A DNA stretch of 36,266 bases from the NCBI GenBank assembly GCA_903824515.1, contig CAIJXA010000079.1, positions 1-36,266 of the forward strand, given 5' to 3'. Within the stretch, counting starts at the first letter, position 1, and the number at the start of each line of letters is the position of its first letter. The position numbers and the translations under genes are program-made. Below, piece after piece: positions 1-36,266 of the stretch. This stretch comes from an uncultured bacterium. GTDB lineage: Bacteria > Patescibacteriota > Minisyncoccia > Moranbacterales > GWC2-37-73. A model generated the notes under the pieces. That model made no database searches. It saw only the letters and a list, made by a program, of their open reading frames with translations, and had not been told where the DNA came from.

Positions 1-141
1 AAAAGGGTATTAATACCCCAGGGCAAGCCCTGGACCCTTCAGGCTCACGAGGCAAGCCTCGTAGGCAAATCACCTTTTGCTGCGTCGCTCGCTGCGAAAT
101 GAAAGATTACTTTCATTTCGCTCACTTTGCTAGATAATAAA
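1..141. repeat. Family F palindromic element, copy 1 (REP/IS200-IS605-end-like, non-autonomous)
   Basis: Aligns by eye with 5708-5844 and 34651-34732 (ggtattaatacccc...cttcaggctcac...gctagataataaa); hairpins ccagggc-aa-gccctgg and cacgaggc-aa-gcctcgta; may be truncated by the window edge. Confidence 0.75.
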
Positions 142-145
142 TATT

Positions 146-176
146 TGACAATGTAACAATATAACAATATAGCAAT
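146..176. repeat. 8-mer tandem repeat (taacaata-type)
   Basis: tgacaatg taacaata taacaata tagcaat; same unit at 26511-26558. Confidence 0.7.
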
Positions 177-181
177 TCGAG

Positions 182-1045
182 TTAAATCCTCCCGCCGCTG
201 CCAAAATATCCAATTTTTTTCATCACCGCATTTTTCACTTCATTTTGAGCATCCCCCAGAAGTTTTCTAATGTCAAAAGACAAATTATGCTGGTCGCGGA
301 ATGAACCAGCCAAGCTATTTACAAAAGCCAAGCGAGTTGCTGTGTCAACATTGAAACAACAAATTCCCCTACTGATAACTTCTTTCACTTTGCCATTCTC
401 CCAGTCAGAAGCACCATGCAAAATAAGAGGGATACCAACCAATTTATGAATTGCTTCGAGTCGATCATAATCAGGAATGGCGCGTTCTTTGAAAAATCCG
501 TGCGCATTACCAATTGCCACTGCCAATGCATCAATGCCCGTTTCCTTGACAAACTGAGCGGCTTGCTGCGGATCAGTCATATATTTTTCCCAATCAATTT
601 CGCCCATTTCGCCTTCTCCGATATATGGCACACTGCCTAATTCTCCCTGCACGCAGATGTCTTTTTCATGACAAAAATCCACAATTTTTTTTGTTAGCAT
701 TAAATTATCCTCATAACTTTTGCGTGACCCGTCAAACATAACCGATGGAAATCCAATATTAATGCAGCGTTGAATAATTTCGGCACTTTTACCGTGGTCC
801 AGATGAATTCCGACTGGAATTTCTGGAGCATAAAATTCAGCGATATTTTTCACCAGATTAAAGATTGCTCGACCACCCGCATAATCAAGTGTCTTTTCCG
901 TAATTTGAATAATAACCGGACTTTTCATGTCTTTAGCCGCCTCAACAATCGCCCTAGTTGTTTCCATATTGGTCGTGTTAAAAGCGCCGACAGCGTAACC
1001 TCCCTCTTTTGCATTGCTTAAAATTTCTTTGACTGATGTTATCAT
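182..1045 (-). CDS. fba: Class II fructose-bisphosphate aldolase
   Basis: GAFN, HLDHG, VMFDGS, AIGNAHG and LHGASD motifs; adjacent to tpiA. Confidence 0.93.
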   Translation of the reverse strand: MITSVKEILSNAKEGGYAVGAFNTTNMETTRAIVEAAKDMKSPVIIQITEKTLDYAGGRAIFNLVKNIAEFYAPEIPVGIHLDHGKSAEIIQRCINIGFPSVMFDGSRKSYEDNLMLTKKIVDFCHEKDICVQGELGSVPYIGEGEMGEIDWEKYMTDPQQAAQFVKETGIDALAVAIGNAHGFFKERAIPDYDRLEAIHKLVGIPLILHGASDWENGKVKEVISRGICCFNVDTATRLAFVNSLAGSFRDQHNLSFDIRKLLGDAQNEVKNAVMKKIGYFGSGGRI

Positions 1046-1049
1046 TTTT

Positions 1050-1133
1050 CATGGAACATAGAGCATGGAACACATAACATTAGATAATTATGCCAACTAT
1101 CTAGAATTCTTGTTCCATGTTTCATGTTTTATG
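1050..1133. repeat. Family D heptamer inverted-repeat hairpin (catggaa/ttccatg) between tpiA and fba
   Basis: catggaacatagagcatggaaca...tgttccatgtttcatgttttatg. Confidence 0.75.
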
Positions 1134-1902
1134 CTATGTGATTATTAAGAATCTCCACTATTTTCAAAAACTCATTTGGAATCAAGCTCTCACGTCCCAC
1201 CAGCACGCCGTCCATTTGGGGATCCAAGCAAACTTGATTAATATTTTTTGAGTTAACTGAGCCTCCATAAAGAATTTTAACTTTCTCAGCCAAGGATGAA
1301 CCATATTTTTCAACCAACATTTTTCTTATGGTTATTTTAACTTCCAAAATATTATCACCGGTCGGAATTACATCGCTGCCAACAGCCCAAATAGGTTCAT
1401 ACGCAAAAACAATTTCTGATATTTTAGAAATAGGCACGTCTTTCAAGCGCTGATCAATTTGCTGGACAATTACCTTCGCTGTTTCACCATCATTCCTCTC
1501 AATTTGCGACTCACCGACACAAACAATTGGAATCAAATTATCCTGCAAGGCAGCCTTTAACTTAGCATTAACGACTTCGCCATTTTCAGCAAAATATTTT
1601 CGCCGTTCGCTATGACCCAAAATGACATATTTGGATCCGACATTTTTCACCATTAAGGATGAAACCTCTCCTGTATATGATCCCCGATCTTCCCAAAAAA
1701 TATTTTGTGCACCAACGAAAACATTTTTCATTTTCAGTTTTTCCGCAAATTTTTCTAAATGTACAAAGGGAGGACAAAGTACAATTTCAACAGAGTTTTT
1801 GGACAATTTCTCGAAGTCTCGCTGAAAAGCCTCCAAATAACAATCGCGCTCAGCGATAGTTAGTAAATTCATCTTCAAATTTCCGACAACTAATTTTTGC
1901 AT
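1129..1902 (-). CDS. tpiA: Triosephosphate isomerase
   Basis: GNLKMN, GHSERR, AYEPIWAVG and LYGGSV motifs. Confidence 0.96.
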   Translation of the reverse strand: MQKLVVGNLKMNLLTIAERDCYLEAFQRDFEKLSKNSVEIVLCPPFVHLEKFAEKLKMKNVFVGAQNIFWEDRGSYTGEVSSLMVKNVGSKYVILGHSERRKYFAENGEVVNAKLKAALQDNLIPIVCVGESQIERNDGETAKVIVQQIDQRLKDVPISKISEIVFAYEPIWAVGSDVIPTGDNILEVKITIRKMLVEKYGSSLAEKVKILYGGSVNSKNINQVCLDPQMDGVLVGRESLIPNEFLKIVEILNNHIA

Positions 1903-2027
1903 ATGGTTCTAAGTTAATTAGAGAAATTTCAACCGAAAATTGATCATTCACTAACTGACATCTTTAAATTTTCAACAATTATTTTTGCAGACATTATCAG
2001 ATAAATACGACCCAGTTTTCAAAAAAA

Positions 2028-2507
2028 TTAAAAATAAATTGTTACCCCAGTCACAATCAAACCGGAAACTATTGTTCCAATCAAAAGCAGTGGCAACGAT
2101 TTTTTCAGTGGCACATTGAAAATAAATGCCGCCAGAGCACCAGTCATCCCGCCCAACAGTGGAATCGGAGTAGCAGCCAAAATGAAAATTGCCCACTCGC
2201 CATATTTTTCCATTTTCCCGTTAGCCCGTTTGCGAGTATGTTCAAACAGCCAAGCAAAAAATTTTTTAAAAATAGGGATATATTTGGAGAGCAACTTTGA
2301 GATTGGATTCAAAAGAAGCACAATGATTGCCATTGAGGAAAAAGTTCCCGCCACAGAATAAAACAAGGCCACCGTCGGCGACAAACCATAAACCTTGATT
2401 GCCAAGGGAATCGAAGCGCGCAGTTCTGTAATTGGAATCAGAGCAATCAAAAAAGTTGCCAATTCTTTCGGAAAACCCAGAAACATATTTATGATAATTT
2501 CGTGCAT
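2028..2507 (-). CDS. Small multi-drug export (COG2426-like) membrane protein
   Basis: PITELRASIPLA motif, several TM helices; start reset to ATG 2507 because the longer ORF reads through an AT-rich repeat. Confidence 0.8.
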   Translation of the reverse strand: MHEIIINMFLGFPKELATFLIALIPITELRASIPLAIKVYGLSPTVALFYSVAGTFSSMAIIVLLLNPISKLLSKYIPIFKKFFAWLFEHTRKRANGKMEKYGEWAIFILAATPIPLLGGMTGALAAFIFNVPLKKSLPLLLIGTIVSGLIVTGVTIYF

Positions 2508-2524
2508 AATAGATAATTCAAAAA

Positions 2525-2622
2525 TTAAATATCCAAATGGAAAATGGAAAATATTATTAAGAAAATATGTCGCAAAACGACTCAATAATTTTCCATTTTG
2601 AGATTCACATTTTACATTTGCA
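2525..2622. repeat. Heptamer-type inverted-repeat hairpin (aaaatgg/aaaatgt family)
   Basis: caaatggaaaatggaaaat...attttccattttgagattcacattttacatttg; reverse complement of the right arm resembles 34607-34635. Confidence 0.6.
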
Positions 2623-2644
2623 GATATCCTTACCAACAACTATT

Positions 2645-2713
2645 TACCGATTACTAGTGACTAAACCCCTAAACCCCAATTACCGATTACCGATTACTAG
2701 TTACCGATTACTA
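2645..2713. repeat. 7-mer tandem repeat (taccgat/tactagt) overlapping the galT stop
   Basis: taccgattactagt...taccgattaccgattactagttaccgattactaat. Confidence 0.7.
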
Positions 2714-3759
2714 ATCTGCTTTCGCAGGTATTCCGCTGCTACCTCTGGCTGAATAGTTGAAATTTCAATGCCAGTTTCCAGTTCAAATCCGGCCCAAATT
2801 GCAGTATGTGGCAAAATTTCAATATGCCAATGGAAATAAGGATAGTCCTTACCATCACAAGGCGCAGTGTGGATATAGAAGTTATACGGCGGATCATTCA
2901 GCGCAGTATAAATAGCATTAAGACTCTTGCTAAAAACCTCTGCTAGCTTGATTTTTTCTGTATCTGTGATGCGTTCAAAATATGGGCTATGCTTTTTTGG
3001 CATCACCCAAACCTCAAAGGCCGACCGAGAAGCAAAAGGACAAAAAGCAATAAACTCTTCATTTTCAAAAACAACTCTCTTTTCGCAATCGCTTTCATAT
3101 TCGCTCATCACGCAATACACACAATGCTGGTTGCTCTTGTGATACAGCTGCGCTCCGTCGAGTTCCAATTTTACATAGGGCGCCACAACTGGGATTGCAA
3201 TAATTTGTGAATGAGGATGCGGGATTGAAGCCCCAACTTCTTTGCCATGATTGTGAAAAATCGCAATATAGCTGACATTTTTTTTGTTCATCAAATCAAG
3301 ATAGCGTTCTTGAAAGGCATCAAAAACTTCAGCAACTTCAAGCACATTCATCAAGGCAAGTTGCTTGAAATGATCTCTAGTTACCACAATTTCATGAAAA
3401 CCAACACCAGGCATTGAAAAATATGGTCCTTCTGAGATAGCTTTGGCAATTACAGCTGAGGAAACAGCTGGAAATTTATTCGGAAAAACCCGCAGCGACC
3501 AGTGGCCATCTTTGTCAGTATAAATCAAAACATCTTTCTCTTGACCGCTAGTCACCGGATCCTCAAAAAGACACTGATCAATACCCTTATCGTCTTTGAC
3601 CCGTTCAAACTTCGCAAAATCGTCTGGGCGCTTTGCTCGCCCAGTTGCAATGACAACCCAATCACCCGAAGCAATATCTTGCCGCAGCTGCGAAACTTGA
3701 TCATCTTGATTTTCAGTTTCATTTTCGAGCTTATTTTTGTCTTTTGTTTTTATATTCAT
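2701..3759 (-). CDS. galT: Galactose-1-phosphate uridylyltransferase
   Basis: GRAKRP, NKFPA, HPHSQI catalytic motif, HWHIEI, AGFELETG; start (3759 vs 3819) uncertain. Confidence 0.92.
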   Translation of the reverse strand: MNIKTKDKNKLENETENQDDQVSQLRQDIASGDWVVIATGRAKRPDDFAKFERVKDDKGIDQCLFEDPVTSGQEKDVLIYTDKDGHWSLRVFPNKFPAVSSAVIAKAISEGPYFSMPGVGFHEIVVTRDHFKQLALMNVLEVAEVFDAFQERYLDLMNKKNVSYIAIFHNHGKEVGASIPHPHSQIIAIPVVAPYVKLELDGAQLYHKSNQHCVYCVMSEYESDCEKRVVFENEEFIAFCPFASRSAFEVWVMPKKHSPYFERITDTEKIKLAEVFSKSLNAIYTALNDPPYNFYIHTAPCDGKDYPYFHWHIEILPHTAIWAGFELETGIEISTIQPEVAAEYLRKQISNR

Positions 3760-3885
3760 CTGAATCATTGTAATAAGGTTACCATAATTAGGATTTAGAT
3801 TGTAGAAAATTTCTACCACCTATTAGCTAATTCCAGATACCTATTCTTGTATTTTGTATTTTGAGTTTCCCTAATTCCTGCTAAA

Positions 3886-4641
3886 CTACTTTATCTTTTT
3901 GATGTCATATTTTCCAGTCATCAATCTTCCTTTTGTTTTAAACAAATCAATCAGAACTTGAATAAATCCATTTGGCCCAGTCAAGCTGACAGTTGAACCC
4001 TCTTCATTCAGCCACCGCACTGGCATCTGCGCCACCTTAAAACCAAGCTCCTTAGCAAGTACGATAAGTTCAAAATCAAAACCAAAACGATCAACAACCA
4101 TGCGCTTGGCAACCTCGTGAGCAGCTTTGCCTGTGAGCATCTTGAAGCCACATTGCGTGTCAGGAAAACTCCAGAGACCCAAAACAATCCTAATGAGCCA
4201 ATTTCCACCTTCTCCCATAATCTCGCGATGCTTTGGTTGATGAATCTGAACGAAAGAACCTTTTATTTTTCGAGAACCCACCACAACATCAGCTCCTTTT
4301 TCAAACTCCAACAATGCTTTTTCAACATGAGTAATTGAAGTTGAACCATCAGCATCCAAAAAAACAACGAACTCACCCTTTGCCTCCAAGAGACCTTGAC
4401 GCACAACATAACCCTTACCATGATTTTCTTTATTCCTAATAACCCGCAAATTTTTCACCTGGCTAGCATAATTTTGTGCAACCTGTGCAGTATTATCAGG
4501 AGAACCATCAACAATTACGATTATTTCACAAGTAAAACTTTTTGAACTCAAAAAACTCTCAATCTCCAAGAGATTGCCGCCTATTCGCTCTTTTTCCTTA
4601 TATGCAGGAATAACTATTGATAAATATGGTTTGTTTTCCAT
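3886..4641 (-). CDS. GT2 glycosyltransferase (dolichyl/polyprenyl-phosphate glucosyltransferase-like)
   Basis: SIVIPAY, DGSPD, NHGKG, DADGS, DTQCGFK, FDFEL. Confidence 0.9.
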   Translation of the reverse strand: MENKPYLSIVIPAYKEKERIGGNLLEIESFLSSKSFTCEIIVIVDGSPDNTAQVAQNYASQVKNLRVIRNKENHGKGYVVRQGLLEAKGEFVVFLDADGSTSITHVEKALLEFEKGADVVVGSRKIKGSFVQIHQPKHREIMGEGGNWLIRIVLGLWSFPDTQCGFKMLTGKAAHEVAKRMVVDRFGFDFELIVLAKELGFKVAQMPVRWLNEEGSTVSLTGPNGFIQVLIDLFKTKGRLMTGKYDIKKIK

Positions 4642-4778
4642 TAAAATTTTGTATTATTTATTAGATGTTTTAATTATAGCATATGATTAAAATATGCCTA
4701 GCATTAAAAGCTAGCTTTTCAGGCTTTAGCCTCTAAGAGAGTAAATGCTCACCAAAGTACAAGCTAATATGCTAGCAC

Positions 4779-5186
4779 CTAAAAAGCTGACTCGTCCAAC
4801 CAGCCCTGAAGAATAATTCTGGCAGCCTCCTGATCATCAAACTGGGCAATGTTTTTTCCACCTCTCATTTTGATGTTTGCATGAGCCATTTTGGTTGAAA
4901 ACATTTCATCAGAAAATTCAACCGGAATGCCACAATTCTTTTCGAGTTCTTTTCCAAAATTCATTTTTTCCTCTTCACCTTGTCGATCTTTAGCATGCCG
5001 AGTAATACCAATAATAATTTTTGAAATATTTTCTCGTTGGATAATTACCCCTATACTTGTTTGAAAATTTTTGTCATTTTTAAGTACACCAAAAGCAAAG
5101 GCTATCTTGGTTTCACTATCGGCAATTGCTATTCCAATCTTAGCTTTCCCAAAATCTAACCCCAAAAAAGAGCTTACTTTAGCCAT
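4779..5186 (-). CDS. ruvX: RuvX/YqgF pre-16S rRNA nuclease
   Basis: LGLDFGKAKIGIA, DEMFST, DDQEAARIILQ; start could be 5213. Confidence 0.9.
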   Translation of the reverse strand: MAKVSSFLGLDFGKAKIGIAIADSETKIAFAFGVLKNDKNFQTSIGVIIQRENISKIIIGITRHAKDRQGEEEKMNFGKELEKNCGIPVEFSDEMFSTKMAHANIKMRGGKNIAQFDDQEAARIILQGWLDESAF

Positions 5187-5200
5187 ATTTTGACTACCCG

Positions 5201-5229
5201 TTGACTTTTGCATAATTATGGTGTATTAT
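5201..5229 (+). promoter_or_regulatory. Sigma70-like promoter for the + strand membrane protein
   Basis: TTGACT-17 nt-TATTAT. Confidence 0.55.
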
Positions 5230-5235
5230 TAACAG

Positions 5236-5583
5236 TTGTACCTAGATAATATTAACGCAATCTTAAATGGAGTCAAGTTGAACGCTAAATTAATTACCGG
5301 GACTATTCTTCTTTCCATTTTAATCATTTGCCATTTTCTGAGCCTACTGAAGATTCAGATTCCACTTGAGTGGATAATTTATCCATTGCTATTCTCAACG
5401 GGGATCATCTTAATTCTGACTGGGCTCAGAAAATCAAGCGACAAGCAGGAAGAATTGCAAGTACAAGGTAATCTAGAGGCTTTTGAAGAAAAATTCGGCA
5501 AACTATCTGGTGACACCAGAAGCCTTGAAACTACTTTGCCAAAAATAGTTGAAATCAGCTATACTAATGTTTTTGAGAATTGA
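5236..5583 (+). CDS. Hypothetical two-TM membrane protein
   Basis: Two hydrophobic segments, upstream promoter; real start may be TTG 5278 (GGAG upstream). Confidence 0.6.
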   Translation: MYLDNINAILNGVKLNAKLITGTILLSILIICHFLSLLKIQIPLEWIIYPLLFSTGIILILTGLRKSSDKQEELQVQGNLEAFEEKFGKLSGDTRSLETTLPKIVEISYTNVFEN

Positions 5584-5707
5584 AAAATCTTATTACAAGC
5601 TATAAGATATCTTTGCAAATATATCTTATAGCTTGTAACCCCAACCCCTCCCCAACGTGGACTTACGGGGTCTTTTTTTGTCCAAATTTCAAAAATTAGT
5701 ATCAATG

Positions 5708-5844
5708 AAAGAGTATTAATACCCCCGAGGCTTGCCCCGAACCCTTCAGGCTCACAAGGCAAGACAGCTCACTCGTGAGCGACGTGTCAAGCCTCGTAGG
5801 CTAAAATACCTTTTGCTGCGTCGCTCACTTCGCTAGATAATAAA
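5708..5844. repeat. Family F palindromic element, copy 2
   Basis: Colinear with 1-141; has a 28-bp hairpin insert at 5764-5791. Confidence 0.75.
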
Positions 5845-5857
5845 CTAGCCTATGCTG

Positions 5858-6622
5858 TTACTGTGTCAAAATCTCGACTCCGTTTTTGGTAATCAAAATT
5901 GTGTTTTCATAATGCGCACTCAATGAGCCATCGGCTGTTTCAAAAACCCAACCGTCTTTTCCTAACACGGTTTTGAAATTTCCAACATTGATCATGGGCT
6001 CAAGTGCCAACGTCATTCCAGCTTTTAACTGCAAATCCCGAAAACCTTTTTCAAAATAATTTGGAACCTGCGGATCTTCGTGAAGATTTCTTCCAATACC
6101 ATGTCCAACCAAATTCTTCACCACTGAAAAACCTTCAGCCATAACCGTTTTTTCAGCAGCTTTTGAATAATTACTAAGTACACAGCCCTCTTTCAACTCG
6201 CCAATACCCCTCCAAAAAGCTTGCTGTGTGACCTCGATTAATTTTTTTGCTTCTTGAGAGATTTCTCCAACAGCAAAAGTTCGAGCCATGTCAGAAAAAA
6301 AACCTTCTATTTCTAGCCCCATATCAACCTTAAAAATATCGCCATCCCTAAGAATTCGCTGGGAGCTTGGAATTCCATGCACAATTTCATTGTTTATCGA
6401 AGCGCAAATAGTGGCAGGAAATGGATTTTTTCCTCCTCCATAACCCTTAAAGGCTGGTCTTCCACCCAGGTCCAGGATTAGTTTTTCAGCGAGCTCATCC
6501 AATTGCAAAGTTGAAATACCAGGCTTGATTTCTGTCTCAAGACAACGCATAACCTGCGCTAACATTTTTCCAGCTCGGCGCATAATTGCTATTTCTGATT
6601 CAGTTTTGATATGAATAGCCAT
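5858..6622 (-). CDS. map: Methionine aminopeptidase type I
   Basis: CASINNEIVHGIP, GHGIG, LHEDP, ALEPM, SAHYE. Confidence 0.97.
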   Translation of the reverse strand: MAIHIKTESEIAIMRRAGKMLAQVMRCLETEIKPGISTLQLDELAEKLILDLGGRPAFKGYGGGKNPFPATICASINNEIVHGIPSSQRILRDGDIFKVDMGLEIEGFFSDMARTFAVGEISQEAKKLIEVTQQAFWRGIGELKEGCVLSNYSKAAEKTVMAEGFSVVKNLVGHGIGRNLHEDPQVPNYFEKGFRDLQLKAGMTLALEPMINVGNFKTVLGKDGWVFETADGSLSAHYENTILITKNGVEILTQ

Positions 6623-6630
6623 ATTTAAAA

Positions 6631-6757
6631 AATTTTGAATTTAGAATTTTGAATGTCTACCTCATACCGCTAAGGCATTGGCTTAAATTTAACTTTTTTT
6701 AATCAATGCTTCAGACATTCAGGTATAAAAATTTTATTTGAAATTTGAAATTCAAAA
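6631..6757. repeat. Family C-like heptamer hairpin, adk-map spacer
   Basis: ttttgaatttagaattttgaatgtct...agacattca...gaaatttgaaattcaaaa. Confidence 0.65.
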
Positions 6758-7396
6758 TTAGATCTGCCGTATAATATCCTCGAAAACCGCCTCCATTGGC
6801 CTGTTTCCATCAACCTCAATCAGTATTCCCTTGTCGCGATAGTGGCTGATAACGGGAACCGTGACCTCGTAGAAAGTCTTCAGGCGCTTTGCGATGCCAT
6901 CTGGGGTATCATCTCCACGTTGAGTAATTAGGCCACCGCAAATTGGACATATATCATGTTGAGATTGAATATGCTTTCCCAACACAATATGGTTAAGGCA
7001 AACAGTGCATAAATAACGCTTTGTTATTCTTGCAACAGATTCATCATATGGCAACCTTATGTAAATAGCTTTATCAATTGATCTGCCATCAGCTTTCATT
7101 AATTTTTCAACAGGATCAATTTGGCCAATTGTTCGCGGTGCGCTATCAAGAATAACTCCCTTTTCAATTGAGATTTTTTTCAGGCATTCCTGCAAAGTTG
7201 TAACTGTAATATCATCAGGAACCATTTCCTTTTGATCATCAAATTTTTTTACTATTTTTCCAAGCTCAGTGTCTCCTCTTCCCATATCACGAAAAATCTG
7301 TCCGGTTTCGATATGGGACAGATCAAATTTTTCAGCCAGCATGTCGGCCTGTGTCCCCTTTCCGCTTCCCTGAGGACCAAAGATAATTAAATTCAT
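6758..7396 (-). CDS. adk: Adenylate kinase (Zn-binding LID)
   Basis: GPQGSGKGTQ P-loop, CxxC...CxxC LID, RGDD; located after secY. Confidence 0.93.
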   Translation of the reverse strand: MNLIIFGPQGSGKGTQADMLAEKFDLSHIETGQIFRDMGRGDTELGKIVKKFDDQKEMVPDDITVTTLQECLKKISIEKGVILDSAPRTIGQIDPVEKLMKADGRSIDKAIYIRLPYDESVARITKRYLCTVCLNHIVLGKHIQSQHDICPICGGLITQRGDDTPDGIAKRLKTFYEVTVPVISHYRDKGILIEVDGNRPMEAVFEDIIRQI

Positions 7397-7422
7397 TAAA
7401 TTAAAAAAATAATATTTTTTAA

Positions 7423-7535
7423 AATTTTCAATTCACAATTTTCAAATAATTTTCAATGAATTAATTTCAATCATTTAGTCATTTAGATTTTATTGAAAAT
7501 TGTGACTTGGAAATTGGAAATTACCGCGAAGCGGG
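7423..7535. repeat. Family C heptamer hairpin, secY-adk spacer, plus ccgcgaagcgg mini-hairpin
   Basis: aattttcaattcacaattttcaa...ttgaaaattgtgacttggaaattggaaatt. Confidence 0.7.
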
Positions 7536-8807
7536 CTAGAATCCTTCATAGTCACGCATCACCAATTGACCCTCAATTTGCTTAATTGTTTCAATCACGA
7601 CTGAAACAACGATTAGGATGCTGGTTCCACCAATTCGCAGTGTTTGAATATTAGTCATCCCTTGAATAATAAAAGGCAGAACTGCAATTGCGCCAAGAAA
7701 TAATGCGCCAGCTAAGGTTATCCTATTCATTATTTTATACAAATAATCTGCTGTATTTTTTCCCGGTCGAATCCCTGGAATATATCCTCCTTGTTTTTGA
7801 AGATTTTCAGAAATTTTCACTGGATCGAAAACAACTGCGGTATAAAAATATGTAAACAAAACAATCAAAACAAAATACATACTGCCATAAAAAAATTGAT
7901 TTTGAAACAAACTGTTAACGTTAGTTGCAATATGTGCCACTGTCTGATTGCTAGCTCGCATCAAAAAAGTCGCAATCATGCCAGGAAAAAGCATAATTGA
8001 CATTGCAAAAATAATTGGGATAACCCCAGCTTGATTAACTCGCAGTGGCAAGTGAGATGAAGCACCTCCATAGGTATTGTCGCCATGAACACGTTTTGCA
8101 TATGAAACGGCAATATTGCGCTGTCCTTCAGTAACTAAAACCACCCCAGCTATTGTTATCAGCATTACAACAAAAATAATAGCGTAAGTGAAAAATTGAG
8201 AAGAATCAAATGTCAAAAAAAGCTTCGAGATTGATGACGGCAAGCTACTCACAATGCCAGCAAAAATGATAAGTGAAACACCATTGCCAATTCCTTTTTC
8301 AGTGATAAGTTCACCCAACCACATAAGGAAAATAGTTCCGGTAGTGGCTATCAGAACAAGCACTGCTAAATTGAAAGGCGACAAAGTTCCAATAACGTTT
8401 TGCGATCGAAGCAAAGTAACTAAACCAAAAGTCTGCATTATCGCAAGCGGAACAGTGAGCCACCTAGTCCACATGTTGAATTTTTGCCTGCCAGCTTCAC
8501 CTTCTTCCTTATAAATCTGCTCTATACTAGGAACTATCATTGTCAAAAGCTGCATAATAATAGAAGCTGTGATATATGGACCGACTCCCAACATCACTAT
8601 TGAAATATTGGTCAAGCCTCCGCCGGAAAAAACATTCAGCATTCCAAGGAGCTGATTACCATCAAAAAGTCTCCTGAGCTGCTCCGTGTCAACACCCGGA
8701 AGTGGGATATTAGCTGCGATACGGAAAACAATAAGAACTCCAAAGATAAAAAGGATTTTATCGCGGAGTTCTCTTATTTTGAAAATTTGTGTTATTTTGT
8801 CCAACAT
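7536..8807 (-). CDS. secY: Preprotein translocase subunit SecY
   Basis: LGVGPYITASII, GIGNGVSLII, AGVIPIIFA, IPGIRPG, GGTSILIVV. Confidence 0.98.
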   Translation of the reverse strand: MLDKITQIFKIRELRDKILFIFGVLIVFRIAANIPLPGVDTEQLRRLFDGNQLLGMLNVFSGGGLTNISIVMLGVGPYITASIIMQLLTMIVPSIEQIYKEEGEAGRQKFNMWTRWLTVPLAIMQTFGLVTLLRSQNVIGTLSPFNLAVLVLIATTGTIFLMWLGELITEKGIGNGVSLIIFAGIVSSLPSSISKLFLTFDSSQFFTYAIIFVVMLITIAGVVLVTEGQRNIAVSYAKRVHGDNTYGGASSHLPLRVNQAGVIPIIFAMSIMLFPGMIATFLMRASNQTVAHIATNVNSLFQNQFFYGSMYFVLIVLFTYFYTAVVFDPVKISENLQKQGGYIPGIRPGKNTADYLYKIMNRITLAGALFLGAIAVLPFIIQGMTNIQTLRIGGTSILIVVSVVIETIKQIEGQLVMRDYEGF

Positions 8808-8827
8808 ATTAAGCAGATTCTTAGAAT

Positions 8828-8898
8828 TTAGCTTCTCAACTTTTCAGGAATACGTAGGTTTTCAGTTCTTTTCTAAAAAGCTAACGCCTAAGAAGCTA
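8828..8898. repeat. Family E hairpin (ttagcttct/agaagctaa), rplO-secY spacer
   Basis: ttagcttctcaacttttcaggaatacg...ctaaaaagctaacgcctaagaagcta; arms match those flanking the methyltransferase. Confidence 0.7.
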
Positions 8899-8902
8899 TT
8901 AA

Positions 8903-9340
8903 CTATTCCAGAATTTTTCCACCTGCTTTCATAATAGCATCTTTAGCAGTTTGTGAAAGTAGAAGTTCGCTGTTAATAGAAAGTTTTTTTGTAAGCTCCC
9001 CAGTTGATAAAATTTTTACACCATCCTTTGAGTCCTTCTTTGAAATAACTTTTGCAGCTACAAGAGTTTCAATCGAAATAACATCTCCGTTTTTAAAATT
9101 TTTCTCAAGATCGAAAATTTTCACCACTGTTTTCTTTGGAGTTCGAGATTTGAATCCTCGCACTTTCTTAAGACGTTCGGTTAGGGAAGATCTTCCTCCT
9201 TCAAACAAAGGGTCAATAGCTGCTCCAGATCTTGCTTTTTGACCTTTATTTCCACGACCTGAATATGTACCGCGTTTTCCTCCGCGACCAACGGTCTTTT
9301 TTGGTTTTCTCTTCTTGAGAGTAAGTTGATGAATTTGCAT
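8903..9340 (-). CDS. rplO: 50S ribosomal protein L15
   Basis: GRGGKRGTYSGRGNKGQKARSG, FEGG; synteny. Confidence 0.97.
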   Translation of the reverse strand: MQIHQLTLKKRKPKKTVGRGGKRGTYSGRGNKGQKARSGAAIDPLFEGGRSSLTERLKKVRGFKSRTPKKTVVKIFDLEKNFKNGDVISIETLVAAKVISKKDSKDGVKILSTGELTKKLSINSELLLSQTAKDAIMKAGGKILE

Positions 9341-9349
9341 ATGTTTATC

Positions 9350-9420
9350 GTTCTAATTGTTATAATTGTTCTATGCGTTCTAGTTGTTTTTTCGTTTACA
9401 ACAGTTACAACATTTAGAAC
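9350..9420 (-). repeat. Family A 9-mer-periodic hairpin, copy 1 (rpsE-rplO)
   Basis: gttctaattgttataattgtt...acaacagttacaacatttagaac; 5 homologous copies. Confidence 0.85.
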
Positions 9421-9430
9421 ATAACTACCT

Positions 9431-9976
9431 CTAAGCTTCTTTAGTAACCCCCTCTTTGGCTATTTCTTTAACAACTTCTTTTGCCACAACAACTTCGGTC
9501 TTAATCCTGGGTTCTTTCAAGCTTCGTAACGCCTCGATGGTTGCTCTAGCTACATTCAATTTATTTGAAGTCCCCAATGACTTAGAAACAATATCCCGAA
9601 TACCAACCAAATCAACTACAGCCCTAACTGCACCACCAGCAATAACCCCTCTTCCTTCCGGGGCCGGTTTCAAAAGAATTTTTGCACTGCCCATTTTCAT
9701 TTTAACATCATGGGGAATAGTGTTTGCGGATAGTTTAACCGTGATCATGCATTTTTTAGCATCATTATAGGCTTTCTGGATTGCATCAGAAACATCGGAT
9801 CCCTTTGCCACTCCGACACCAACCTGTCCTTTACGATTGCCAATCACGAGTGTTGCGCGAAAACGGAATCGCCTTCCACCCTTAACCACACGAGTAACTC
9901 TAGCCAAATCCAAAAGCTTCTGCTCAAATTCTGGCTTTTCTCTTCTTATTGGTTTTTTTCCTGATCTTTTGTCCAT
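9431..9976 (-). CDS. rpsE: 30S ribosomal protein S5
   Basis: RVTRVVKGGRRFRF, GVIAGGAVR. Confidence 0.98.
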   Translation of the reverse strand: MDKRSGKKPIRREKPEFEQKLLDLARVTRVVKGGRRFRFRATLVIGNRKGQVGVGVAKGSDVSDAIQKAYNDAKKCMITVKLSANTIPHDVKMKMGSAKILLKPAPEGRGVIAGGAVRAVVDLVGIRDIVSKSLGTSNKLNVARATIEALRSLKEPRIKTEVVVAKEVVKEIAKEGVTKEA

Positions 9977-9986
9977 AATATTATAA

Positions 9987-10078
9987 ATCTCTAATTAACG
10001 CTAATCTTATCACTAATTATCTCTGATGTTTTATAATTATTCGCGAACATTTGAGAAAATTCGAATCGATTCGCGATT
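9987..10078. repeat. Degenerate ~10-mer periodic hairpin, rplR-rpsE spacer
   Basis: ctaattaacgctaat...cactaatt / attcgcgaacatttgagaaaattcgaatcgattcgcg. Confidence 0.5.
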
Positions 10079-10085
10079 TATATCC

Positions 10086-10436
10086 TTAAAATTTGAGTCC
10101 GCCTTCTCGAGCACCATCCGCCAGTGCTTTAATTTTTCCATGGTATTGATATCCCGATCTGTCAAATGTTACAGTCTCAATCTTCAAAGCAAGGCATTTT
10201 TCCGCAATTAATTTTCCAACTGCCAATGATCCATCAATGGTATTTGAAGCCTTTTTGATTTCTGAAAGTTTTGCACTTGCAAGAGTTTTTCCAGAAATAT
10301 CATCAATAACCTGAGCATAAATCCCCTTTAAACTCTTAAAAACTGAGAGTCTTGGGCGCTCAGCGTTACCTGAAATTTTTGCGCGTACGCGACGCTTTCT
10401 TTGCAATCGATTGCTATTGTTGCTTATTTTTTTCAT
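10086..10436 (-). CDS. rplR: 50S ribosomal protein L18
   Basis: RPRLSVFKS, FDRSGYQYHGKIKALAD; start reset to ATG 10436. Confidence 0.97.
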   Translation of the reverse strand: MKKISNNSNRLQRKRRVRAKISGNAERPRLSVFKSLKGIYAQVIDDISGKTLASAKLSEIKKASNTIDGSLAVGKLIAEKCLALKIETVTFDRSGYQYHGKIKALADGAREGGLKF

Positions 10437-10442
10437 AATATA

Positions 10443-10510
10443 TCGTGAAACGTAGAGCGCGTAGCGTGAAGCGTTTTGCATTCCCACGTTATGCGTTATG
10501 CGTTATGCAA
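10443..10510. repeat. Family D-like heptamer hairpin, rplF-rplR spacer
   Basis: cgtgaaa cgtagag cgcgtag cgtgaag ... (cgttatg)x3. Confidence 0.75.
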
Positions 10511-10511
10511 T

Positions 10512-11048
10512 TTACTTCGATGATTTCTTTCCTTCTTTTCTTCTTACATGCTCTCCTACATATTTAAATCCCTTGCCTTTATATGGTTCTACAGGTTTAA
10601 GCGCTCTAATGTTCGCAGAAAATTGTCCCACCTCATGCTTATCAATACCCGAAACAGTCATCGTGTTTCCCTCAATCACAACTTCAATTCCGGTTGGAAT
10701 TTCAACCTCCACCGGATGAGAAAATCCAAGTGCAAGTGTAATTTTTCTTCCAGCTAGTGCCATACGAAAACCAACACCATTGAGTTCGAGTTGTTTTTTG
10801 AATCCAACTGTCACACCCTCAAACATGTTCCCAATAATTCTTGCAGTGGTACCCCAAATTGCCGGAGCATTTTTACCTTTACCAATCTTTTCAACAAGAA
10901 TATTTTCCGGGGTAATTTCAATAGCAACGTCCAAATGATGCTGAAAAGTAAGATTACCCTTTGGTCCCTTAACGGAAACCAAATTATTATCCACATTAAT
11001 AGTCACACCCTGCGGGATAACTATAGGTTTTTTTCCAATTCTACTCAT
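10512..11048 (-). CDS. rplF: 50S ribosomal protein L6
   Basis: MSRIGKKP, LGFSHPV, EPYKGKG. Confidence 0.98.
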   Translation of the reverse strand: MSRIGKKPIVIPQGVTINVDNNLVSVKGPKGNLTFQHHLDVAIEITPENILVEKIGKGKNAPAIWGTTARIIGNMFEGVTVGFKKQLELNGVGFRMALAGRKITLALGFSHPVEVEIPTGIEVVIEGNTMTVSGIDKHEVGQFSANIRALKPVEPYKGKGFKYVGEHVRRKEGKKSSK

Positions 11049-11060
11049 ACTATTTTTATC

Positions 11061-11130
11061 GTTCTAATTGTTATGATGTTTTGACATGTTCTAGTTGCAT
11101 CTCATCTACAACAATTACAACGATTAGAAC
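11061..11130 (-). repeat. Family A hairpin, copy 2 (rpsH-rplF)
   Basis: gttctaattgttatg...acaacaattacaacgattagaac. Confidence 0.85.
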
Positions 11131-11147
11131 ACTAGCACGTTTATTTA

Positions 11148-11552
11148 TTACCAAACTTCACAGATTATCTCCCCTCCTAAGCCTGATTTCTTTGCATTAT
11201 CTCCAGTCATCATGCCCCTTGAGGTAGAAACAATAGAAATTCCGTATCCGTTTTTAATTCTCTTTATATCAGTCTTTTTGACATAAATTCTCTGACCTTG
11301 TCTACTTACTCGTTTAATCTCTCTGATTGCCGGATTTTTTTCAGTATTCGAAATAACCTCATATCTTAAGGTTATTTTTAGCACTGGGAACTTATCCCCA
11401 TCTTCCTTCTTTACTGATTGGATAAAATTTCTTTGCTGCAAAATTTGAGCAATTGAATATTTTAATTTCGAAAACGGAACAGAAACTTCTTTATGTTTCG
11501 CTCGTTGTGCATTTCGAATTCTTGTAAGCATGTCTGCTATTGGATCTAACAT
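11148..11552 (-). CDS. rpsH: 30S ribosomal protein S8
   Basis: DPIADMLTRIRNA, STSRGMM, GGEIIC. Confidence 0.98.
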   Translation of the reverse strand: MLDPIADMLTRIRNAQRAKHKEVSVPFSKLKYSIAQILQQRNFIQSVKKEDGDKFPVLKITLRYEVISNTEKNPAIREIKRVSRQGQRIYVKKTDIKRIKNGYGISIVSTSRGMMTGDNAKKSGLGGEIICEVW

Positions 11553-11586
11553 ATTCTAATTCTTTATCCTAATTATATATAAATTA

Positions 11587-11663
11587 ACCGATACGAATCT
11601 ACGAATTAAATGCGAATCTACGAAACTTTTCGTATGTGCGCTTTCGTAGCGCGCTTTCGGATA
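11587..11663 (-). repeat. Family B rod-like element, copy 1 (rpsN-rpsH)
   Basis: accgatacgaatctacgaa...tgcgctttcgtagcgcgctttcggata; abuts the rpsN stop. Confidence 0.85.
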
Positions 11664-11849
11664 CTACCAACTACTCTTTTTAACTCCGGGCAATTCACCT
11701 TTGCTTGCTAACTCGCGAAAGCAAATTCTGCAAATATCAAATGCTCGAAGATAACCATGTTTTCGACCACAACGCCAACACCTTCGAACTTCTCGTGTCG
11801 AAAATTTTGGTTTCTTCTCTGCTCTAGCTTGGGTAGATGTTTTTGCCAT
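11664..11849 (-). CDS. rpsN: 30S ribosomal protein S14 (type Z)
   Basis: RCWRCGR...CRICFRE...GVKKSSW. Confidence 0.97.
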
Positions 11850-11866
11850 ATTTCTTTAGTCAATAC

Positions 11867-12415
11867 TTATTCGCTTTTTAGCGGAAATCCTAATAATTTA
11901 AATAATTCCAATCCTTGTTGCTGTGAAACTGCGCTTGTTGAGATTGTTACCTGAAGTCCGAAAGTATGCTTCACGCGTTCTGGGGAAATCTCGGGAAAAA
12001 TCAAATGTTCTCTTATTCCGATATTGATATTTCCGCTTGTATCAACTGACTTTCTCCCAATTCCCTGAAAATCTCGAGTTCTTGGAAGGGTTGCCACAAT
12101 CAATCTGTCGATGAATTGCCACATTCGAGCTCCTCGCAAAGTTACTTTCACACCAACTTCCATTCCTTCTCTAGTCTTGAAACCTGCGATAGCTTTCTTA
12201 GCTTTCGTTTTAACTGGTTTTTGTCCGGTAATTACAGTCAAAGAATTTACTACTTCCTCTATTTTATCATTTTCTTTCACAATCTTTCCAATGCCAACAT
12301 TGACCACGACTTTGAGAATTCGAGGCACCGCCATGACACTTTTATATCCGAATTTCTTTTGCATTTCAATTGCAACTGTCTTCGCATATTTTTCTTTTGC
12401 TGGAATTATTTTCAT
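11867..12415 (-). CDS. rplE: 50S ribosomal protein L5
   Basis: ITGQKP, KVTLRG, PRTRDFQG, IFPEI. Confidence 0.98.
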   Translation of the reverse strand: MKIIPAKEKYAKTVAIEMQKKFGYKSVMAVPRILKVVVNVGIGKIVKENDKIEEVVNSLTVITGQKPVKTKAKKAIAGFKTREGMEVGVKVTLRGARMWQFIDRLIVATLPRTRDFQGIGRKSVDTSGNINIGIREHLIFPEISPERVKHTFGLQVTISTSAVSQQQGLELFKLLGFPLKSE

Positions 12416-12425
12416 ATAATTTATC

Positions 12426-12495
12426 GCTCTAATTGTTATAATTGTTCTATGCGTTCTAGTTGTCTTTCATTTATAACATTTACAACAGTTAGAAC
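12426..12495 (-). repeat. Family A hairpin, copy 3 (rplX-rplE)
   Basis: gctctaattgttataattgttctatgcgttctagttg...tacaacagttagaac. Confidence 0.85.
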
Positions 12496-12507
12496 ATTAA
12501 AACGTTT

Positions 12508-12813
12508 CTAGATTTCCTTGCCACATTTCTTACAAACACGTACTTTTTTTTCTTTAACAAAAGCATAGGATGTTCTCGTTGCTTTACCACATGAAGGGCA
12601 AATCAACATTGCATTTGAAGCATCAAATGGGGCTGCTATTTCAACTCGCTGTCCCTTCTCACCCTCCCTGCGAGCTTTTTTGTGCTTCTTTACAATATTC
12701 ATTTTTTCGACTACAATTTTTCCCTCGCTCGGAACAGTTCGCAAGACTTTTCCCTGCTTACCCTTGTCCTTTCCGGCAATTTTTTTTACGAGGTCTCCTT
12801 TTTTAATTCTCAT
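12508..12813 (-). CDS. rplX: 50S ribosomal protein L24
   Basis: IKKGD..IAGKDKGKQG KOW motif. Confidence 0.97.
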   Translation of the reverse strand: MRIKKGDLVKKIAGKDKGKQGKVLRTVPSEGKIVVEKMNIVKKHKKARREGEKGQRVEIAAPFDASNAMLICPSCGKATRTSYAFVKEKKVRVCKKCGKEI

Positions 12814-12824
12814 AATATTTTAGC

Positions 12825-12897
12825 GTTCTAATTGTTATAATTGATCTACTTGTTCTAGTTGTTTTCACTCACTTATAACAATTACAACAGTTAGAAC
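12825..12897 (-). repeat. Family A hairpin, copy 4 (rplN-rplX)
   Basis: gttctaattgttataattg...tataacaattacaacagttagaac. Confidence 0.85.
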
Positions 12898-12908
12898 ATT
12901 ATTTCAGT

Positions 12909-13274
12909 CTACAATACTTCCGGTGCCAATGAAACTATTTTAGCAAATCCTTTTTCACGAAGCTCCCTAGCTATTGGTCCGAAAATACGAGTTCCTTTTG
13001 GTTCCTTACCATCAACAATCACAGCAGCATTTTCATCAAAACGAATATATGAACCATCTTTTCTTCTATAAGCCTTTCTCTGTCTGACTACAACTGCTCG
13101 AATCTTATCTCCCTTTTTAACTAAGCCTCTTGGTTCAGCTGATTTTACACTGCAAACAATAATATCACCAACGTAGGCGTAACGTCTGCGACTGCCACCA
13201 AGAATCTTGAAGCATTCGATTACTTTTGCTCCCGAATTGTCTGCTGCTCTTAATCTTGTTTCTGCCTGAATCAT
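12909..13274 (-). CDS. rplN: 50S ribosomal protein L14
   Basis: [21 protein letters not shown]. Confidence 0.98.
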
Positions 13275-13283
13275 ATAGTTTTT

Positions 13284-13343
13284 GTTCTAATTATTATAAT
13301 TGTGCTACACGTTCTATCTGTTTTCATTTACAACAATCAGAAC
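13284..13343 (-). repeat. Family A hairpin, copy 5 (rpsQ-rplN), one unit shorter
   Basis: gttctaattattataattgtgctacacgttcta...tacaacaatcagaac. Confidence 0.8.
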
Positions 13344-13348
13344 GACGT

Positions 13349-13588
13349 TTATGCTAATGTGTGATTTTTATCCTTGCTCAATGGCCGACACTGCACAAAT
13401 TCTACCGAATCTCCAATCTTGTGCTTATTTTCACTATCATGAACCTTGTATTTTTTGGTTGAGCGATACTTTTTCAGGTATTTTGGATGAGTTTTAAGAG
13501 ACTGCACAGCAACAACTATAGTCTTATCCATTGAGTCACTTACAACCTTACCCTTTTTCGTTGCTAATTTTTTAGTAGTGTTTGTCAT
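13349..13588 (-). CDS. rpsQ: 30S ribosomal protein S17
   Basis: GKVVSDSMDKTIVV, HPKY, CRPLSKDK. Confidence 0.97.
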   Translation of the reverse strand: MTNTTKKLATKKGKVVSDSMDKTIVVAVQSLKTHPKYLKKYRSTKKYKVHDSENKHKIGDSVEFVQCRPLSKDKNHTLA

Positions 13589-13639
13589 ATCCTAATTTTT
13601 ATCCAAATTACATTCTAATTATATCTAAACTTATATATT

Positions 13640-13828
13640 TTATGCCTCTAATTCTTTTAAAATAGTTAGTGCTCGAGCAATATCCTTTTTAATCGCCCGA
13701 TACTCTCGATGATTTTTAAGCTGACGAGCTGCAATATCAAATCTGAGCTTAACTGCTTGAGTTTGTTTCTCAGCAATAAGCTTCTTGATCTGCTCAATAT
13801 TCAAATCTCTAATTTCCAAAATTTTCAT
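13640..13828 (-). CDS. rpmC: 50S ribosomal protein L29
   Basis: LRF...QLKN...KKDIARALT; synteny. Confidence 0.93.
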   Translation of the reverse strand: MKILEIRDLNIEQIKKLIAEKQTQAVKLRFDIAARQLKNHREYRAIKKDIARALTILKELEA

Positions 13829-13837
13829 ATAATTATA

Positions 13838-13912
13838 ACCGATACGAAACTATGAATTTAGTGCGAATTTACGAAATTTCTAATGTGCGCTTTCGTAGTG
13901 CGCTTTCGGATA
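13838..13912 (-). repeat. Family B element, copy 2 (rplP-rpmC)
   Basis: accgatacgaaactatgaa...tgcgctttcgtagtgcgctttcggata; abuts the rplP stop. Confidence 0.85.
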
Positions 13913-14326
13913 TTATTTTTCCTTAACAACAAACTTCGTTTTAATGCATAGTTTGTGGGATGCAAGCCTCATAGCCTCCTTAGCAACTGATACATCAATG
14001 CCGTCCATTTCAAACAATACCCTGCCTTCTTTTATCTTTGCTACGAAATGATCAACACTACCTTTTCCTTTGCCCATAGGTGTTTCATCACCTTTTTTAG
14101 TCATTGGCTTGTCAGGAAAAATACGTATCCAAATCTTTCCACCTCTTTTAACATACCTTGTCATAGCTCTTCGAGCTGCTTCAATCTGACGAGCTGAAAT
14201 CAATCCTGAGGTTGCTGCCTTAAGTCCAAAGCTACCGAAACTTACGGTATTACCCTTGGTTGCAACACCTCGGATTTCTCCTCCTCGGTGGATTTTTCTG
14301 TGTTTTACTTTTTTTGGCATTAACAT
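13913..14326 (-). CDS. rplP: 50S ribosomal protein L16
   Basis: [30 protein letters not shown]. Confidence 0.98.
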
Positions 14327-14368
14327 ATGCGTAGACGTAATTCAAAATGTAAATATATAATCCCTCAA

Positions 14369-15022
14369 TTATTCATTTTCCTTATTAAAAACTTCTCCCT
14401 TATAAATCCAAGTCTTAATTCCAATTGCTCCATAAGTTGTGAATGCTGTAGCTTTTGCGAAATCTATATCAGCCCTGAGTGTATGAAGGGGGACCGTTCC
14501 TCTTGAAAGCCACTCTCGTCTCGCCATTTCAGCGCCACCCAAACGTCCGCAAATTTCAATCTTCACTCCTTTGACAATTCTGTTTTTCTCGACTGTGTCA
14601 AGGGTTGATTTTAATATTCTTCTGAAAGGCACGCGTTTTTCCAATTGTTCAGCCACGCTTTGAGCAACCAAGGAAGCATTTTCTTCAAACTGACGAACCT
14701 CCTGCGCTTCAATTTTTAAATCAATCTTTTTTCCTGCAAAAAATTTGTCCTTAATAATCTTGCTAATATCGCTAATTCCGGTCCCGCCTCTTCCGATCAA
14801 AACTCCAGGTCTGGATGTTTTCAAAATCAATTTCAAAGTGTTAGCGCTGCGTTCAATTTCAACTTCTGCAATCGCTGCACTTTTATATTTTTTCTTGATA
14901 AACTCCCTGATCTGAATATCTTCTTTGAGCTTCTTGGTATAATCCTTATCTGAAAACCACCTTGATTTCCAAGTGTTAGTAATACCTATGCGTAATCCAG
15001 TTGGGTTGACTTTATGTCCCAT
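14369..15022 (-). CDS. rpsC: 30S ribosomal protein S3
   Basis: MGHKVNP, GRLGGAEMAR, PLHTLRADID. Confidence 0.98.
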   Translation of the reverse strand: MGHKVNPTGLRIGITNTWKSRWFSDKDYTKKLKEDIQIREFIKKKYKSAAIAEVEIERSANTLKLILKTSRPGVLIGRGGTGISDISKIIKDKFFAGKKIDLKIEAQEVRQFEENASLVAQSVAEQLEKRVPFRRILKSTLDTVEKNRIVKGVKIEICGRLGGAEMARREWLSRGTVPLHTLRADIDFAKATAFTTYGAIGIKTWIYKGEVFNKENE

Positions 15023-15027
15023 ATCTT

Positions 15028-15140
15028 ATTTCAATTTCTAATTTCTAATTTCTAATTTCTAAACAATTTCTAATTTCAAAATTTTAAAATTGAAACATTG
15101 AAAATTGATTGAAAATTGAAAATTGAAAATTGAAAATTTT
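15028..15140. repeat. Family C heptamer hairpin (aatttct)n...(ttgaaaa)n, rplV-rpsC spacer
   Basis: Tandem aatttct units facing tandem ttgaaaa units; nearly identical to 24751-24866. Confidence 0.85.
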
Positions 15141-15214
15141 ACACTCTCTTTTTAATTAAAATTAAACTACAACAATACACTATAAATTATTCACAAATAC
15201 ATTTAACAACTATA

Positions 15215-15775
15215 TTATACTCCTGATTTTCTTTGAAAAACTTTATTCAAGAAATTACCATCTGGCTGCTGTCCTTTCTTTGGAACTTCTTTTTTTATAG
15301 CAGCTTTCTTTGCAGGAACCTTACTGTCAGTTACAACCTCCGCATCCTTCACAGCTTCTGTCTTGGCCGCTTTTTTGCTAACCCTTTCTTTCTCTGCTCG
15401 TTCCTTTTCAAGTTGTTCTTTTGATTTACGGTTCTTTCCTTCAACTCTTTCTTCCAGCTCCAGATCAATCAGAGATGTTCTTTTCAAAATCAACGTTGCT
15501 CTTCCTTGAGCCCTTGGAAGCCATCGTTTCAAACTTGGTCCTCCGCCAACTTGGATGTTACTGACAAATAAATTATCTTTGTCTAATCCAAAATTGTTTT
15601 CACCGTTTGCAATGGCACTTCTCAGAAGTTTTTCGAGTGGATTGCTGGTCTTTTTAACAAGATTTTGCAACTGAATCAATGCTTGAGAGCAGTTCATCCC
15701 CACAATACTGCGAGTGACCAATCTGACCTTTCGAGGAGACATTCTTAAATTGTTGAGTGAAGCTTTAACTTTCAT
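15215..15775 (-). CDS. rplV: 50S ribosomal protein L22 with long C-terminal extension
   Basis: SPRKVRLV, SAIAN, PRAQGRA; ~75 aa K/E/A-rich tail. Confidence 0.96.
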   Translation of the reverse strand: MKVKASLNNLRMSPRKVRLVTRSIVGMNCSQALIQLQNLVKKTSNPLEKLLRSAIANGENNFGLDKDNLFVSNIQVGGGPSLKRWLPRAQGRATLILKRTSLIDLELEERVEGKNRKSKEQLEKERAEKERVSKKAAKTEAVKDAEVVTDSKVPAKKAAIKKEVPKKGQQPDGNFLNKVFQRKSGV

Positions 15776-15787
15776 ATAATCATTAAT

Positions 15788-15856
15788 CATGGAACATGGA
15801 GCATGGAACGTGCGTCCCTTTGTATTCTGCTCTATGCTTTATGCTCTATGTTATGT
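15788..15856. repeat. Family D heptamer hairpin, rpsS-rplV spacer
   Basis: catggaacatggagcatggaac...ctctatgctttatgctctatgttatg. Confidence 0.8.
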
Positions 15857-15862
15857 GGTTTA

Positions 15863-16207
15863 CTATTTTTTCTTTCCTGCTGCTGGCTCAGCCTTTGCTG
15901 CTTTTGCGGCATCTTGAGCTTTCTGTTTTGCTGCTGATTCTATTTCTTTCTGCATCTTACCTCCATGTCTGACAAATTTACGTGTTGGTGAAAATTCTCC
16001 AAGTCTATGTCCAACCGTTTCTTCCGTGATATAAACTGGTGTAAATTCTTTTCCATTGTGAACTCCAAAAGTAAAACCAATCATTTCAGGAGTAATGGTG
16101 CAAGCCCGAGCCCAAGTTTTAATTGTTCCTTGACCTGGCGTTGCGTTTAAAATTTTCTTGGTAACGCGCTCATCCACGTAAGGTCCTTTCTTTAAACTTC
16201 TTGACAT
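15863..16207 (-). CDS. rpsS: 30S ribosomal protein S19
   Basis: [25 protein letters not shown]. Confidence 0.98.
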
Positions 16208-16215
16208 ATTTTTTT

Positions 16216-16293
16216 ACCGATACGAATCTACGAATTAATTACAAATCTACGAAATTTTTCGAATGGGCGCTTTTGTGGTGCGCTTTTCGGATG
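16216..16293 (-). repeat. Family B element, copy 3 (rplB-rpsS)
   Basis: accgatacgaatctacgaattaa...gtgcgcttttcggatg; abuts the rplB stop. Confidence 0.85.
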
Positions 16294-17124
16294 CTATTTT
16301 TTGACTCTTCGTTTAACAATAAATTTATCACTATATCTTTTCTTCTTTCTGGTTTTCTTTCCTAAAGCAGGCTTACCCCATGGCGTTTTCGGATGCTTCA
16401 AGCCGATTCCTTGTCTTCCTTCTCCTCCTCCATGTGGATGATCGACAGGATTCATTGCTGATCCACGAACTTCTGGCCGCTTACCCTTCCATCTGTTTCT
16501 TCCAGCTTTTCCAAGTTTTTCAGCACTATGTTCAAAATTACTTACTTTTCCAATAGTTGCGTAGCATTCTTTACTAACCAACCTTATTTCATTAGATGAC
16601 ATTTTCAATTGAGCCATCTTTCCGTCAATAGCCATCAAAATTGCTCCTGAGCCTGCACTACGTGACAACTGACCTCCCTTTCCAACAACCAACTCAATGT
16701 TTGAAATAATGGTTCCTGAGGGAATATTTTTAAGGACAGTTCTGTTGCCTTTCTTGATTGGAGCATTTTCGCCAGAAACAATTTCCACTTCCTGCTTCAT
16801 ACCTTCTGATGCAAGCACGTATCGTTTATCTCCATCCTTGTATGATACCAACGCAATAAGAGCGCTCCTATTTGGATCTCTTTCAATTGCAATAATCTTT
16901 CCAGGAATATCAAATTTCTGCTGCTTAAAATCCACCAATCGATAACGTCTCTTGTGCCCGCCTCCCTGATGCCTGGTTGAAATTTTTCCATGGCTACGTC
17001 CGGCCTTTTGAGTCATTGGAGCAAGCAAGGATTTTTCAGGCTTTTTACTGGTAAGATCGTCCGGTTTTACAATCGACATATTTCGCCTTCCAGCTGTATT
17101 TTTTTTGTATACTTTAATTGCCAT
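16294..17124 (-). CDS. rplB: 50S ribosomal protein L2
   Basis: DPNRSA, MNPVDHPHGGGEG. Confidence 0.98.
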   Translation of the reverse strand: MAIKVYKKNTAGRRNMSIVKPDDLTSKKPEKSLLAPMTQKAGRSHGKISTRHQGGGHKRRYRLVDFKQQKFDIPGKIIAIERDPNRSALIALVSYKDGDKRYVLASEGMKQEVEIVSGENAPIKKGNRTVLKNIPSGTIISNIELVVGKGGQLSRSAGSGAILMAIDGKMAQLKMSSNEIRLVSKECYATIGKVSNFEHSAEKLGKAGRNRWKGKRPEVRGSAMNPVDHPHGGGEGRQGIGLKHPKTPWGKPALGKKTRKKKRYSDKFIVKRRVKK

Positions 17125-17129
17125 AATAT

Positions 17130-17237
17130 ATCAGTAATCAGTAATCAGTAATCAGTAATCAAGTATTTAAATACTTTCACCGCTCATTGTATTCTGATTG
17201 TTTTATTGTCTCTTGTTTCTTGTCTATTGAATATTGA
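17130..17237. repeat. Heptamer repeat/hairpin (atcagta)x4, rplW-rplB spacer
   Basis: atcagta tandem facing a degenerate 7-periodic tattctgattgttttattgtctcttgtttcttg arm. Confidence 0.7.
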
Positions 17238-17621
17238 TTAGGCTCCTTGGAATAATTCAATCTTATCTCCCTCTTTCAAAGTCACAACCGCTTTTTTGAT
17301 TGCAGATTTACAGCCTTCAAATCTACCGTAAACTCTTTTCTTTGGAATAAAATTCAAAACCGCAACTTTCTGAACACTTACTCTATAAAAACCCTCGATT
17401 GCTTTCTTTACTTGCGCCTTAGTAGCATCTTGCGTAATCCTAAAAACATATTTATTCTCTGCAAGTCCAGCGTGTGATTTTTCAGTAATCCAAGGTTCCA
17501 CAAGAACGCGATAAGCAATATCAGCATTTTCAGCGGTTTGAGGAGCAGCCTTCTTAGCTACTTTTTTAACAACCACTTCTTTTTTTGAAACATTTTCTTT
17601 TTTCTCTTCTATTGCTGCCAT
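17238..17621 (-). CDS. rplW: 50S ribosomal protein L23 with N-terminal extension
   Basis: PWITEKS, NKYVF, KKAVVTL. Confidence 0.95.
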   Translation of the reverse strand: MAAIEEKKENVSKKEVVVKKVAKKAAPQTAENADIAYRVLVEPWITEKSHAGLAENKYVFRITQDATKAQVKKAIEGFYRVSVQKVAVLNFIPKKRVYGRFEGCKSAIKKAVVTLKEGDKIELFQGA

Positions 17622-17641
17622 ATATTTAATAAATCTCTAAA

Positions 17642-18271
17642 TTATTTTACAAATTTTTCTTCCAAAAATGCAATCGATGCCTTACTTAAAAGCACATTCT
17701 TATTATTGAGCAAATCATATACATTCAAATCCTTTGTTTCAATATTTGTAATTTTAGGAATGTTTCGACTAGCAATTGCAAGTGCTCGTTCTCCCTCAGT
17801 AAATGAAACTAGTGTTTTCCCAGCCAGTTTAAGGTTTTTAATAACCTCAGCAAAAGCTTTAGTTTTCGCATCCTTAAGTTCAAGCACATCAACTGCTACT
17901 AGGGTTCCGCTTCGAAGTTTCTCGCTAAGCGCAATTCTTACTGCCTTTTGCTTCATTTTCTTGTTTACATCTCTTTTAAAATTCCTATCACTTGTTGGAC
18001 CAAAAGCAATTCCACCACCCTTCATTACAGGATTTCTCTTTTGTCCTTGCCTGGCACTTCCAGTTCCCTTTTGTTTGAAAGGTTTCTTGCCAGTTCCGGC
18101 AACTTCACTTTTATCCTTAGTGTTAGCAATTGAAAATCTTTGATTACCAGCAATCACCATAAAAACCTGGTGTAATAGTTCATCATTTGATTTCACAGCA
18201 AAAACCTCATCTGAGATAGTCAAATCCTCTATTTTTTTTCCTTCTAGATTGTGCAGGGCAATTGTAGCCAT
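17642..18271 (-). CDS. rplD: 50S ribosomal protein L4
   Basis: KKPFKQKGTGSARQG, GGGIAFGP. Confidence 0.97.
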   Translation of the reverse strand: MATIALHNLEGKKIEDLTISDEVFAVKSNDELLHQVFMVIAGNQRFSIANTKDKSEVAGTGKKPFKQKGTGSARQGQKRNPVMKGGGIAFGPTSDRNFKRDVNKKMKQKAVRIALSEKLRSGTLVAVDVLELKDAKTKAFAEVIKNLKLAGKTLVSFTEGERALAIASRNIPKITNIETKDLNVYDLLNNKNVLLSKASIAFLEEKFVK

Positions 18272-18330
18272 AATATTCGCTTCGCTAAATTATAAATTTC
18301 AAATTTTAAATTTCAAATTATTGTATTTTT

Positions 18331-18891
18331 CTATCCGTGAACCTCAACGATTCTTCCAACAACTCCAGGCACCGAGCCAAGAACGCCAATGAGATTTTTT
18401 TCAATATTCAAATAAACAACTTTCACGTTCTTCACTGATTTCCTTTTTCCACCCATGCGTCCAGCCATTCTTTTTCCTTTGATAACATGCTGTGGTTGTT
18501 GAGCACCGATTGATCCAGGAGCTCGTAAATCATGCTTATGTCCATGCGAAGCAGGAGAACCAGCAAACCCATGACGCTTCACACCTCCCTGAAATCCCTT
18601 AGCTTTAGCGATACCACTAACTTTAACCAAATCTCCAATTGCAAAATTTTCAACGGTAACCTTATCACCAACTGCCAATGCCACTACATCTTCACTGCGA
18701 AATTCTTTCTTGTGAGTAACTTTTTTTGTCTTCTTAGTTGCAAGTTGAACAGCGCTATAGCCATCTCTCTGCGACGTTCTCACGATAGACACAGTGTTTG
18801 GCTCACATTCAATCAAGGTAATATTAAGAGCTCCCTGTTGCTGATCATACAGAGTTGTCATCCCCATTTTTTTTCCTAAAATATTTTTCAT
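18331..18891 (-). CDS. rplC: 50S ribosomal protein L3 (short form)
   Basis: ILGKKMGMT, KGFQGGVKRH, PGSIG, GKRMAGRMG; start reset to ATG 18891. Confidence 0.96.
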   Translation of the reverse strand: MKNILGKKMGMTTLYDQQQGALNITLIECEPNTVSIVRTSQRDGYSAVQLATKKTKKVTHKKEFRSEDVVALAVGDKVTVENFAIGDLVKVSGIAKAKGFQGGVKRHGFAGSPASHGHKHDLRAPGSIGAQQPQHVIKGKRMAGRMGGKRKSVKNVKVVYLNIEKNLIGVLGSVPGVVGRIVEVHG

Positions 18892-18918
18892 ATCTGTAAT
18901 TATACTTATATTTCGAAC

Positions 18919-19000
18919 AAAAAACTGGCTTCTCAGCCAGCATGGTCCGAGGAGCAATTCCTCGACTTAGCTAATTGAGTATCCAACTTTGCAGTAGGAC
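18919..19000 (-). promoter_or_regulatory. Structured rplC leader ending in an intrinsic terminator (candidate attenuator)
   Basis: Hairpins UCCUACU-GCAA-AGUUGGA, GAGGA-AUUGC-UCCUC and CUGGCU-GAGA-AGCCAG-U6. Confidence 0.6.
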
Positions 19001-19034
19001 TTTAACTAGTTTTTTTCTTTTTTCTAACTTATCT

Positions 19035-19063
19035 ATTTTAAATCAATTCTCAAATTTATGCAA
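19035..19063 (-). promoter_or_regulatory. Sigma70-like promoter upstream of rplC
   Basis: TTGCAT-17 nt-TAAAAT. Confidence 0.55.
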
Positions 19064-19067
19064 GCCC

Positions 19068-19143
19068 CGACGATATTTACCATTCAAACATACCTACTAA
19101 TTTGTGATTCGTATGGTAGCTTTCGTAGTACGCCTTTTACATG
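19068..19143 (-). repeat. Family B element, diverged copy 4 (after rpsJ)
   Basis: ttcgtatggtagctttcgtagtacgccttttacatg abutting the rpsJ stop. Confidence 0.55.
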
Positions 19144-19476
19144 CTACATCTTTATTTCGATATCTACACCAGCTGGCAAATCAAGTCCGGTCAGACTTTC
19201 AATTGTCTTTGCTGTTGGATCCCAGATATCAACTAGACGCTTGTGAATCCTCATTTCATATTGCTCACGAGCATCCTTATGCACAAAAGTTGATTTGTTA
19301 ACAGTCACCTTGTGAATTTCTGTCGGAAGAGGAACTGGGCCAGTTATCCTAGCGCCCGTTCTTTCAGCAGTTTCAACAATTTTTCGCGCTGACTGATCAA
19401 TCACCTTATTGTCATAAGCTTTGATCTTAATTCTGATTCTTGTGGATTGTCCTGATTCTATTTTTTTCGAAGCCAT
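19144..19476 (-). CDS. rpsJ: 30S ribosomal protein S10
   Basis: [27 protein letters not shown]. Confidence 0.98.
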
Positions 19477-19569
19477 CTGGGTGGATTGAGATAAAAATTA
19501 CTATTTAAACTTTGTTCTAGGCAACACAGGTAGACATAATCGTTTATGTCTACATAGTAAACTAAAACT

Positions 19570-20763
19570 TTATTTGATGATTTTTGTTGCTACACCAGCT
19601 CCAACAGTGCGTCCTCCTTCGCGAATAGCGAACCTCATTCCTTCCTCCATAGCTACTGGCGAAATCAATTTAACTGTCAGACTAATTGTATCTCCAGGCA
19701 TAACCATTTCGGTTCCCTCTGGAAGGATAACTTCCCCAGTTACATCAGTTGTTCGAATGTAAAATTGTGGTTTGTATCCCTTGAAGAATGGAGTGTGTCG
19801 TCCACCTTCTTCTTTGGTCAAAATATAAATCTCTCCTTCAAATTCTGTGTGTGGGGTAATTGAACCGGTCTTTGCAAGAACTTGTCCGCGTTCAACATCT
19901 TCCTTTTTGATTCCTCGCAAAAGTAGTCCTGCGTTGTCTCCAGCTTGTCCACGATCAAGTGATTTGTTGAACATTTCAATTCCTGTTACCACAGTTTTCA
20001 CTGTTGGGCGAAGACCAACTATTTCAACTTCTTCATTGATGTTGATTGTTCCTCGTTCAATTCTTCCAGTTACCACTGTTCCACGACCTTCAATTGAGAA
20101 GATATCTTCAATAGGCATAAGCAATGGTTTGTCAGTATCACGAACTGGATCAGGAATTTTTGCATCAAGCGCATCCATAAGGTCATAAATTGGTTTAGCA
20201 GCGGGATCATCAATAGACGTTGCCACAAGCGCCTTAGTAGCTGAACCTCGCACAACTGCTGCGTTGTCGCCATCAAACTCATATTTTGTCAAAAGTTCAC
20301 GAATTTCAGCTTCTACCAAATCAATCAATTCTGCATCATCAACCATATCAACCTTATTGATGAAAACTACGATTGCTGGCACTCCAACTTGCTTGGCAAG
20401 AAGAATGTGTTCGCGAGTCTGAGGCATAGGGCCATCAGTAGCACTTACCACGATAATAGATCCATCCATTTGAGCTGCACCAGTAATCATATTTTTGATA
20501 TAATCAGCATGACCTGGACAATCAACATGAGCGTAGTGACGAGCCTGGGTTTCATATTCACAATGTGAAGTTGCAATGGTGATTCCTCGTTCTCTTTCTT
20601 CTGGAGCATTGTCAATTTCATTTACACCTCTTTCTTTTGCAAAACCTTTCAAAGATTGGCAATGCAAAATAGCCGCGGTCAAAGTTGTCTTGCCGTGGTC
20701 AACGTGTCCAATTGTTCCAACGTTTACATGTGGTTTTGTGCGCTCAAATTTTGCTACTGCCAT
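19570..20763 (-). CDS. tuf: Elongation factor Tu
   Basis: [31 protein letters not shown]. Confidence 0.99.
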
Positions 20764-20907
20764 ATTAATTTTTTCGCCTCTGCTTGGGGCTATTTTTGTC
20801 CCAAAACTGGCTGATACTTAAAGATTGTTTATTAATAAAAATTTTAACACGATATTCCAAAAAAAGCAATTAAAAAATTCCTTTCAAGGAAAATCGAATA
20901 CTTGTTT

Positions 20908-20935
20908 ATTCTACACGATAAATAAATCCTGTCAA
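20908..20935 (-). promoter_or_regulatory. tuf promoter
   Basis: TTGACA-16 nt-TAGAAT. Confidence 0.65.
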
Positions 20936-20945
20936 GAGCCGTGAA

Positions 20946-20980
20946 TTAGCTTCTTAGTCATTAGCTTCTTAGCTTTTAGA
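20946..20980. repeat. Family E arm downstream of the methyltransferase
   Basis: ttagcttcttag x2; reverse complement at 21970-21981. Confidence 0.7.
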
Positions 20981-21120
20981 TTTGGCTTAAATAAGGGATT
21001 TATTTGATTTTTTCCTCACACAACCATTCTATGCAAAAATTCTTACCCTTAAGGGTTATTTCAAGCAATTTTATCTAAATTCATAATCTAGATAATATTT
21101 TTAAAAAATTGTGAGTTTTT

Positions 21121-21864
21121 TCAAAAATCTTTCGGGGTAAATGGGAGGCGGATTATTTTTGGCAAACTCTCATTTTTGACATCGGCTGACTTACGCATGC
21201 AAAAAATGAATTTCCCTGAAAACAAATTTGGCCAGAGGTTAAGCAGGGCAGCTCGCAAAAATGTTGGAGTAAGGCGCGTTGGAATCAAGCCCCCACCCAT
21301 AAAATTCAATTGCAATTGCTCAACCTGCCAATTGAACGATTGAAACATTTCTCCAAGATCTTTCAGACTAAAGAAACGAACATGTGAATAATCCCAGGAT
21401 TTCTGACCATACTGCACATTGTCCCAATGAACAATGCCTTTTCCAAAAAACATTCGCAGACGCTGCCTAAGATCAAAATGATTCGGCACCCCAAAAATTA
21501 GCAGGCCACCACTTTTCAAAACCAGTTCAGATTGCTTCAGGATATGCGTCGGGTTATAAAGATGTTCAGCAACATCAGTGCAAATGACCATATCGAAATA
21601 ATCTGGTGCTACCTTCCAAACCAGGGAGAGGTCTTGCTGAATATGGGTGTAACTATCCTTTTTTTCACTGGCAATTTGAGCATCGATTCCAACAACTTCA
21701 TGTCTAAGACCTACAAGATATTCGGCTAGCTTGCCATTTCCACATCCCACATCTAAGATCCTCAATTTTTCACCTTTTTTGAAATCATAAAAACGCCTAA
21801 TTTTTTCATAGGCGCTTTTTCCTGAAAAGGTGGCTCTATTTTCGTGAAACTGCATTTCATTCAT
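21121..21864 (-). CDS. Class I SAM-dependent methyltransferase, between fusA and tuf
   Basis: ILDVGCGNG motif I, FDMVICTDVAEH, LKSGGLLIFGVPN; ATG at 21864. Confidence 0.88.
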   Translation of the reverse strand: MNEMQFHENRATFSGKSAYEKIRRFYDFKKGEKLRILDVGCGNGKLAEYLVGLRHEVVGIDAQIASEKKDSYTHIQQDLSLVWKVAPDYFDMVICTDVAEHLYNPTHILKQSELVLKSGGLLIFGVPNHFDLRQRLRMFFGKGIVHWDNVQYGQKSWDYSHVRFFSLKDLGEMFQSFNWQVEQLQLNFMGGGLIPTRLTPTFLRAALLNLWPNLFSGKFIFCMRKSADVKNESLPKIIRLPFTPKDF

Positions 21865-21903
21865 ATGTTGCAATTATACAAAGTTCCCAAAAATAACACA
21901 ACT

Positions 21904-21932
21904 AAAAAGCAGCCTCTCTCGAGGCTGCTTTT
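21904..21932 (-). terminator. Intrinsic (bidirectional-type) terminator after fusA
   Basis: aaaaagcagcctc-tctc-gaggctgctttt. Confidence 0.8.
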
Positions 21933-21952
21933 AAAAAAGTGCATTTGAATTT

Positions 21953-21987
21953 CGTATTTTCCTGAGAAACTAAGAAGCTAACGCCTG
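21953..21987. repeat. Family E arm between fusA and the methyltransferase
   Basis: cgtattttcctgagaaactaagaagctaacgcct; homologous to both arms of 8828-8898. Confidence 0.7.
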
Positions 21988-21999
21988 GTAAGTTGCCCC

Positions 22000-24084
22000 T
22001 TATTTCTTGGCGATAATCGCTTCAGCCACATTTTTTGGAACTTCACTATAGTGACCAAATTCCATCACAGAACTGGCGCGTCCCTGGGTCATGCTGCGAA
22101 GTTGGGTAACATAACCAAACATGCTAGCTAAAGGCACATCAGCTTCAATTTCTTTCACGCGCGCATTCCCCTCTCCACGATCATTGATTTCCTTGATCAT
22201 TCCACGACGAGAATTAATGTCTCCCACAACGTCTCCCATGAATTGTTCAGGACAAGTCACCACCACTTTCATAATAGGTTCCAGAATGATAGGGTCAGCG
22301 CGTTTAACCGCTTCTTGCACAGCCATTGATCCGGCAATTTTAAAAGCAGATTCATTAGAGTCAACTTCATGATATGATCCGTCGTACAAAGTTACCATTA
22401 CATCAACCATTGGATATCCAGCCAGCACCCCATTTTCCAAAGCCTCTTTGGCTCCCATATTGATTGGCTTGATATATTCCTGAGGAATAACTCCACCTTT
22501 AATTTCATCAAAAAATTCATAGCCCTTGCCTTTTTCTTCTTGAGGCTTAACCCTGAGCCAGCAATGTCCATATTGTCCGCGTCCTCCAGATTGTTTAATG
22601 TATTTTCCTTCAGCTTGAGCCTGCCCCTTGATTGTTTCGCGATAAGCAACTTGAGGTTGACCAATGTTTGCCTCAACTCCAAATTCTCGTTTCATGCGAT
22701 CAATAATAATATCAAGATGAAGTTCGCCCATTCCGGAAATGATTGTTTGTCCACTTTCTTCATCTGTTCGAAGACGAAGCGTTGGATCTTCTCCAGCCAA
22801 TTTACGAAGAGCAAGTCCCATTTTTTCTTGGTCAGCCTTCGTTTTTGGTTCCACAGCAATGTCAATCACAGGTTCAGGAAAAACAATATTTTCCAATTGA
22901 ATTTGTCTGGTCTCATCACAGAGCGTGTCTCCAGTTGTGGTGTTTTTAAGACCAACTAGGGCGCCAATGCCGCCAGCTTTGATTTCATCAATTTCCTCTC
23001 GATGATTGGCATGCATCTGCAAAATTCGTCCAATTCTTTCTTTTTGACCATTAGTTGCATTGATCACATATGAACCAGCTTTTAATGTTCCAGAGTAAAC
23101 CCGGAAGAATGTTAATTGGCCCACAAATGGGTCAGTCGCAACCTTGAAAGCCAAAGCCGCAAACGGTTCACTGTCATCAGCCTTACGTGTAATTTCCTCC
23201 CCATTTTTTGGATTGATTCCAGATACTGGAGGAATATCCAATGGAGATGGGAGATAATCAACCACAGCGTCCAAAACCAATTGCACGCCCTTGTTGCGAA
23301 GCGCTGTTCCAGTAAAAACCGGCACAAGCTTGGCAGCAATCACGCCTGCTCTGAGAGCTGCTTTGAGTTCCTCTGTTGAAATTTCTTCACCGTTTAGATA
23401 TTTTTCAGTTAGTGCGTCATTAGTTTCAGAAATTTTCTCAACCATTTTTTCTCTCCACTCCTTAGCCTTTTCAACAAGCTCAGCAGGAATCTCATTTTCC
23501 ACAACTTTAATACCCATTTCACCTTCAAAGCTATAAGCTTTCATTTTCATCAAATCAACCACGCCTGAAAATTCGCTGCGTTCCCCAATTGGAATTTGAA
23601 GTGCCAAGGCGTTTGGAGTCAAACGATTCCAAATAGAACCAAGCACGAAATTAAAATCAGCACCCTCCTTGTCAATCTTATTCACGAAGCAAATGCGAGG
23701 CACATGATACTTGTCAGCTTGTCGCCAAACAGTTTCTGATTGCGGCTCAACTCCTTCTTTTCCATCAAAAATAACCACAGCGCCATCAAGCACGCGCAAG
23801 GAGCGCTCAACCTCAACCGTAAAGTCCACATGACCAGGAGTGTCAATGATATTGATCGGGTGACCTTTCCAGCTGCATTTCGTGGCAGCGGAAGTGATTG
23901 TGATTCCCCGTTCCTGTTCTTGTTCCATCCAGTCCATGGTAGCAGCGCCTTCATGAACTTCTCCAATCTTGTGAGTGATTCCAGTGTAAAACAGAATACG
24001 CTCAGTGGTTGTGGTTTTTCCACCATCAATGTGAGCAATAATGCCGATGTTTCTTAATTTTGCAATGTCATTTTCTGTGGACAT
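22000..24084 (-). CDS. fusA: Elongation factor G
   Basis: [42 protein letters not shown]. Confidence 0.99.
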
Positions 24085-24092
24085 AAAAAATT

Positions 24093-24204
24093 AATTTCTA
24101 ATTTCTAATTTCTAATTTCTAATCAAATTCCAATATTCCAATGTTCAAAACATGCAGGAATTCAAAATTTATTCAAAATTCAAAATTCAAAATTCAAAAT
24201 TTTA
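24093..24204. repeat. Family C heptamer hairpin, rpsG-fusA spacer
   Basis: (aatttct)x4...(ttcaaaa)x4. Confidence 0.8.
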
Positions 24205-24273
24205 ATATTATTTTTTTTGATTATAAAACAAAGATAGAAACCCCAAACTAGCAGGAGTTTCTATCGCAAGAAT

Positions 24274-24741
24274 CTATGCAAAGTGAGCAAAGGCTTTGTT
24301 TGCTTCAGCCATTCGATGAGTGTCGTCTCTTTTCTTCATTGCGCTTCCAACCTTGTTTGAGGCATCAATGAATTCATCTGCCATTTTTTCAGCCATTTTC
24401 TTGCCCTTCTTTGCTCTGCAAGCTGCCAGGATCCAACGCACTGCCAAAGTCTGACGGCGTTCTCCAGAAACTTGAATCGGAACTTGATAGTTTGCGCCGC
24501 CAACTCTTTTTGATTTCAATTCCAAAAGAGGAGAAACATTTTTGATTGCTTGTTCAAAAACATTCAGACCGCCTTTTTTGGTGCGTTCATGAATAATATC
24601 AAATGATTCATAGATAACTTTTTCGGCAATACTTCGTTTGCCGTCTTGCAAAATTTTTCCAATAAAACGACCCACCAAAACATTTCCATATCTCGAGTCA
24701 GCCTTCCATTGTTTCTTATATACTCTTTTTCTTCGTGCCAT
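24274..24741 (-). CDS. rpsG: 30S ribosomal protein S7
   Basis: RVGGANYQVP, HRMAEANKAFAHF. Confidence 0.98.
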   Translation of the reverse strand: MARRKRVYKKQWKADSRYGNVLVGRFIGKILQDGKRSIAEKVIYESFDIIHERTKKGGLNVFEQAIKNVSPLLELKSKRVGGANYQVPIQVSGERRQTLAVRWILAACRAKKGKKMAEKMADEFIDASNKVGSAMKKRDDTHRMAEANKAFAHFA

Positions 24742-24750
24742 ATTTTCCTT

Positions 24751-24866
24751 AATTTCTAATTTCTAATTTCTAATTTCTAAATAATTTCTAATGCTTTAAT
24801 TTCAAAATTGAAAATTTAAACATTTTAAAATTGATTGAAAATTGAAAATTGAAAATTGAAAATTTT
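24751..24866. repeat. Family C heptamer hairpin, rpsL-rpsG spacer
   Basis: (aatttct)x4...(ttgaaaa)x4. Confidence 0.85.
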
Positions 24867-24929
24867 AAGCCCTAATCTTTAATTATAATCTTATTTAATT
24901 CAAATAATTCTCTTAAATCTGCGACAGAA

Positions 24930-25352
24930 CTACTCGGTCTTAGCTTTTGGTCTCTTAGCTCCGTATTTGCTGCGGCCTTGGTTTCGTTTGTCAACGCCGG
25001 CGCTGTCCAAAACTCCACGCACAATGTGATAGCGCACACCTGGAAGATCTTTCACTCTTCCTCCGCGAATCATCACGATTGAATGCTCTTGCAAGTTATG
25101 TCCAACTCCCGGGATATAGGCAGTGACTTCCATACCATTGGTCAAACGAACACGAGCGATTTTTCGCAGCGCTGAGTTCGGTTTCTTTGGCGTGGTAGTG
25201 CTGACTTTGATGCAAACTCCACGCTTAAACGGACTGGCCGTTTGTTTCGGTCGATTTTGCAAGGTGTTGAAAATTGTCATCATTGCAGGTGACTTTGATT
25301 TTTTGGTTGACGATGTGCGTCCTCTCTTCACTAGCTGATTTATTGTTGGCAT
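24930..25352 (-). CDS. rpsL: 30S ribosomal protein S12
   Basis: [27 protein letters not shown]. Confidence 0.99.
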
Positions 25353-25367
25353 ATTACGCTTCGCTTT

Positions 25368-25440
25368 AATTTCTAATTTCTAATTTCTAATTTCTAATCA
25401 ATTTTCAATGATTAAATTTCAAAAACCAAAATTGAAAAAT
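25368..25440. repeat. Family C heptamer element in the rpsL 5' leader
   Basis: (aatttct)x4 aatcaattttcaatg...aaattgaaaa. Confidence 0.75.
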
Positions 25441-25560
25441 ATAAGTTCATTTTTAAATTAAGCATAGCCTGCTGGAAATCCGTCCAGAACGAAACGGACC
25501 TCAATTGACTACTTTCTAAAACAAAACAGCCAAAAAATTGGCTACTTGACTAACAAAAGT

Positions 25561-25589
25561 AGTTTACCTAACTTTTGCAAATATGTCAA
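25561..25589 (-). promoter_or_regulatory. str operon (rpsL) promoter
   Basis: TTGACA-17 nt-TAAACT. Confidence 0.7.
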
Positions 25590-25683
25590 ACGAAGTGCTT
25601 GTTAATTAATACTTAATTTGTAATCACACTATGATTGCAAGTTACTATTATATTTGAAAAGAGATAATAAGCGAAAAAATGAT

Positions 25684-26388
25684 TTAAATAGTAATCCCAA
25701 AAAACAAACTTAACATAGTGTTCAGGAAGACTCCAAGTGGAGTTGAAAAAATGAAAACAAAAAGCAAAAGTAACATAAAGCCATATTGCTCAAGCATAAT
25801 CATGGTTTCCATTTTGACTGGAAAGAATGTGAACAAAATTTTTGAGCCGTCCAAAGGTGGAAAAGGAATTAAATTGAAAAAAGCCAATAGCACATTCCAG
25901 AAAATTACAATCACCATTAGGGTAAAAATGATAGCACCGATTGAACCAGCCACAAAAGTTGAGAGCTGAGTCCAATTGCCACTTGCAACACTAATAATAA
26001 TATCGCCCTTGATTGCCGCTGGCAAAGTTATCATTTTTCCAGCAATTGCAGCCACAAGTGCCAAAGCGATATTTGAACCAGGTCCACCAAGTGCGACCAA
26101 CATTGGACCCCATTTCTGATCTTTCAAATTAAAGGGATTATACGGCACCGGCTTGGCCCAGCCAAAGGCATAACGAAAACCGGAAGTTGCCAGCATAATC
26201 AAGGGTACCATAATCGAACCGACCGGATCAATATGATTGAGCGGATTAAAATTGAGTCTATCAGCGTATTTTGCAGTCGAATCGCCAAGCCAAAGAGCTA
26301 CGTACCCATGCATGACTTCGTGGATAATGATTGAATAAATCAAAATAACAATATAGAAAGCAATCAAAACGATTGAATTTAGGTCCAT
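25684..26388 (-). CDS. Site-2 protease family (M50) membrane metalloprotease
   Basis: HEVMH, NPLNHID, FGWAKPVP, NLIPFPPLDG; start reset to ATG 26388. Confidence 0.92.
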   Translation of the reverse strand: MDLNSIVLIAFYIVILIYSIIIHEVMHGYVALWLGDSTAKYADRLNFNPLNHIDPVGSIMVPLIMLATSGFRYAFGWAKPVPYNPFNLKDQKWGPMLVALGGPGSNIALALVAAIAGKMITLPAAIKGDIIISVASGNWTQLSTFVAGSIGAIIFTLMVIVIFWNVLLAFFNLIPFPPLDGSKILFTFFPVKMETMIMLEQYGFMLLLLFVFIFSTPLGVFLNTMLSLFFGITI

Positions 26389-26454
26389 AAGGTATATCTT
26401 ATATGTTTTCCATGGAATATTTCCCACAGAACCCACAAATCTACAAATTAGCTA

Positions 26455-26475
26455 CCTTGCCTACCGGCAGGCAGG
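26455..26475. repeat. 21-bp GC-rich palindrome interrupting an acaaatct repeat
   Basis: ccttgcctaccggcaggcagg between acaaatctacaaat and caaatctacaaat. Confidence 0.65.
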
Positions 26476-26510
26476 CAAATCTACAAATAAAATGCAGCCT
26501 GCTTAATGAA

Positions 26511-26558
26511 TTAACAATTTAACAATATAGCAATATAACAATATAGCAATTTAACAAT
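26511..26558. repeat. 8-mer tandem repeat (taacaat[at]) x6
   Basis: taacaatt taacaata tagcaata taacaata tagcaatt taacaat. Confidence 0.8.
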
Positions 26559-26573
26559 TCCCCCTTTCAGGGG

Positions 26574-26602
26574 TTGTCAAAACTCAATAGCTATGATACA
26601 GT
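26574..26602 (+). promoter_or_regulatory. rpmB promoter
   Basis: TTGTCA-17 nt-TACAGT with TGn extension. Confidence 0.5.
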
Positions 26603-26627
26603 AAACCTTGTAATAAATCAACATCAT

Positions 26628-26720
26628 CATAGAACACGTAGCATAAAACACGAAGCATATTTTTCTTAGAACATAAGGAGATTGATTTCTTGTTTCATGT
26701 TTCATGTTCCATGCTTCATA
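26628..26720. repeat. Family D heptamer hairpin in the rpmB leader
   Basis: catagaacacgtagcataaaacacgaagca...tgtttcatgtttcatgttccatgcttcat. Confidence 0.75.
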
Positions 26721-26723
26721 ACT

Positions 26724-26891
26724 ATGAGTAAAGTATGCAGCGTTTGCGGTCGCGGAACAACAGCTGGAAATTCCCGAAGCCATTCAAACATCGCCTCTAA
26801 AAGAAAGTTTTCAATCAATATTCAATCAAAGAAGATTGATGGAAAGAAAGCCAAGATTTGCACCAAGTGTATGAAGACTGAGAGCAAATAA
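26724..26891 (+). CDS. rpmB: 50S ribosomal protein L28 (Zn-ribbon form)
   Basis: MSKVCSVCGRG..GNSRSHS..SKRKF..NIQ..CTKC; start reset to ATG 26724. Confidence 0.92.
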   Translation: MSKVCSVCGRGTTAGNSRSHSNIASKRKFSINIQSKKIDGKKAKICTKCMKTESK

Positions 26892-26950
26892 GGATTCCGC
26901 AACTTGCTATCCTTGCGAGATAAAAAGCTTTTTTCCAAGCAATAGTTTCA

Positions 26951-26985
26951 AAAAAATCCTCACCGTAATGGTTGAGGACTTTTTT
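26951..26985. terminator. Bidirectional terminator between rpmB and the ABC gene
   Basis: aaaaaatcctcacc-gtaat-ggttgaggactttttt between convergent genes. Confidence 0.7.
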
Positions 26986-27005
26986 AATGCGTAAAAAAAT
27001 ATTCA

Positions 27006-28763
27006 CTAGAACTTCTGCTTCTCCCAGAGTTCATAGAGCCTGCCCTTGGCGCCGTAGAGTTGCTCAAAACTGCCGGACTCGATCAGCTGGCCATTTTCAA
27101 TCACAAGAATTTTGTCCATTTCGCGAATAGTGGTCAGCCGATGAGCAATGACAACAGCAGTGACTTTTCTGAGAAATTTGTGCAGCGAATCTTTGATTTT
27201 TTCTTCCGATTCCAAATCCAGGTGTGAAGTGGCTTCATCCAAAAACAAAATCTCTGGTCGCTTATAGACCGCTCTGGCGATGCCAAGCCGCTGACGCTCG
27301 CCGCCAGAAAGCTTCACTCCCTTTTCTCCAATAAAAGTTTCCAGTCCGCCGGAAAGCTTTTTCAAGAAATCTGTCACATGCGCAATATCAAGAGCATTTT
27401 TCAAATCCTGTTGGTTTTGTTTTTTTGGACTGACAATTGTTATGTTTTCTCGCAAGGTGAAATTGAAAACCTCAGTATCCTGCAAAACCACCCCAACTTG
27501 CTTGAAATATGAACGCTTCTTTATTTTTCGCAGTGGCACGCCGTCAAACAGAATATCCCCACTGTAGCTCTCATTCTCTTTCATCAATAGCTTCATCAAG
27601 GTTGACTTGCCCGCCCCAGAAAGCCCAACAATGCCAACTCGCTCACCGCGCTTGATCTCAAAGGAAATGTTTTTCAAAATCTCATTTTTCCCATAAGAAA
27701 ATGACAAATTTTTAACAGCGATTGTTTTCCAGTCGCTCGGCAGATTAACTTTATTTTTTTCACTATCAATTAGAATTGGTTCATCCAGTGTTCTCTGCAT
27801 GCGAGCTATGCCATATTTGCAAACAATCAAATCCTGTGCGGCTTCGGACAATTCCTCAACTGATGCAGCAAGATTATTGAAATAGCCATTAAAAAGAACC
27901 AGCAGTCCAACTGCATAATGACCATTCGCAATTCCATAGGCGACCATTATCAAGATGCCAAATCGAAATAAAACAGTCCAGCCACCAAGAATCAATGCCC
28001 GCGTTTGAAAACTAAAAACTCGCTGCTGGATTATCGCAAAAAGTCCAGCAACCTGAATGTTGATCATCTTGAGAATATTTTCCGTCATTGCCAAAACCTT
28101 TACAGTTCTGATGCTATGGATGATTTGAAACATCAAGCCTGAAACATCCTCTTCCATGGCGTCAACCCTTTGAGAGACAGCCTTTGCTCTTCCGAGCATA
28201 AAAAAAGAAATGGCAAAATATGTTATCAAGAAAACGACCATAACAACGCCAATAAGCTTGTCAACAGTGCTCAGGATAAAAATCATACCAATAAAGTCAA
28301 CTGCGATTTGAATAAAGCTATTGATCCACATTTGCAGAATTCGCTTCAAACCATCCCCGCCTTTTTGAATCCTTTTCATTTTATTGCCAGCATTTTCTTT
28401 TTCATGCCAAGCAATGTCAAGCAAAGAAAGATGCCTGACCATCTCGAGCTGACTGTCGAGCGAAACTTTTTCCACGATTTGATAGCCAATATATTTTGCA
28501 GAAAATCTCAAAGAATGATTCACGAGATATGCCACAAACATGAAAAGAGTAACCATCCAAAAATATCGCAGTGATTGTCCAGTATTATACTGACTAAAGA
28601 AAGTCACAATCAAAGCGAAGCCATATGCTATATACAAATGTGAAATATCACTAATCAGCCTGAGCAATGAGGCCACGAAGAAACGCCACCTGTATGGCCT
28701 TAAAAATTTTCCAAGATCTCTGATGAGTGACCAGTTTGAATAAGCAATTAAATCTTTTTTCAT
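27006..28763 (-). CDS. ABC exporter, fused permease/ATPase (MdlB/MsbA-like)
   Basis: TM domain plus GLSGAGKS, LSGGERQR, DEATSHLD, IAHRL; start reset to ATG 28763. Confidence 0.92.
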   Translation of the reverse strand: MKKDLIAYSNWSLIRDLGKFLRPYRWRFFVASLLRLISDISHLYIAYGFALIVTFFSQYNTGQSLRYFWMVTLFMFVAYLVNHSLRFSAKYIGYQIVEKVSLDSQLEMVRHLSLLDIAWHEKENAGNKMKRIQKGGDGLKRILQMWINSFIQIAVDFIGMIFILSTVDKLIGVVMVVFLITYFAISFFMLGRAKAVSQRVDAMEEDVSGLMFQIIHSIRTVKVLAMTENILKMINIQVAGLFAIIQQRVFSFQTRALILGGWTVLFRFGILIMVAYGIANGHYAVGLLVLFNGYFNNLAASVEELSEAAQDLIVCKYGIARMQRTLDEPILIDSEKNKVNLPSDWKTIAVKNLSFSYGKNEILKNISFEIKRGERVGIVGLSGAGKSTLMKLLMKENESYSGDILFDGVPLRKIKKRSYFKQVGVVLQDTEVFNFTLRENITIVSPKKQNQQDLKNALDIAHVTDFLKKLSGGLETFIGEKGVKLSGGERQRLGIARAVYKRPEILFLDEATSHLDLESEEKIKDSLHKFLRKVTAVVIAHRLTTIREMDKILVIENGQLIESGSFEQLYGAKGRLYELWEKQKF

Positions 28764-28785
28764 TTTACGCTTGCATAAACACGGA

Positions 28786-29115
28786 TTATTTCTTTCTTTT
28801 TGAGATATTTGTTTCTTTCTTCTTGACCTCGATTTCTTTCTCCTTTTTTTCAACCTTGAAAAGTCTGGTCAAATAAAGTGAAATCACGACCACCAGGATG
28901 GTCATCACGACGGCATAGAGAAACTTGGCTTGCAAGCCATTTCGTGGATCAGAAAAGAATCTTTCAATGAAAGCTTTGATTGCTTCGTTCCAAGCTAGGC
29001 CGGCGACTAGTCCGAAACTCGTGAGAATATAGCCCAAGGTTTTTTCACGAATTTCCCTTTCGAGTTCAATTCCCTTGTCTTTAATTGTTACCATTTTTTC
29101 TTTGATTTGTTGCAT
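28786..29115 (-). CDS. DUF5654-like small membrane protein
   Basis: FGLVAGLAWNEAI...KFLYAVVMT pattern. Confidence 0.75.
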   Translation of the reverse strand: MQQIKEKMVTIKDKGIELEREIREKTLGYILTSFGLVAGLAWNEAIKAFIERFFSDPRNGLQAKFLYAVVMTILVVVISLYLTRLFKVEKKEKEIEVKKKETNISKRKK

Positions 29116-29116
29116 T

Positions 29117-29261
29117 TACCCCGTCAAATAAGATTTGAGTTTTCCTGAGAAAAAACAACGCCTATTATATTTTAATTTATTATTATAATTTCATCCTTAA
29201 ACCAATCACTCAAATCTTAATTTTAAAAAATAGTAATTTTTTAAAATTATTTCACTGGGTG
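29117..29261. repeat. MITE-like element with imperfect terminal inverted repeats
   Basis: taccccgtcaaataa...ttatttcactgggtg; inner taagatttgagt/actcaaatctta pair. Confidence 0.6.
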
Positions 29262-29266
29262 AATTT

Positions 29267-29950
29267 TTAAAATAGTTTATTGGCTGGTTTGTCAAAAGTC
29301 ATTTTGCGATATACTGCCCGAGTCGTCTCAACATCTCTTTTGCAATATTCCAAAATATCATTCACTTTTCCATCGGCAAAAAATTGCGCCACCTGTGAGC
29401 CATCGATTCCTTCATCTTTTGGAGATGGAATGTCCAAAGCTAATGCCAACTTCTCAAGACCAATTGAGCTGTTGCTCCATTTCGCCCATTCGCGCATCGT
29501 GTCATAGATTGGGTAATTTCGATAACGAGCAAAATTCAGCTCATAGGCTGGTTTCACATTTAAAACAATAGAGCGTTGATAGATAAATCGCAAATCAAAA
29601 TCCATCACGTTATGGCCAACAAATTGCACGCCATAGTCCGGACCGCCATAGCCGCCGCGTGATGGCGAGCTGATTGAATCCACAATTTCCCAAAAACGCT
29701 TCAGGGTCTGGCGTTCATTGTTTTCATGATAGAGATTCTCTGGTGCGCCATCATCAATCGCAAAACCAATACACAAAATGCGACCAAAAGCCCCGTCAAA
29801 ATTGGTCGCTCCCACAAAAGCTTCAAAAGTTTCGCCTTCATTTTTTTCACTTCCCTGCTTGGCGACTTTTTTTTCATATAGTTTTTTCAAAATTTCCAAC
29901 TTGTCCTCCCCCGCCGGCAAAGTTTCGATGTCTAAAAATATTTTTCGCAT
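29267..29950 (-). CDS. PolB-like 3'-5' exonuclease (DEDD, RNase H fold)
   Basis: FLDIET, GHNVMDFD, YDTM, YCKRDV. Confidence 0.87.
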   Translation of the reverse strand: MRKIFLDIETLPAGEDKLEILKKLYEKKVAKQGSEKNEGETFEAFVGATNFDGAFGRILCIGFAIDDGAPENLYHENNERQTLKRFWEIVDSISSPSRGGYGGPDYGVQFVGHNVMDFDLRFIYQRSIVLNVKPAYELNFARYRNYPIYDTMREWAKWSNSSIGLEKLALALDIPSPKDEGIDGSQVAQFFADGKVNDILEYCKRDVETTRAVYRKMTFDKPANKLF

Positions 29951-30061
29951 AATGTTTATTTTTTCAATTTTTATCTTTTAATTATACCATATAAAACAGA
30001 AAAACCCACCAACAGATGAGCTTTCTGCGATGGGCTTGTTTATGGTTTGTATTTTTCAACC

Positions 30062-30283
30062 TTAATCCTTCTCTGAAGAATAAAAATCTTCAGGAAGCCT
30101 TGCTGGACATTTTTCAGGCGTGTCCGTTGGCTGATTCACAGACACAATCTTCCCTGCGGGTGTTTCTTCAACTCCTGGAGAATTATAAGGATTCCTCCTT
30201 CTATTAACATGGACTATCCTCACAACTGCTACTCTTGGTGTCCCCGCTGATTCCTGCTTAGATCCCGCATCTTCTTTCTGCAT
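30062..30283 (-). CDS. Small hypothetical protein
   Basis: ATG ORF filling the gap, with TACAAT upstream and a hairpin plus U-tract downstream (30001-30036). Confidence 0.4.
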   Translation of the reverse strand: MQKEDAGSKQESAGTPRVAVVRIVHVNRRRNPYNSPGVEETPAGKIVSVNQPTDTPEKCPARLPEDFYSSEKD

Positions 30284-30367
30284 GGCTTCAATTTTTAAAG
30301 AGTTTTTGAGACTATTGTATTTTCAGAAAAATCAAAAAAATATTTCCTACAACCTACCACCTAATTC

Positions 30368-30961
30368 CTACAAAACTCTGAGCTGCTCAACAATCTTCGC
30401 ATATTCAGGGATTGTTTGCGCCACGAGGTTCCAGAAGCGCTTGGAATGGTTAAATTCCTTGAGGTGGCAAAGTTCATGGACGATGATATAGTCAGCGTGG
30501 CGTTGCGGCAACAGCAGGATTTTGTAGTTGAAATTAAGGTTACCTTTGGATGAGCAGCTTCCCCAGCGGGTTTTTTGGTTGCGAATGGCAACTCCCTTAT
30601 AATTGAAACCATAGACTGCATTAAATTTCTCCAGCCGCTTGGCCACCATTTCGCGGGCGTGTTCTTTGAGTTTGAGATATTCCACGTGATCGTGACGGGC
30701 AAAAAGGCTGCTCTTGCCAATTTTTTTCATCGCCTTCATTTTTTCCAAAACCCACTCGGCATTTTTCTTGATAAACTCATCTGCACTCAAAAAGCCCATG
30801 CGCCAAGGCAGGGTAACAACACAGTTTCCGTCGCAATAAATAGCCAGCTTAAGCCTTTTTGCGGTTCGGTGTTTTCTGACGGTATATTCAATTTTCTCGC
30901 TACCCAGCGTTACTTTCTTAATAATACCCATTTCTTCAATTTTATGGCTTAATATATTCAC
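30368..30961 (-). CDS. YgjP/DUF45 (M48/SprT-like) zinc metallohydrolase
   Basis: QKTRWGSCS, YIIVHELCHL, NHSKRFW; start may be ATG 30931. Confidence 0.88.
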   Translation of the reverse strand: MNILSHKIEEMGIIKKVTLGSEKIEYTVRKHRTAKRLKLAIYCDGNCVVTLPWRMGFLSADEFIKKNAEWVLEKMKAMKKIGKSSLFARHDHVEYLKLKEHAREMVAKRLEKFNAVYGFNYKGVAIRNQKTRWGSCSSKGNLNFNYKILLLPQRHADYIIVHELCHLKEFNHSKRFWNLVAQTIPEYAKIVEQLRVL

Positions 30962-32148
30962 TATTGTTTGATTAATAAGTTATAGCTTGTTACTGCTTGA
31001 TTGTAAAGCGGGATGAGATTGTTGTACGACCTTACATCCGCTTTATATTTTTTCAATAAACTGTTGTATTTTTCCGCTCCAGTATTATATTTTTCAAAAT
31101 TTTGATCATTTTTCAAATTATCCAGATCATCTTTCTGACTATCCAAATTTGACAATTCTTGAGTTATGACTTTTTTTTGATTCCCAAGCTGAGCAATTAA
31201 AGCTTTCATTTTTGTTTTCAACTGAACAATCTCGGCTTCAATTTTTCTCGTTTCAATAATCCCAGCATATTCTTTTCCGGTTGAACTTTGATAAATCGTC
31301 ACCTGACCAAGCTCTTGAAGATTTTTTTCCTGCTGTTGATTCTGGTCAAAATTTGCAAGCTCTTTGACGTCCACAGTTTTATTGCTTTGAGCGTCAAACT
31401 GTGGAATGATTCCAATCTTATTTCCTACACTCGTAGTCTCGCTGTAACAGTAGCCACTTCCATAAGTTGAATAGCTTTTCGGACACTCAACACCAATAGC
31501 CATGTGGTTGTCCTGCTCATAAGCAAAAATTGCAACCCCGTAGCCCATTTTTCTCAAAATCGCAAGGGCCAACAAACTCTTATCACTGCAGACACCTTTC
31601 TGCTGGAAAAGAGTTTCATATGGATAAAGCATTGTTTCGCTGCCATTTTTAGCCAAGATATTGCTGGCCTTGGCATCGTCATACTCAATAGCTTGCACAA
31701 AAGCCAATGTCAGCTCAACAACTTGATCACTGCTCAAATTGTGCTTATCGCCAAGTGCTTGCAGGCTGGTTGCTAGTTGCGAAATTGTTTGGTCAACCTC
31801 GTTTGCTTTCAAAAACATTCCATAATATTTATCTTCCCAATCTGCAGGAAGCTGGCCACTATAAGAATAAGTCTTGGGCTGGTTTTGATAATATGCATAA
31901 ACAGATTGATACAAAGTGAGTGGCAATTCATATTTCACATCTTTATAGTTCCAGGGGAAGGTTTTGATGGTGGGCTCGGTTAACTGAGGAAAGGGTTGCT
32001 TGGCGACTTGCTGCATCTTTCTTTCCAGTGCTGGTGAAACCTGGCCAATAGTATGAATTCCTCTTTTTTCTGCAATATACCAAAGTACCCCCGTGATGAT
32101 TACGAGTTCAAGGGAAACAATTATAAATTTTTTGAAAAAATTCCTCAT
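30961..32148 (-). CDS. Membrane-anchored transglutaminase-like protein with C-terminal coiled coil
   Basis: N-terminal TM; FVQAIEYD, PYETL..KGVCSDKS, HMAIG, YCYSETT (Cys-His-acid triad pattern). Confidence 0.7.
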   Translation of the reverse strand: MRNFFKKFIIVSLELVIITGVLWYIAEKRGIHTIGQVSPALERKMQQVAKQPFPQLTEPTIKTFPWNYKDVKYELPLTLYQSVYAYYQNQPKTYSYSGQLPADWEDKYYGMFLKANEVDQTISQLATSLQALGDKHNLSSDQVVELTLAFVQAIEYDDAKASNILAKNGSETMLYPYETLFQQKGVCSDKSLLALAILRKMGYGVAIFAYEQDNHMAIGVECPKSYSTYGSGYCYSETTSVGNKIGIIPQFDAQSNKTVDVKELANFDQNQQQEKNLQELGQVTIYQSSTGKEYAGIIETRKIEAEIVQLKTKMKALIAQLGNQKKVITQELSNLDSQKDDLDNLKNDQNFEKYNTGAEKYNSLLKKYKADVRSYNNLIPLYNQAVTSYNLLIKQ

Positions 32149-32227
32149 AAGTGTTTAAAATAATATCTCTAATACGCCAGACACAACTTTATTATTCCGA
32201 AAAATCTCCGGAACGACACAGGGAAGC

Positions 32228-32623
32228 CTATTTGAGAAAATACCCCGTTATTTCATCTTTAATCTCCTGCGGTTTCAAGTCTGTTCCAAGGAGCTCATCA
32301 AAACTGACCCAGGAAAGCTCATAAAAATTCTCTTCACAATTCCTCTCCATTTCGGGGCCTCCCAACTTCTCCTGACCGGAAATGTTTTTAGCCATAAAGA
32401 AATATTCATGTCCTCTTGCGCCATCAAATTCAAAAAACAATTCACCGATCTCGACATTCAATCCTGTCTCCTCCCTGATCTCCCTGACTGCCGCAAGTTG
32501 CGAAGTTTCACCTTCCTCAATCGTTCCGCCAGGAACAGTGAAATATTCCAGACTGTTTTTTCTCCTATGCATCAGAAGAATTTTTTCATTTTTGATTATT
32601 ATTACAGCCGCTCGTAAGCTCAT
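32228..32623 (-). CDS. NUDIX hydrolase
   Basis: Nudix box GGTIEEGETSQLAAVREIREETGL; start reset to ATG 32623. Confidence 0.9.
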   Translation of the reverse strand: MSLRAAVIIIKNEKILLMHRRKNSLEYFTVPGGTIEEGETSQLAAVREIREETGLNVEIGELFFEFDGARGHEYFFMAKNISGQEKLGGPEMERNCEENFYELSWVSFDELLGTDLKPQEIKDEITGYFLK

Positions 32624-32632
32624 ATGATTTTG

Positions 32633-32767
32633 CAAATTTAGTCGGGATGCCGGGAATTTCACGTCGCCAAACTCCTTGAAACCTTGCGGTTTCAAATCTT
32701 CCACCCCGGGAAAACCCAGGTTTTCCCGACCCCTTTCTTATTCAATTCCCGAAAAATTTAAGTGGTT
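32633..32767 (-). mobile_element. 135-bp tRNA-associated palindromic element with duplicated tRNA 3' end
   Basis: 26-bp direct repeat (25/26) at 32633-32658 and 32768-32793; internal hairpins ttgaaacc/ggtttcaa and cgggaaaacc/ggttttcccg, closed by cgggaatt/aattcccg. Confidence 0.65.
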
Positions 32768-32776
32768 CAAATTTAG

Positions 32777-32847
32777 TCGGGATGCGGGGAATTGAACCCA
32801 GGCTACAAGACCCCTGGCCTTGCGTACTGCCATTATACTACATCCTG
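32777..32847 (-). tRNA. tRNA-Pro, atypical (anticodon AGG in standard register; no encoded CCA)
   Basis: CAGGATG-TA-GTAT-AATGGCA-GTAC-G-CAAGG-CCAGGGG-TCTTG-TAGC-CTGGG-TTCAATT-CCCCG-CATCCCG-A; C1:G72, A73, G35, G36. Confidence 0.8.
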
Positions 32848-32879
32848 ATTACAAACATAATGATATCAAATTAAAAAAC

Positions 32880-32906
32880 AAAAACTGATCACATTGATCA
32901 GTTTTT
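32880..32906 (-). terminator. Intrinsic terminator after ndk
   Basis: aaaaactgatca-cat-tgatcagttttt. Confidence 0.7.
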
Positions 32907-32946
32907 GTCATCTTTCAAAAGCTAGCATTTTCAAGACTAAATGAAA

Positions 32947-33549
32947 CTATTCCAAGATTCCATCCAAATTAACATCATACAACATTTGTTCAGCAATAGA
33001 TCGATAGTTGATGATTTCTTCTTCATCAAACCAAATTTTGATTTCCCTTTCCGCTTCGGAAGGTTTGTCCGAACAATGAATCAAGTTTCGCACTGCGCGA
33101 CCATCGATTCCTGCGAGGTCATATGAATCCAAAGTCAAATCTCCACGGATTGTTCCAATATCAGATGTAAGCGGCTCTGTTCCTCCGACAAGCTTGGTCA
33201 CGATTCCAACAGCCTGATTTCCTTCAATCACCATTGCAAGCACCGGTCCCGATGTCATGAATGTCACCAATTGACCGATGATATCACGACCATATTCAAT
33301 AGCCTCTTTTTCAATCGGCAAATTGTTTTCCTTGCGACCGTTTACAATTCTTTCGCCTTTCGACAAAAACCATACCTCGTCTTTGTTGTAGTGTGCCCAG
33401 CATTGCTCAGCTTTTGGCACCAACAATCGCATCGCTGTGATTTTTAGTCCTGTTCTTTCAAAGCGAGAGATGATTTCACCGATAAAATTCCTTTGAATTG
33501 CATCTGGCTTAAGGATGACAAATGTCCTTTCCTTTTTTGGGTGTACCAT
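32947..33549 (-). CDS. ndk: Nucleoside-diphosphate kinase (long form)
   Basis: ERTFVILKPDAIQR, FMTSGP, GTIRGD, NLIHCSD. Confidence 0.95.
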   Translation of the reverse strand: MVHPKKERTFVILKPDAIQRNFIGEIISRFERTGLKITAMRLLVPKAEQCWAHYNKDEVWFLSKGERIVNGRKENNLPIEKEAIEYGRDIIGQLVTFMTSGPVLAMVIEGNQAVGIVTKLVGGTEPLTSDIGTIRGDLTLDSYDLAGIDGRAVRNLIHCSDKPSEAEREIKIWFDEEEIINYRSIAEQMLYDVNLDGILE

Positions 33550-33732
33550 AGTTTTTTGATAATTTATGATTTAACTAAAATGTTTTATTTTCAAAGCTTA
33601 GCAGAATAATTAGGTTTAATCAAGACTCCAAGTAATTAATAATTGGTCATCTGTCATCACGAAAGAGTTAGCACAGTGAGTTTATTATTGATTAGTGATT
33701 ACTGATTACTGGTGACTTTTCTTAAATTATAT

Positions 33733-34596
33733 TTATAAAGTTTTTAAAACACATTTTCCATCATTTTGGCAATCATATTCCACATCGCCTCTTTCATCTG
33801 TTCGAAAAGTATTTATTCTGTGAGCTGACAGTCTTTGCAAAACTTCCTGATTTGGATGTCCATAGGAGTTATTTTTGCCAACAGAAATAATTGCATCAAC
33901 AGGCCGTACCTGATCAAGGAAATAACTGCTGGTTGCATATTTGGAACCATGATGAGCGACTTTCAAGAAATTAGCATTCACATCAACACCATTGTCCAAT
34001 AATTCATTTTCCTGCGTTGTTGGCAAGTCGCCAGTAAACAAGAATTTATTGTCGCCAACTGTCAATTTGGCAACCACGCTATACATATTAGTATCCTTGC
34101 CGTTAATATCAATTACCGATTCAAAAGGATACAAAATTTGCAAAGTTGACCCATTGGAAAAGGTGATGGCCACATCCTTTTTGGCTTCAACTTTTTCAAT
34201 ACCAGCTTCAGCAATCATTCCCTCCAGTTTCTTGAAAGTTTGCGAATCATTTTGCATTTTAGTCTCCATTACACTGCCAACCTTGTATGCGCTCACGACA
34301 TCAACCAATCCTCCAATATGATCCTGATCAGAATGAGTTTCAATGATGGTTTCGATATTGCGATCCCAAAATGGAATATACCTCCCCAATTTTTCCAAGA
34401 GCAGTTTTCCGTCCTTACCTCCATCAATCAGCACCTGCTGTGAGCCTTGCGAAATCAAGATTGCGTCACCTTGTCCAATATCAAGAAAAACGACGCTCAA
34501 GGCCTCATTCTTGCCCTGCAAAACGACAACACTCAGGATTATTGCCAGAGCGAAAAGACCGCAGATGATGGAAAAAAATATTTTACGATTACGCAT
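33733..34596 (-). CDS. ComEC-associated metallo-beta-lactamase-fold nuclease (stand-alone C-terminal domain)
   Basis: DIGQGDA, THSDQDHIGG, FTGD, KVAHHGS, NSYGHP, RTD. Confidence 0.9.
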   Translation of the reverse strand: MRNRKIFFSIICGLFALAIILSVVVLQGKNEALSVVFLDIGQGDAILISQGSQQVLIDGGKDGKLLLEKLGRYIPFWDRNIETIIETHSDQDHIGGLVDVVSAYKVGSVMETKMQNDSQTFKKLEGMIAEAGIEKVEAKKDVAITFSNGSTLQILYPFESVIDINGKDTNMYSVVAKLTVGDNKFLFTGDLPTTQENELLDNGVDVNANFLKVAHHGSKYATSSYFLDQVRPVDAIISVGKNNSYGHPNQEVLQRLSAHRINTFRTDERGDVEYDCQNDGKCVLKTL

Positions 34597-34650
34597 CAAA
34601 ATTAATTTAAAATGTAAATCTCAAAATGAAAAATGACAATGTAAAAATAT

Positions 34651-34732
34651 AAATGGTATTGATACCCCAACGAGCCCCTGACTCTTCAGACTCACGAGGT
34701 AGGATATGCCACTAGTTTTGCTAGATAATAAA
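34651..34732. repeat. Family F element, degenerate copy 3
   Basis: ggtattgatacccc...cttcagactcacgagg...gctagataataaa. Confidence 0.65.
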
Positions 34733-34760
34733 AATTACATCCCCTCTTTTCATTTTAACA

Positions 34761-36245
34761 TTATAATTTGTCATTTTCCATTTTGATTTTTAAATTTTCC
34801 ATTCTCCGCATATGAGACAAGGAGTAAATCAACAAAAGGTAGTATATGACTATCTGCCATGGCTTTACATTATCAATACTAACACTTGCCCAGGGAAATT
34901 CGGCGAGAACATGAATTAATTTTATCACATAAGCCAGCAGCGCAAATGCCAGCCAAGCAAAAACCAAAGACAACGGCGTCCAGATGAAGCCAAGTATGGT
35001 TACTAAAAATACCAGCAACATCGAAAGTGGAATCACCGGCAAAATAAGAACATTCGCCAGAAGAGAAATGAGCGAAGCAATGTGAAAATTATACGCAATA
35101 ATCGGCAGCACGAAAATCTGAGCGCTCAATGACAAGGTTATGGCCTCCGAAATGCCCAAAGCTTTGTGCTTTTTCACAAAACTTTTTTCCCAAAAAGATG
35201 AGGTCAGCACAATTCCAAGTGTTGCCAAAAAGGAAAGTTGAAAACCCACATCCCAGCGCAAGAGCAAAGGATTAAGTGCTAGCATAATCGCCCCAGCAAA
35301 AATAATTGCATTCTCTGATGAGGCCAATCTTCCATTTTTCATCGCCCAAAGCAAGATGCCGCTCATCACACCTGCTCGCACTGCCGAAGCTGGCAAGCCG
35401 CTCATAATCACAAACAAAGCAATGCCCGCGATTGCAAACCAAATTGCTTGCTTTCGCCAAAACCCAAGAGCAATGCCAAGCAAAATCAGATATTCTGCAA
35501 TGATTGTCACATTATAACCTGAAACGGCCACGATATGTGTCATCCCGGTGCGCGAAAAATCATTTTGAATTTCCTTGGAAAGTCCCCCGCTTCCTCCCAA
35601 TAATAATCCTTCGGCCAATGCGCCATATGGCTGTGGAATGACTCTGGTTATCTTGTTTTCAAAAATTGTCCGCGCCGCAATTATTTTTCCATAAAACCAA
35701 TTGCCGCTGTTTTCTCCAATCTTTCTTGATTTGCCCTTTTCACATTGATAAAGCACGCCTTCTTTTGCCATATACATACGATAATCAAAACTGTCATCTG
35801 AGCCCGCCGAAGAGGCAGGCCGATTTTCAATCGCTTTGGCTGGACAAACTATTTCCAACAAGTCTCCATATTTATACTCTGGATATTGCGGAACCTGCAG
35901 CAAAACTGATATTTTTTCATCATCAAGCTTGGCAATAATATTTTGTCCAAAAGCTGAAACGCTCACTTTTTGCACAACCGCTTTTTCCTCAAAAGTTTTT
36001 CCCGCATAAATCAAATTATTCGCCTTGGCAATTTCTTTGTCAGTTTTCCACAGACCAAAAACAAAAGCGAGCAACAAAAAAGCGACCAGTGTCGCAATTT
36101 TGTTTTTATAAAAAACGAATAAAGTTATCAAAGAAAAAATCAGCAGCAGAAAAATTTGAACCTGAGTGACTGCGAAAAATGAACGCACAAAAACTGCCCC
36201 AATAAAACTCATAAGCAAAAATAAAAGTATTTTTGATTTTGACAT
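34761..36245 (-). CDS. comEC: ComEC/Rec2 competence membrane channel
   Basis: FDYRMY, GMTHIVAVSGYN, SAVRAGVM, DVGFQLSFLAT. Confidence 0.93.
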   Translation of the reverse strand: MSKSKILLFLLMSFIGAVFVRSFFAVTQVQIFLLLIFSLITLFVFYKNKIATLVAFLLLAFVFGLWKTDKEIAKANNLIYAGKTFEEKAVVQKVSVSAFGQNIIAKLDDEKISVLLQVPQYPEYKYGDLLEIVCPAKAIENRPASSAGSDDSFDYRMYMAKEGVLYQCEKGKSRKIGENSGNWFYGKIIAARTIFENKITRVIPQPYGALAEGLLLGGSGGLSKEIQNDFSRTGMTHIVAVSGYNVTIIAEYLILLGIALGFWRKQAIWFAIAGIALFVIMSGLPASAVRAGVMSGILLWAMKNGRLASSENAIIFAGAIMLALNPLLLRWDVGFQLSFLATLGIVLTSSFWEKSFVKKHKALGISEAITLSLSAQIFVLPIIAYNFHIASLISLLANVLILPVIPLSMLLVFLVTILGFIWTPLSLVFAWLAFALLAYVIKLIHVLAEFPWASVSIDNVKPWQIVIYYLLLIYSLSHMRRMENLKIKMENDKL

Positions 36246-36266
36246 GAATTTACTATAGCAAAAATT

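Follow-up and report, generated by a model that had tools for sequence, protein, structure and literature searches.

What fills the long spacers that separate the genes of the str-S10-spc ribosomal cluster in this bacterium, and why are they kept? The window (the whole 36,266-nt stretch analysed) derives from a Moranbacteria (Parcubacteria/CPR) MAG with a streamlined genome of 1.26 Mb, and it carries the cluster with every gene on the minus strand. Gene identities were confirmed with NCBIfam; the 62-aa rpmC ORF had no NCBIfam match at E<=1e-15, a SAM-methyltransferase-like ORF (MTase) lies between fusA and tuf, and rpmD is absent between rpsE and rplO in the window. Among the 27 junctions from rpsL to map, 21 measure at least 60 nt: 20 of 60-250 nt, in agreement with an earlier note that had counted about 20, and one of 357 nt. 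Shorter are rplD/rplW (20 nt), rplE/rpsN (17 nt), rpsC/rplP (42 nt) and rpmC/rpsQ (51 nt), which that note had named as the only short junctions, together with rplF/rplR (24 nt) and rplC/rplD (59 nt), which it had overlooked. Over the genome as a whole, co-directional spacers have a median length of 91.5 nt.

Here we propose, with confidence a little better than even, that these spacers are filled by DNA-level, self-propagating palindromes of the foldback type, similar to MITEs and Rickettsia palindromic elements (RPEs) and tolerated by the cell. The elements look like fast-turning-over selfish DNA, and their tandem-repeat-armed palindrome form in r-protein junctions is not previously described.

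Architecture and folding of the elements

Most long junctions hold inverted repeats, roughly 100 bases in size, in which each arm consists of three to four tandem copies of a 7-11-nt unit; the elements studied are periodic and rich in AT, measure 70-190 nt and belong to at least six sequence families between rpsL and map (Table 1). The periodic arms described in the earlier note were borne out by TRF, which returned perfect or near-perfect arrays with periods of 7, 8, 9 and 10-11 in the spacers (e.g., TAATTTC x4.6 at 24092-24123, 24750-24780 and 25367-25398; ATCAGTA x4.6 at 17130-17161), and the palindromy by inverted-repeat (IR) alignment, which scored above dinucleotide shuffles (z>3) for 12 of the 23 cluster spacers as against 3% of length-matched coding controls. 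Because such elements recur in many independent MAGs of different studies, they are no assembly artefact. Three long spacers were rejected as periodic elements: the fusA/MTase spacer has a hairpin of the ordinary terminator-like kind, and tuf/rpsJ and rpsJ/rplC contain conserved leader-like sequence without periodicity.

Table 1. Features of the spacers in the window, by junction in order of transcription
Junction	Spacer (nt)	Family or type	Positions	Strand	Features
upstream of rpsL		A (heptamer)	25363..25445	-	3' arm TAGAAAT x4, 11 nt before ATG; reads TAATTTC on + at 25367-25398
rpsL/rpsG	188	A	24742..24929	-	AATTTTC x4 (5' arm, 24809-24864), TAGAAAT x4 (3' arm, 24751-24804); IR z 5.2; RNAfold z +0.19
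rpsG/fusA	189	A variant	24085..24273	-	AATTTTG x4 (5' arm, 24149-24213), TAGAAAT x4 (3' arm, 24085-24145); second, GC-rich hairpin near 24233-24265; spacer RNAfold z -3.8
fusA/MTase			21874..21999	-	TTAGCTT-type half array, then terminator-like hairpin and T run (21905-21932)
MTase/tuf	357		20764..21120	-	AAGCTAA-type tandem array (20945-20983); best promoter-like site of region (predicted), 20908-20935
rplC/rplD	59	one-arm half element	18272..18330	-	single heptamer array, period 7/14, 18286-18321
rplW/rplB	113		17125..17237	-	3' arm TACTGAT x4.6 (17130-17161), ending 5 nt before ATG, unit also on three other contigs; degenerate 5' arm (17197-17229); RNAfold z -2.5
rplB/rpsS	86	B short form	16208..16293	-	conserved terminus TTCGTAGATTCGTATCGG at end; RNAfold z -0.35
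rpsS/rplV	72	E	15791..15862	-	CATAGAG-type 5' arm (15834-15852), GTTCCATG-type 3' arm (15793-15811); RNAfold z -3.8
rplV/rpsC	192	A	15023..15214	-	5' arm 15090-15138, 3' arm 15033-15079
rplP/rpmC	84	B short form	13829..13912	-
rpmC/rpsQ	51		13589..13639	-	AATTAGGAT-type 3' arm alone
rpsQ/rplN	74	C	13275..13348	-	9-nt period; GTTCTAA/GTTGTAA arms vs AATTATAAC/AATTAGAAC; RNAfold z -3.7
rplN/rplX	95	C	12814..12908	-	RNAfold z -4.1
rplX/rplE	92	C	12416..12507	-	RNAfold z -4.2
rpsN/rpsH	111	B short form (11581-11663)	11553..11663	-	B element upstream of leader-proximal stretch (about 11553-11583) common to relatives
rpsH/rplF	99	C	11049..11147	-	RNAfold z -3.1
rplF/rplR	24	one-arm remnant	10487..10511	-	CATAACG x3 array alone
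rplR/rpsE	109	F	9977..10085	-	CGAAT units x4, then ATTAG units x4, period 10-11
rpsE/rplO	90	C	9341..9430	-	RNAfold z -4.6
rplO/secY	95	D	8808..8902	-	TTAGCTT-type 5' arm vs AAGCTAA-type 3' arm, whole spacer; RNAfold z -2.2
secY/adk	139	A-like heptamer palindrome	7397..7535	-	arms 7418-7465 and 7473-7520; RNAfold z -3.7
adk/map	135	A-like heptamer arms	6623..6757	-	arms 6631-6687 and 6698-6752, non-repetitive centre; RNAfold z -3.2

Across 34 r-protein loci, 174 of 264 long spacers (66%) carry an inverted repeat that passes z>3. The suggestion that a stop codon and the ATG following it meet at the stem base holds: by the medians, the stem starts 4 nt past the stop and ends 8 nt short of the ATG, and in 122 of these 174 stems neither distance exceeds 15 nt. 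One-armed remnants are common, the array being confined to one half in 96 of the 264. Period 7 accounts for 104 of 207 arrays, copy number peaks at four regardless of unit length, and the unit sequences are very numerous, with few copies each. Genome-wide, 20 arrays come no further than 10 nt from a start codon and 23 no further than that from a stop codon, against 12.9 expected for each (sd 3.0). The lack of Shine-Dalgarno (SD) motifs remarked on for this region extends to the whole genome, as GGAG/GAGG/AGGA occurs 3-12 nt upstream of 8.9% of 1229 crude gene calls and no G enrichment was found upstream of their starts.

Folding gave a divided picture. On the sense strand, 16 of the 26 spacers folded with RNAfold reached z<=-2 relative to shuffles; the energies of the heptamer family at rpsL/rpsG and rplV/rpsC, of family B at rplB/rpsS, rplP/rpmC and rpsN/rpsH, and of family F at rplR/rpsE were no better than those of shuffles (z -0.9 to +0.4). 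The sense fold was the stronger in 14 of the 26, and stems had no sense-strand excess of G·U over A·C (264 to 255 and, in a second count, 302 to 362). Covariation was not supported, RNAalifold finding compensatory changes at 1 of 9 pairs in family F, whose consensus folds at only -3.2 kcal/mol, and at 1 of 23 in family C.

Copies across the genome

Family A is dispersed over 24 contigs and family B over 17, while all five copies of family C lie within the str-S10-spc operon. Family F occupies 22 places in the r-protein loci compared, always in sense orientation (26 nhmmer matches, the other four being minus-strand matches at four of the same places); the 12 copies in L002 have arms, loop and ends in common. 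Stretches of at least 40 nt are shared with another spacer by 298 of 897 spacers. The earlier note had envisaged elements that target gene boundaries of highly expressed operons without disrupting them. Boundaries are indeed occupied and genes unbroken, by several families. Targeting by expression was not upheld: genome-wide, 24% of the 779 spacers with lengths of 40-300 nt contain a significant inverted repeat (co-directional 25%, convergent 24%, divergent 17%), and the r-protein cluster (12/23) is enriched only about two-fold over these.

Family B has a conserved terminus, TTCGTAG(A/T)TTCG(T/C)ATCGG, found in inverted pairs, and its outermost copy lies at most 12 nt from an ORF end, start or stop alike, at 23 of 27 intergenic places. 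Within the order, 41 of 151 genomes carry the family, as do 32 of 76 genera. It also enters genes: two variable linkers of uvrC, whose ORF is 576 aa here and 434-481 aa in six genomes belonging to other genera, contain in-frame B arms together with a heptamer array, and polA contains B arm-like sequence in frame. Judged by its sequence, family B behaves like a MITE. Among the roles proposed earlier, that of empty versions of mobile cassettes fits best, since long forms (about 230 nt) and short forms (about 85 nt) have the same terminal inverted repeats; no ORF-bearing copy of the family was found in this genome. Nor was any target-site duplication seen at the ends of family B or F elements, or an autonomous copy or cognate transposase identified in the genome, which has three Y1_Tnp matches and one rve match, none adjoining an element, and no DDE_Tnp_1, DDE_3 or TnpB. 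Y1_Tnp tracks family B weakly (29 of 41 genomes with the family, 57 of 110 without), and Y1 matches are missing from B-rich genomes such as G097 and G145. One Y1_Tnp-like protein gene (C78) is flanked by GC-rich perfect palindromes of its own.

Turnover and retention among relatives

The same architecture is found at r-protein junctions of relatives and at one distant Patescibacteria locus (L038), and is common to at least ten unrelated unit sequences. Comparison of equivalent junctions, as the earlier note had proposed, shows elements filling them in some relatives and short spacers in others: those of at least 50 nt number 18 of 22 in the window, 20 of 21 in L031 and 22 of 22 in L011, against 1 of 21 in L020 and 1 of 22 in L033, and spacers at equivalent junctions of related Moranbacteria measure 1-30 nt. 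The rpmC/rpsQ junction of L031 has a complete two-armed element.

Between L002 and L003, whose genes are 93-99% identical in nucleotides, 10 of the 17 spacers cannot be aligned (49-61%); the replacement runs exactly from stop to start and twice takes in the 3' end of the upstream gene. Likewise, 122 of 203 orthologous spacer pairs in the 34 loci are less than 60% identical although their flanks are 80-90% identical. An element retained at a given junction is better conserved than the genes beside it: L002 and L031 agree at 99% in the secY/adk spacer (genes 77% and 70%), the rplR/rpsE element is 89% identical to its L002 copy (genes 79-81%), and the rplV/rpsC arms are 96-100% identical (genes about 80%), with the orthologous element preserving its 4+4 units in the window, L003 and L011. 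Conservation across genera is seen for units such as AATTTTC/TAGAAAT and for the terminus of family B.

Origin and tolerance of the elements

We favour self-propagating DNA because of the copy-and-paste pattern of families F, C, A and B, the spacer turnover and the clade pattern, and because of the MITE-like behaviour of family B, the in-gene copies, the lack of an RNA-strand signature, the occurrence in all spacer classes, and the stem-base geometry combined with SD poverty. How the elements move, why they are tolerated and what they may do as RNA we infer from these observations. Many families of one architecture would copy and paste themselves within the genome, often into neighbouring junctions, and rapidly replace one another in a lineage whose ancestral spacers were probably only about 5-30 nt. 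Since insertion into essential coding sequence would be lethal, surviving copies would be those filling the stop-to-start gap, where they would be co-transcribed with the operon. They are probably tolerated because the RNA hairpin would leave no more than about 12 nt between the stop codon before it and the AUG after it. A ribosome terminating over the start of the 5' arm would open the end of the 3' arm ahead of the AUG. As SD pairing is hardly used, insertion would moreover destroy no spacing-critical signal, and the A/T-rich 3' end of the element may act as a leader.

The single orientation of all 22 family F copies counts against the selfish reading, as do the missing target-site duplication, autonomous copy and transposase and the weak Y1 link; the exact stop-to-start replacement is without explanation under it. 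The conservation of retained elements beyond their flanks, with 4+4 units kept, argues against a purely selfish, decaying element, and complete junction filling (L011) in a streamlined genome is easier to understand if there is some benefit.

Such a benefit is central to an alternative that we consider rather unlikely, in which the elements are intercistronic RNA hairpins serving the host, either through strict translational coupling, in which only termination of a ribosome at the stem base would unmask the initiation region, or through RNase III processing and protection from exonucleases. Were only structure selected, sequences would drift, and stems would grow cheaply through short-unit slippage. 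Consistent with this are the stem-base geometry, the almost SD-free genome, an RNase III gene (235 bits against a cut-off of 166), an architecture held across unrelated units as far as L038, the conservation of retained elements, near saturation in L011 and L031, and the uniform orientation of family F. Yet sense and antisense strands fold equally well and G·U pairs are not in excess, the folds of families A, B and F do not surpass those of shuffles, related Moranbacteria cope with minimal spacers, and one-armed remnants are common; in divergent and convergent spacers and inside uvrC and polA, a coupling role is impossible. It is improbable that the units are instead binding-site arrays recognised by an RNA protein (S1, cold-shock or KH-type) or a DNA protein, with palindromy secondary: more than ten unrelated units with one architecture fit no single sequence-specific binder, the model does not require mutually complementary arms, and the genome-wide positional enrichment near starts and stops, though in its favour, is modest. 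One-armed arrays directly before starts, the copy-number peak at four for any unit length, the units and B terminus kept across genera, and heptamer repeats known from RBS-poor leaders, including those of r-protein operons (PMC4679880), are consistent with such binding. Very improbable, finally, is a functionless by-product of slippage and template switching in AT-rich spacers without transfer, for which the dominance of period 7, the heptamer as the commonest long simple-sequence repeat reported in prokaryotes (PMC4679880), the many units with few copies each and the array within uvrC would speak. Whole elements including loops and ends recur at other junctions and contigs, and the family B terminus in 32 genera, neither of which independent slippage yields; for families A, B, C and F this explanation is largely refuted by the non-repetitive parts common to copies.

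Comparison with known systems

In eukaryotic foldback transposons, which are kilobase-scale and linked to known transposases, long inverted arms composed of short tandem sub-repeats enclose a variable centre; the likeness here is one of arm architecture alone, and homology is not claimed. The early mRNA of phage T7 contains a few intercistronic RNase III hairpins, unique in sequence, whose processing was shown experimentally. The present elements resemble them in position: they lie between the cistrons of a polycistronic RNA, and the ends of the genes adjoin the base of the stem. RPEs are palindromic repeats of a small genome, found in intergenic regions and in frame inside protein genes, a double location matched here by B arms in the uvrC and polA linkers. 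They form a single set of related families whose arms lack tandem sub-repeats, and saturation of ribosomal-protein operon junctions is not known for them. As with REP/BIME sequences, extragenic palindromes able to form mRNA stem-loops lie inside operons and Y1_Tnp-like proteins are encoded; unlike REP/BIME with their RAYT (Y1) transposases, the elements are AT-rich and periodic, with lengths of 70-190 nt, flank no Y1 gene and, in family B, are only weakly linked to Y1 presence.

Like the Correia/NEMIS MITEs of Neisseria, they are small, ORF-less, multi-copy, mostly intergenic and bounded by inverted repeats, and are co-transcribed with neighbours and fold into long hairpins (predicted here); RNase III is described as cutting Correia transcripts at the inverted repeats (PMC10969869). 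They differ in having no detected target-site duplication or parent insertion sequence, arms of 7-11-nt sub-repeats, many unrelated families with one architecture, and whole-spacer replacement from stop to start. TAACTGA heptamer repeats, described just upstream of starts in Beggiatoaceae, cyanobacteria and Bacteroidetes with a proposed binding role, are given there as of unknown function, a mobile origin being considered (PMC4679880). Both they and the present elements place tandem heptamers a few nucleotides from starts, in RBS-poor leaders and within r-protein operons. In contrast to that one unit, nearly always in direct repeats (PMC4679880 gives 169 direct sets and a single indirect repeat), the elements here comprise many units, usually in complementary palindromic pairs.

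Architecture of the junction spacers

No part of bacterial genomes is more conserved or more tightly packed than the str-S10-spc cluster, which also serves as the backbone of CPR phylogenies. Here we report that almost every junction of this cluster holds a fast-changing palindrome of about 100 nt, which is unexpected for a streamlined genome of 1.26 Mb. The MAG (G000) comprises 137 contigs with 38% G+C, and the closest public-genome relatives of the window, its contig C79, are labelled Candidatus Moranbacteria or Moraniibacteriota (Parcubacteria/Patescibacteria). On the minus strand lie, in order, rpsL, rpsG, fusA, a SAM-methyltransferase-like ORF, tuf, rpsJ through rplO, secY, adk and map. 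Gene identities in the cluster match NCBIfam equivalogs; the 62-aa rpmC ORF had no NCBIfam match at the threshold set, and rpmD is absent between rpsE and rplO. As the earlier note had claimed, the junctions are long: 21 of the 27 between rpsL and map measure at least 60 nt (20 of 60-250 nt and one of 357 nt), and six are shorter.

The elements in these spacers are AT-rich and 70-190 nt in size. Most of the long spacers share a plan, which on the coding strand runs from the stop codon over a few bases into three or four tandem units of 7-11 nt, then through a loop into three or four tandem repeats of a roughly complementary unit, and ends a few bases short of the ATG. The window contains at least six sequence families, consistent with the several repeat families first proposed. 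Family A (four copies of AATTTTC paired with four of TAGAAAT) occupies rpsL/rpsG, rplV/rpsC and the region upstream of rpsL, with a variant at rpsG/fusA and looser versions at secY/adk and adk/map. Family B, a conserved element whose end is TTCGTAGATTCGTATCGG, lies at rplB/rpsS, rplP/rpmC and rpsN/rpsH; family C, built of 9-nt units, at five junctions from rpsQ to rplO; family D (TTAGCTT against AAGCTAA) at rplO/secY; family E (CATAGAG against GTTCCATG) at rpsS/rplV; and family F (CGAAT units against ATTAG units, period 10-11) at rplR/rpsE. The arms of families A, C, D and E extend over 19-59 aligned columns. One-armed remnants are found at rplC/rplD, rpmC/rpsQ and rplF/rplR, and three long spacers (tuf/rpsJ, rpsJ/rplC and fusA/methyltransferase) are not of the periodic type.

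Each spacer was scored by gapped inverted-repeat alignment against dinucleotide shuffles and against coding segments of equal length. Within the cluster, 12 of 23 spacers reached z>3 and 14 of 23 scored better than all 12 shuffles, as compared with 3% and 7%, respectively, of coding controls genome-wide. Folding energies gave a divided picture. RNAfold z was at or below -2 on the sense strand in 16 of 26 spacers, while families A, B and F folded no better than dinucleotide shuffles (z -0.9 to +0.4), which for these three families in part counts against the idea of the earlier note, by whose own terms folding no better than shuffled AT-rich spacers would speak against it. Family A is still non-random, with perfect tandem arrays and alignment scores of z 2.9-5.2; because shuffles of AU-rich heptamers fold about as well as the originals, energy z alone is a poor detector, and the alignment score was used for this reason. 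A search of the whole window against Rfam 15 (E<=1) returned a tRNA as its sole match, with no r-protein leader matched.

Stem geometry and translation context

The same scoring applied to 264 spacers of 60-260 nt from 34 loci, the survey of relatives, gave z>3 in 174 and beat all 10 shuffles in 192. Tandem arrays were present in both halves of 85 spacers, in one half only of 96 and in neither half of 83. Seven was the commonest array period (104 of 207 arrays in the 34 loci), and the number of unit copies peaked at four (84 arrays), followed by three (65). Median values over the 174 significant stems are 4 nt from the stop codon to the outermost pair and 8 nt from that pair to the ATG; in 122 stems neither distance exceeds 15 nt. 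The stem spans a median of 87% of the spacer. The suggestion that stop and AUG come together at the stem base is thus borne out.

The expected poverty in Shine-Dalgarno (SD) motifs was likewise found: an SD-like tetramer lies 3-12 nt upstream in 8.9% of 1229 called genes of G000, a value that is approximate, as are start codons and spacer lengths in all our genome-wide statistics, since genes were called crudely as longest ORFs. There was no G enrichment in the same 3-12 nt region of these 1229 calls; leaders are A-rich, and 55% of genes have T at position -1. The 3' end of 16S rRNA was not found in the assembly, so the anti-SD is not readable there. A gene for RNase III is present at C119:2452-3096. 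Three metatranscriptome runs contain 0.64-0.66 of the sampled words of window positions 9000-18500, and a DNA run of the same sample contains 0.66; this word share is no evidence for transcription, processing or habitat.

Turnover among relatives

The cluster was collected from 80 genomes and orthologous genes were located. Junctions of at least 50 nt number 18 of 22 in the window and are similarly frequent in several r-protein loci of relatives (L002, 18/21; L031, 20/21; L011, 22/22; L022, 18/22; L016, 17/22). In more distant Moranbacteria they number 1/21 (L020), 1/22 (L033) and 2/22 (L027), and the corresponding junctions there are 1-30 nt long. Long junctions reappear (19/22) in L038, a distant Patescibacteria locus with 50% S3 identity, where the spacers follow a like plan with GTTACAA-type heptamers as units.

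One pair of loci shows how the spacers change. Genes of L002 and L003 are 93-99% identical, whereas their 17 shared spacers divide into seven at 98-100% identity and ten that are unalignable (49-61%). At the swapped junctions identity stops at the stop codon and returns 1-7 nt before the ATG, except at rpsN/rpsH, where it returns 31 nt before the ATG and the leader is kept; two of the swaps also take in the final codons of the gene upstream. Across all locus pairs, 203 orthologous spacer pairs have flanks of 80-90% identity; of these, 122 are less than 60% identical, as low as spacers paired at random (mean 50%), and 19 are at least 75% identical. Like families sit at other junctions in other genomes, and individual loci show bursts of one family: family F at 12 places in L002, an ACGAAT/ATTAGGAT family at about a dozen junctions in L031, and a TAGTTAA/AACTAAT family at about nine in L011. 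Elements retained at a junction are more conserved than the flanking genes, which speaks against simple decay: L002 and L031 agree at 99% in the secY/adk spacer, against 77% and 70% in the flanking genes, and the rplV/rpsC arms of the window and L003 are 96-100% identical around a variable loop.

Distribution across the genome

The median co-directional spacer in G000 is 91.5 nt. Inverted repeats at z>3 occur in 24% of its 779 spacers of 40-300 nt (co-directional 25%, convergent 24%, divergent 17%), and 298 of 897 spacers hold a stretch of at least 40 nt common to another spacer. Family C is confined to this operon (five of five copies), family A is dispersed with 42 nhmmer matches on 24 contigs, and family B has 28 matches on 17. 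The earlier note had the elements targeting highly expressed operons; that idea was not upheld, since inverted repeats in all spacer classes make the phenomenon genome-wide, with the r-protein cluster enriched about two-fold. A link to gene boundaries survives in modest form: among 114 arrays in G000, 23 lie within 10 nt of a stop codon and 20 end at most 10 nt before a start, against 12.9 +/- 3.0 expected for each.

Family B can serve as a model for the dispersed elements. Its 18-nt terminus occurs 45 times in G000 at up to three substitutions, and at 23 of 27 intergenic places (list read manually) the outermost terminus lies at most 12 nt from an ORF end, start or stop. Termini form inverted pairs around 10-170 nt and bound short (about 85 nt) and long (about 230 nt) forms, the latter with a GC-rich, internally palindromic centre that contains no ORF. 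Of 151 genomes sampled from the order, 41, representing 32 of 76 genera, have the terminus, usually in multiple copies.

Nine terminus matches fall within called ORFs. Three short ORFs (56-61 aa) with B termini are probably spurious calls, and one match lies where the 5' end called for a methyltransferase gene reaches too far. Within uvrC, the conserved SRVASYFR motif is followed in frame by family B arm sequence, and the next linker is filled by another block, with two B arms and a fourfold GGAAATT array. Both blocks are absent from uvrC orthologues in six genomes of other genera (434-481 aa, as compared with 576 aa in G000), and genomes of the same genus have other insertions at those two positions, which marks these linkers as hotspots. 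A further in-frame match in polA was seen solely as a terminus match inside the ORF.

Nature of the elements

Our observations best fit small, self-propagating palindromic DNA elements whose arms consist of tandem sub-repeats, and the alternatives can be weighed against this reading. Structures selected as RNA on the sense strand would account for the stem geometry at the junctions. However, in stems read on the sense strand G·U and A·C oppositions number 264 to 255 in G000 and 302 to 362 in relatives, sense folding beats antisense in 14 of 26 spacers, and elements are also located in divergent and convergent spacers and inside genes, where an intercistronic role is impossible; the lack of G·U excess, the equal folding of both strands and these copies together argue for a palindrome at the DNA level. 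Compensatory double changes affect 1 of 9 pairs in family F and 1 of 23 in family C, with copies too alike for these counts to weigh either way. All 22 family F copies have one orientation, though they may be one local clone. That the spacers are promoters or terminators was also considered and dropped: consensus scans gave no enrichment, with 62 promoter-like sites against 52.1 +/- 6.5 and 13 terminator-like sites against 14.2 +/- 4.1 in shuffles, and a rho-independent terminator, a GC-rich stem with a T run, occurs within none of the periodic elements. Base frequencies upstream of starts contain no -10-like signal of leaderless promoters. Integron attC sites have RYYYAAC/GTTRRRY cores, which the element ends, judged by eye, do not fit.

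Among mobile elements, MITEs are likewise short, ORF-less, bounded by terminal inverted repeats and polymorphic in presence among close relatives. They differ in that inspection of family B and F copy ends reveals no target-site duplication here, and no parent insertion sequence or transposase with matching ends was found. G000, rated 99% complete, has Y1_Tnp at three places and rve at one, none beside an element; it gave no match to DDE_Tnp_1, DDE_3 or TnpB, and its paired family B termini enclose no ORF. REP/RAYT systems are a known parallel, but REP/BIME-RAYT elements are short (20-40 nt) GC-rich palindromes with a Y1 gene, unlike these AT-rich elements of 70-190 nt. Y1_Tnp occurs in 86 of 151 genomes of the order, and mobilisation of family B by a RAYT was set aside because the link is weak, Y1 occurring in 29 of the 41 family B genomes and in 57 of the 110 others (manual cross-reading). 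Carriage by phage was rejected as well, the B terminus being found in 0 viral contigs. Separate from the periodic elements, contig C78 of G000 has a classical REP-plus-RAYT arrangement, in which a GC-rich perfect palindrome that occurs in five spacers on four contigs flanks a Y1-like ORF.

Rickettsia palindromic elements behave as family B does in uvrC, sharing with it in-frame copies inside protein genes (here uvrC and, by terminus match, polA). Eukaryotic foldback elements and T7 RNase III sites are further parallels. Start-proximal TAACTGA heptamer repeats in RBS-poor leaders (PMC4679880) are another known parallel; of the 114 arrays here, 20 end at most 10 nt before a start. RNase III cuts transcripts of Correia/NEMIS MITEs (PMC10969869). 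Full-text searches of openly accessible articles yielded no account of such elements in CPR/Patescibacteria: a MITE survey (PMC11602168) lacks the words Patescibacteria, candidate phyla, ribosomal protein and tandem, and the accessible part of a preprint (10.64898/2026.09.15.751765) mentions inverted repeats solely as operator sites.

Significance

Self-propagating elements of this kind would have spread, in some Patescibacteria lineages, into spacers that were at first very short. It is plausible that the geometry of the hairpins, together with host translation that does not depend on SD pairing, renders them harmless between cistrons. That retained copies are more conserved than their flanks and that junctions are close to saturation would still allow for a secondary, useful role as RNA, in coupling or in processing. 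A bolder reading, which we consider rather improbable, is that Moranbacteria and other Patescibacteria possess an intercistronic cassette defined by structure and free in sequence, with four tandem units per arm, which is swapped exactly from stop to start and has been recruited as the standard link between cistrons in SD-independent translation. In such a cassette the terminating ribosome would melt the stem base and unmask the next start, possibly combined with cutting by RNase III. If true, it would represent both a novel type of mobile element that targets the boundaries of genes and a novel way to achieve polycistronic translation.

The cluster offers a natural experiment on the intercistronic load that an operon absorbs when translation is independent of SD pairing, and it opens hairpin-mediated translational coupling to direct testing. 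Small repeat elements are a large and so far undescribed burden of CPR genomes; about one third of G000 spacers share repeats, and such elements enter coding sequence too, as in uvrC and polA. In practical terms, the spacers are hypervariable strain markers, and in CPR MAGs they are a likely source of broken contigs and of wrongly placed start codons. The latter is illustrated by family E, whose 3' arm has in-frame ATGs into which automatic start calls can shift.

Further features of the window and related loci

Two of the non-periodic spacers, tuf/rpsJ and rpsJ/rplC, contain leader-like sequence conserved across relatives (see table). The tuf/rpsJ hairpin could represent either the leader of the S10 operon or the terminator of tuf. 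At rpsJ/rplC, the conserved motif and the hairpin after it may constitute an undescribed r-protein attenuator or leader, and the real rplC start is probably downstream of the called TTG. The stretch next to rpsH is a candidate conserved leader, perhaps an S8 autoregulatory site.

Positions of individual features, in the window unless another contig or locus is named
Feature	Position	Strand	Description
Array outside ribosomal cluster	148-176		Tandem 7-8-nt units
Array outside ribosomal cluster	1107-1133		Tandem 7-8-nt units
Array outside ribosomal cluster	2679-2713		Tandem 7-8-nt units
GC-rich repeat family	5763-5857		map/next ORF spacer; ...TTATCTAGCGAAGTGAGCG..., unlike the periodic AT-rich elements
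rpsH-proximal stretch	11553-11583	-	About 31 nt right before rpsH, TTTAAATATAATTAGGATAA(A/T)GAATTAGAAT; kept in window, L002, L003, L008, L011, L022 and L031, everything upstream swapped
Family E 3' arm	15791-15811		GTTCCATG repeats with in-frame ATGs; also L003 rplF/rplR
rpsJ/rplC motif	18924-19143	-	CTAGTTAAAGTCC...GGATACTCAATTAGCTA, conserved in L008, L011, L013 and L022
Terminator-like hairpin and T run	18924-18941		After the rpsJ/rplC motif, inside the TTG-started rplC ORF as called
tuf/rpsJ hairpin	19477-19569	-	Non-periodic, TATGTAGACATAA...TTATGTCTAC, kept with changes in L002 and L031
Promoter-like site	20908-20935		Before tuf; best of the region
SAM-dependent methyltransferase-like ORF	21121-21873		Inserted between fusA and tuf
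Terminator-like hairpin	21905-21932		After fusA; strong
Array outside ribosomal cluster	26511-26559		TTAACAAT, six copies
Array outside ribosomal cluster	26686-26719		Tandem 7-8-nt units
tRNA	32777-32847		Rfam match
Array outside ribosomal cluster	33684-33711		Tandem 7-8-nt units
RAYT-like ORF	G000 C78:16560-17140		Weak Y1_Tnp match; palindrome CTTAGGGACTAAGTCCCCAATTGGGGACTTAGTCCCTAAG on both sides and once within the ORF, interrupting it
uvrC	G000 C37:4824-6554; L082:525-2252 (C37:4824-6551)		In-frame family B arms
polA	L083:1-1983		In-frame B terminus match

Within positions 20764-21999 the methyltransferase-like ORF is bracketed by the terminator-like hairpin and the promoter-like site listed beside it. 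Tandem arrays similar to those of the cluster also flank genes elsewhere in the window, and the GC-rich repeat of the map spacer recurs on contigs C102, C104 and others of the genome and at rpsC/rplP of L022. Another conserved GC-rich insert, ending in ...GCTCATTTTTGTAGCTACTCGCTCCGCTCATAGACAA, is located at rplE/rpsN of L002 and L003 (166-170 nt) and at rpsQ/rplN and rplR/rpsE of L016.

Follow-up and report, generated by a model that had tools for sequence, protein, structure and literature searches.

The ribosomal-protein operons of Escherichia coli contain intercistronic stem-loops and show translational coupling mediated by secondary structure; the coupling structures are single, conserved and gene-specific, and often hide a Shine-Dalgarno (SD) site. 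Miniature hairpin repeats carried on mRNAs include the Correia elements of Neisseria, the enterobacterial ERIC sequences and the Rickettsia palindromic elements. Orientation-dependent effects and RNase processing have been reported for some such repeats, and the Rickettsia elements occur as in-frame insertions within genes.

The REP, BIME and REPIN sequences of E. coli and Pseudomonas, which go with RAYT transposases, are described as imperfect palindromes of 20-40 nt in many dispersed extragenic copies (PMC3116915, PMC3337134). REPs are reported to carry a conserved GTAG or CGTC tetranucleotide at one of their ends (PMC3733652), and REPs lying no more than 15 nt past a stop codon are described as stalling ribosomes and lowering translation (PMC12306157). 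Direct repeats of the heptamer TAACTGA are described from intergenic DNA of Beggiatoaceae, Cyanobacteria and Bacteroidetes (MacGregor 2015, PMC4679880), and long simple-sequence repeats have units of 5-11 nt (Mrazek 2007, as cited in PMC4679880). A translational role was proposed for the TAACTGA repeats and is presented in that account as never tested (PMC4679880).

Five hairpins in one ribosomal-protein operon

The window, that is, the whole stretch of 36,266 nt analysed here, belongs to a Candidatus Moranbacteria (CPR) MAG of 1.26 Mb in 137 contigs (99% complete). A segment of its spc operon, in which Pfam gave the gene order L15, S5, L18, L6, S8, S14, L5, L24, L14 and S17, contains five co-oriented hairpins built of 9-nt words (Family A), all of them on the minus (mRNA) strand at the positions given by the initial annotation. 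Gene calls beyond those checked by Pfam are crude ORF calls. Energies in the list are those of the mRNA strand.

8903..13588, minus strand: spc-operon segment with the five Family A copies (Pfam)
9341..9349, minus strand: A/U-rich leader GAUAAACAU from hairpin 1 to the L15 AUG, with no Shine-Dalgarno motif
9350..9420, minus strand: copy 1, S5 (rpsE)-L15 (rplO) spacer; -20.0 kcal/mol, z -4.5; 69.2 bits (nhmmer), 97.9 bits in a further search
11061..11130, minus strand: copy 2, S8 (rpsH)-L6 (rplF) spacer; -21.1 kcal/mol; 83.2 bits
12426..12495, minus strand: copy 3, L24 (rplX)-L5 (rplE) spacer, AGAGC variant; -17.6 kcal/mol; 99.5 bits
12825..12897, minus strand: copy 4, L14 (rplN)-L24 (rplX) spacer; -20.0 kcal/mol; 93.6 bits
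13284..13343, minus strand: copy 5, S17 (rpsQ)-L14 (rplN) spacer; -17.1 kcal/mol; 52.4 bits (nhmmer), 44.9 bits in a further search
11049-11060, 12416-12425, 12814-12824 and 13275-13283, minus strand: equivalent tails of copies 2-5
9350-9370, 9395-9422, 11107-11131, 12468-12498, 12825-12863 and 12873-12898: period-9 arrays (Tandem Repeats Finder)

The hairpins are about 70 nt long. The pattern GTTCTAANNGTTGTAA, with at most one mismatch, matched eight times in the window, against a mean of 0.02 over 100 dinucleotide shuffles, none of which reached eight. Period 9 was found in both arms (2.3-4.3 copies), with units only 80-90% alike. Copy 1 has three words in its 5' arm and four in its 3' arm, followed by a 9-nt tail and the AUG; copy 2 is the most diverged of the five; and copy 5, a short one, has just two words in its 5' arm. 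The first paired G lies 10, 17, 12, 11 and 5 nt past the stop codon in copies 1-5, and from the last paired C to the AUG the distances are 9, 12, 10, 11 and 9 nt, exactly as had been claimed. In the class as a whole, elements are 70-100 nt long, with GUUNNAAnU words in the 5' arm and nAnUUNNAAC words in the 3' arm; GUU and AAC, which are constant, pair with each other, covariation falls in the variable core, and in most cases the word's eighth base is unpaired.

Copy 1 had been placed where rpmD normally lies. A profile search for Ribosomal_L30 gave no match in this genome, which is 99% complete, but matched in 13 of 14 controls; because the lineage is without an L30 gene anywhere, copy 1 is not an rpmD relic and occupies an ordinary S5-L15 spacer.

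Comparison with described systems

Like the coupling structures of E. coli, elements of this class put a helix into spc and S10 spacers, between the stop of one cistron and the start of the following one, at the point that a terminating ribosome would reach; unlike them, they are repeated cassettes, swappable between species, that do not cover the SD-less leader. Within trmD there are two related copies, both in frame, much as Rickettsia elements occur within genes. Compared with the Correia, ERIC and Rickettsia elements, however, Family A shows no consistent signature of terminal inverted repeats with target duplication and no dispersed high copy number, and consists of periodic words; its wider class is restricted to operons for ribosomal proteins and for a few further housekeeping functions. 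Family A shares with REPs the imperfect palindrome, the position in intra-operon spacers (REPs are co-transcribed with genes) and the turnover of families between related genomes, and four of its five copies begin within 15 nt of a stop codon. It differs in its length of about 70 nt, its tandem 9-nt words, its five local copies in place of hundreds dispersed, and in having neither the GTAG/CGTC tag nor a cognate RAYT. The TAACTGA repeats, as they are described, resemble Family A in being short-unit tandem repeats directly before start codons, ribosomal-protein operons included, and in their patchy phylogeny; they consist of one exact heptamer in direct orientation with no partner array, whereas Family A has imperfect 9-mers paired and covarying with an inverted array, and many word families coexist among the Moranbacteria elements.

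Searches rejected Family A as a promoter, a terminator or a known RNA family. No intrinsic terminator was predicted in any copy (two in the region, both elsewhere and on the plus strand, against 2.4 in shuffles), and the tails after the stems are GAUAAA, with no U run. Rfam 15 gave no match at E <= 1 in 9200-13500, its sole match in the whole window being a tRNA. Identity with REP/REPIN was rejected in view of the stem length and of the five full copies in one operon (nhmmer; spc only in the sister genomes likewise). A head-to-tail unit of 5-11 nt in non-coding DNA, as in long simple-sequence repeats, is present; a stand-alone direct-repeat array was rejected, given that each array faces an inverted array, the pairs covary and the units are not near-exact. 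Family A is best read as a new form of REP/MITE-like and simple-sequence repeats.

The hairpin is under selection

The mRNA-strand energies of the five copies have z values between -2.9 and -4.5 relative to shuffles; the helices, which are rich in A-U, comprise about 21 pairs, broken by a single mismatch every 9 nt. Covariation was tested on 18 sequences from 10 genomes, which are related and not independent, with 500 shuffles and slid-partner controls. Pairing occurred in 90.2% of cells, against 86.5% in shuffles (reached in none of the 500) and 30-50% with the partners slid. Changes on both sides were found in 14 cells, against 4.9 expected (0 of 500 shuffles reached 14), and at 7 of 21 pairs, against a shuffled mean of 3.6 (10 of 500 reached 7). 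Within Family A, column conservation was 0.964 for paired and 0.830 for unpaired positions. With covarying and conserved pairing, this is a real hairpin under selection.

These data also bear on whether the arrays are a by-product of replication slippage, as long simple-sequence repeats whose pairing is not selected at all. In 183 kb of intergenic DNA, tandem arrays with periods of 7, 8 and 9 nt are far more frequent (137, 120 and 37) than after shuffling (10, 15 and 13), and word number varies between copies, both as slippage would have it. It produces direct repeats, however, not matched inverted arrays, and leaves the excess of paired cells unaccounted for; because the pairing covaries and conservation exceeds that of fourfold sites (see below), we regard this explanation as very improbable.

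The initial annotation went further and attributed the selection to RNA structure. The selected hairpin stood, but the pairing data do not single out the RNA strand. Copies 1-4 and all nine sequences of alignment A3 have the conserved G-U pair (GUUGUAA against UUAUAAC), and the change from AGAAC to AGAGC in copy 3 indeed creates a U-G pair on the mRNA strand. The bias of G-U over A-C, offered as strand evidence, failed: the counts are 24 versus 13 cells and become 12 versus 13 without column 21/83, so that the excess is one inherited column and the two strands are not distinguished. Where the periodic mismatches are C-A, the opposite strand would have a pair. Copy 1 folds equally well in antisense (-20.5 kcal/mol); sense is favoured in copy 3 (-17.6 versus -12.6 kcal/mol) and copy 5 (-17.1 versus -7.4 kcal/mol), and antisense in the S17-L14 copy of the sister species G005 (-20.9 versus -14.3 kcal/mol).

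Orientation relative to transcription

All 13 Family A copies are in sense orientation and, since all lie in one operon, they are not independent. Outside the genus, 11 copies are clearly sense and 2 antisense (one-sided p = 0.011), with a further 6 sense copies of weak strand call (17 sense in total). A ribosomal-protein gene identified by Pfam lies directly downstream of 7 of these 17 (S4, L24, S8, and L6 and S19 twice each; binomial p = 2e-5 at a background of 5.5%, which is our estimate). An orientation bias along transcription survives outside the genus, but the genome-wide bias is partly replication skew. Among 581 spacers the sense advantage is 346 versus 154; on contigs of mixed orientation it is 150:59 at majority-orientation genes and 25:27 at minority-orientation genes, and GC skew at fourfold sites (-0.02 versus -0.18) points to a replication-linked component. 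Given the minority-gene ratio and this skew, element orientation could follow replication and not transcription.

Distribution, conservation and turnover

A whole-genome nhmmer search found five full-length Family A copies in this genome, all in the spc operon, and the sister species G005 and G001 carry five and two, again all in that operon; these copy numbers are lower bounds, because repeats break MAG assemblies. In G042, which belongs to another genus, there is one copy, at S8-L6, the site of copy 2, which is occupied in G005 as well. Covariance model R2 (grammar GUUNNAAnU ... UUNNAAC) matched 14 of 151 genomes of the order at E <= 0.001.

Identity between this genome and G005 is 59.9% at 1407 fourfold sites, and their orthologous Family A spacers align with 92/92, 77/81, 84/97, 78/94 and 64/73 identical positions. 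The perfect match is the 92-nt L24-L5 spacer of copy 3, across which runs an unchanged block of 120 nt; the adjoining coding flanks differ at about 16% of positions. The G042 spacer is identical to that of copy 1 at 85 of 89 positions, with 45% identity to this genome at fourfold sites (n = 111). Identity of a whole spacer, loop included, would fit recent interspecies exchange as well as selection.

Conservation of this kind might suggest that the words are an array of binding sites for a putative sequence-specific protein, acting in ribosomal-protein feedback or as another RNA- or DNA-binding factor, with the hairpin serving presentation only. The near-invariance of GUU and AAC (18 sequences, 10 genomes), the G042 match despite the low fourfold identity, the strict 9-nt spacing and the association with ribosomal-protein operons would all agree with this. 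Yet congeners with 90-98% identical ribosomal proteins have unrelated word families or nothing at these sites, which makes a conserved protein partner unlikely; moreover, no Rfam ribosomal-protein leader matched, no candidate protein was identified, and a 9-nt period matches the helical repeat of neither A-form nor B-form. We consider this reading improbable.

Across six genomes of the genus, orthologous spacers show an identity of 0.82-1.00 or of about 0.5, or are empty at 13-20 nt; at one and the same spacer, congeners have Family A, a tandem-word hairpin family unrelated to it, or no element. The S17-L14 spacer of G003 measures 13-16 nt (by two ways of marking it), the L4-L23 spacer 20 nt here versus 102 nt in G006, and the S3-L16 spacer 42 nt here versus 92-119 nt elsewhere. 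Since orthologous spacers are empty in congeners, the hairpin is not required at these sites.

This turnover leads to a rival that we think possible but rather unlikely, namely that the elements are selfish or near-neutral miniature palindromes, akin to REP/REPIN, MITE or Rickettsia palindromic elements. In that case the hairpin would act as single-stranded DNA and be tolerated by the mRNA; copying would proceed through an HUH Y1 transposase or through template switching with short-patch recombination, and the orientation bias would reflect insertion that is strand-specific with respect to replication. Presence, absence and family swaps at orthologous sites, in species with 90-98% identical proteins, speak for it, as do the 212 of 788 spacers that resemble another spacer over 40 nt or more (32 clusters, including classical inverted-repeat elements) and the in-frame trmD copies. 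Genomes of the genus are also larger (1.1-1.4 Mb, median spc spacer about 100 nt) than those of many relatives (0.8-0.9 Mb, spacers of 15-30 nt), and Y1_Tnp matches occur on contigs C112, C78 and C19. The equality of G-U and A-C outside one column, the replication-linked skew and the identical 120-nt block, which suggests exchange, point the same way.

What speaks against selfish DNA is that only five copies exist, in one operon, with none outside the spc operon in three genomes. The arms are inverted repeats, but no consistent flanking direct repeat was seen in the five copies or between filled and empty sites (A/T-rich flanks could hide short ones), and the 5' arm is preceded by the tetranucleotides TTAT, TAGT, TAAT, TAAT and CGTC, so that the GTAG/CGTC tag is found in one of five copies. 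No Family A match lies on the three Y1-bearing contigs, and on C78 the palindrome that flanks the RAYT-like gene is a different one, 32 nt long and present in 8-9 copies. The 1.26-Mb genome gave no further family-profile match that could mark a longer, autonomous copy sharing these ends. Enrichment before ribosomal-protein genes (7/17) also weighs against it, as does conservation that greatly exceeds that of fourfold sites while the coding flanks show no such rise.

A proposed role on the mRNA

We favour, at a probability of roughly 0.45, the reading of Family A as the local branch of order-wide intercistronic stem-loops: replaceable cassettes, constrained in their pairing, that would compact the spacer on the mRNA. 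Copies, while present, are under purifying selection for pairing. Transcribed within the polycistronic ribosomal-protein mRNA, the stem would fold a long spacer into a compact helix and bring the upstream stop (5-17 nt before the stem) near the next AUG (9-12 nt after it), while the A/U-rich, SD-less leader would remain single-stranded. Translation from cistron to cistron could thereby be preserved, and the 3' side of the upstream cistron could be shielded. The cassettes are best read as constrained to fold on the mRNA-sense strand, with a putative benefit to the cell over an empty spacer; the pairing constraint may mean no more than that an insert that does not fold would do harm. A stronger version, which we find doubtful, would make the 9-nt-word stem-loops an undescribed RNA class, a modular cistron boundary for SD-independent translation and perhaps for mRNA survival, kept in sense by transcript selection and exchanged as cassettes via the conserved flanking genes.

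The initial annotation had also raised cleavage; on this reading the hairpins would be sites at which RNase III or another endonuclease divides the operon transcript into mRNAs of one gene each. In its favour, the genome has an RNase III gene (C119:2482-2865, 146.8 bits), and the helices, of about 21 pairs with single mismatches, lie at cistron borders. Against it, assembled RNA-library contigs span copies 2, 4 and 5 (the libraries may contain DNA), the same sites have empty spacers in other genomes, and the A-U richness and the mismatch every 9 nt may not suit RNase III. We give cleavage only a small chance of being the explanation.

Selection for an unstructured initiation window had also been proposed. 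Most copies do leave an A/U-rich, SD-less tail of 8-12 nt, but most of it comes from the conserved GAUAAA that belongs to the element itself. In other genomes, two copies stop 3-4 nt short of the AUG; genome-wide, the effect ahead of the start codon is mild, and predicted accessibility of the start region, at 0.32-0.70 with no control set, is unremarkable. Leaders in this genome are A-rich, with an SD-like 4-mer in only 12.7% of 939 genes, and ATAAA is the top enriched 5-mer at -25..-1 of 1010 genes.

Anatomy and translation context of the Family A hairpins

Every gene in the window is on the minus strand; together they form the str/S10/spc/alpha block, with Pfam support for SecY, L15, S5, L18, L6, S8, S14, L5, L24, L14 and S17 within 7536–13588. 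The five hairpins of Family A were confirmed at the places described in the initial annotation, as were their distances to the next AUG (9, 12, 10, 11 and 9 nt for copies 1 to 5). The pattern of the family gave 8 matches against 0.02 expected, TRF found period 9 in both arms, and mRNA-strand folding yielded −17 to −21 kcal/mol (z −2.9 to −4.5).

Family A copies in the window
9350–9420, minus strand: copy 1, S5–L15 spacer
11061–11130, minus strand: copy 2, S8–L6 spacer
12426–12495, minus strand: copy 3, L24–L5 spacer
12825–12897, minus strand: copy 4, L14–L24 spacer
13284–13343, minus strand: copy 5, S17–L14 spacer

On the mRNA strand the words of copies 1 to 5 run GUUCUAAnU GUUGUAAnU GUUGUAAAn ... 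CAACUAGAA CGCAUAGAA CAAUUAUAA CAAUUAGAAC, with one 5′ word missing in copy 5, and the hairpins stand 10, 17, 12, 11 and 5 nt from the stop codon. Family A matched no Rfam family, the sole Rfam match of the window being a single tRNA gene (32777–32847, minus strand). Promoter and terminator readings were rejected: 7 promoter-like sites were found against 12.6 in shuffled sequence, none within a copy on the mRNA strand, and the two terminator-like sites both lie outside the copies. A loop motif of the GCGAAGC type, noted in other genomes, was also rejected, with 9 matches in the window's genome against 19 in the reversed control. Copy 1 had been proposed to occupy the place of rpmD; it does not, because the genome of the window has no L30 gene, which is present in 13 of 14 control genomes. 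To our knowledge, CPR bacteria are without L30.

Related records are named Candidatus Moranbacteria or Moraniibacteriota, of the Parcubacteria group. The genome comprises 1.26 Mb in 137 contigs with 38% G+C and is Shine–Dalgarno-poor (an SD-like 4-mer for 12.7% of 939 genes); its leaders are A-rich, AUAAA being the top enriched 5-mer. The MAG yielded no 16S gene. The 3′-arm core AAUUAG(A/G) was considered as a Shine–Dalgarno-like signal and rejected, given that TTAGRR occurs in the −30 to −1 region of only 62 of 1010 genes and that the 16S 3′ end carries the canonical CCUCC in two sister species. The same core, part of the S8 leader AUAAUUAGGAUAAAGAAUUAGAAU (11553–11576), recurs in the 3′ arms of four distinct hairpin families; this leader, which precedes the start codon, is kept nearly base for base throughout the genus and in two further genera.

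An initiation window left open by the hairpins, as the initial annotation suggested, was seen only mildly genome-wide: the gaps 5′ and 3′ of 225 strong hairpins had medians of 10 and 13 nt, and in 57 of these hairpins the called start lies less than 6 nt from the hairpin end. Predicted start-site accessibility for the five copies was 0.32–0.70, values that are uninformative without a control.

Distribution of Family A and of the wider class

Family A has only five copies in the genome of the window, with just stray arrays of the same word elsewhere. Two sister species carry five (G005) and two (G001), every one of them sense and within the spc operon, while none was found in the four other species of the genus. 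Among 33 genomes of the family, one more carries Family A: G042, from a different genus, whose single copy sits in the S8–L6 spacer between the flanks seen for copy 2. R2, the covariance model of the wider class of 9-nt-word hairpins, was derived from 18 sequences and recovered the same word grammar in 14 out of 151 genomes from the order. Two weak matches to R2 are G123:C5:12050 and G087:C60:2843, and the R1 model search around G123 (22 genomes) gave no further matches. A 55-aa ORF after the match at locus L191 presumably resembles L28.

Tandem words extend beyond Family A: hairpins of 7–9-nt words, belonging to various families, occupy nearly all spacers of the window. Intergenic arrays with periods 7, 8 and 9 numbered 137, 120 and 37 in the genome against 10, 15 and 13 after shuffling, and 212 of its 788 spacers resemble another spacer. 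Spacers of the spc operon have a median length of about 100 nt in the genus and a few relatives, compared with 15–30 nt in most other bacteria sampled.

Selection on pairing and conservation

Tandem arrays may be ascribed to pure slippage, which we regard as highly improbable. In the 18 sequences, 90.2% of 377 cells were paired against a shuffled mean of 86.5%, a value reached by none of 500 shuffles, and pairing dropped to 30–50% when partners were slid by 1–3 columns. Changes on both sides affected 7 of 21 pairs (3.6 expected; 10 of 500 shuffles reached this) and 14 cells (4.9 expected; none of 500).

Column conservation in Family A was higher at paired (0.964) than at unpaired (0.830) positions. 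Where copies are retained, they evolve much more slowly than fourfold sites: between the window's genome and G005, identity is 59.9% at 1407 fourfold sites and 83–100% in orthologous Family A spacers, and the G042 spacer equals copy 1 at 85 of 89 positions although only 45% of fourfold sites are identical. The L24–L5 spacer is contained in a 120-nt block without any change whose coding flanks differ at about one-sixth of positions, reflecting either constraint on every base or recent cassette exchange.

The strand on which the hairpins would fold

The initial annotation had argued for the RNA from an excess of G–U over A–C pairs. This argument did not hold: the 24 versus 13 cells become 12 versus 13 once a single fixed column is removed, and the periodic mismatch positions also speak against it, since a C–A there would pair on the other strand. 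Folding energy was better on the mRNA strand for four of the five copies in the window; for the 11 copies of three species it favoured the mRNA strand in 7, was about equal in three and was better antisense in one. Among 581 co-directional spacers genome-wide, the sense fold was better in 346 and the antisense fold in 154, and internal G–U pairs numbered 1760 in sense and 1132 in antisense folds (572 and 536 in control spacers). On mixed-orientation contigs the sense:antisense ratio was 150:59 for majority-orientation and 25:27 for minority-orientation genes, and the skews of fourfold sites and spacers show that a replication-linked component accounts for roughly half.

Equal numbers of copies in the two orientations, which the initial annotation had named as evidence against its reading, were not found. 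Beyond the genus, 17 copies are sense, 11 by a clear and 6 by a weak strand call, and 2, both weak matches, are antisense (one-sided p = 0.011 for 11 of 13). Seven of the 17 sense copies stand directly before Pfam-confirmed ribosomal-protein genes. Five further copies comprise two in-frame inserts in trmD, two from convergent spacers and one from a divergent spacer. The element itself is asymmetric, with 3 words facing 4–5. Thus architecture and orientation, not G–U pairs, point to the transcript. The in-frame trmD inserts are word hairpins of the same class from genomes of two other families (L165:1490–1576 and L167:1501–1584), and both are spanned by Pfam tRNA_m1G_MT.

Contigs assembled from RNA runs bridge copies 2, 4 and 5 and break off within copies 1 and 3; since the DNA run stops there too, these are assembly breaks. 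The bridging contigs prove neither transcription nor processing. Cleavage of the hairpins as RNase III sites seems improbable to us. In practical terms, such hairpins break MAG assemblies at ribosomal-protein operons.

Turnover of spacers and interpretation

Across six genomes of the genus, spacers at orthologous sites were shared (identity 0.82–1.00), unrelated (about 0.5) or empty; individual sites therefore do not need a hairpin, and the replacement of cassettes is quick. The pattern is a mosaic in which some spacers match G003 and not G005, with neighbours showing the reverse, and Family A sites are occupied in other species by other tandem-word families.

Spacer lengths at orthologous sites
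S17–L14: 74 nt in the window; 13–16 nt in G003, by two ways of marking the spacer
L4–L23: 20 nt in the window; 102 nt in G006
L5–S14: 17 nt in the window (11850–11866); 166–170 nt in three species

In several species, including one of another genus, the L5–S14 spacer is filled by a conserved, stably folding element of 166–188 nt (−48 to −64 kcal/mol; L136 in G005, L138 in G001, L139 in G002 and L018 in G014).

We favour, with a probability of about 0.45, a replaceable repeat cassette that must fold while present. It would most likely fold on the operon mRNA, keeping the stop codon and the next start near each other while the A-rich leader, which has no SD motif, stays accessible. Anatomy and distribution rest on direct observation, as do covariation, conservation, orientation and turnover; that the element is transcribed, folds in vivo or affects expression is a putative part of this reading. 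If they act on mRNA, the hairpins would illustrate operon translation in a lineage hardly using Shine–Dalgarno sites, and would provide a compact natural 'insulator' part.

A selfish palindrome acting at the level of single-stranded DNA is a less probable explanation, one we hold to be rather unlikely. The words may also be read as an array of protein sites, an unlikely account in our estimation. No tie was found between Family A and Y1 transposase genes, and the REP tag is absent as a family feature. CPR genomes are among the smallest and most streamlined known; a selfish origin would mean that repeat invasion and cassette exchange reach ultra-small genomes, amid translation genes. In this genus a hairpin of about 100 nt sits in nearly all spacers of the most conserved operon block, and the hairpins could serve as fine-scale strain markers.

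Of the three closest known kinds of repeat, co-transcribed miniature hairpin repeats have at least one defining feature that Family A lacks. The same applies to REP/REPIN elements (PMC12306157, PMC3116915, PMC3733652) and to the heptamer repeats that lie between genes, ahead of start codons (PMC4679880). We found no description of such repeats in CPR in the open-access PMC and bioRxiv literature, nor, in the same sources, the combination of 9-nt tandem words with an inverted array that matches and covaries with them, a sense orientation, ribosomal-protein-operon preference and turnover of cassettes within a CPR lineage.

Other repeat families

In a period-7 family, the 5′ arm (UUUUCAA)n pairs with the 3′ arm (UUAGAAA)n via U–G wobbles. 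Its folds are far more stable on the mRNA strand (e.g., −40.7 versus −24.6 kcal/mol), and its spacers form a cluster of 37 genome-wide; three of three hairpins are sense, too few for use. A dispersed family sets CGAAAGCGC-type words opposite UUCGUAGAUUCGUAUCGG words and also occurs on contigs C129, C37, C87 and C60.

Other repeat families in the window
7397–7535, 15023–15214, 24085–24273, 24742–24929 and 25353–25683: period-7 family
11553–11663, 13829–13912, 16208–16293 and 18892–19143: CGAAAGCGC/UUCGUAGAUUCGUAUCGG family
9977–10085 (S5–L18 spacer) and 10437–10511 (L18–L6 spacer): two more word families

The S5–L18 family (AAUCGCGAAUCG... / ...AUUAGAGAU) is present in most spc spacers compared in the sister species G002. 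At G000:C78:16570–17140 (L112), the window's genome has a RAYT-like gene for a Y1 transposase that seems to be disrupted in its N-terminal part. It is flanked by its own family, a 32-nt perfect palindrome with 8–9 copies genome-wide, a classical REP/RAYT arrangement. A second, broken copy of the gene is on C19 and an IS200-like TnpA at C112:9363–9815. Many spacers also hold a mini-element, roughly 100 nt long and of the classical inverted-repeat type (UGUCAUCCUGAACUUGUUUCAGGAUC ... GAUGCUGAAACAAGUUCAGCAUGACA), for example C12:2838–2957 and C130:8641–8765.

Follow-up and report, generated by a model that had tools for sequence, protein, structure and literature searches.

Few stretches of bacterial genomes are as tightly packed and conserved as ribosomal-protein operons, yet the operon analyzed here is filled with repeats. 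Why does one family of these repeats begin directly at stop codons, and what keeps it in that position? The window, the whole stretch of 36,266 nt that was analyzed, comes from a member of Candidatus Moranbacteria (Parcubacteria, CPR) with an assembly of 1.26 Mb, and the minus strand carries all genes of the region (NCBIfam annotation). Most spacers of the S10/spc/str operon are occupied by word-array families, of which there are at least 10, and most ribosomal-protein junctions of this 1.26-Mb genome hold an exchangeable repeat of 70 to 190 nt. In relatives, the native spacers at these junctions measure 1 to 30 nt and are devoid of SD-like sequence; congeners have the canonical CCUCC at the 3′ end of their 16S rRNA.

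Family B between stop and start codons

Three full copies of the repeat, Family B, are present in the window, all on the minus strand and 75 to 78 nt long. Copy 1 (11587 to 11663) lies between rpsN (type Z S14) and rpsH, copy 2 (13838 to 13912) between rplP and rpmC, and copy 3 (16216 to 16293) between rplB and rpsS. The first base of copy 1 directly follows the rpsN stop codon TAG (11664 to 11666) and that of copy 2 the rplP stop codon TAA (13913 to 13915), the sequence then being TATCCGAAAGCGC in both; copy 3 starts directly after the rplB stop codon TAG (16294 to 16296) with CATCCGAAAAGCGC. At the other end, copy 2 finishes 9 nt before the rpmC ATG (13826 to 13828) and copy 3 finishes 8 nt before the rpsS ATG (16205 to 16207). 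Copy 1 is separated from the rpsH ATG by a conserved leader of 34 nt outside the repeat (11553 to 11586, minus strand). The last 25 nt or so of this leader are nearly invariant across nine genome pieces from three genera, and TATAATTAGGATAAAGAATTAGAAT together with the first ~45 coding bases of rpsH hardly varies across genus g1, G018 and G015, whatever repeat family lies upstream. Furthermore, a diverged X-type half copy (19108 to 19143, minus strand; family D10, 79%), which comprises the 5′ half only and has no Y module, adjoins the rpsJ stop codon TAG (19144 to 19146) and reads CATGTAAAAGGCGT, with an nhmmer E value of only 0.28. At the rpsJ junction of relatives, G002 has a well-kept X that is also flush with TAG, and G005 and G003 have none. 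The post-stop sequences that a first-pass annotation had reported at rpsN, rplP, rplB and rpsJ are all present as read.

The three full copies are genuine repeats. With copy 1 as the query, BLAST found the other two at E values of 1.5e-20 and 2.8e-20. An nhmmer search of the whole 1.26-Mb assembly returned the three at 1.5e-25, 1.2e-23 and 2.2e-22, matches that arise by construction since the profile was made from the same copies. The 12-mer alone, with up to two mismatches allowed, gave 6 matches where 2.7 were expected, which is not above chance (8 of 100 shuffles reached 6). Each copy joins module X, on the stop-codon side, to module Y, on the start-codon side. X (approximately 11627 to 11663, 13878 to 13912 and 16256 to 16293 in copies 1 to 3) is a tandem array of about 2.6 units, each a 13-mer of the pattern RC-TAY-CGAAAGCGC; Y (approximately 11587 to 11626, 13838 to 13877 and 16216 to 16255) consists of two 19-mers with two TTCGTA words in each and has the 3′ end ATCGGY.

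A fixed offset from the stop codon had been proposed, and we tabulated it for 16 full-length copies from 10 genomes, which represent five genera of a single Moranbacteria family. Indeed, the offset holds in relatives too: 11 of the 16 copies are flush with the upstream stop (offset 0), two are at offset 2, two are at offset 3, and one has no stop codon within 6 nt. The registration is, however, two-sided and not confined to the stop, as Y ends 6 to 10 nt before the next ATG in 12 of the 16 copies; the distance is 34 nt in two copies (the rpsH leader), and two have no downstream ORF. Two-sided registration is common to other spacer families as well. The orientation relative to the genes is identical in all 16 copies, 12 of which sit after ribosomal-protein genes of the S10/spc operon, at seven different junctions, and one more in a nuo-like operon. 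Since YATCCG is preceded by G in 15 of 16 copies and this base by A in 14 of 16, the repeat proper begins on the AG of TAG. TAG precedes 74 of 162 spacers of at least 60 nt versus 9 of 58 shorter spacers (within-junction odds ratio, 3.8). The stop registration is closer than expected from short native spacers alone, and either insertion at a specific site or a link with the ribosome as it terminates may explain it. For insertion at TA(A/G), the empty-site comparison showed neither a target-site duplication nor a clean empty site or allele: in congeners without the element the whole spacer differs. The flanks are A/T rich and of low complexity; the bases directly after the 3′ end are TA in 5 copies and AAAA in 8 of the 16.

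Turnover among relatives and conservation in place

Family B is an orientation-fixed, two-part, replaceable intercistronic repeat. Across congeners, one junction holds three to five different families, or 2 to 51 nt; the rplB-rpsS junction of G005 and G003, for example, has an unrelated 51-nt spacer, and between rpsS and rplV there is a full copy in G001 and a 48-nt deletion derivative in G005. The distribution is patchy: of 33 genomes in the family, 22 have matches, and of 301 genomes sampled from the class, 12 do (0 with a reversed control pattern). G038 and G035 belong to different genera, and their copies, which occupy different loci, are identical at all but 1 of 76 bases. Y without X occurs 31 times in this genome; full copies occur only three times. 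A GC-rich mini-palindrome is nested within Y, and at three loci (C15 5653-5888, C15 7660-7877 and C119 1510-1745) rc(Y) is followed by 140 to 158 nt and then Y. Two Y copies lie in frame within uvrC, whose linker regions contain in-frame repeats (Y and other word families) translated, for example, as TDSKLRNQYESTNK; the uvrC open frame measures 417 to 450 amino acids in relatives, 519 to 590 in 6 of 7 members of this genus, and 450 in G003. Gain, loss, replacement, deletion decay, dispersal of Y (about 30 per genome), fixed polarity and the uvrC copies are the behavior of mobile or recombining DNA. The repeats also coincide with contig break points in several MAGs and public runs, which in practice affects the assembly and annotation of CPR genomes.

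Family B could be purely selfish, nonautonomous mobile DNA (MITE, REP/REPIN or BIME-like) that depends on a trans-acting enzyme, is flush with the stop by choice of insertion site and is of no use to the cell, a reading that we regard as possible but doubtful. It would account for presence, absence and replacement in congeners, the deletion derivative, the nested insertions and the in-frame uvrC copies, for the patchy taxonomic range with high copy number in one genus, and for the near identity of nonorthologous copies across genera. As in MITEs, multiple copies coexist with presence/absence polymorphism, and the rc(Y)...Y loci have the two inverted copies around a spacer that characterize REPINs; within Family B, X only loosely complements Y. 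Y1-type transposase genes are present as well, one IS200-like (C112; E value, 5e-36) and two weaker ones, RAYT-like by sequence reading (C78 and C19), but the RAYT-like genes are not flanked by Family B or Y and are bordered instead by their own GC-rich palindromes of the GGGACTAAGTCCC type, with 17 occurrences in the genome. Neither DDE transposases (PF01609 and PF13358) nor TnpB (PF07282) were found in G000, a 99% complete MAG. The search for a longer copy containing an ORF, advised in the first-pass annotation, yielded one candidate on another contig (rc(Y), a PF13366 gene and three Y), which is only putative as an autonomous form. Also at odds with selfish DNA are the terminal inverted repeats, limited to CCGA/TCGG (4 to 5 nt) in arms made of tandem words, the lack of a visible target-site duplication, the lack of a motif common to the flanks of the ORF-facing end and the single orientation in 16 of 16 full copies.

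Copies that stay at one junction behave differently from decaying junk. Orthologous Family B spacers are 95% identical between G000 and G003 (copy 2 junction, rplP-rpmC) and about 90% identical between G000 and G004, and identity ranges from 82 to 100% among spacers that share both family and junction, whereas four-fold sites between congeners are 37 to 56% different. Since they have changed far less than four-fold sites, copies kept at one junction are not neutral in place; recent exchange between lineages could be an alternative source of the high identity. In the 16-copy alignment, mean column identity is 89%, and the variable positions fall at recurring columns.

Polarity of Y and candidate DNA and RNA signals

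The ATCGGY end of Y lies no more than 10 nt from an ORF boundary in 18 of 26 intergenic Y copies (12 starts and 6 stops) in spacers of 47 to 360 nt. Simulation gave an expectation of 3.5, and 18 was reached in 0 of 200,000 runs; the polarity of Y is no packing artifact. Y ends 1 to 9 nt before the genuine start codons of 12 genes, and reverse-oriented Y adjoins stop codons where no start comes after. It is often fused to a 5′ arm from another family that is unable to pair with it. The adjoining genes (ispH, recA, pyrG, efp, nusB, ftsW, scpA, rplK, grpE, mreB, cysS and others) have no common function.

Polar placement at starts and stops resembles a rule acting on DNA, as selfish DNA would follow. 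It would also suit an array of binding sites for a putative protein that marks ORF boundaries (a roadblock, nucleoid or recombination protein), with the words as sites and the polarity as oriented binding, although we consider such an array improbable. A double-stranded module used both ways round with the same end toward the ORF makes sense for DNA but not for RNA, and the conservation is at the level of sequence, without covariation and with the variation confined to the same columns. Y words 1 and 3, and likewise 2 and 4, read as 19 bp or about two helical turns apart, and in G002 and G006 the sigma-70-like S10 promoter is immediately preceded by related CGAAT word arrays. On the other hand, with at least 10 unrelated word families interchangeable at one junction, either many proteins or none would be needed; the genes adjoining Y are functionally unrelated, and no candidate protein was found.

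The closeness of Y to the starts of 12 genes could also point to promoters for short-leader or leaderless transcripts, and TTCGTA-N17-TAGTTT within Y is readable as weak -35/-10 boxes. Promoters or intrinsic terminators between the genes are nevertheless very unlikely. A consensus scan detected neither sigma-70-like nor terminator-like sites in any of the three copies, and the totals for the region did not exceed those of shuffles (35 promoters versus 29.4 ± 6.0; 5 terminators versus 6.3). The organism uses canonical promoters, as before the S10 leader (TTGCAT-N17-TAAAAT, 19035 to 19063, conserved in relatives), and in the post-stop orientation a promoter in Y would fire antisense into rplK, grpE, mreB, rpsR and cysS. 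One sample yielded three RNA libraries whose contigs span all three copies, which is weak evidence both for transcription through the copies and against a promoter or terminator: these contigs have flat depth and share the breaks of the DNA contigs of that sample, and DNA carry-over is possible.

Least probable of all is a structured RNA rod with a function of its own, for example as the leader of a ribosomal-protein gene or as a processing site. An RNAalifold consensus of 20 pairs in five short helices, the base of which joins both ends of the element, can be drawn, and it contains CCGA/UCGG, CUACGAA/UUCGUAG and CGAA/UUCG helices like those of the rod proposed in the first-pass annotation, but this rod is not more stable than shuffles and has no covariation support. 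The gene-strand fold z-scores of the three copies were −0.65, −1.24 and +0.14, no better than shuffles and with no stable REP-type hairpin, and those of seven copies at 20°C ranged from −1.4 to +0.7. The covariation term of the alignment was +0.16, and 1 of the 20 pairs was compensatory. Operon spacers as a class do have more stable folds than their shuffles, with a mean z of −2.1 within the window and of −2.45 over a set of 159, a point in favor of a rod that Family B itself does not share. Rfam covariance models at the gathering score gave no match to Family B in the window, where the sole match was a tRNA (32777 to 32847). Furthermore, Family B is not a gene-specific leader, because it precedes seven different ribosomal-protein genes and sits in a nuo-like operon. 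The fold z-scores and the single compensatory pair do not support a stable rod. Also unsupported is a coupling hairpin joining stop and start, whose geometry fits (offset 0, about 8 nt) but whose energy and covariation do not; the predicted stop-to-start path is no shorter than in shuffles (8 to 17 versus 12.6 to 17.5 for Family B; mean of 12.9 versus 15.1 for 159 spacers). Such a hairpin would leave lone Y and reverse-oriented post-stop Y unexplained, since the former often carry a 5′ arm of another family with which they cannot pair and the latter have no start following.

A proposed stop-to-start hand-over and known repeat systems

We tentatively favor the view that Family B is mobile-derived intercistronic DNA that was tolerated and then retained only in the geometry that preserves the hand-over from stop to start. 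In operons with native spacers of 1 to 30 nt and no Shine-Dalgarno sequence, the downstream gene would be translated by ribosomes handed on from the upstream stop, and for an insertion to persist, its first unit would have to start on the stop codon and the last one to finish about 8 nt short of the ATG. The two arms are partly complementary, through CCGA/UCGG at the base and CUACGAA/UUCGUAG farther in. Their pairing, a step of the model that is not supported, could loop out the insert, or a terminating ribosome could open it. A fixed element would then belong to the region where translation of the next gene starts and be maintained by purifying selection. If the repeats are merely tolerated, mobile DNA can colonize essential operons by exact stop-to-start placement; if they are used, they would represent a CPR initiation or coupling signal independent of Shine-Dalgarno pairing. 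A bolder proposal, which we think unlikely, is that polar word-array modules punctuate the genes of a CPR lineage, one module turning a fixed end to starts and stops of housekeeping genes alike: in operons, post-stop and pre-start modules would join as cassettes, Family B among them, that replace Shine-Dalgarno initiation by hand-over or by an ORF-boundary processing signal, exchangeable between species and conserved in place. If true, it would mean a previously undescribed layer of gene-boundary signaling made from domesticated mobile DNA.

REP, BIME and REPIN sequences of enterobacteria and pseudomonads are short extragenic repeats with inverted modules and mosaics that often lie just after stop codons in operons, are cotranscribed and persist vertically; translation is affected by REPs that lie no more than ~15 nt from a stop codon. 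Family B is likewise a short modular repeat after stop codons in operons, with long rc(Y)...Y forms at three loci and Y1 transposase genes in the genome, but it has no stable GC-rich stem, only three full copies per genome, arms of tandem subrepeats and a gene-fixed orientation. In one study, a REPIN-RAYT association is recognized by flanking with the same REP (bioRxiv 10.1101/2021.07.10.451892). The RAYT-like genes here differ from that pattern in being flanked by other palindromes.

Pneumococcal BOX, Neisseria Correia and ERIC elements are modular, MITE-like, intergenic and cotranscribed repeats that are present or absent between strains. Family B is also modular, intergenic and present or absent by genome but differs in its terminal inverted repeats of at most 4 to 5 nt, the lack of a visible TA duplication (TA follows the 3′ end in just the 5 copies noted) and the lack of a partner transposase in the searches for PF01609, PF13358 and PF07282. 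Rickettsia palindromic elements are in-frame repeats in genes, like Y and the other word families in the uvrC linkers; most copies here, in contrast, are intergenic, at ORF boundaries and of fixed polarity. Integron attC sites, imperfect palindromes of 57 to 141 nt, run from at or within a stop codon to a point shortly ahead of the following ORF, and Family B similarly fills nearly all the distance between a stop codon and the following ORF, but the intervening genes are fixed ribosomal-protein genes and not cassettes, and RYYYAAC/GTTRRRY cores were not seen. Finally, the translational-coupling hairpins of phage MS2 and E. coli operons are gene specific, have their base at the upstream stop and mask the next start until they are opened by the terminating ribosome. 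Unlike them, Family B is repeated and exchangeable, with a fold unsupported by computation; in its proposed working mode, it would resemble them.

Registration of Family B with stop and start codons

Family B (repeat family D6) is a two-module, orientation-fixed, operon-internal repeat that directly abuts the upstream stop codon and leaves about 8 nt before the start that follows. Its copies are homologous, with BLAST E values of 1e-20 to 1e-35 within the genome, and matches were found in 22 of 33 genomes of the same taxonomic family. The first-pass annotation had proposed that the repeat begins exactly at the stop codon. Indeed, on the gene strand it starts with the first base after the stops of rpsN, rplP and rplB, and a diverged 5' half follows the rpsJ stop. 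The fixed offset was also borne out in an alignment set of 16 distinct full-length copies from ten genomes and five genera, in which the offset from the upstream stop is 0 in 11 copies, 2 in two, 3 in two and none in one. Since AG precedes YATCCG in 14 of the 16 copies, the AG of TAG is where the array starts; counted from this AG, 15 of the 16 starts fall -2 to +1 from the stop-codon end. The 3' end (ATCGGT) is 6 to 10 nt from the next ATG in 12 of the 16 copies; in the two rpsH copies the distance is 34 nt, with a conserved leader between, and two copies are without a downstream ORF.

Orientation relative to the flanking genes was identical in all 16 copies. Ribosomal-protein genes precede 12 of them, at seven different junctions, and other sites lie between two nuo-like genes, after nusA and before an M50 peptidase gene (one copy each). 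Family B was also considered as coding sequence and rejected: of the three copies only copy 1 stays open in the frame after TAG, for 34 codons, and the indels differ among copies. Two short contigs of relatives (L053, contig C68 of G001, 1-130; L037, contig C122 of G035) end a few dozen bases past a Family B copy and connect rplB to the 3' flank of another junction; both were likely joined through the repeat during assembly. In public runs, contigs also break in repeat-bearing spacers, at 9358/9381, 12434/12457, 15060/15112 and 17135/17159.

The X and Y modules

Family B is a composite of a 5' half, X, with about 2.6 tandem 13-mers and CGAAAGCGC at its end, and a 3' half, Y, with two 19-mers that each contain two TTCGTA words, and ATCGGY at its end. 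In the host MAG (G000), X was confined to the window except for a single occurrence on contig C50. A profile search of the same MAG for Y gave 58 matches at an E value of ≤1, 31 of them at ≤1e-6. Three of these 31 strong copies lie within ORFs (two in uvrC), two at contig edges and 26 in spacers with both neighbours called.

The Y module hugs ORF boundaries with a polarity. Its ATCGGY end was ≤10 nt from an ORF boundary in 18 of the 26 spacer copies. Twelve of these boundaries are start codons in the same orientation as Y; the other 6 are stop codons, and the genes that they close run into the reverse complement of Y. With copies placed uniformly within these spacers (47 to 360 nt), 3.5 such cases would be predicted, and at least 18 were reached in none of 200,000 simulations. 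The neighbours of Y are housekeeping genes of ordinary kinds that match Pfam families over their full length, and therefore the called starts are credible. Polarity toward both starts and stops is a feature left without explanation; an array that binds protein at the DNA level is an unlikely account of the repeat. A regulon was rejected, since the genes beside Y have no function in common.

At three loci, Y occurs in long forms, made of its reverse complement, 140 to 158 nt and Y, which occupy the co-directional spacers before recA, efp and nusB. Family B represents the short version: its post-stop arm, which is diverged, stands directly against the pre-start arm. On contig C60 of the host MAG (8714-9282, locus L159), an inverted Y after the mreB stop is followed by a 130-aa PF13366 (GxxExxY, PD-(D/E)XK-like) gene, three tandem Y copies and a glycosyltransferase gene; the MAG contains two further PF13366 genes.

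Host genome and other spacer families

The host MAG comprises 1.26 Mb in 137 contigs, with 38% G+C and 99% completeness; a 16S gene is absent from it. Its nearest named relatives are Candidatus Moranbacteria/Moraniibacteriota MAGs of the Parcubacteria group, and the locus occurs in public runs of metagenomes from lakes and fresh water. The str-S10-spc ribosomal-protein cluster occupies 8.9 to 25.4 kb on the minus strand, with rpsL to rplO all named by NCBIfam. An alternative genetic code was considered, as just one of the window's 44 stops is TGA, but TGA terminates 191 of 1,005 ORFs of ≥150 aa across the genome, and the code is therefore the standard one. ORFs from a simple codon-usage model occupy only 78% of the assembly, and co-directional spacers have a median of 120 nt, 68% being ≥60 nt. 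This spacing is unusually loose for a 1.26-Mb genome, presumably as a result of these repeats.

Most operon spacers hold a word array of some other family, with word periods of 7 to 13 nt and a partly inverted second arm. We compared 220 spacers at homologous junctions from 13 genome pieces. The same junction holds different families in congeners whose L2 proteins are 96 to 98% identical; some junctions within the genus likewise hold short unrelated spacers, and relatives from other genera often have just 1 to 30 nt there. In a stricter BLAST, used for the boundaries because loose mapping was contaminated by A-rich coding ends, homology between junctions was mapped for 126 spacers: its start lies at -6 to +3 of the stop in 59 and its end at -6 to +3 of the ATG in 64. 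Thus, registration of the whole spacer is general and not peculiar to Family B. TAG stops precede 46% of spacers of ≥60 nt versus 16% of shorter ones (within-junction odds ratio, 3.8; kin are not independent), and in at least one family other than Family B, at rplO>secY, the stop codon itself is the first word of the array.

Other spacer families fold well (z, -3 to -5). A second family, built of GTTCTAA/TTAGAAC words (D3/D5/D9), occupies five junctions, at 9341-9430, 11049-11147, 12416-12507, 12814-12908 and 13275-13348, and its folds are far better than those of shuffles (z, -2.9 to -4.8). Its rplX>rplE copy is identical at 92 of 92 positions to that of the congener G005, although identity at flanking third codon positions is just 61 to 62%. 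In a third family, four AATTTTCA-type words precede four TTAGAAAT words (15023-15214, 24085-24273, 24742-24929 and 25353-25683); the latter end directly before the ATG of rpsC, fusA, rpsG and rpsL, and predicted folds were not above shuffles in two of three copies tested. A GC-rich repeat of about 41 nt, D11, of the CCCCAGGGCAAGCCCTGGACCCTTCAGGCTCACGAGGCAAG type, lies in long spacers (16-56, 5723-5763 and 34663-34703) and is unrelated to the word arrays.

Fold, turnover and constraint

A stable rod was not upheld for Family B, which the first-pass annotation had called rod-like. Fold z-scores were -0.65, -1.24 and +0.14, and the consensus fold had -10.2 kcal/mol, a covariation term of +0.16 and compensatory pairs at 1 of 20. 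Family B also matched no known RNA family, and a structured RNA is the least probable of the readings. A consensus scan of Family B found neither a promoter nor a terminator, and this reading is highly improbable too. Loop-out by exterior path length was set aside because shuffles fold equally compactly and the test does not discriminate. A canonical sigma-70-like promoter (TTGCAT-N17-TAAAAT; 19035-19063, minus strand) does lie before rplC, and a terminator-like hairpin, GCTGGCTGAGAAGCCAGT, with a T-run follows the leader upstream of this gene (18924-18941, minus strand). This promoter and leader are kept in congeners and in two more genera; the segment 18924-19063 looks like an S10-operon leader/attenuator, and the TTG listed as the start of rplC (18957) probably lies too far upstream. 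In three RNA libraries from one sample, contigs span all three copies, with the breakpoints of that sample's DNA run; they are weak evidence of transcription across the copies, compatible with DNA carry-over and uninformative about transcript ends.

Family B is replaceable between species, yet conserved in place. Signs of mobility are the turnover of families among congeners at the same junctions, one deletion derivative, a patchy spread (12 of the 301 genomes sampled from the class; control pattern, 0 matches) and the insertions in uvrC. In uvrC of the host (contig C37, 4824-6554; L158/L161), spacer word families form several hypervariable in-frame insertions, and Y copies lie within the translated frame. 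The open frame ranges from 417 to 590 aa overall, with 577 aa in the host, 450 aa in the congener G003 and 417 to 450 aa in relatives from other genera; in one congener, a GC-rich mini-palindrome is nested within a Y copy. Selfish DNA that some mechanism inserts preferentially at gene boundaries is a possible, though rather unlikely, explanation.

Congeners differ by 37 to 56% at the four-fold degenerate sites of the genes on either side, and same-family spacers at the same junction are 82 to 100% identical; for Family B, identity to the host is 95% at rplP>rpmC (G003) and about 90% at rpsN>rpsH (G004). Divergence is back to normal in the upstream coding flank, and the downstream genes are almost invariant across genera over their first 25 to 70 coding bases. 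Conserved spacers together with near-invariant first coding bases thus indicate that the whole initiation region is under nucleotide-level constraint. Two Family B copies that come from different loci and genera share all but 1 of 76 bases, and high identity may also stem from recent exchange between lineages.

Tentatively, we favour an origin of Family B from mobile DNA. In host operons that are tightly coupled and without Shine-Dalgarno sequences, an insert would survive only where the geometry of the stop-to-start hand-over is preserved, and would then be incorporated into the initiation region of the gene that follows. Computation does not support the pairing step in this hand-over model, and the model also leaves lone and reversed Y copies unexplained. 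Complementarity of the pre-start words to 16S rRNA was rejected: only 3 of 25 seven-mers had a complementary site in a congener's 16S, one each, which is about chance.

A literature search at title and abstract level turned up no description of such repeats in Moranbacteria, Parcubacteria or CPR. The nearest known elements are REP/BIME/REPIN elements, modular MITE-like repeats and the in-frame palindromic elements of Rickettsia. Unlike MITEs, Family B is without the defining terminal inverted repeats and transposase, and no target-site duplication was seen (the flanks are A/T rich, with no clean empty allele). The arrays of TIGR-Tas systems reportedly adjoin tas genes. An IS200-like gene is present in the host MAG (contig C112, 9438-9791). 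In contrast to the REPIN-RAYT system, Family B has neither a stable stem nor a RAYT gene flanked by the same repeat; the RAYT-like Y1 transposase genes of the host (contig C78, 16570-17140; contig C19, 21330-21870) each lie between their own TTAGGGACTAAGTCCCCAATTGGGGACTTAGTCCCTAA-type palindromes, with 17 occurrences of the 13-mer core across the MAG.
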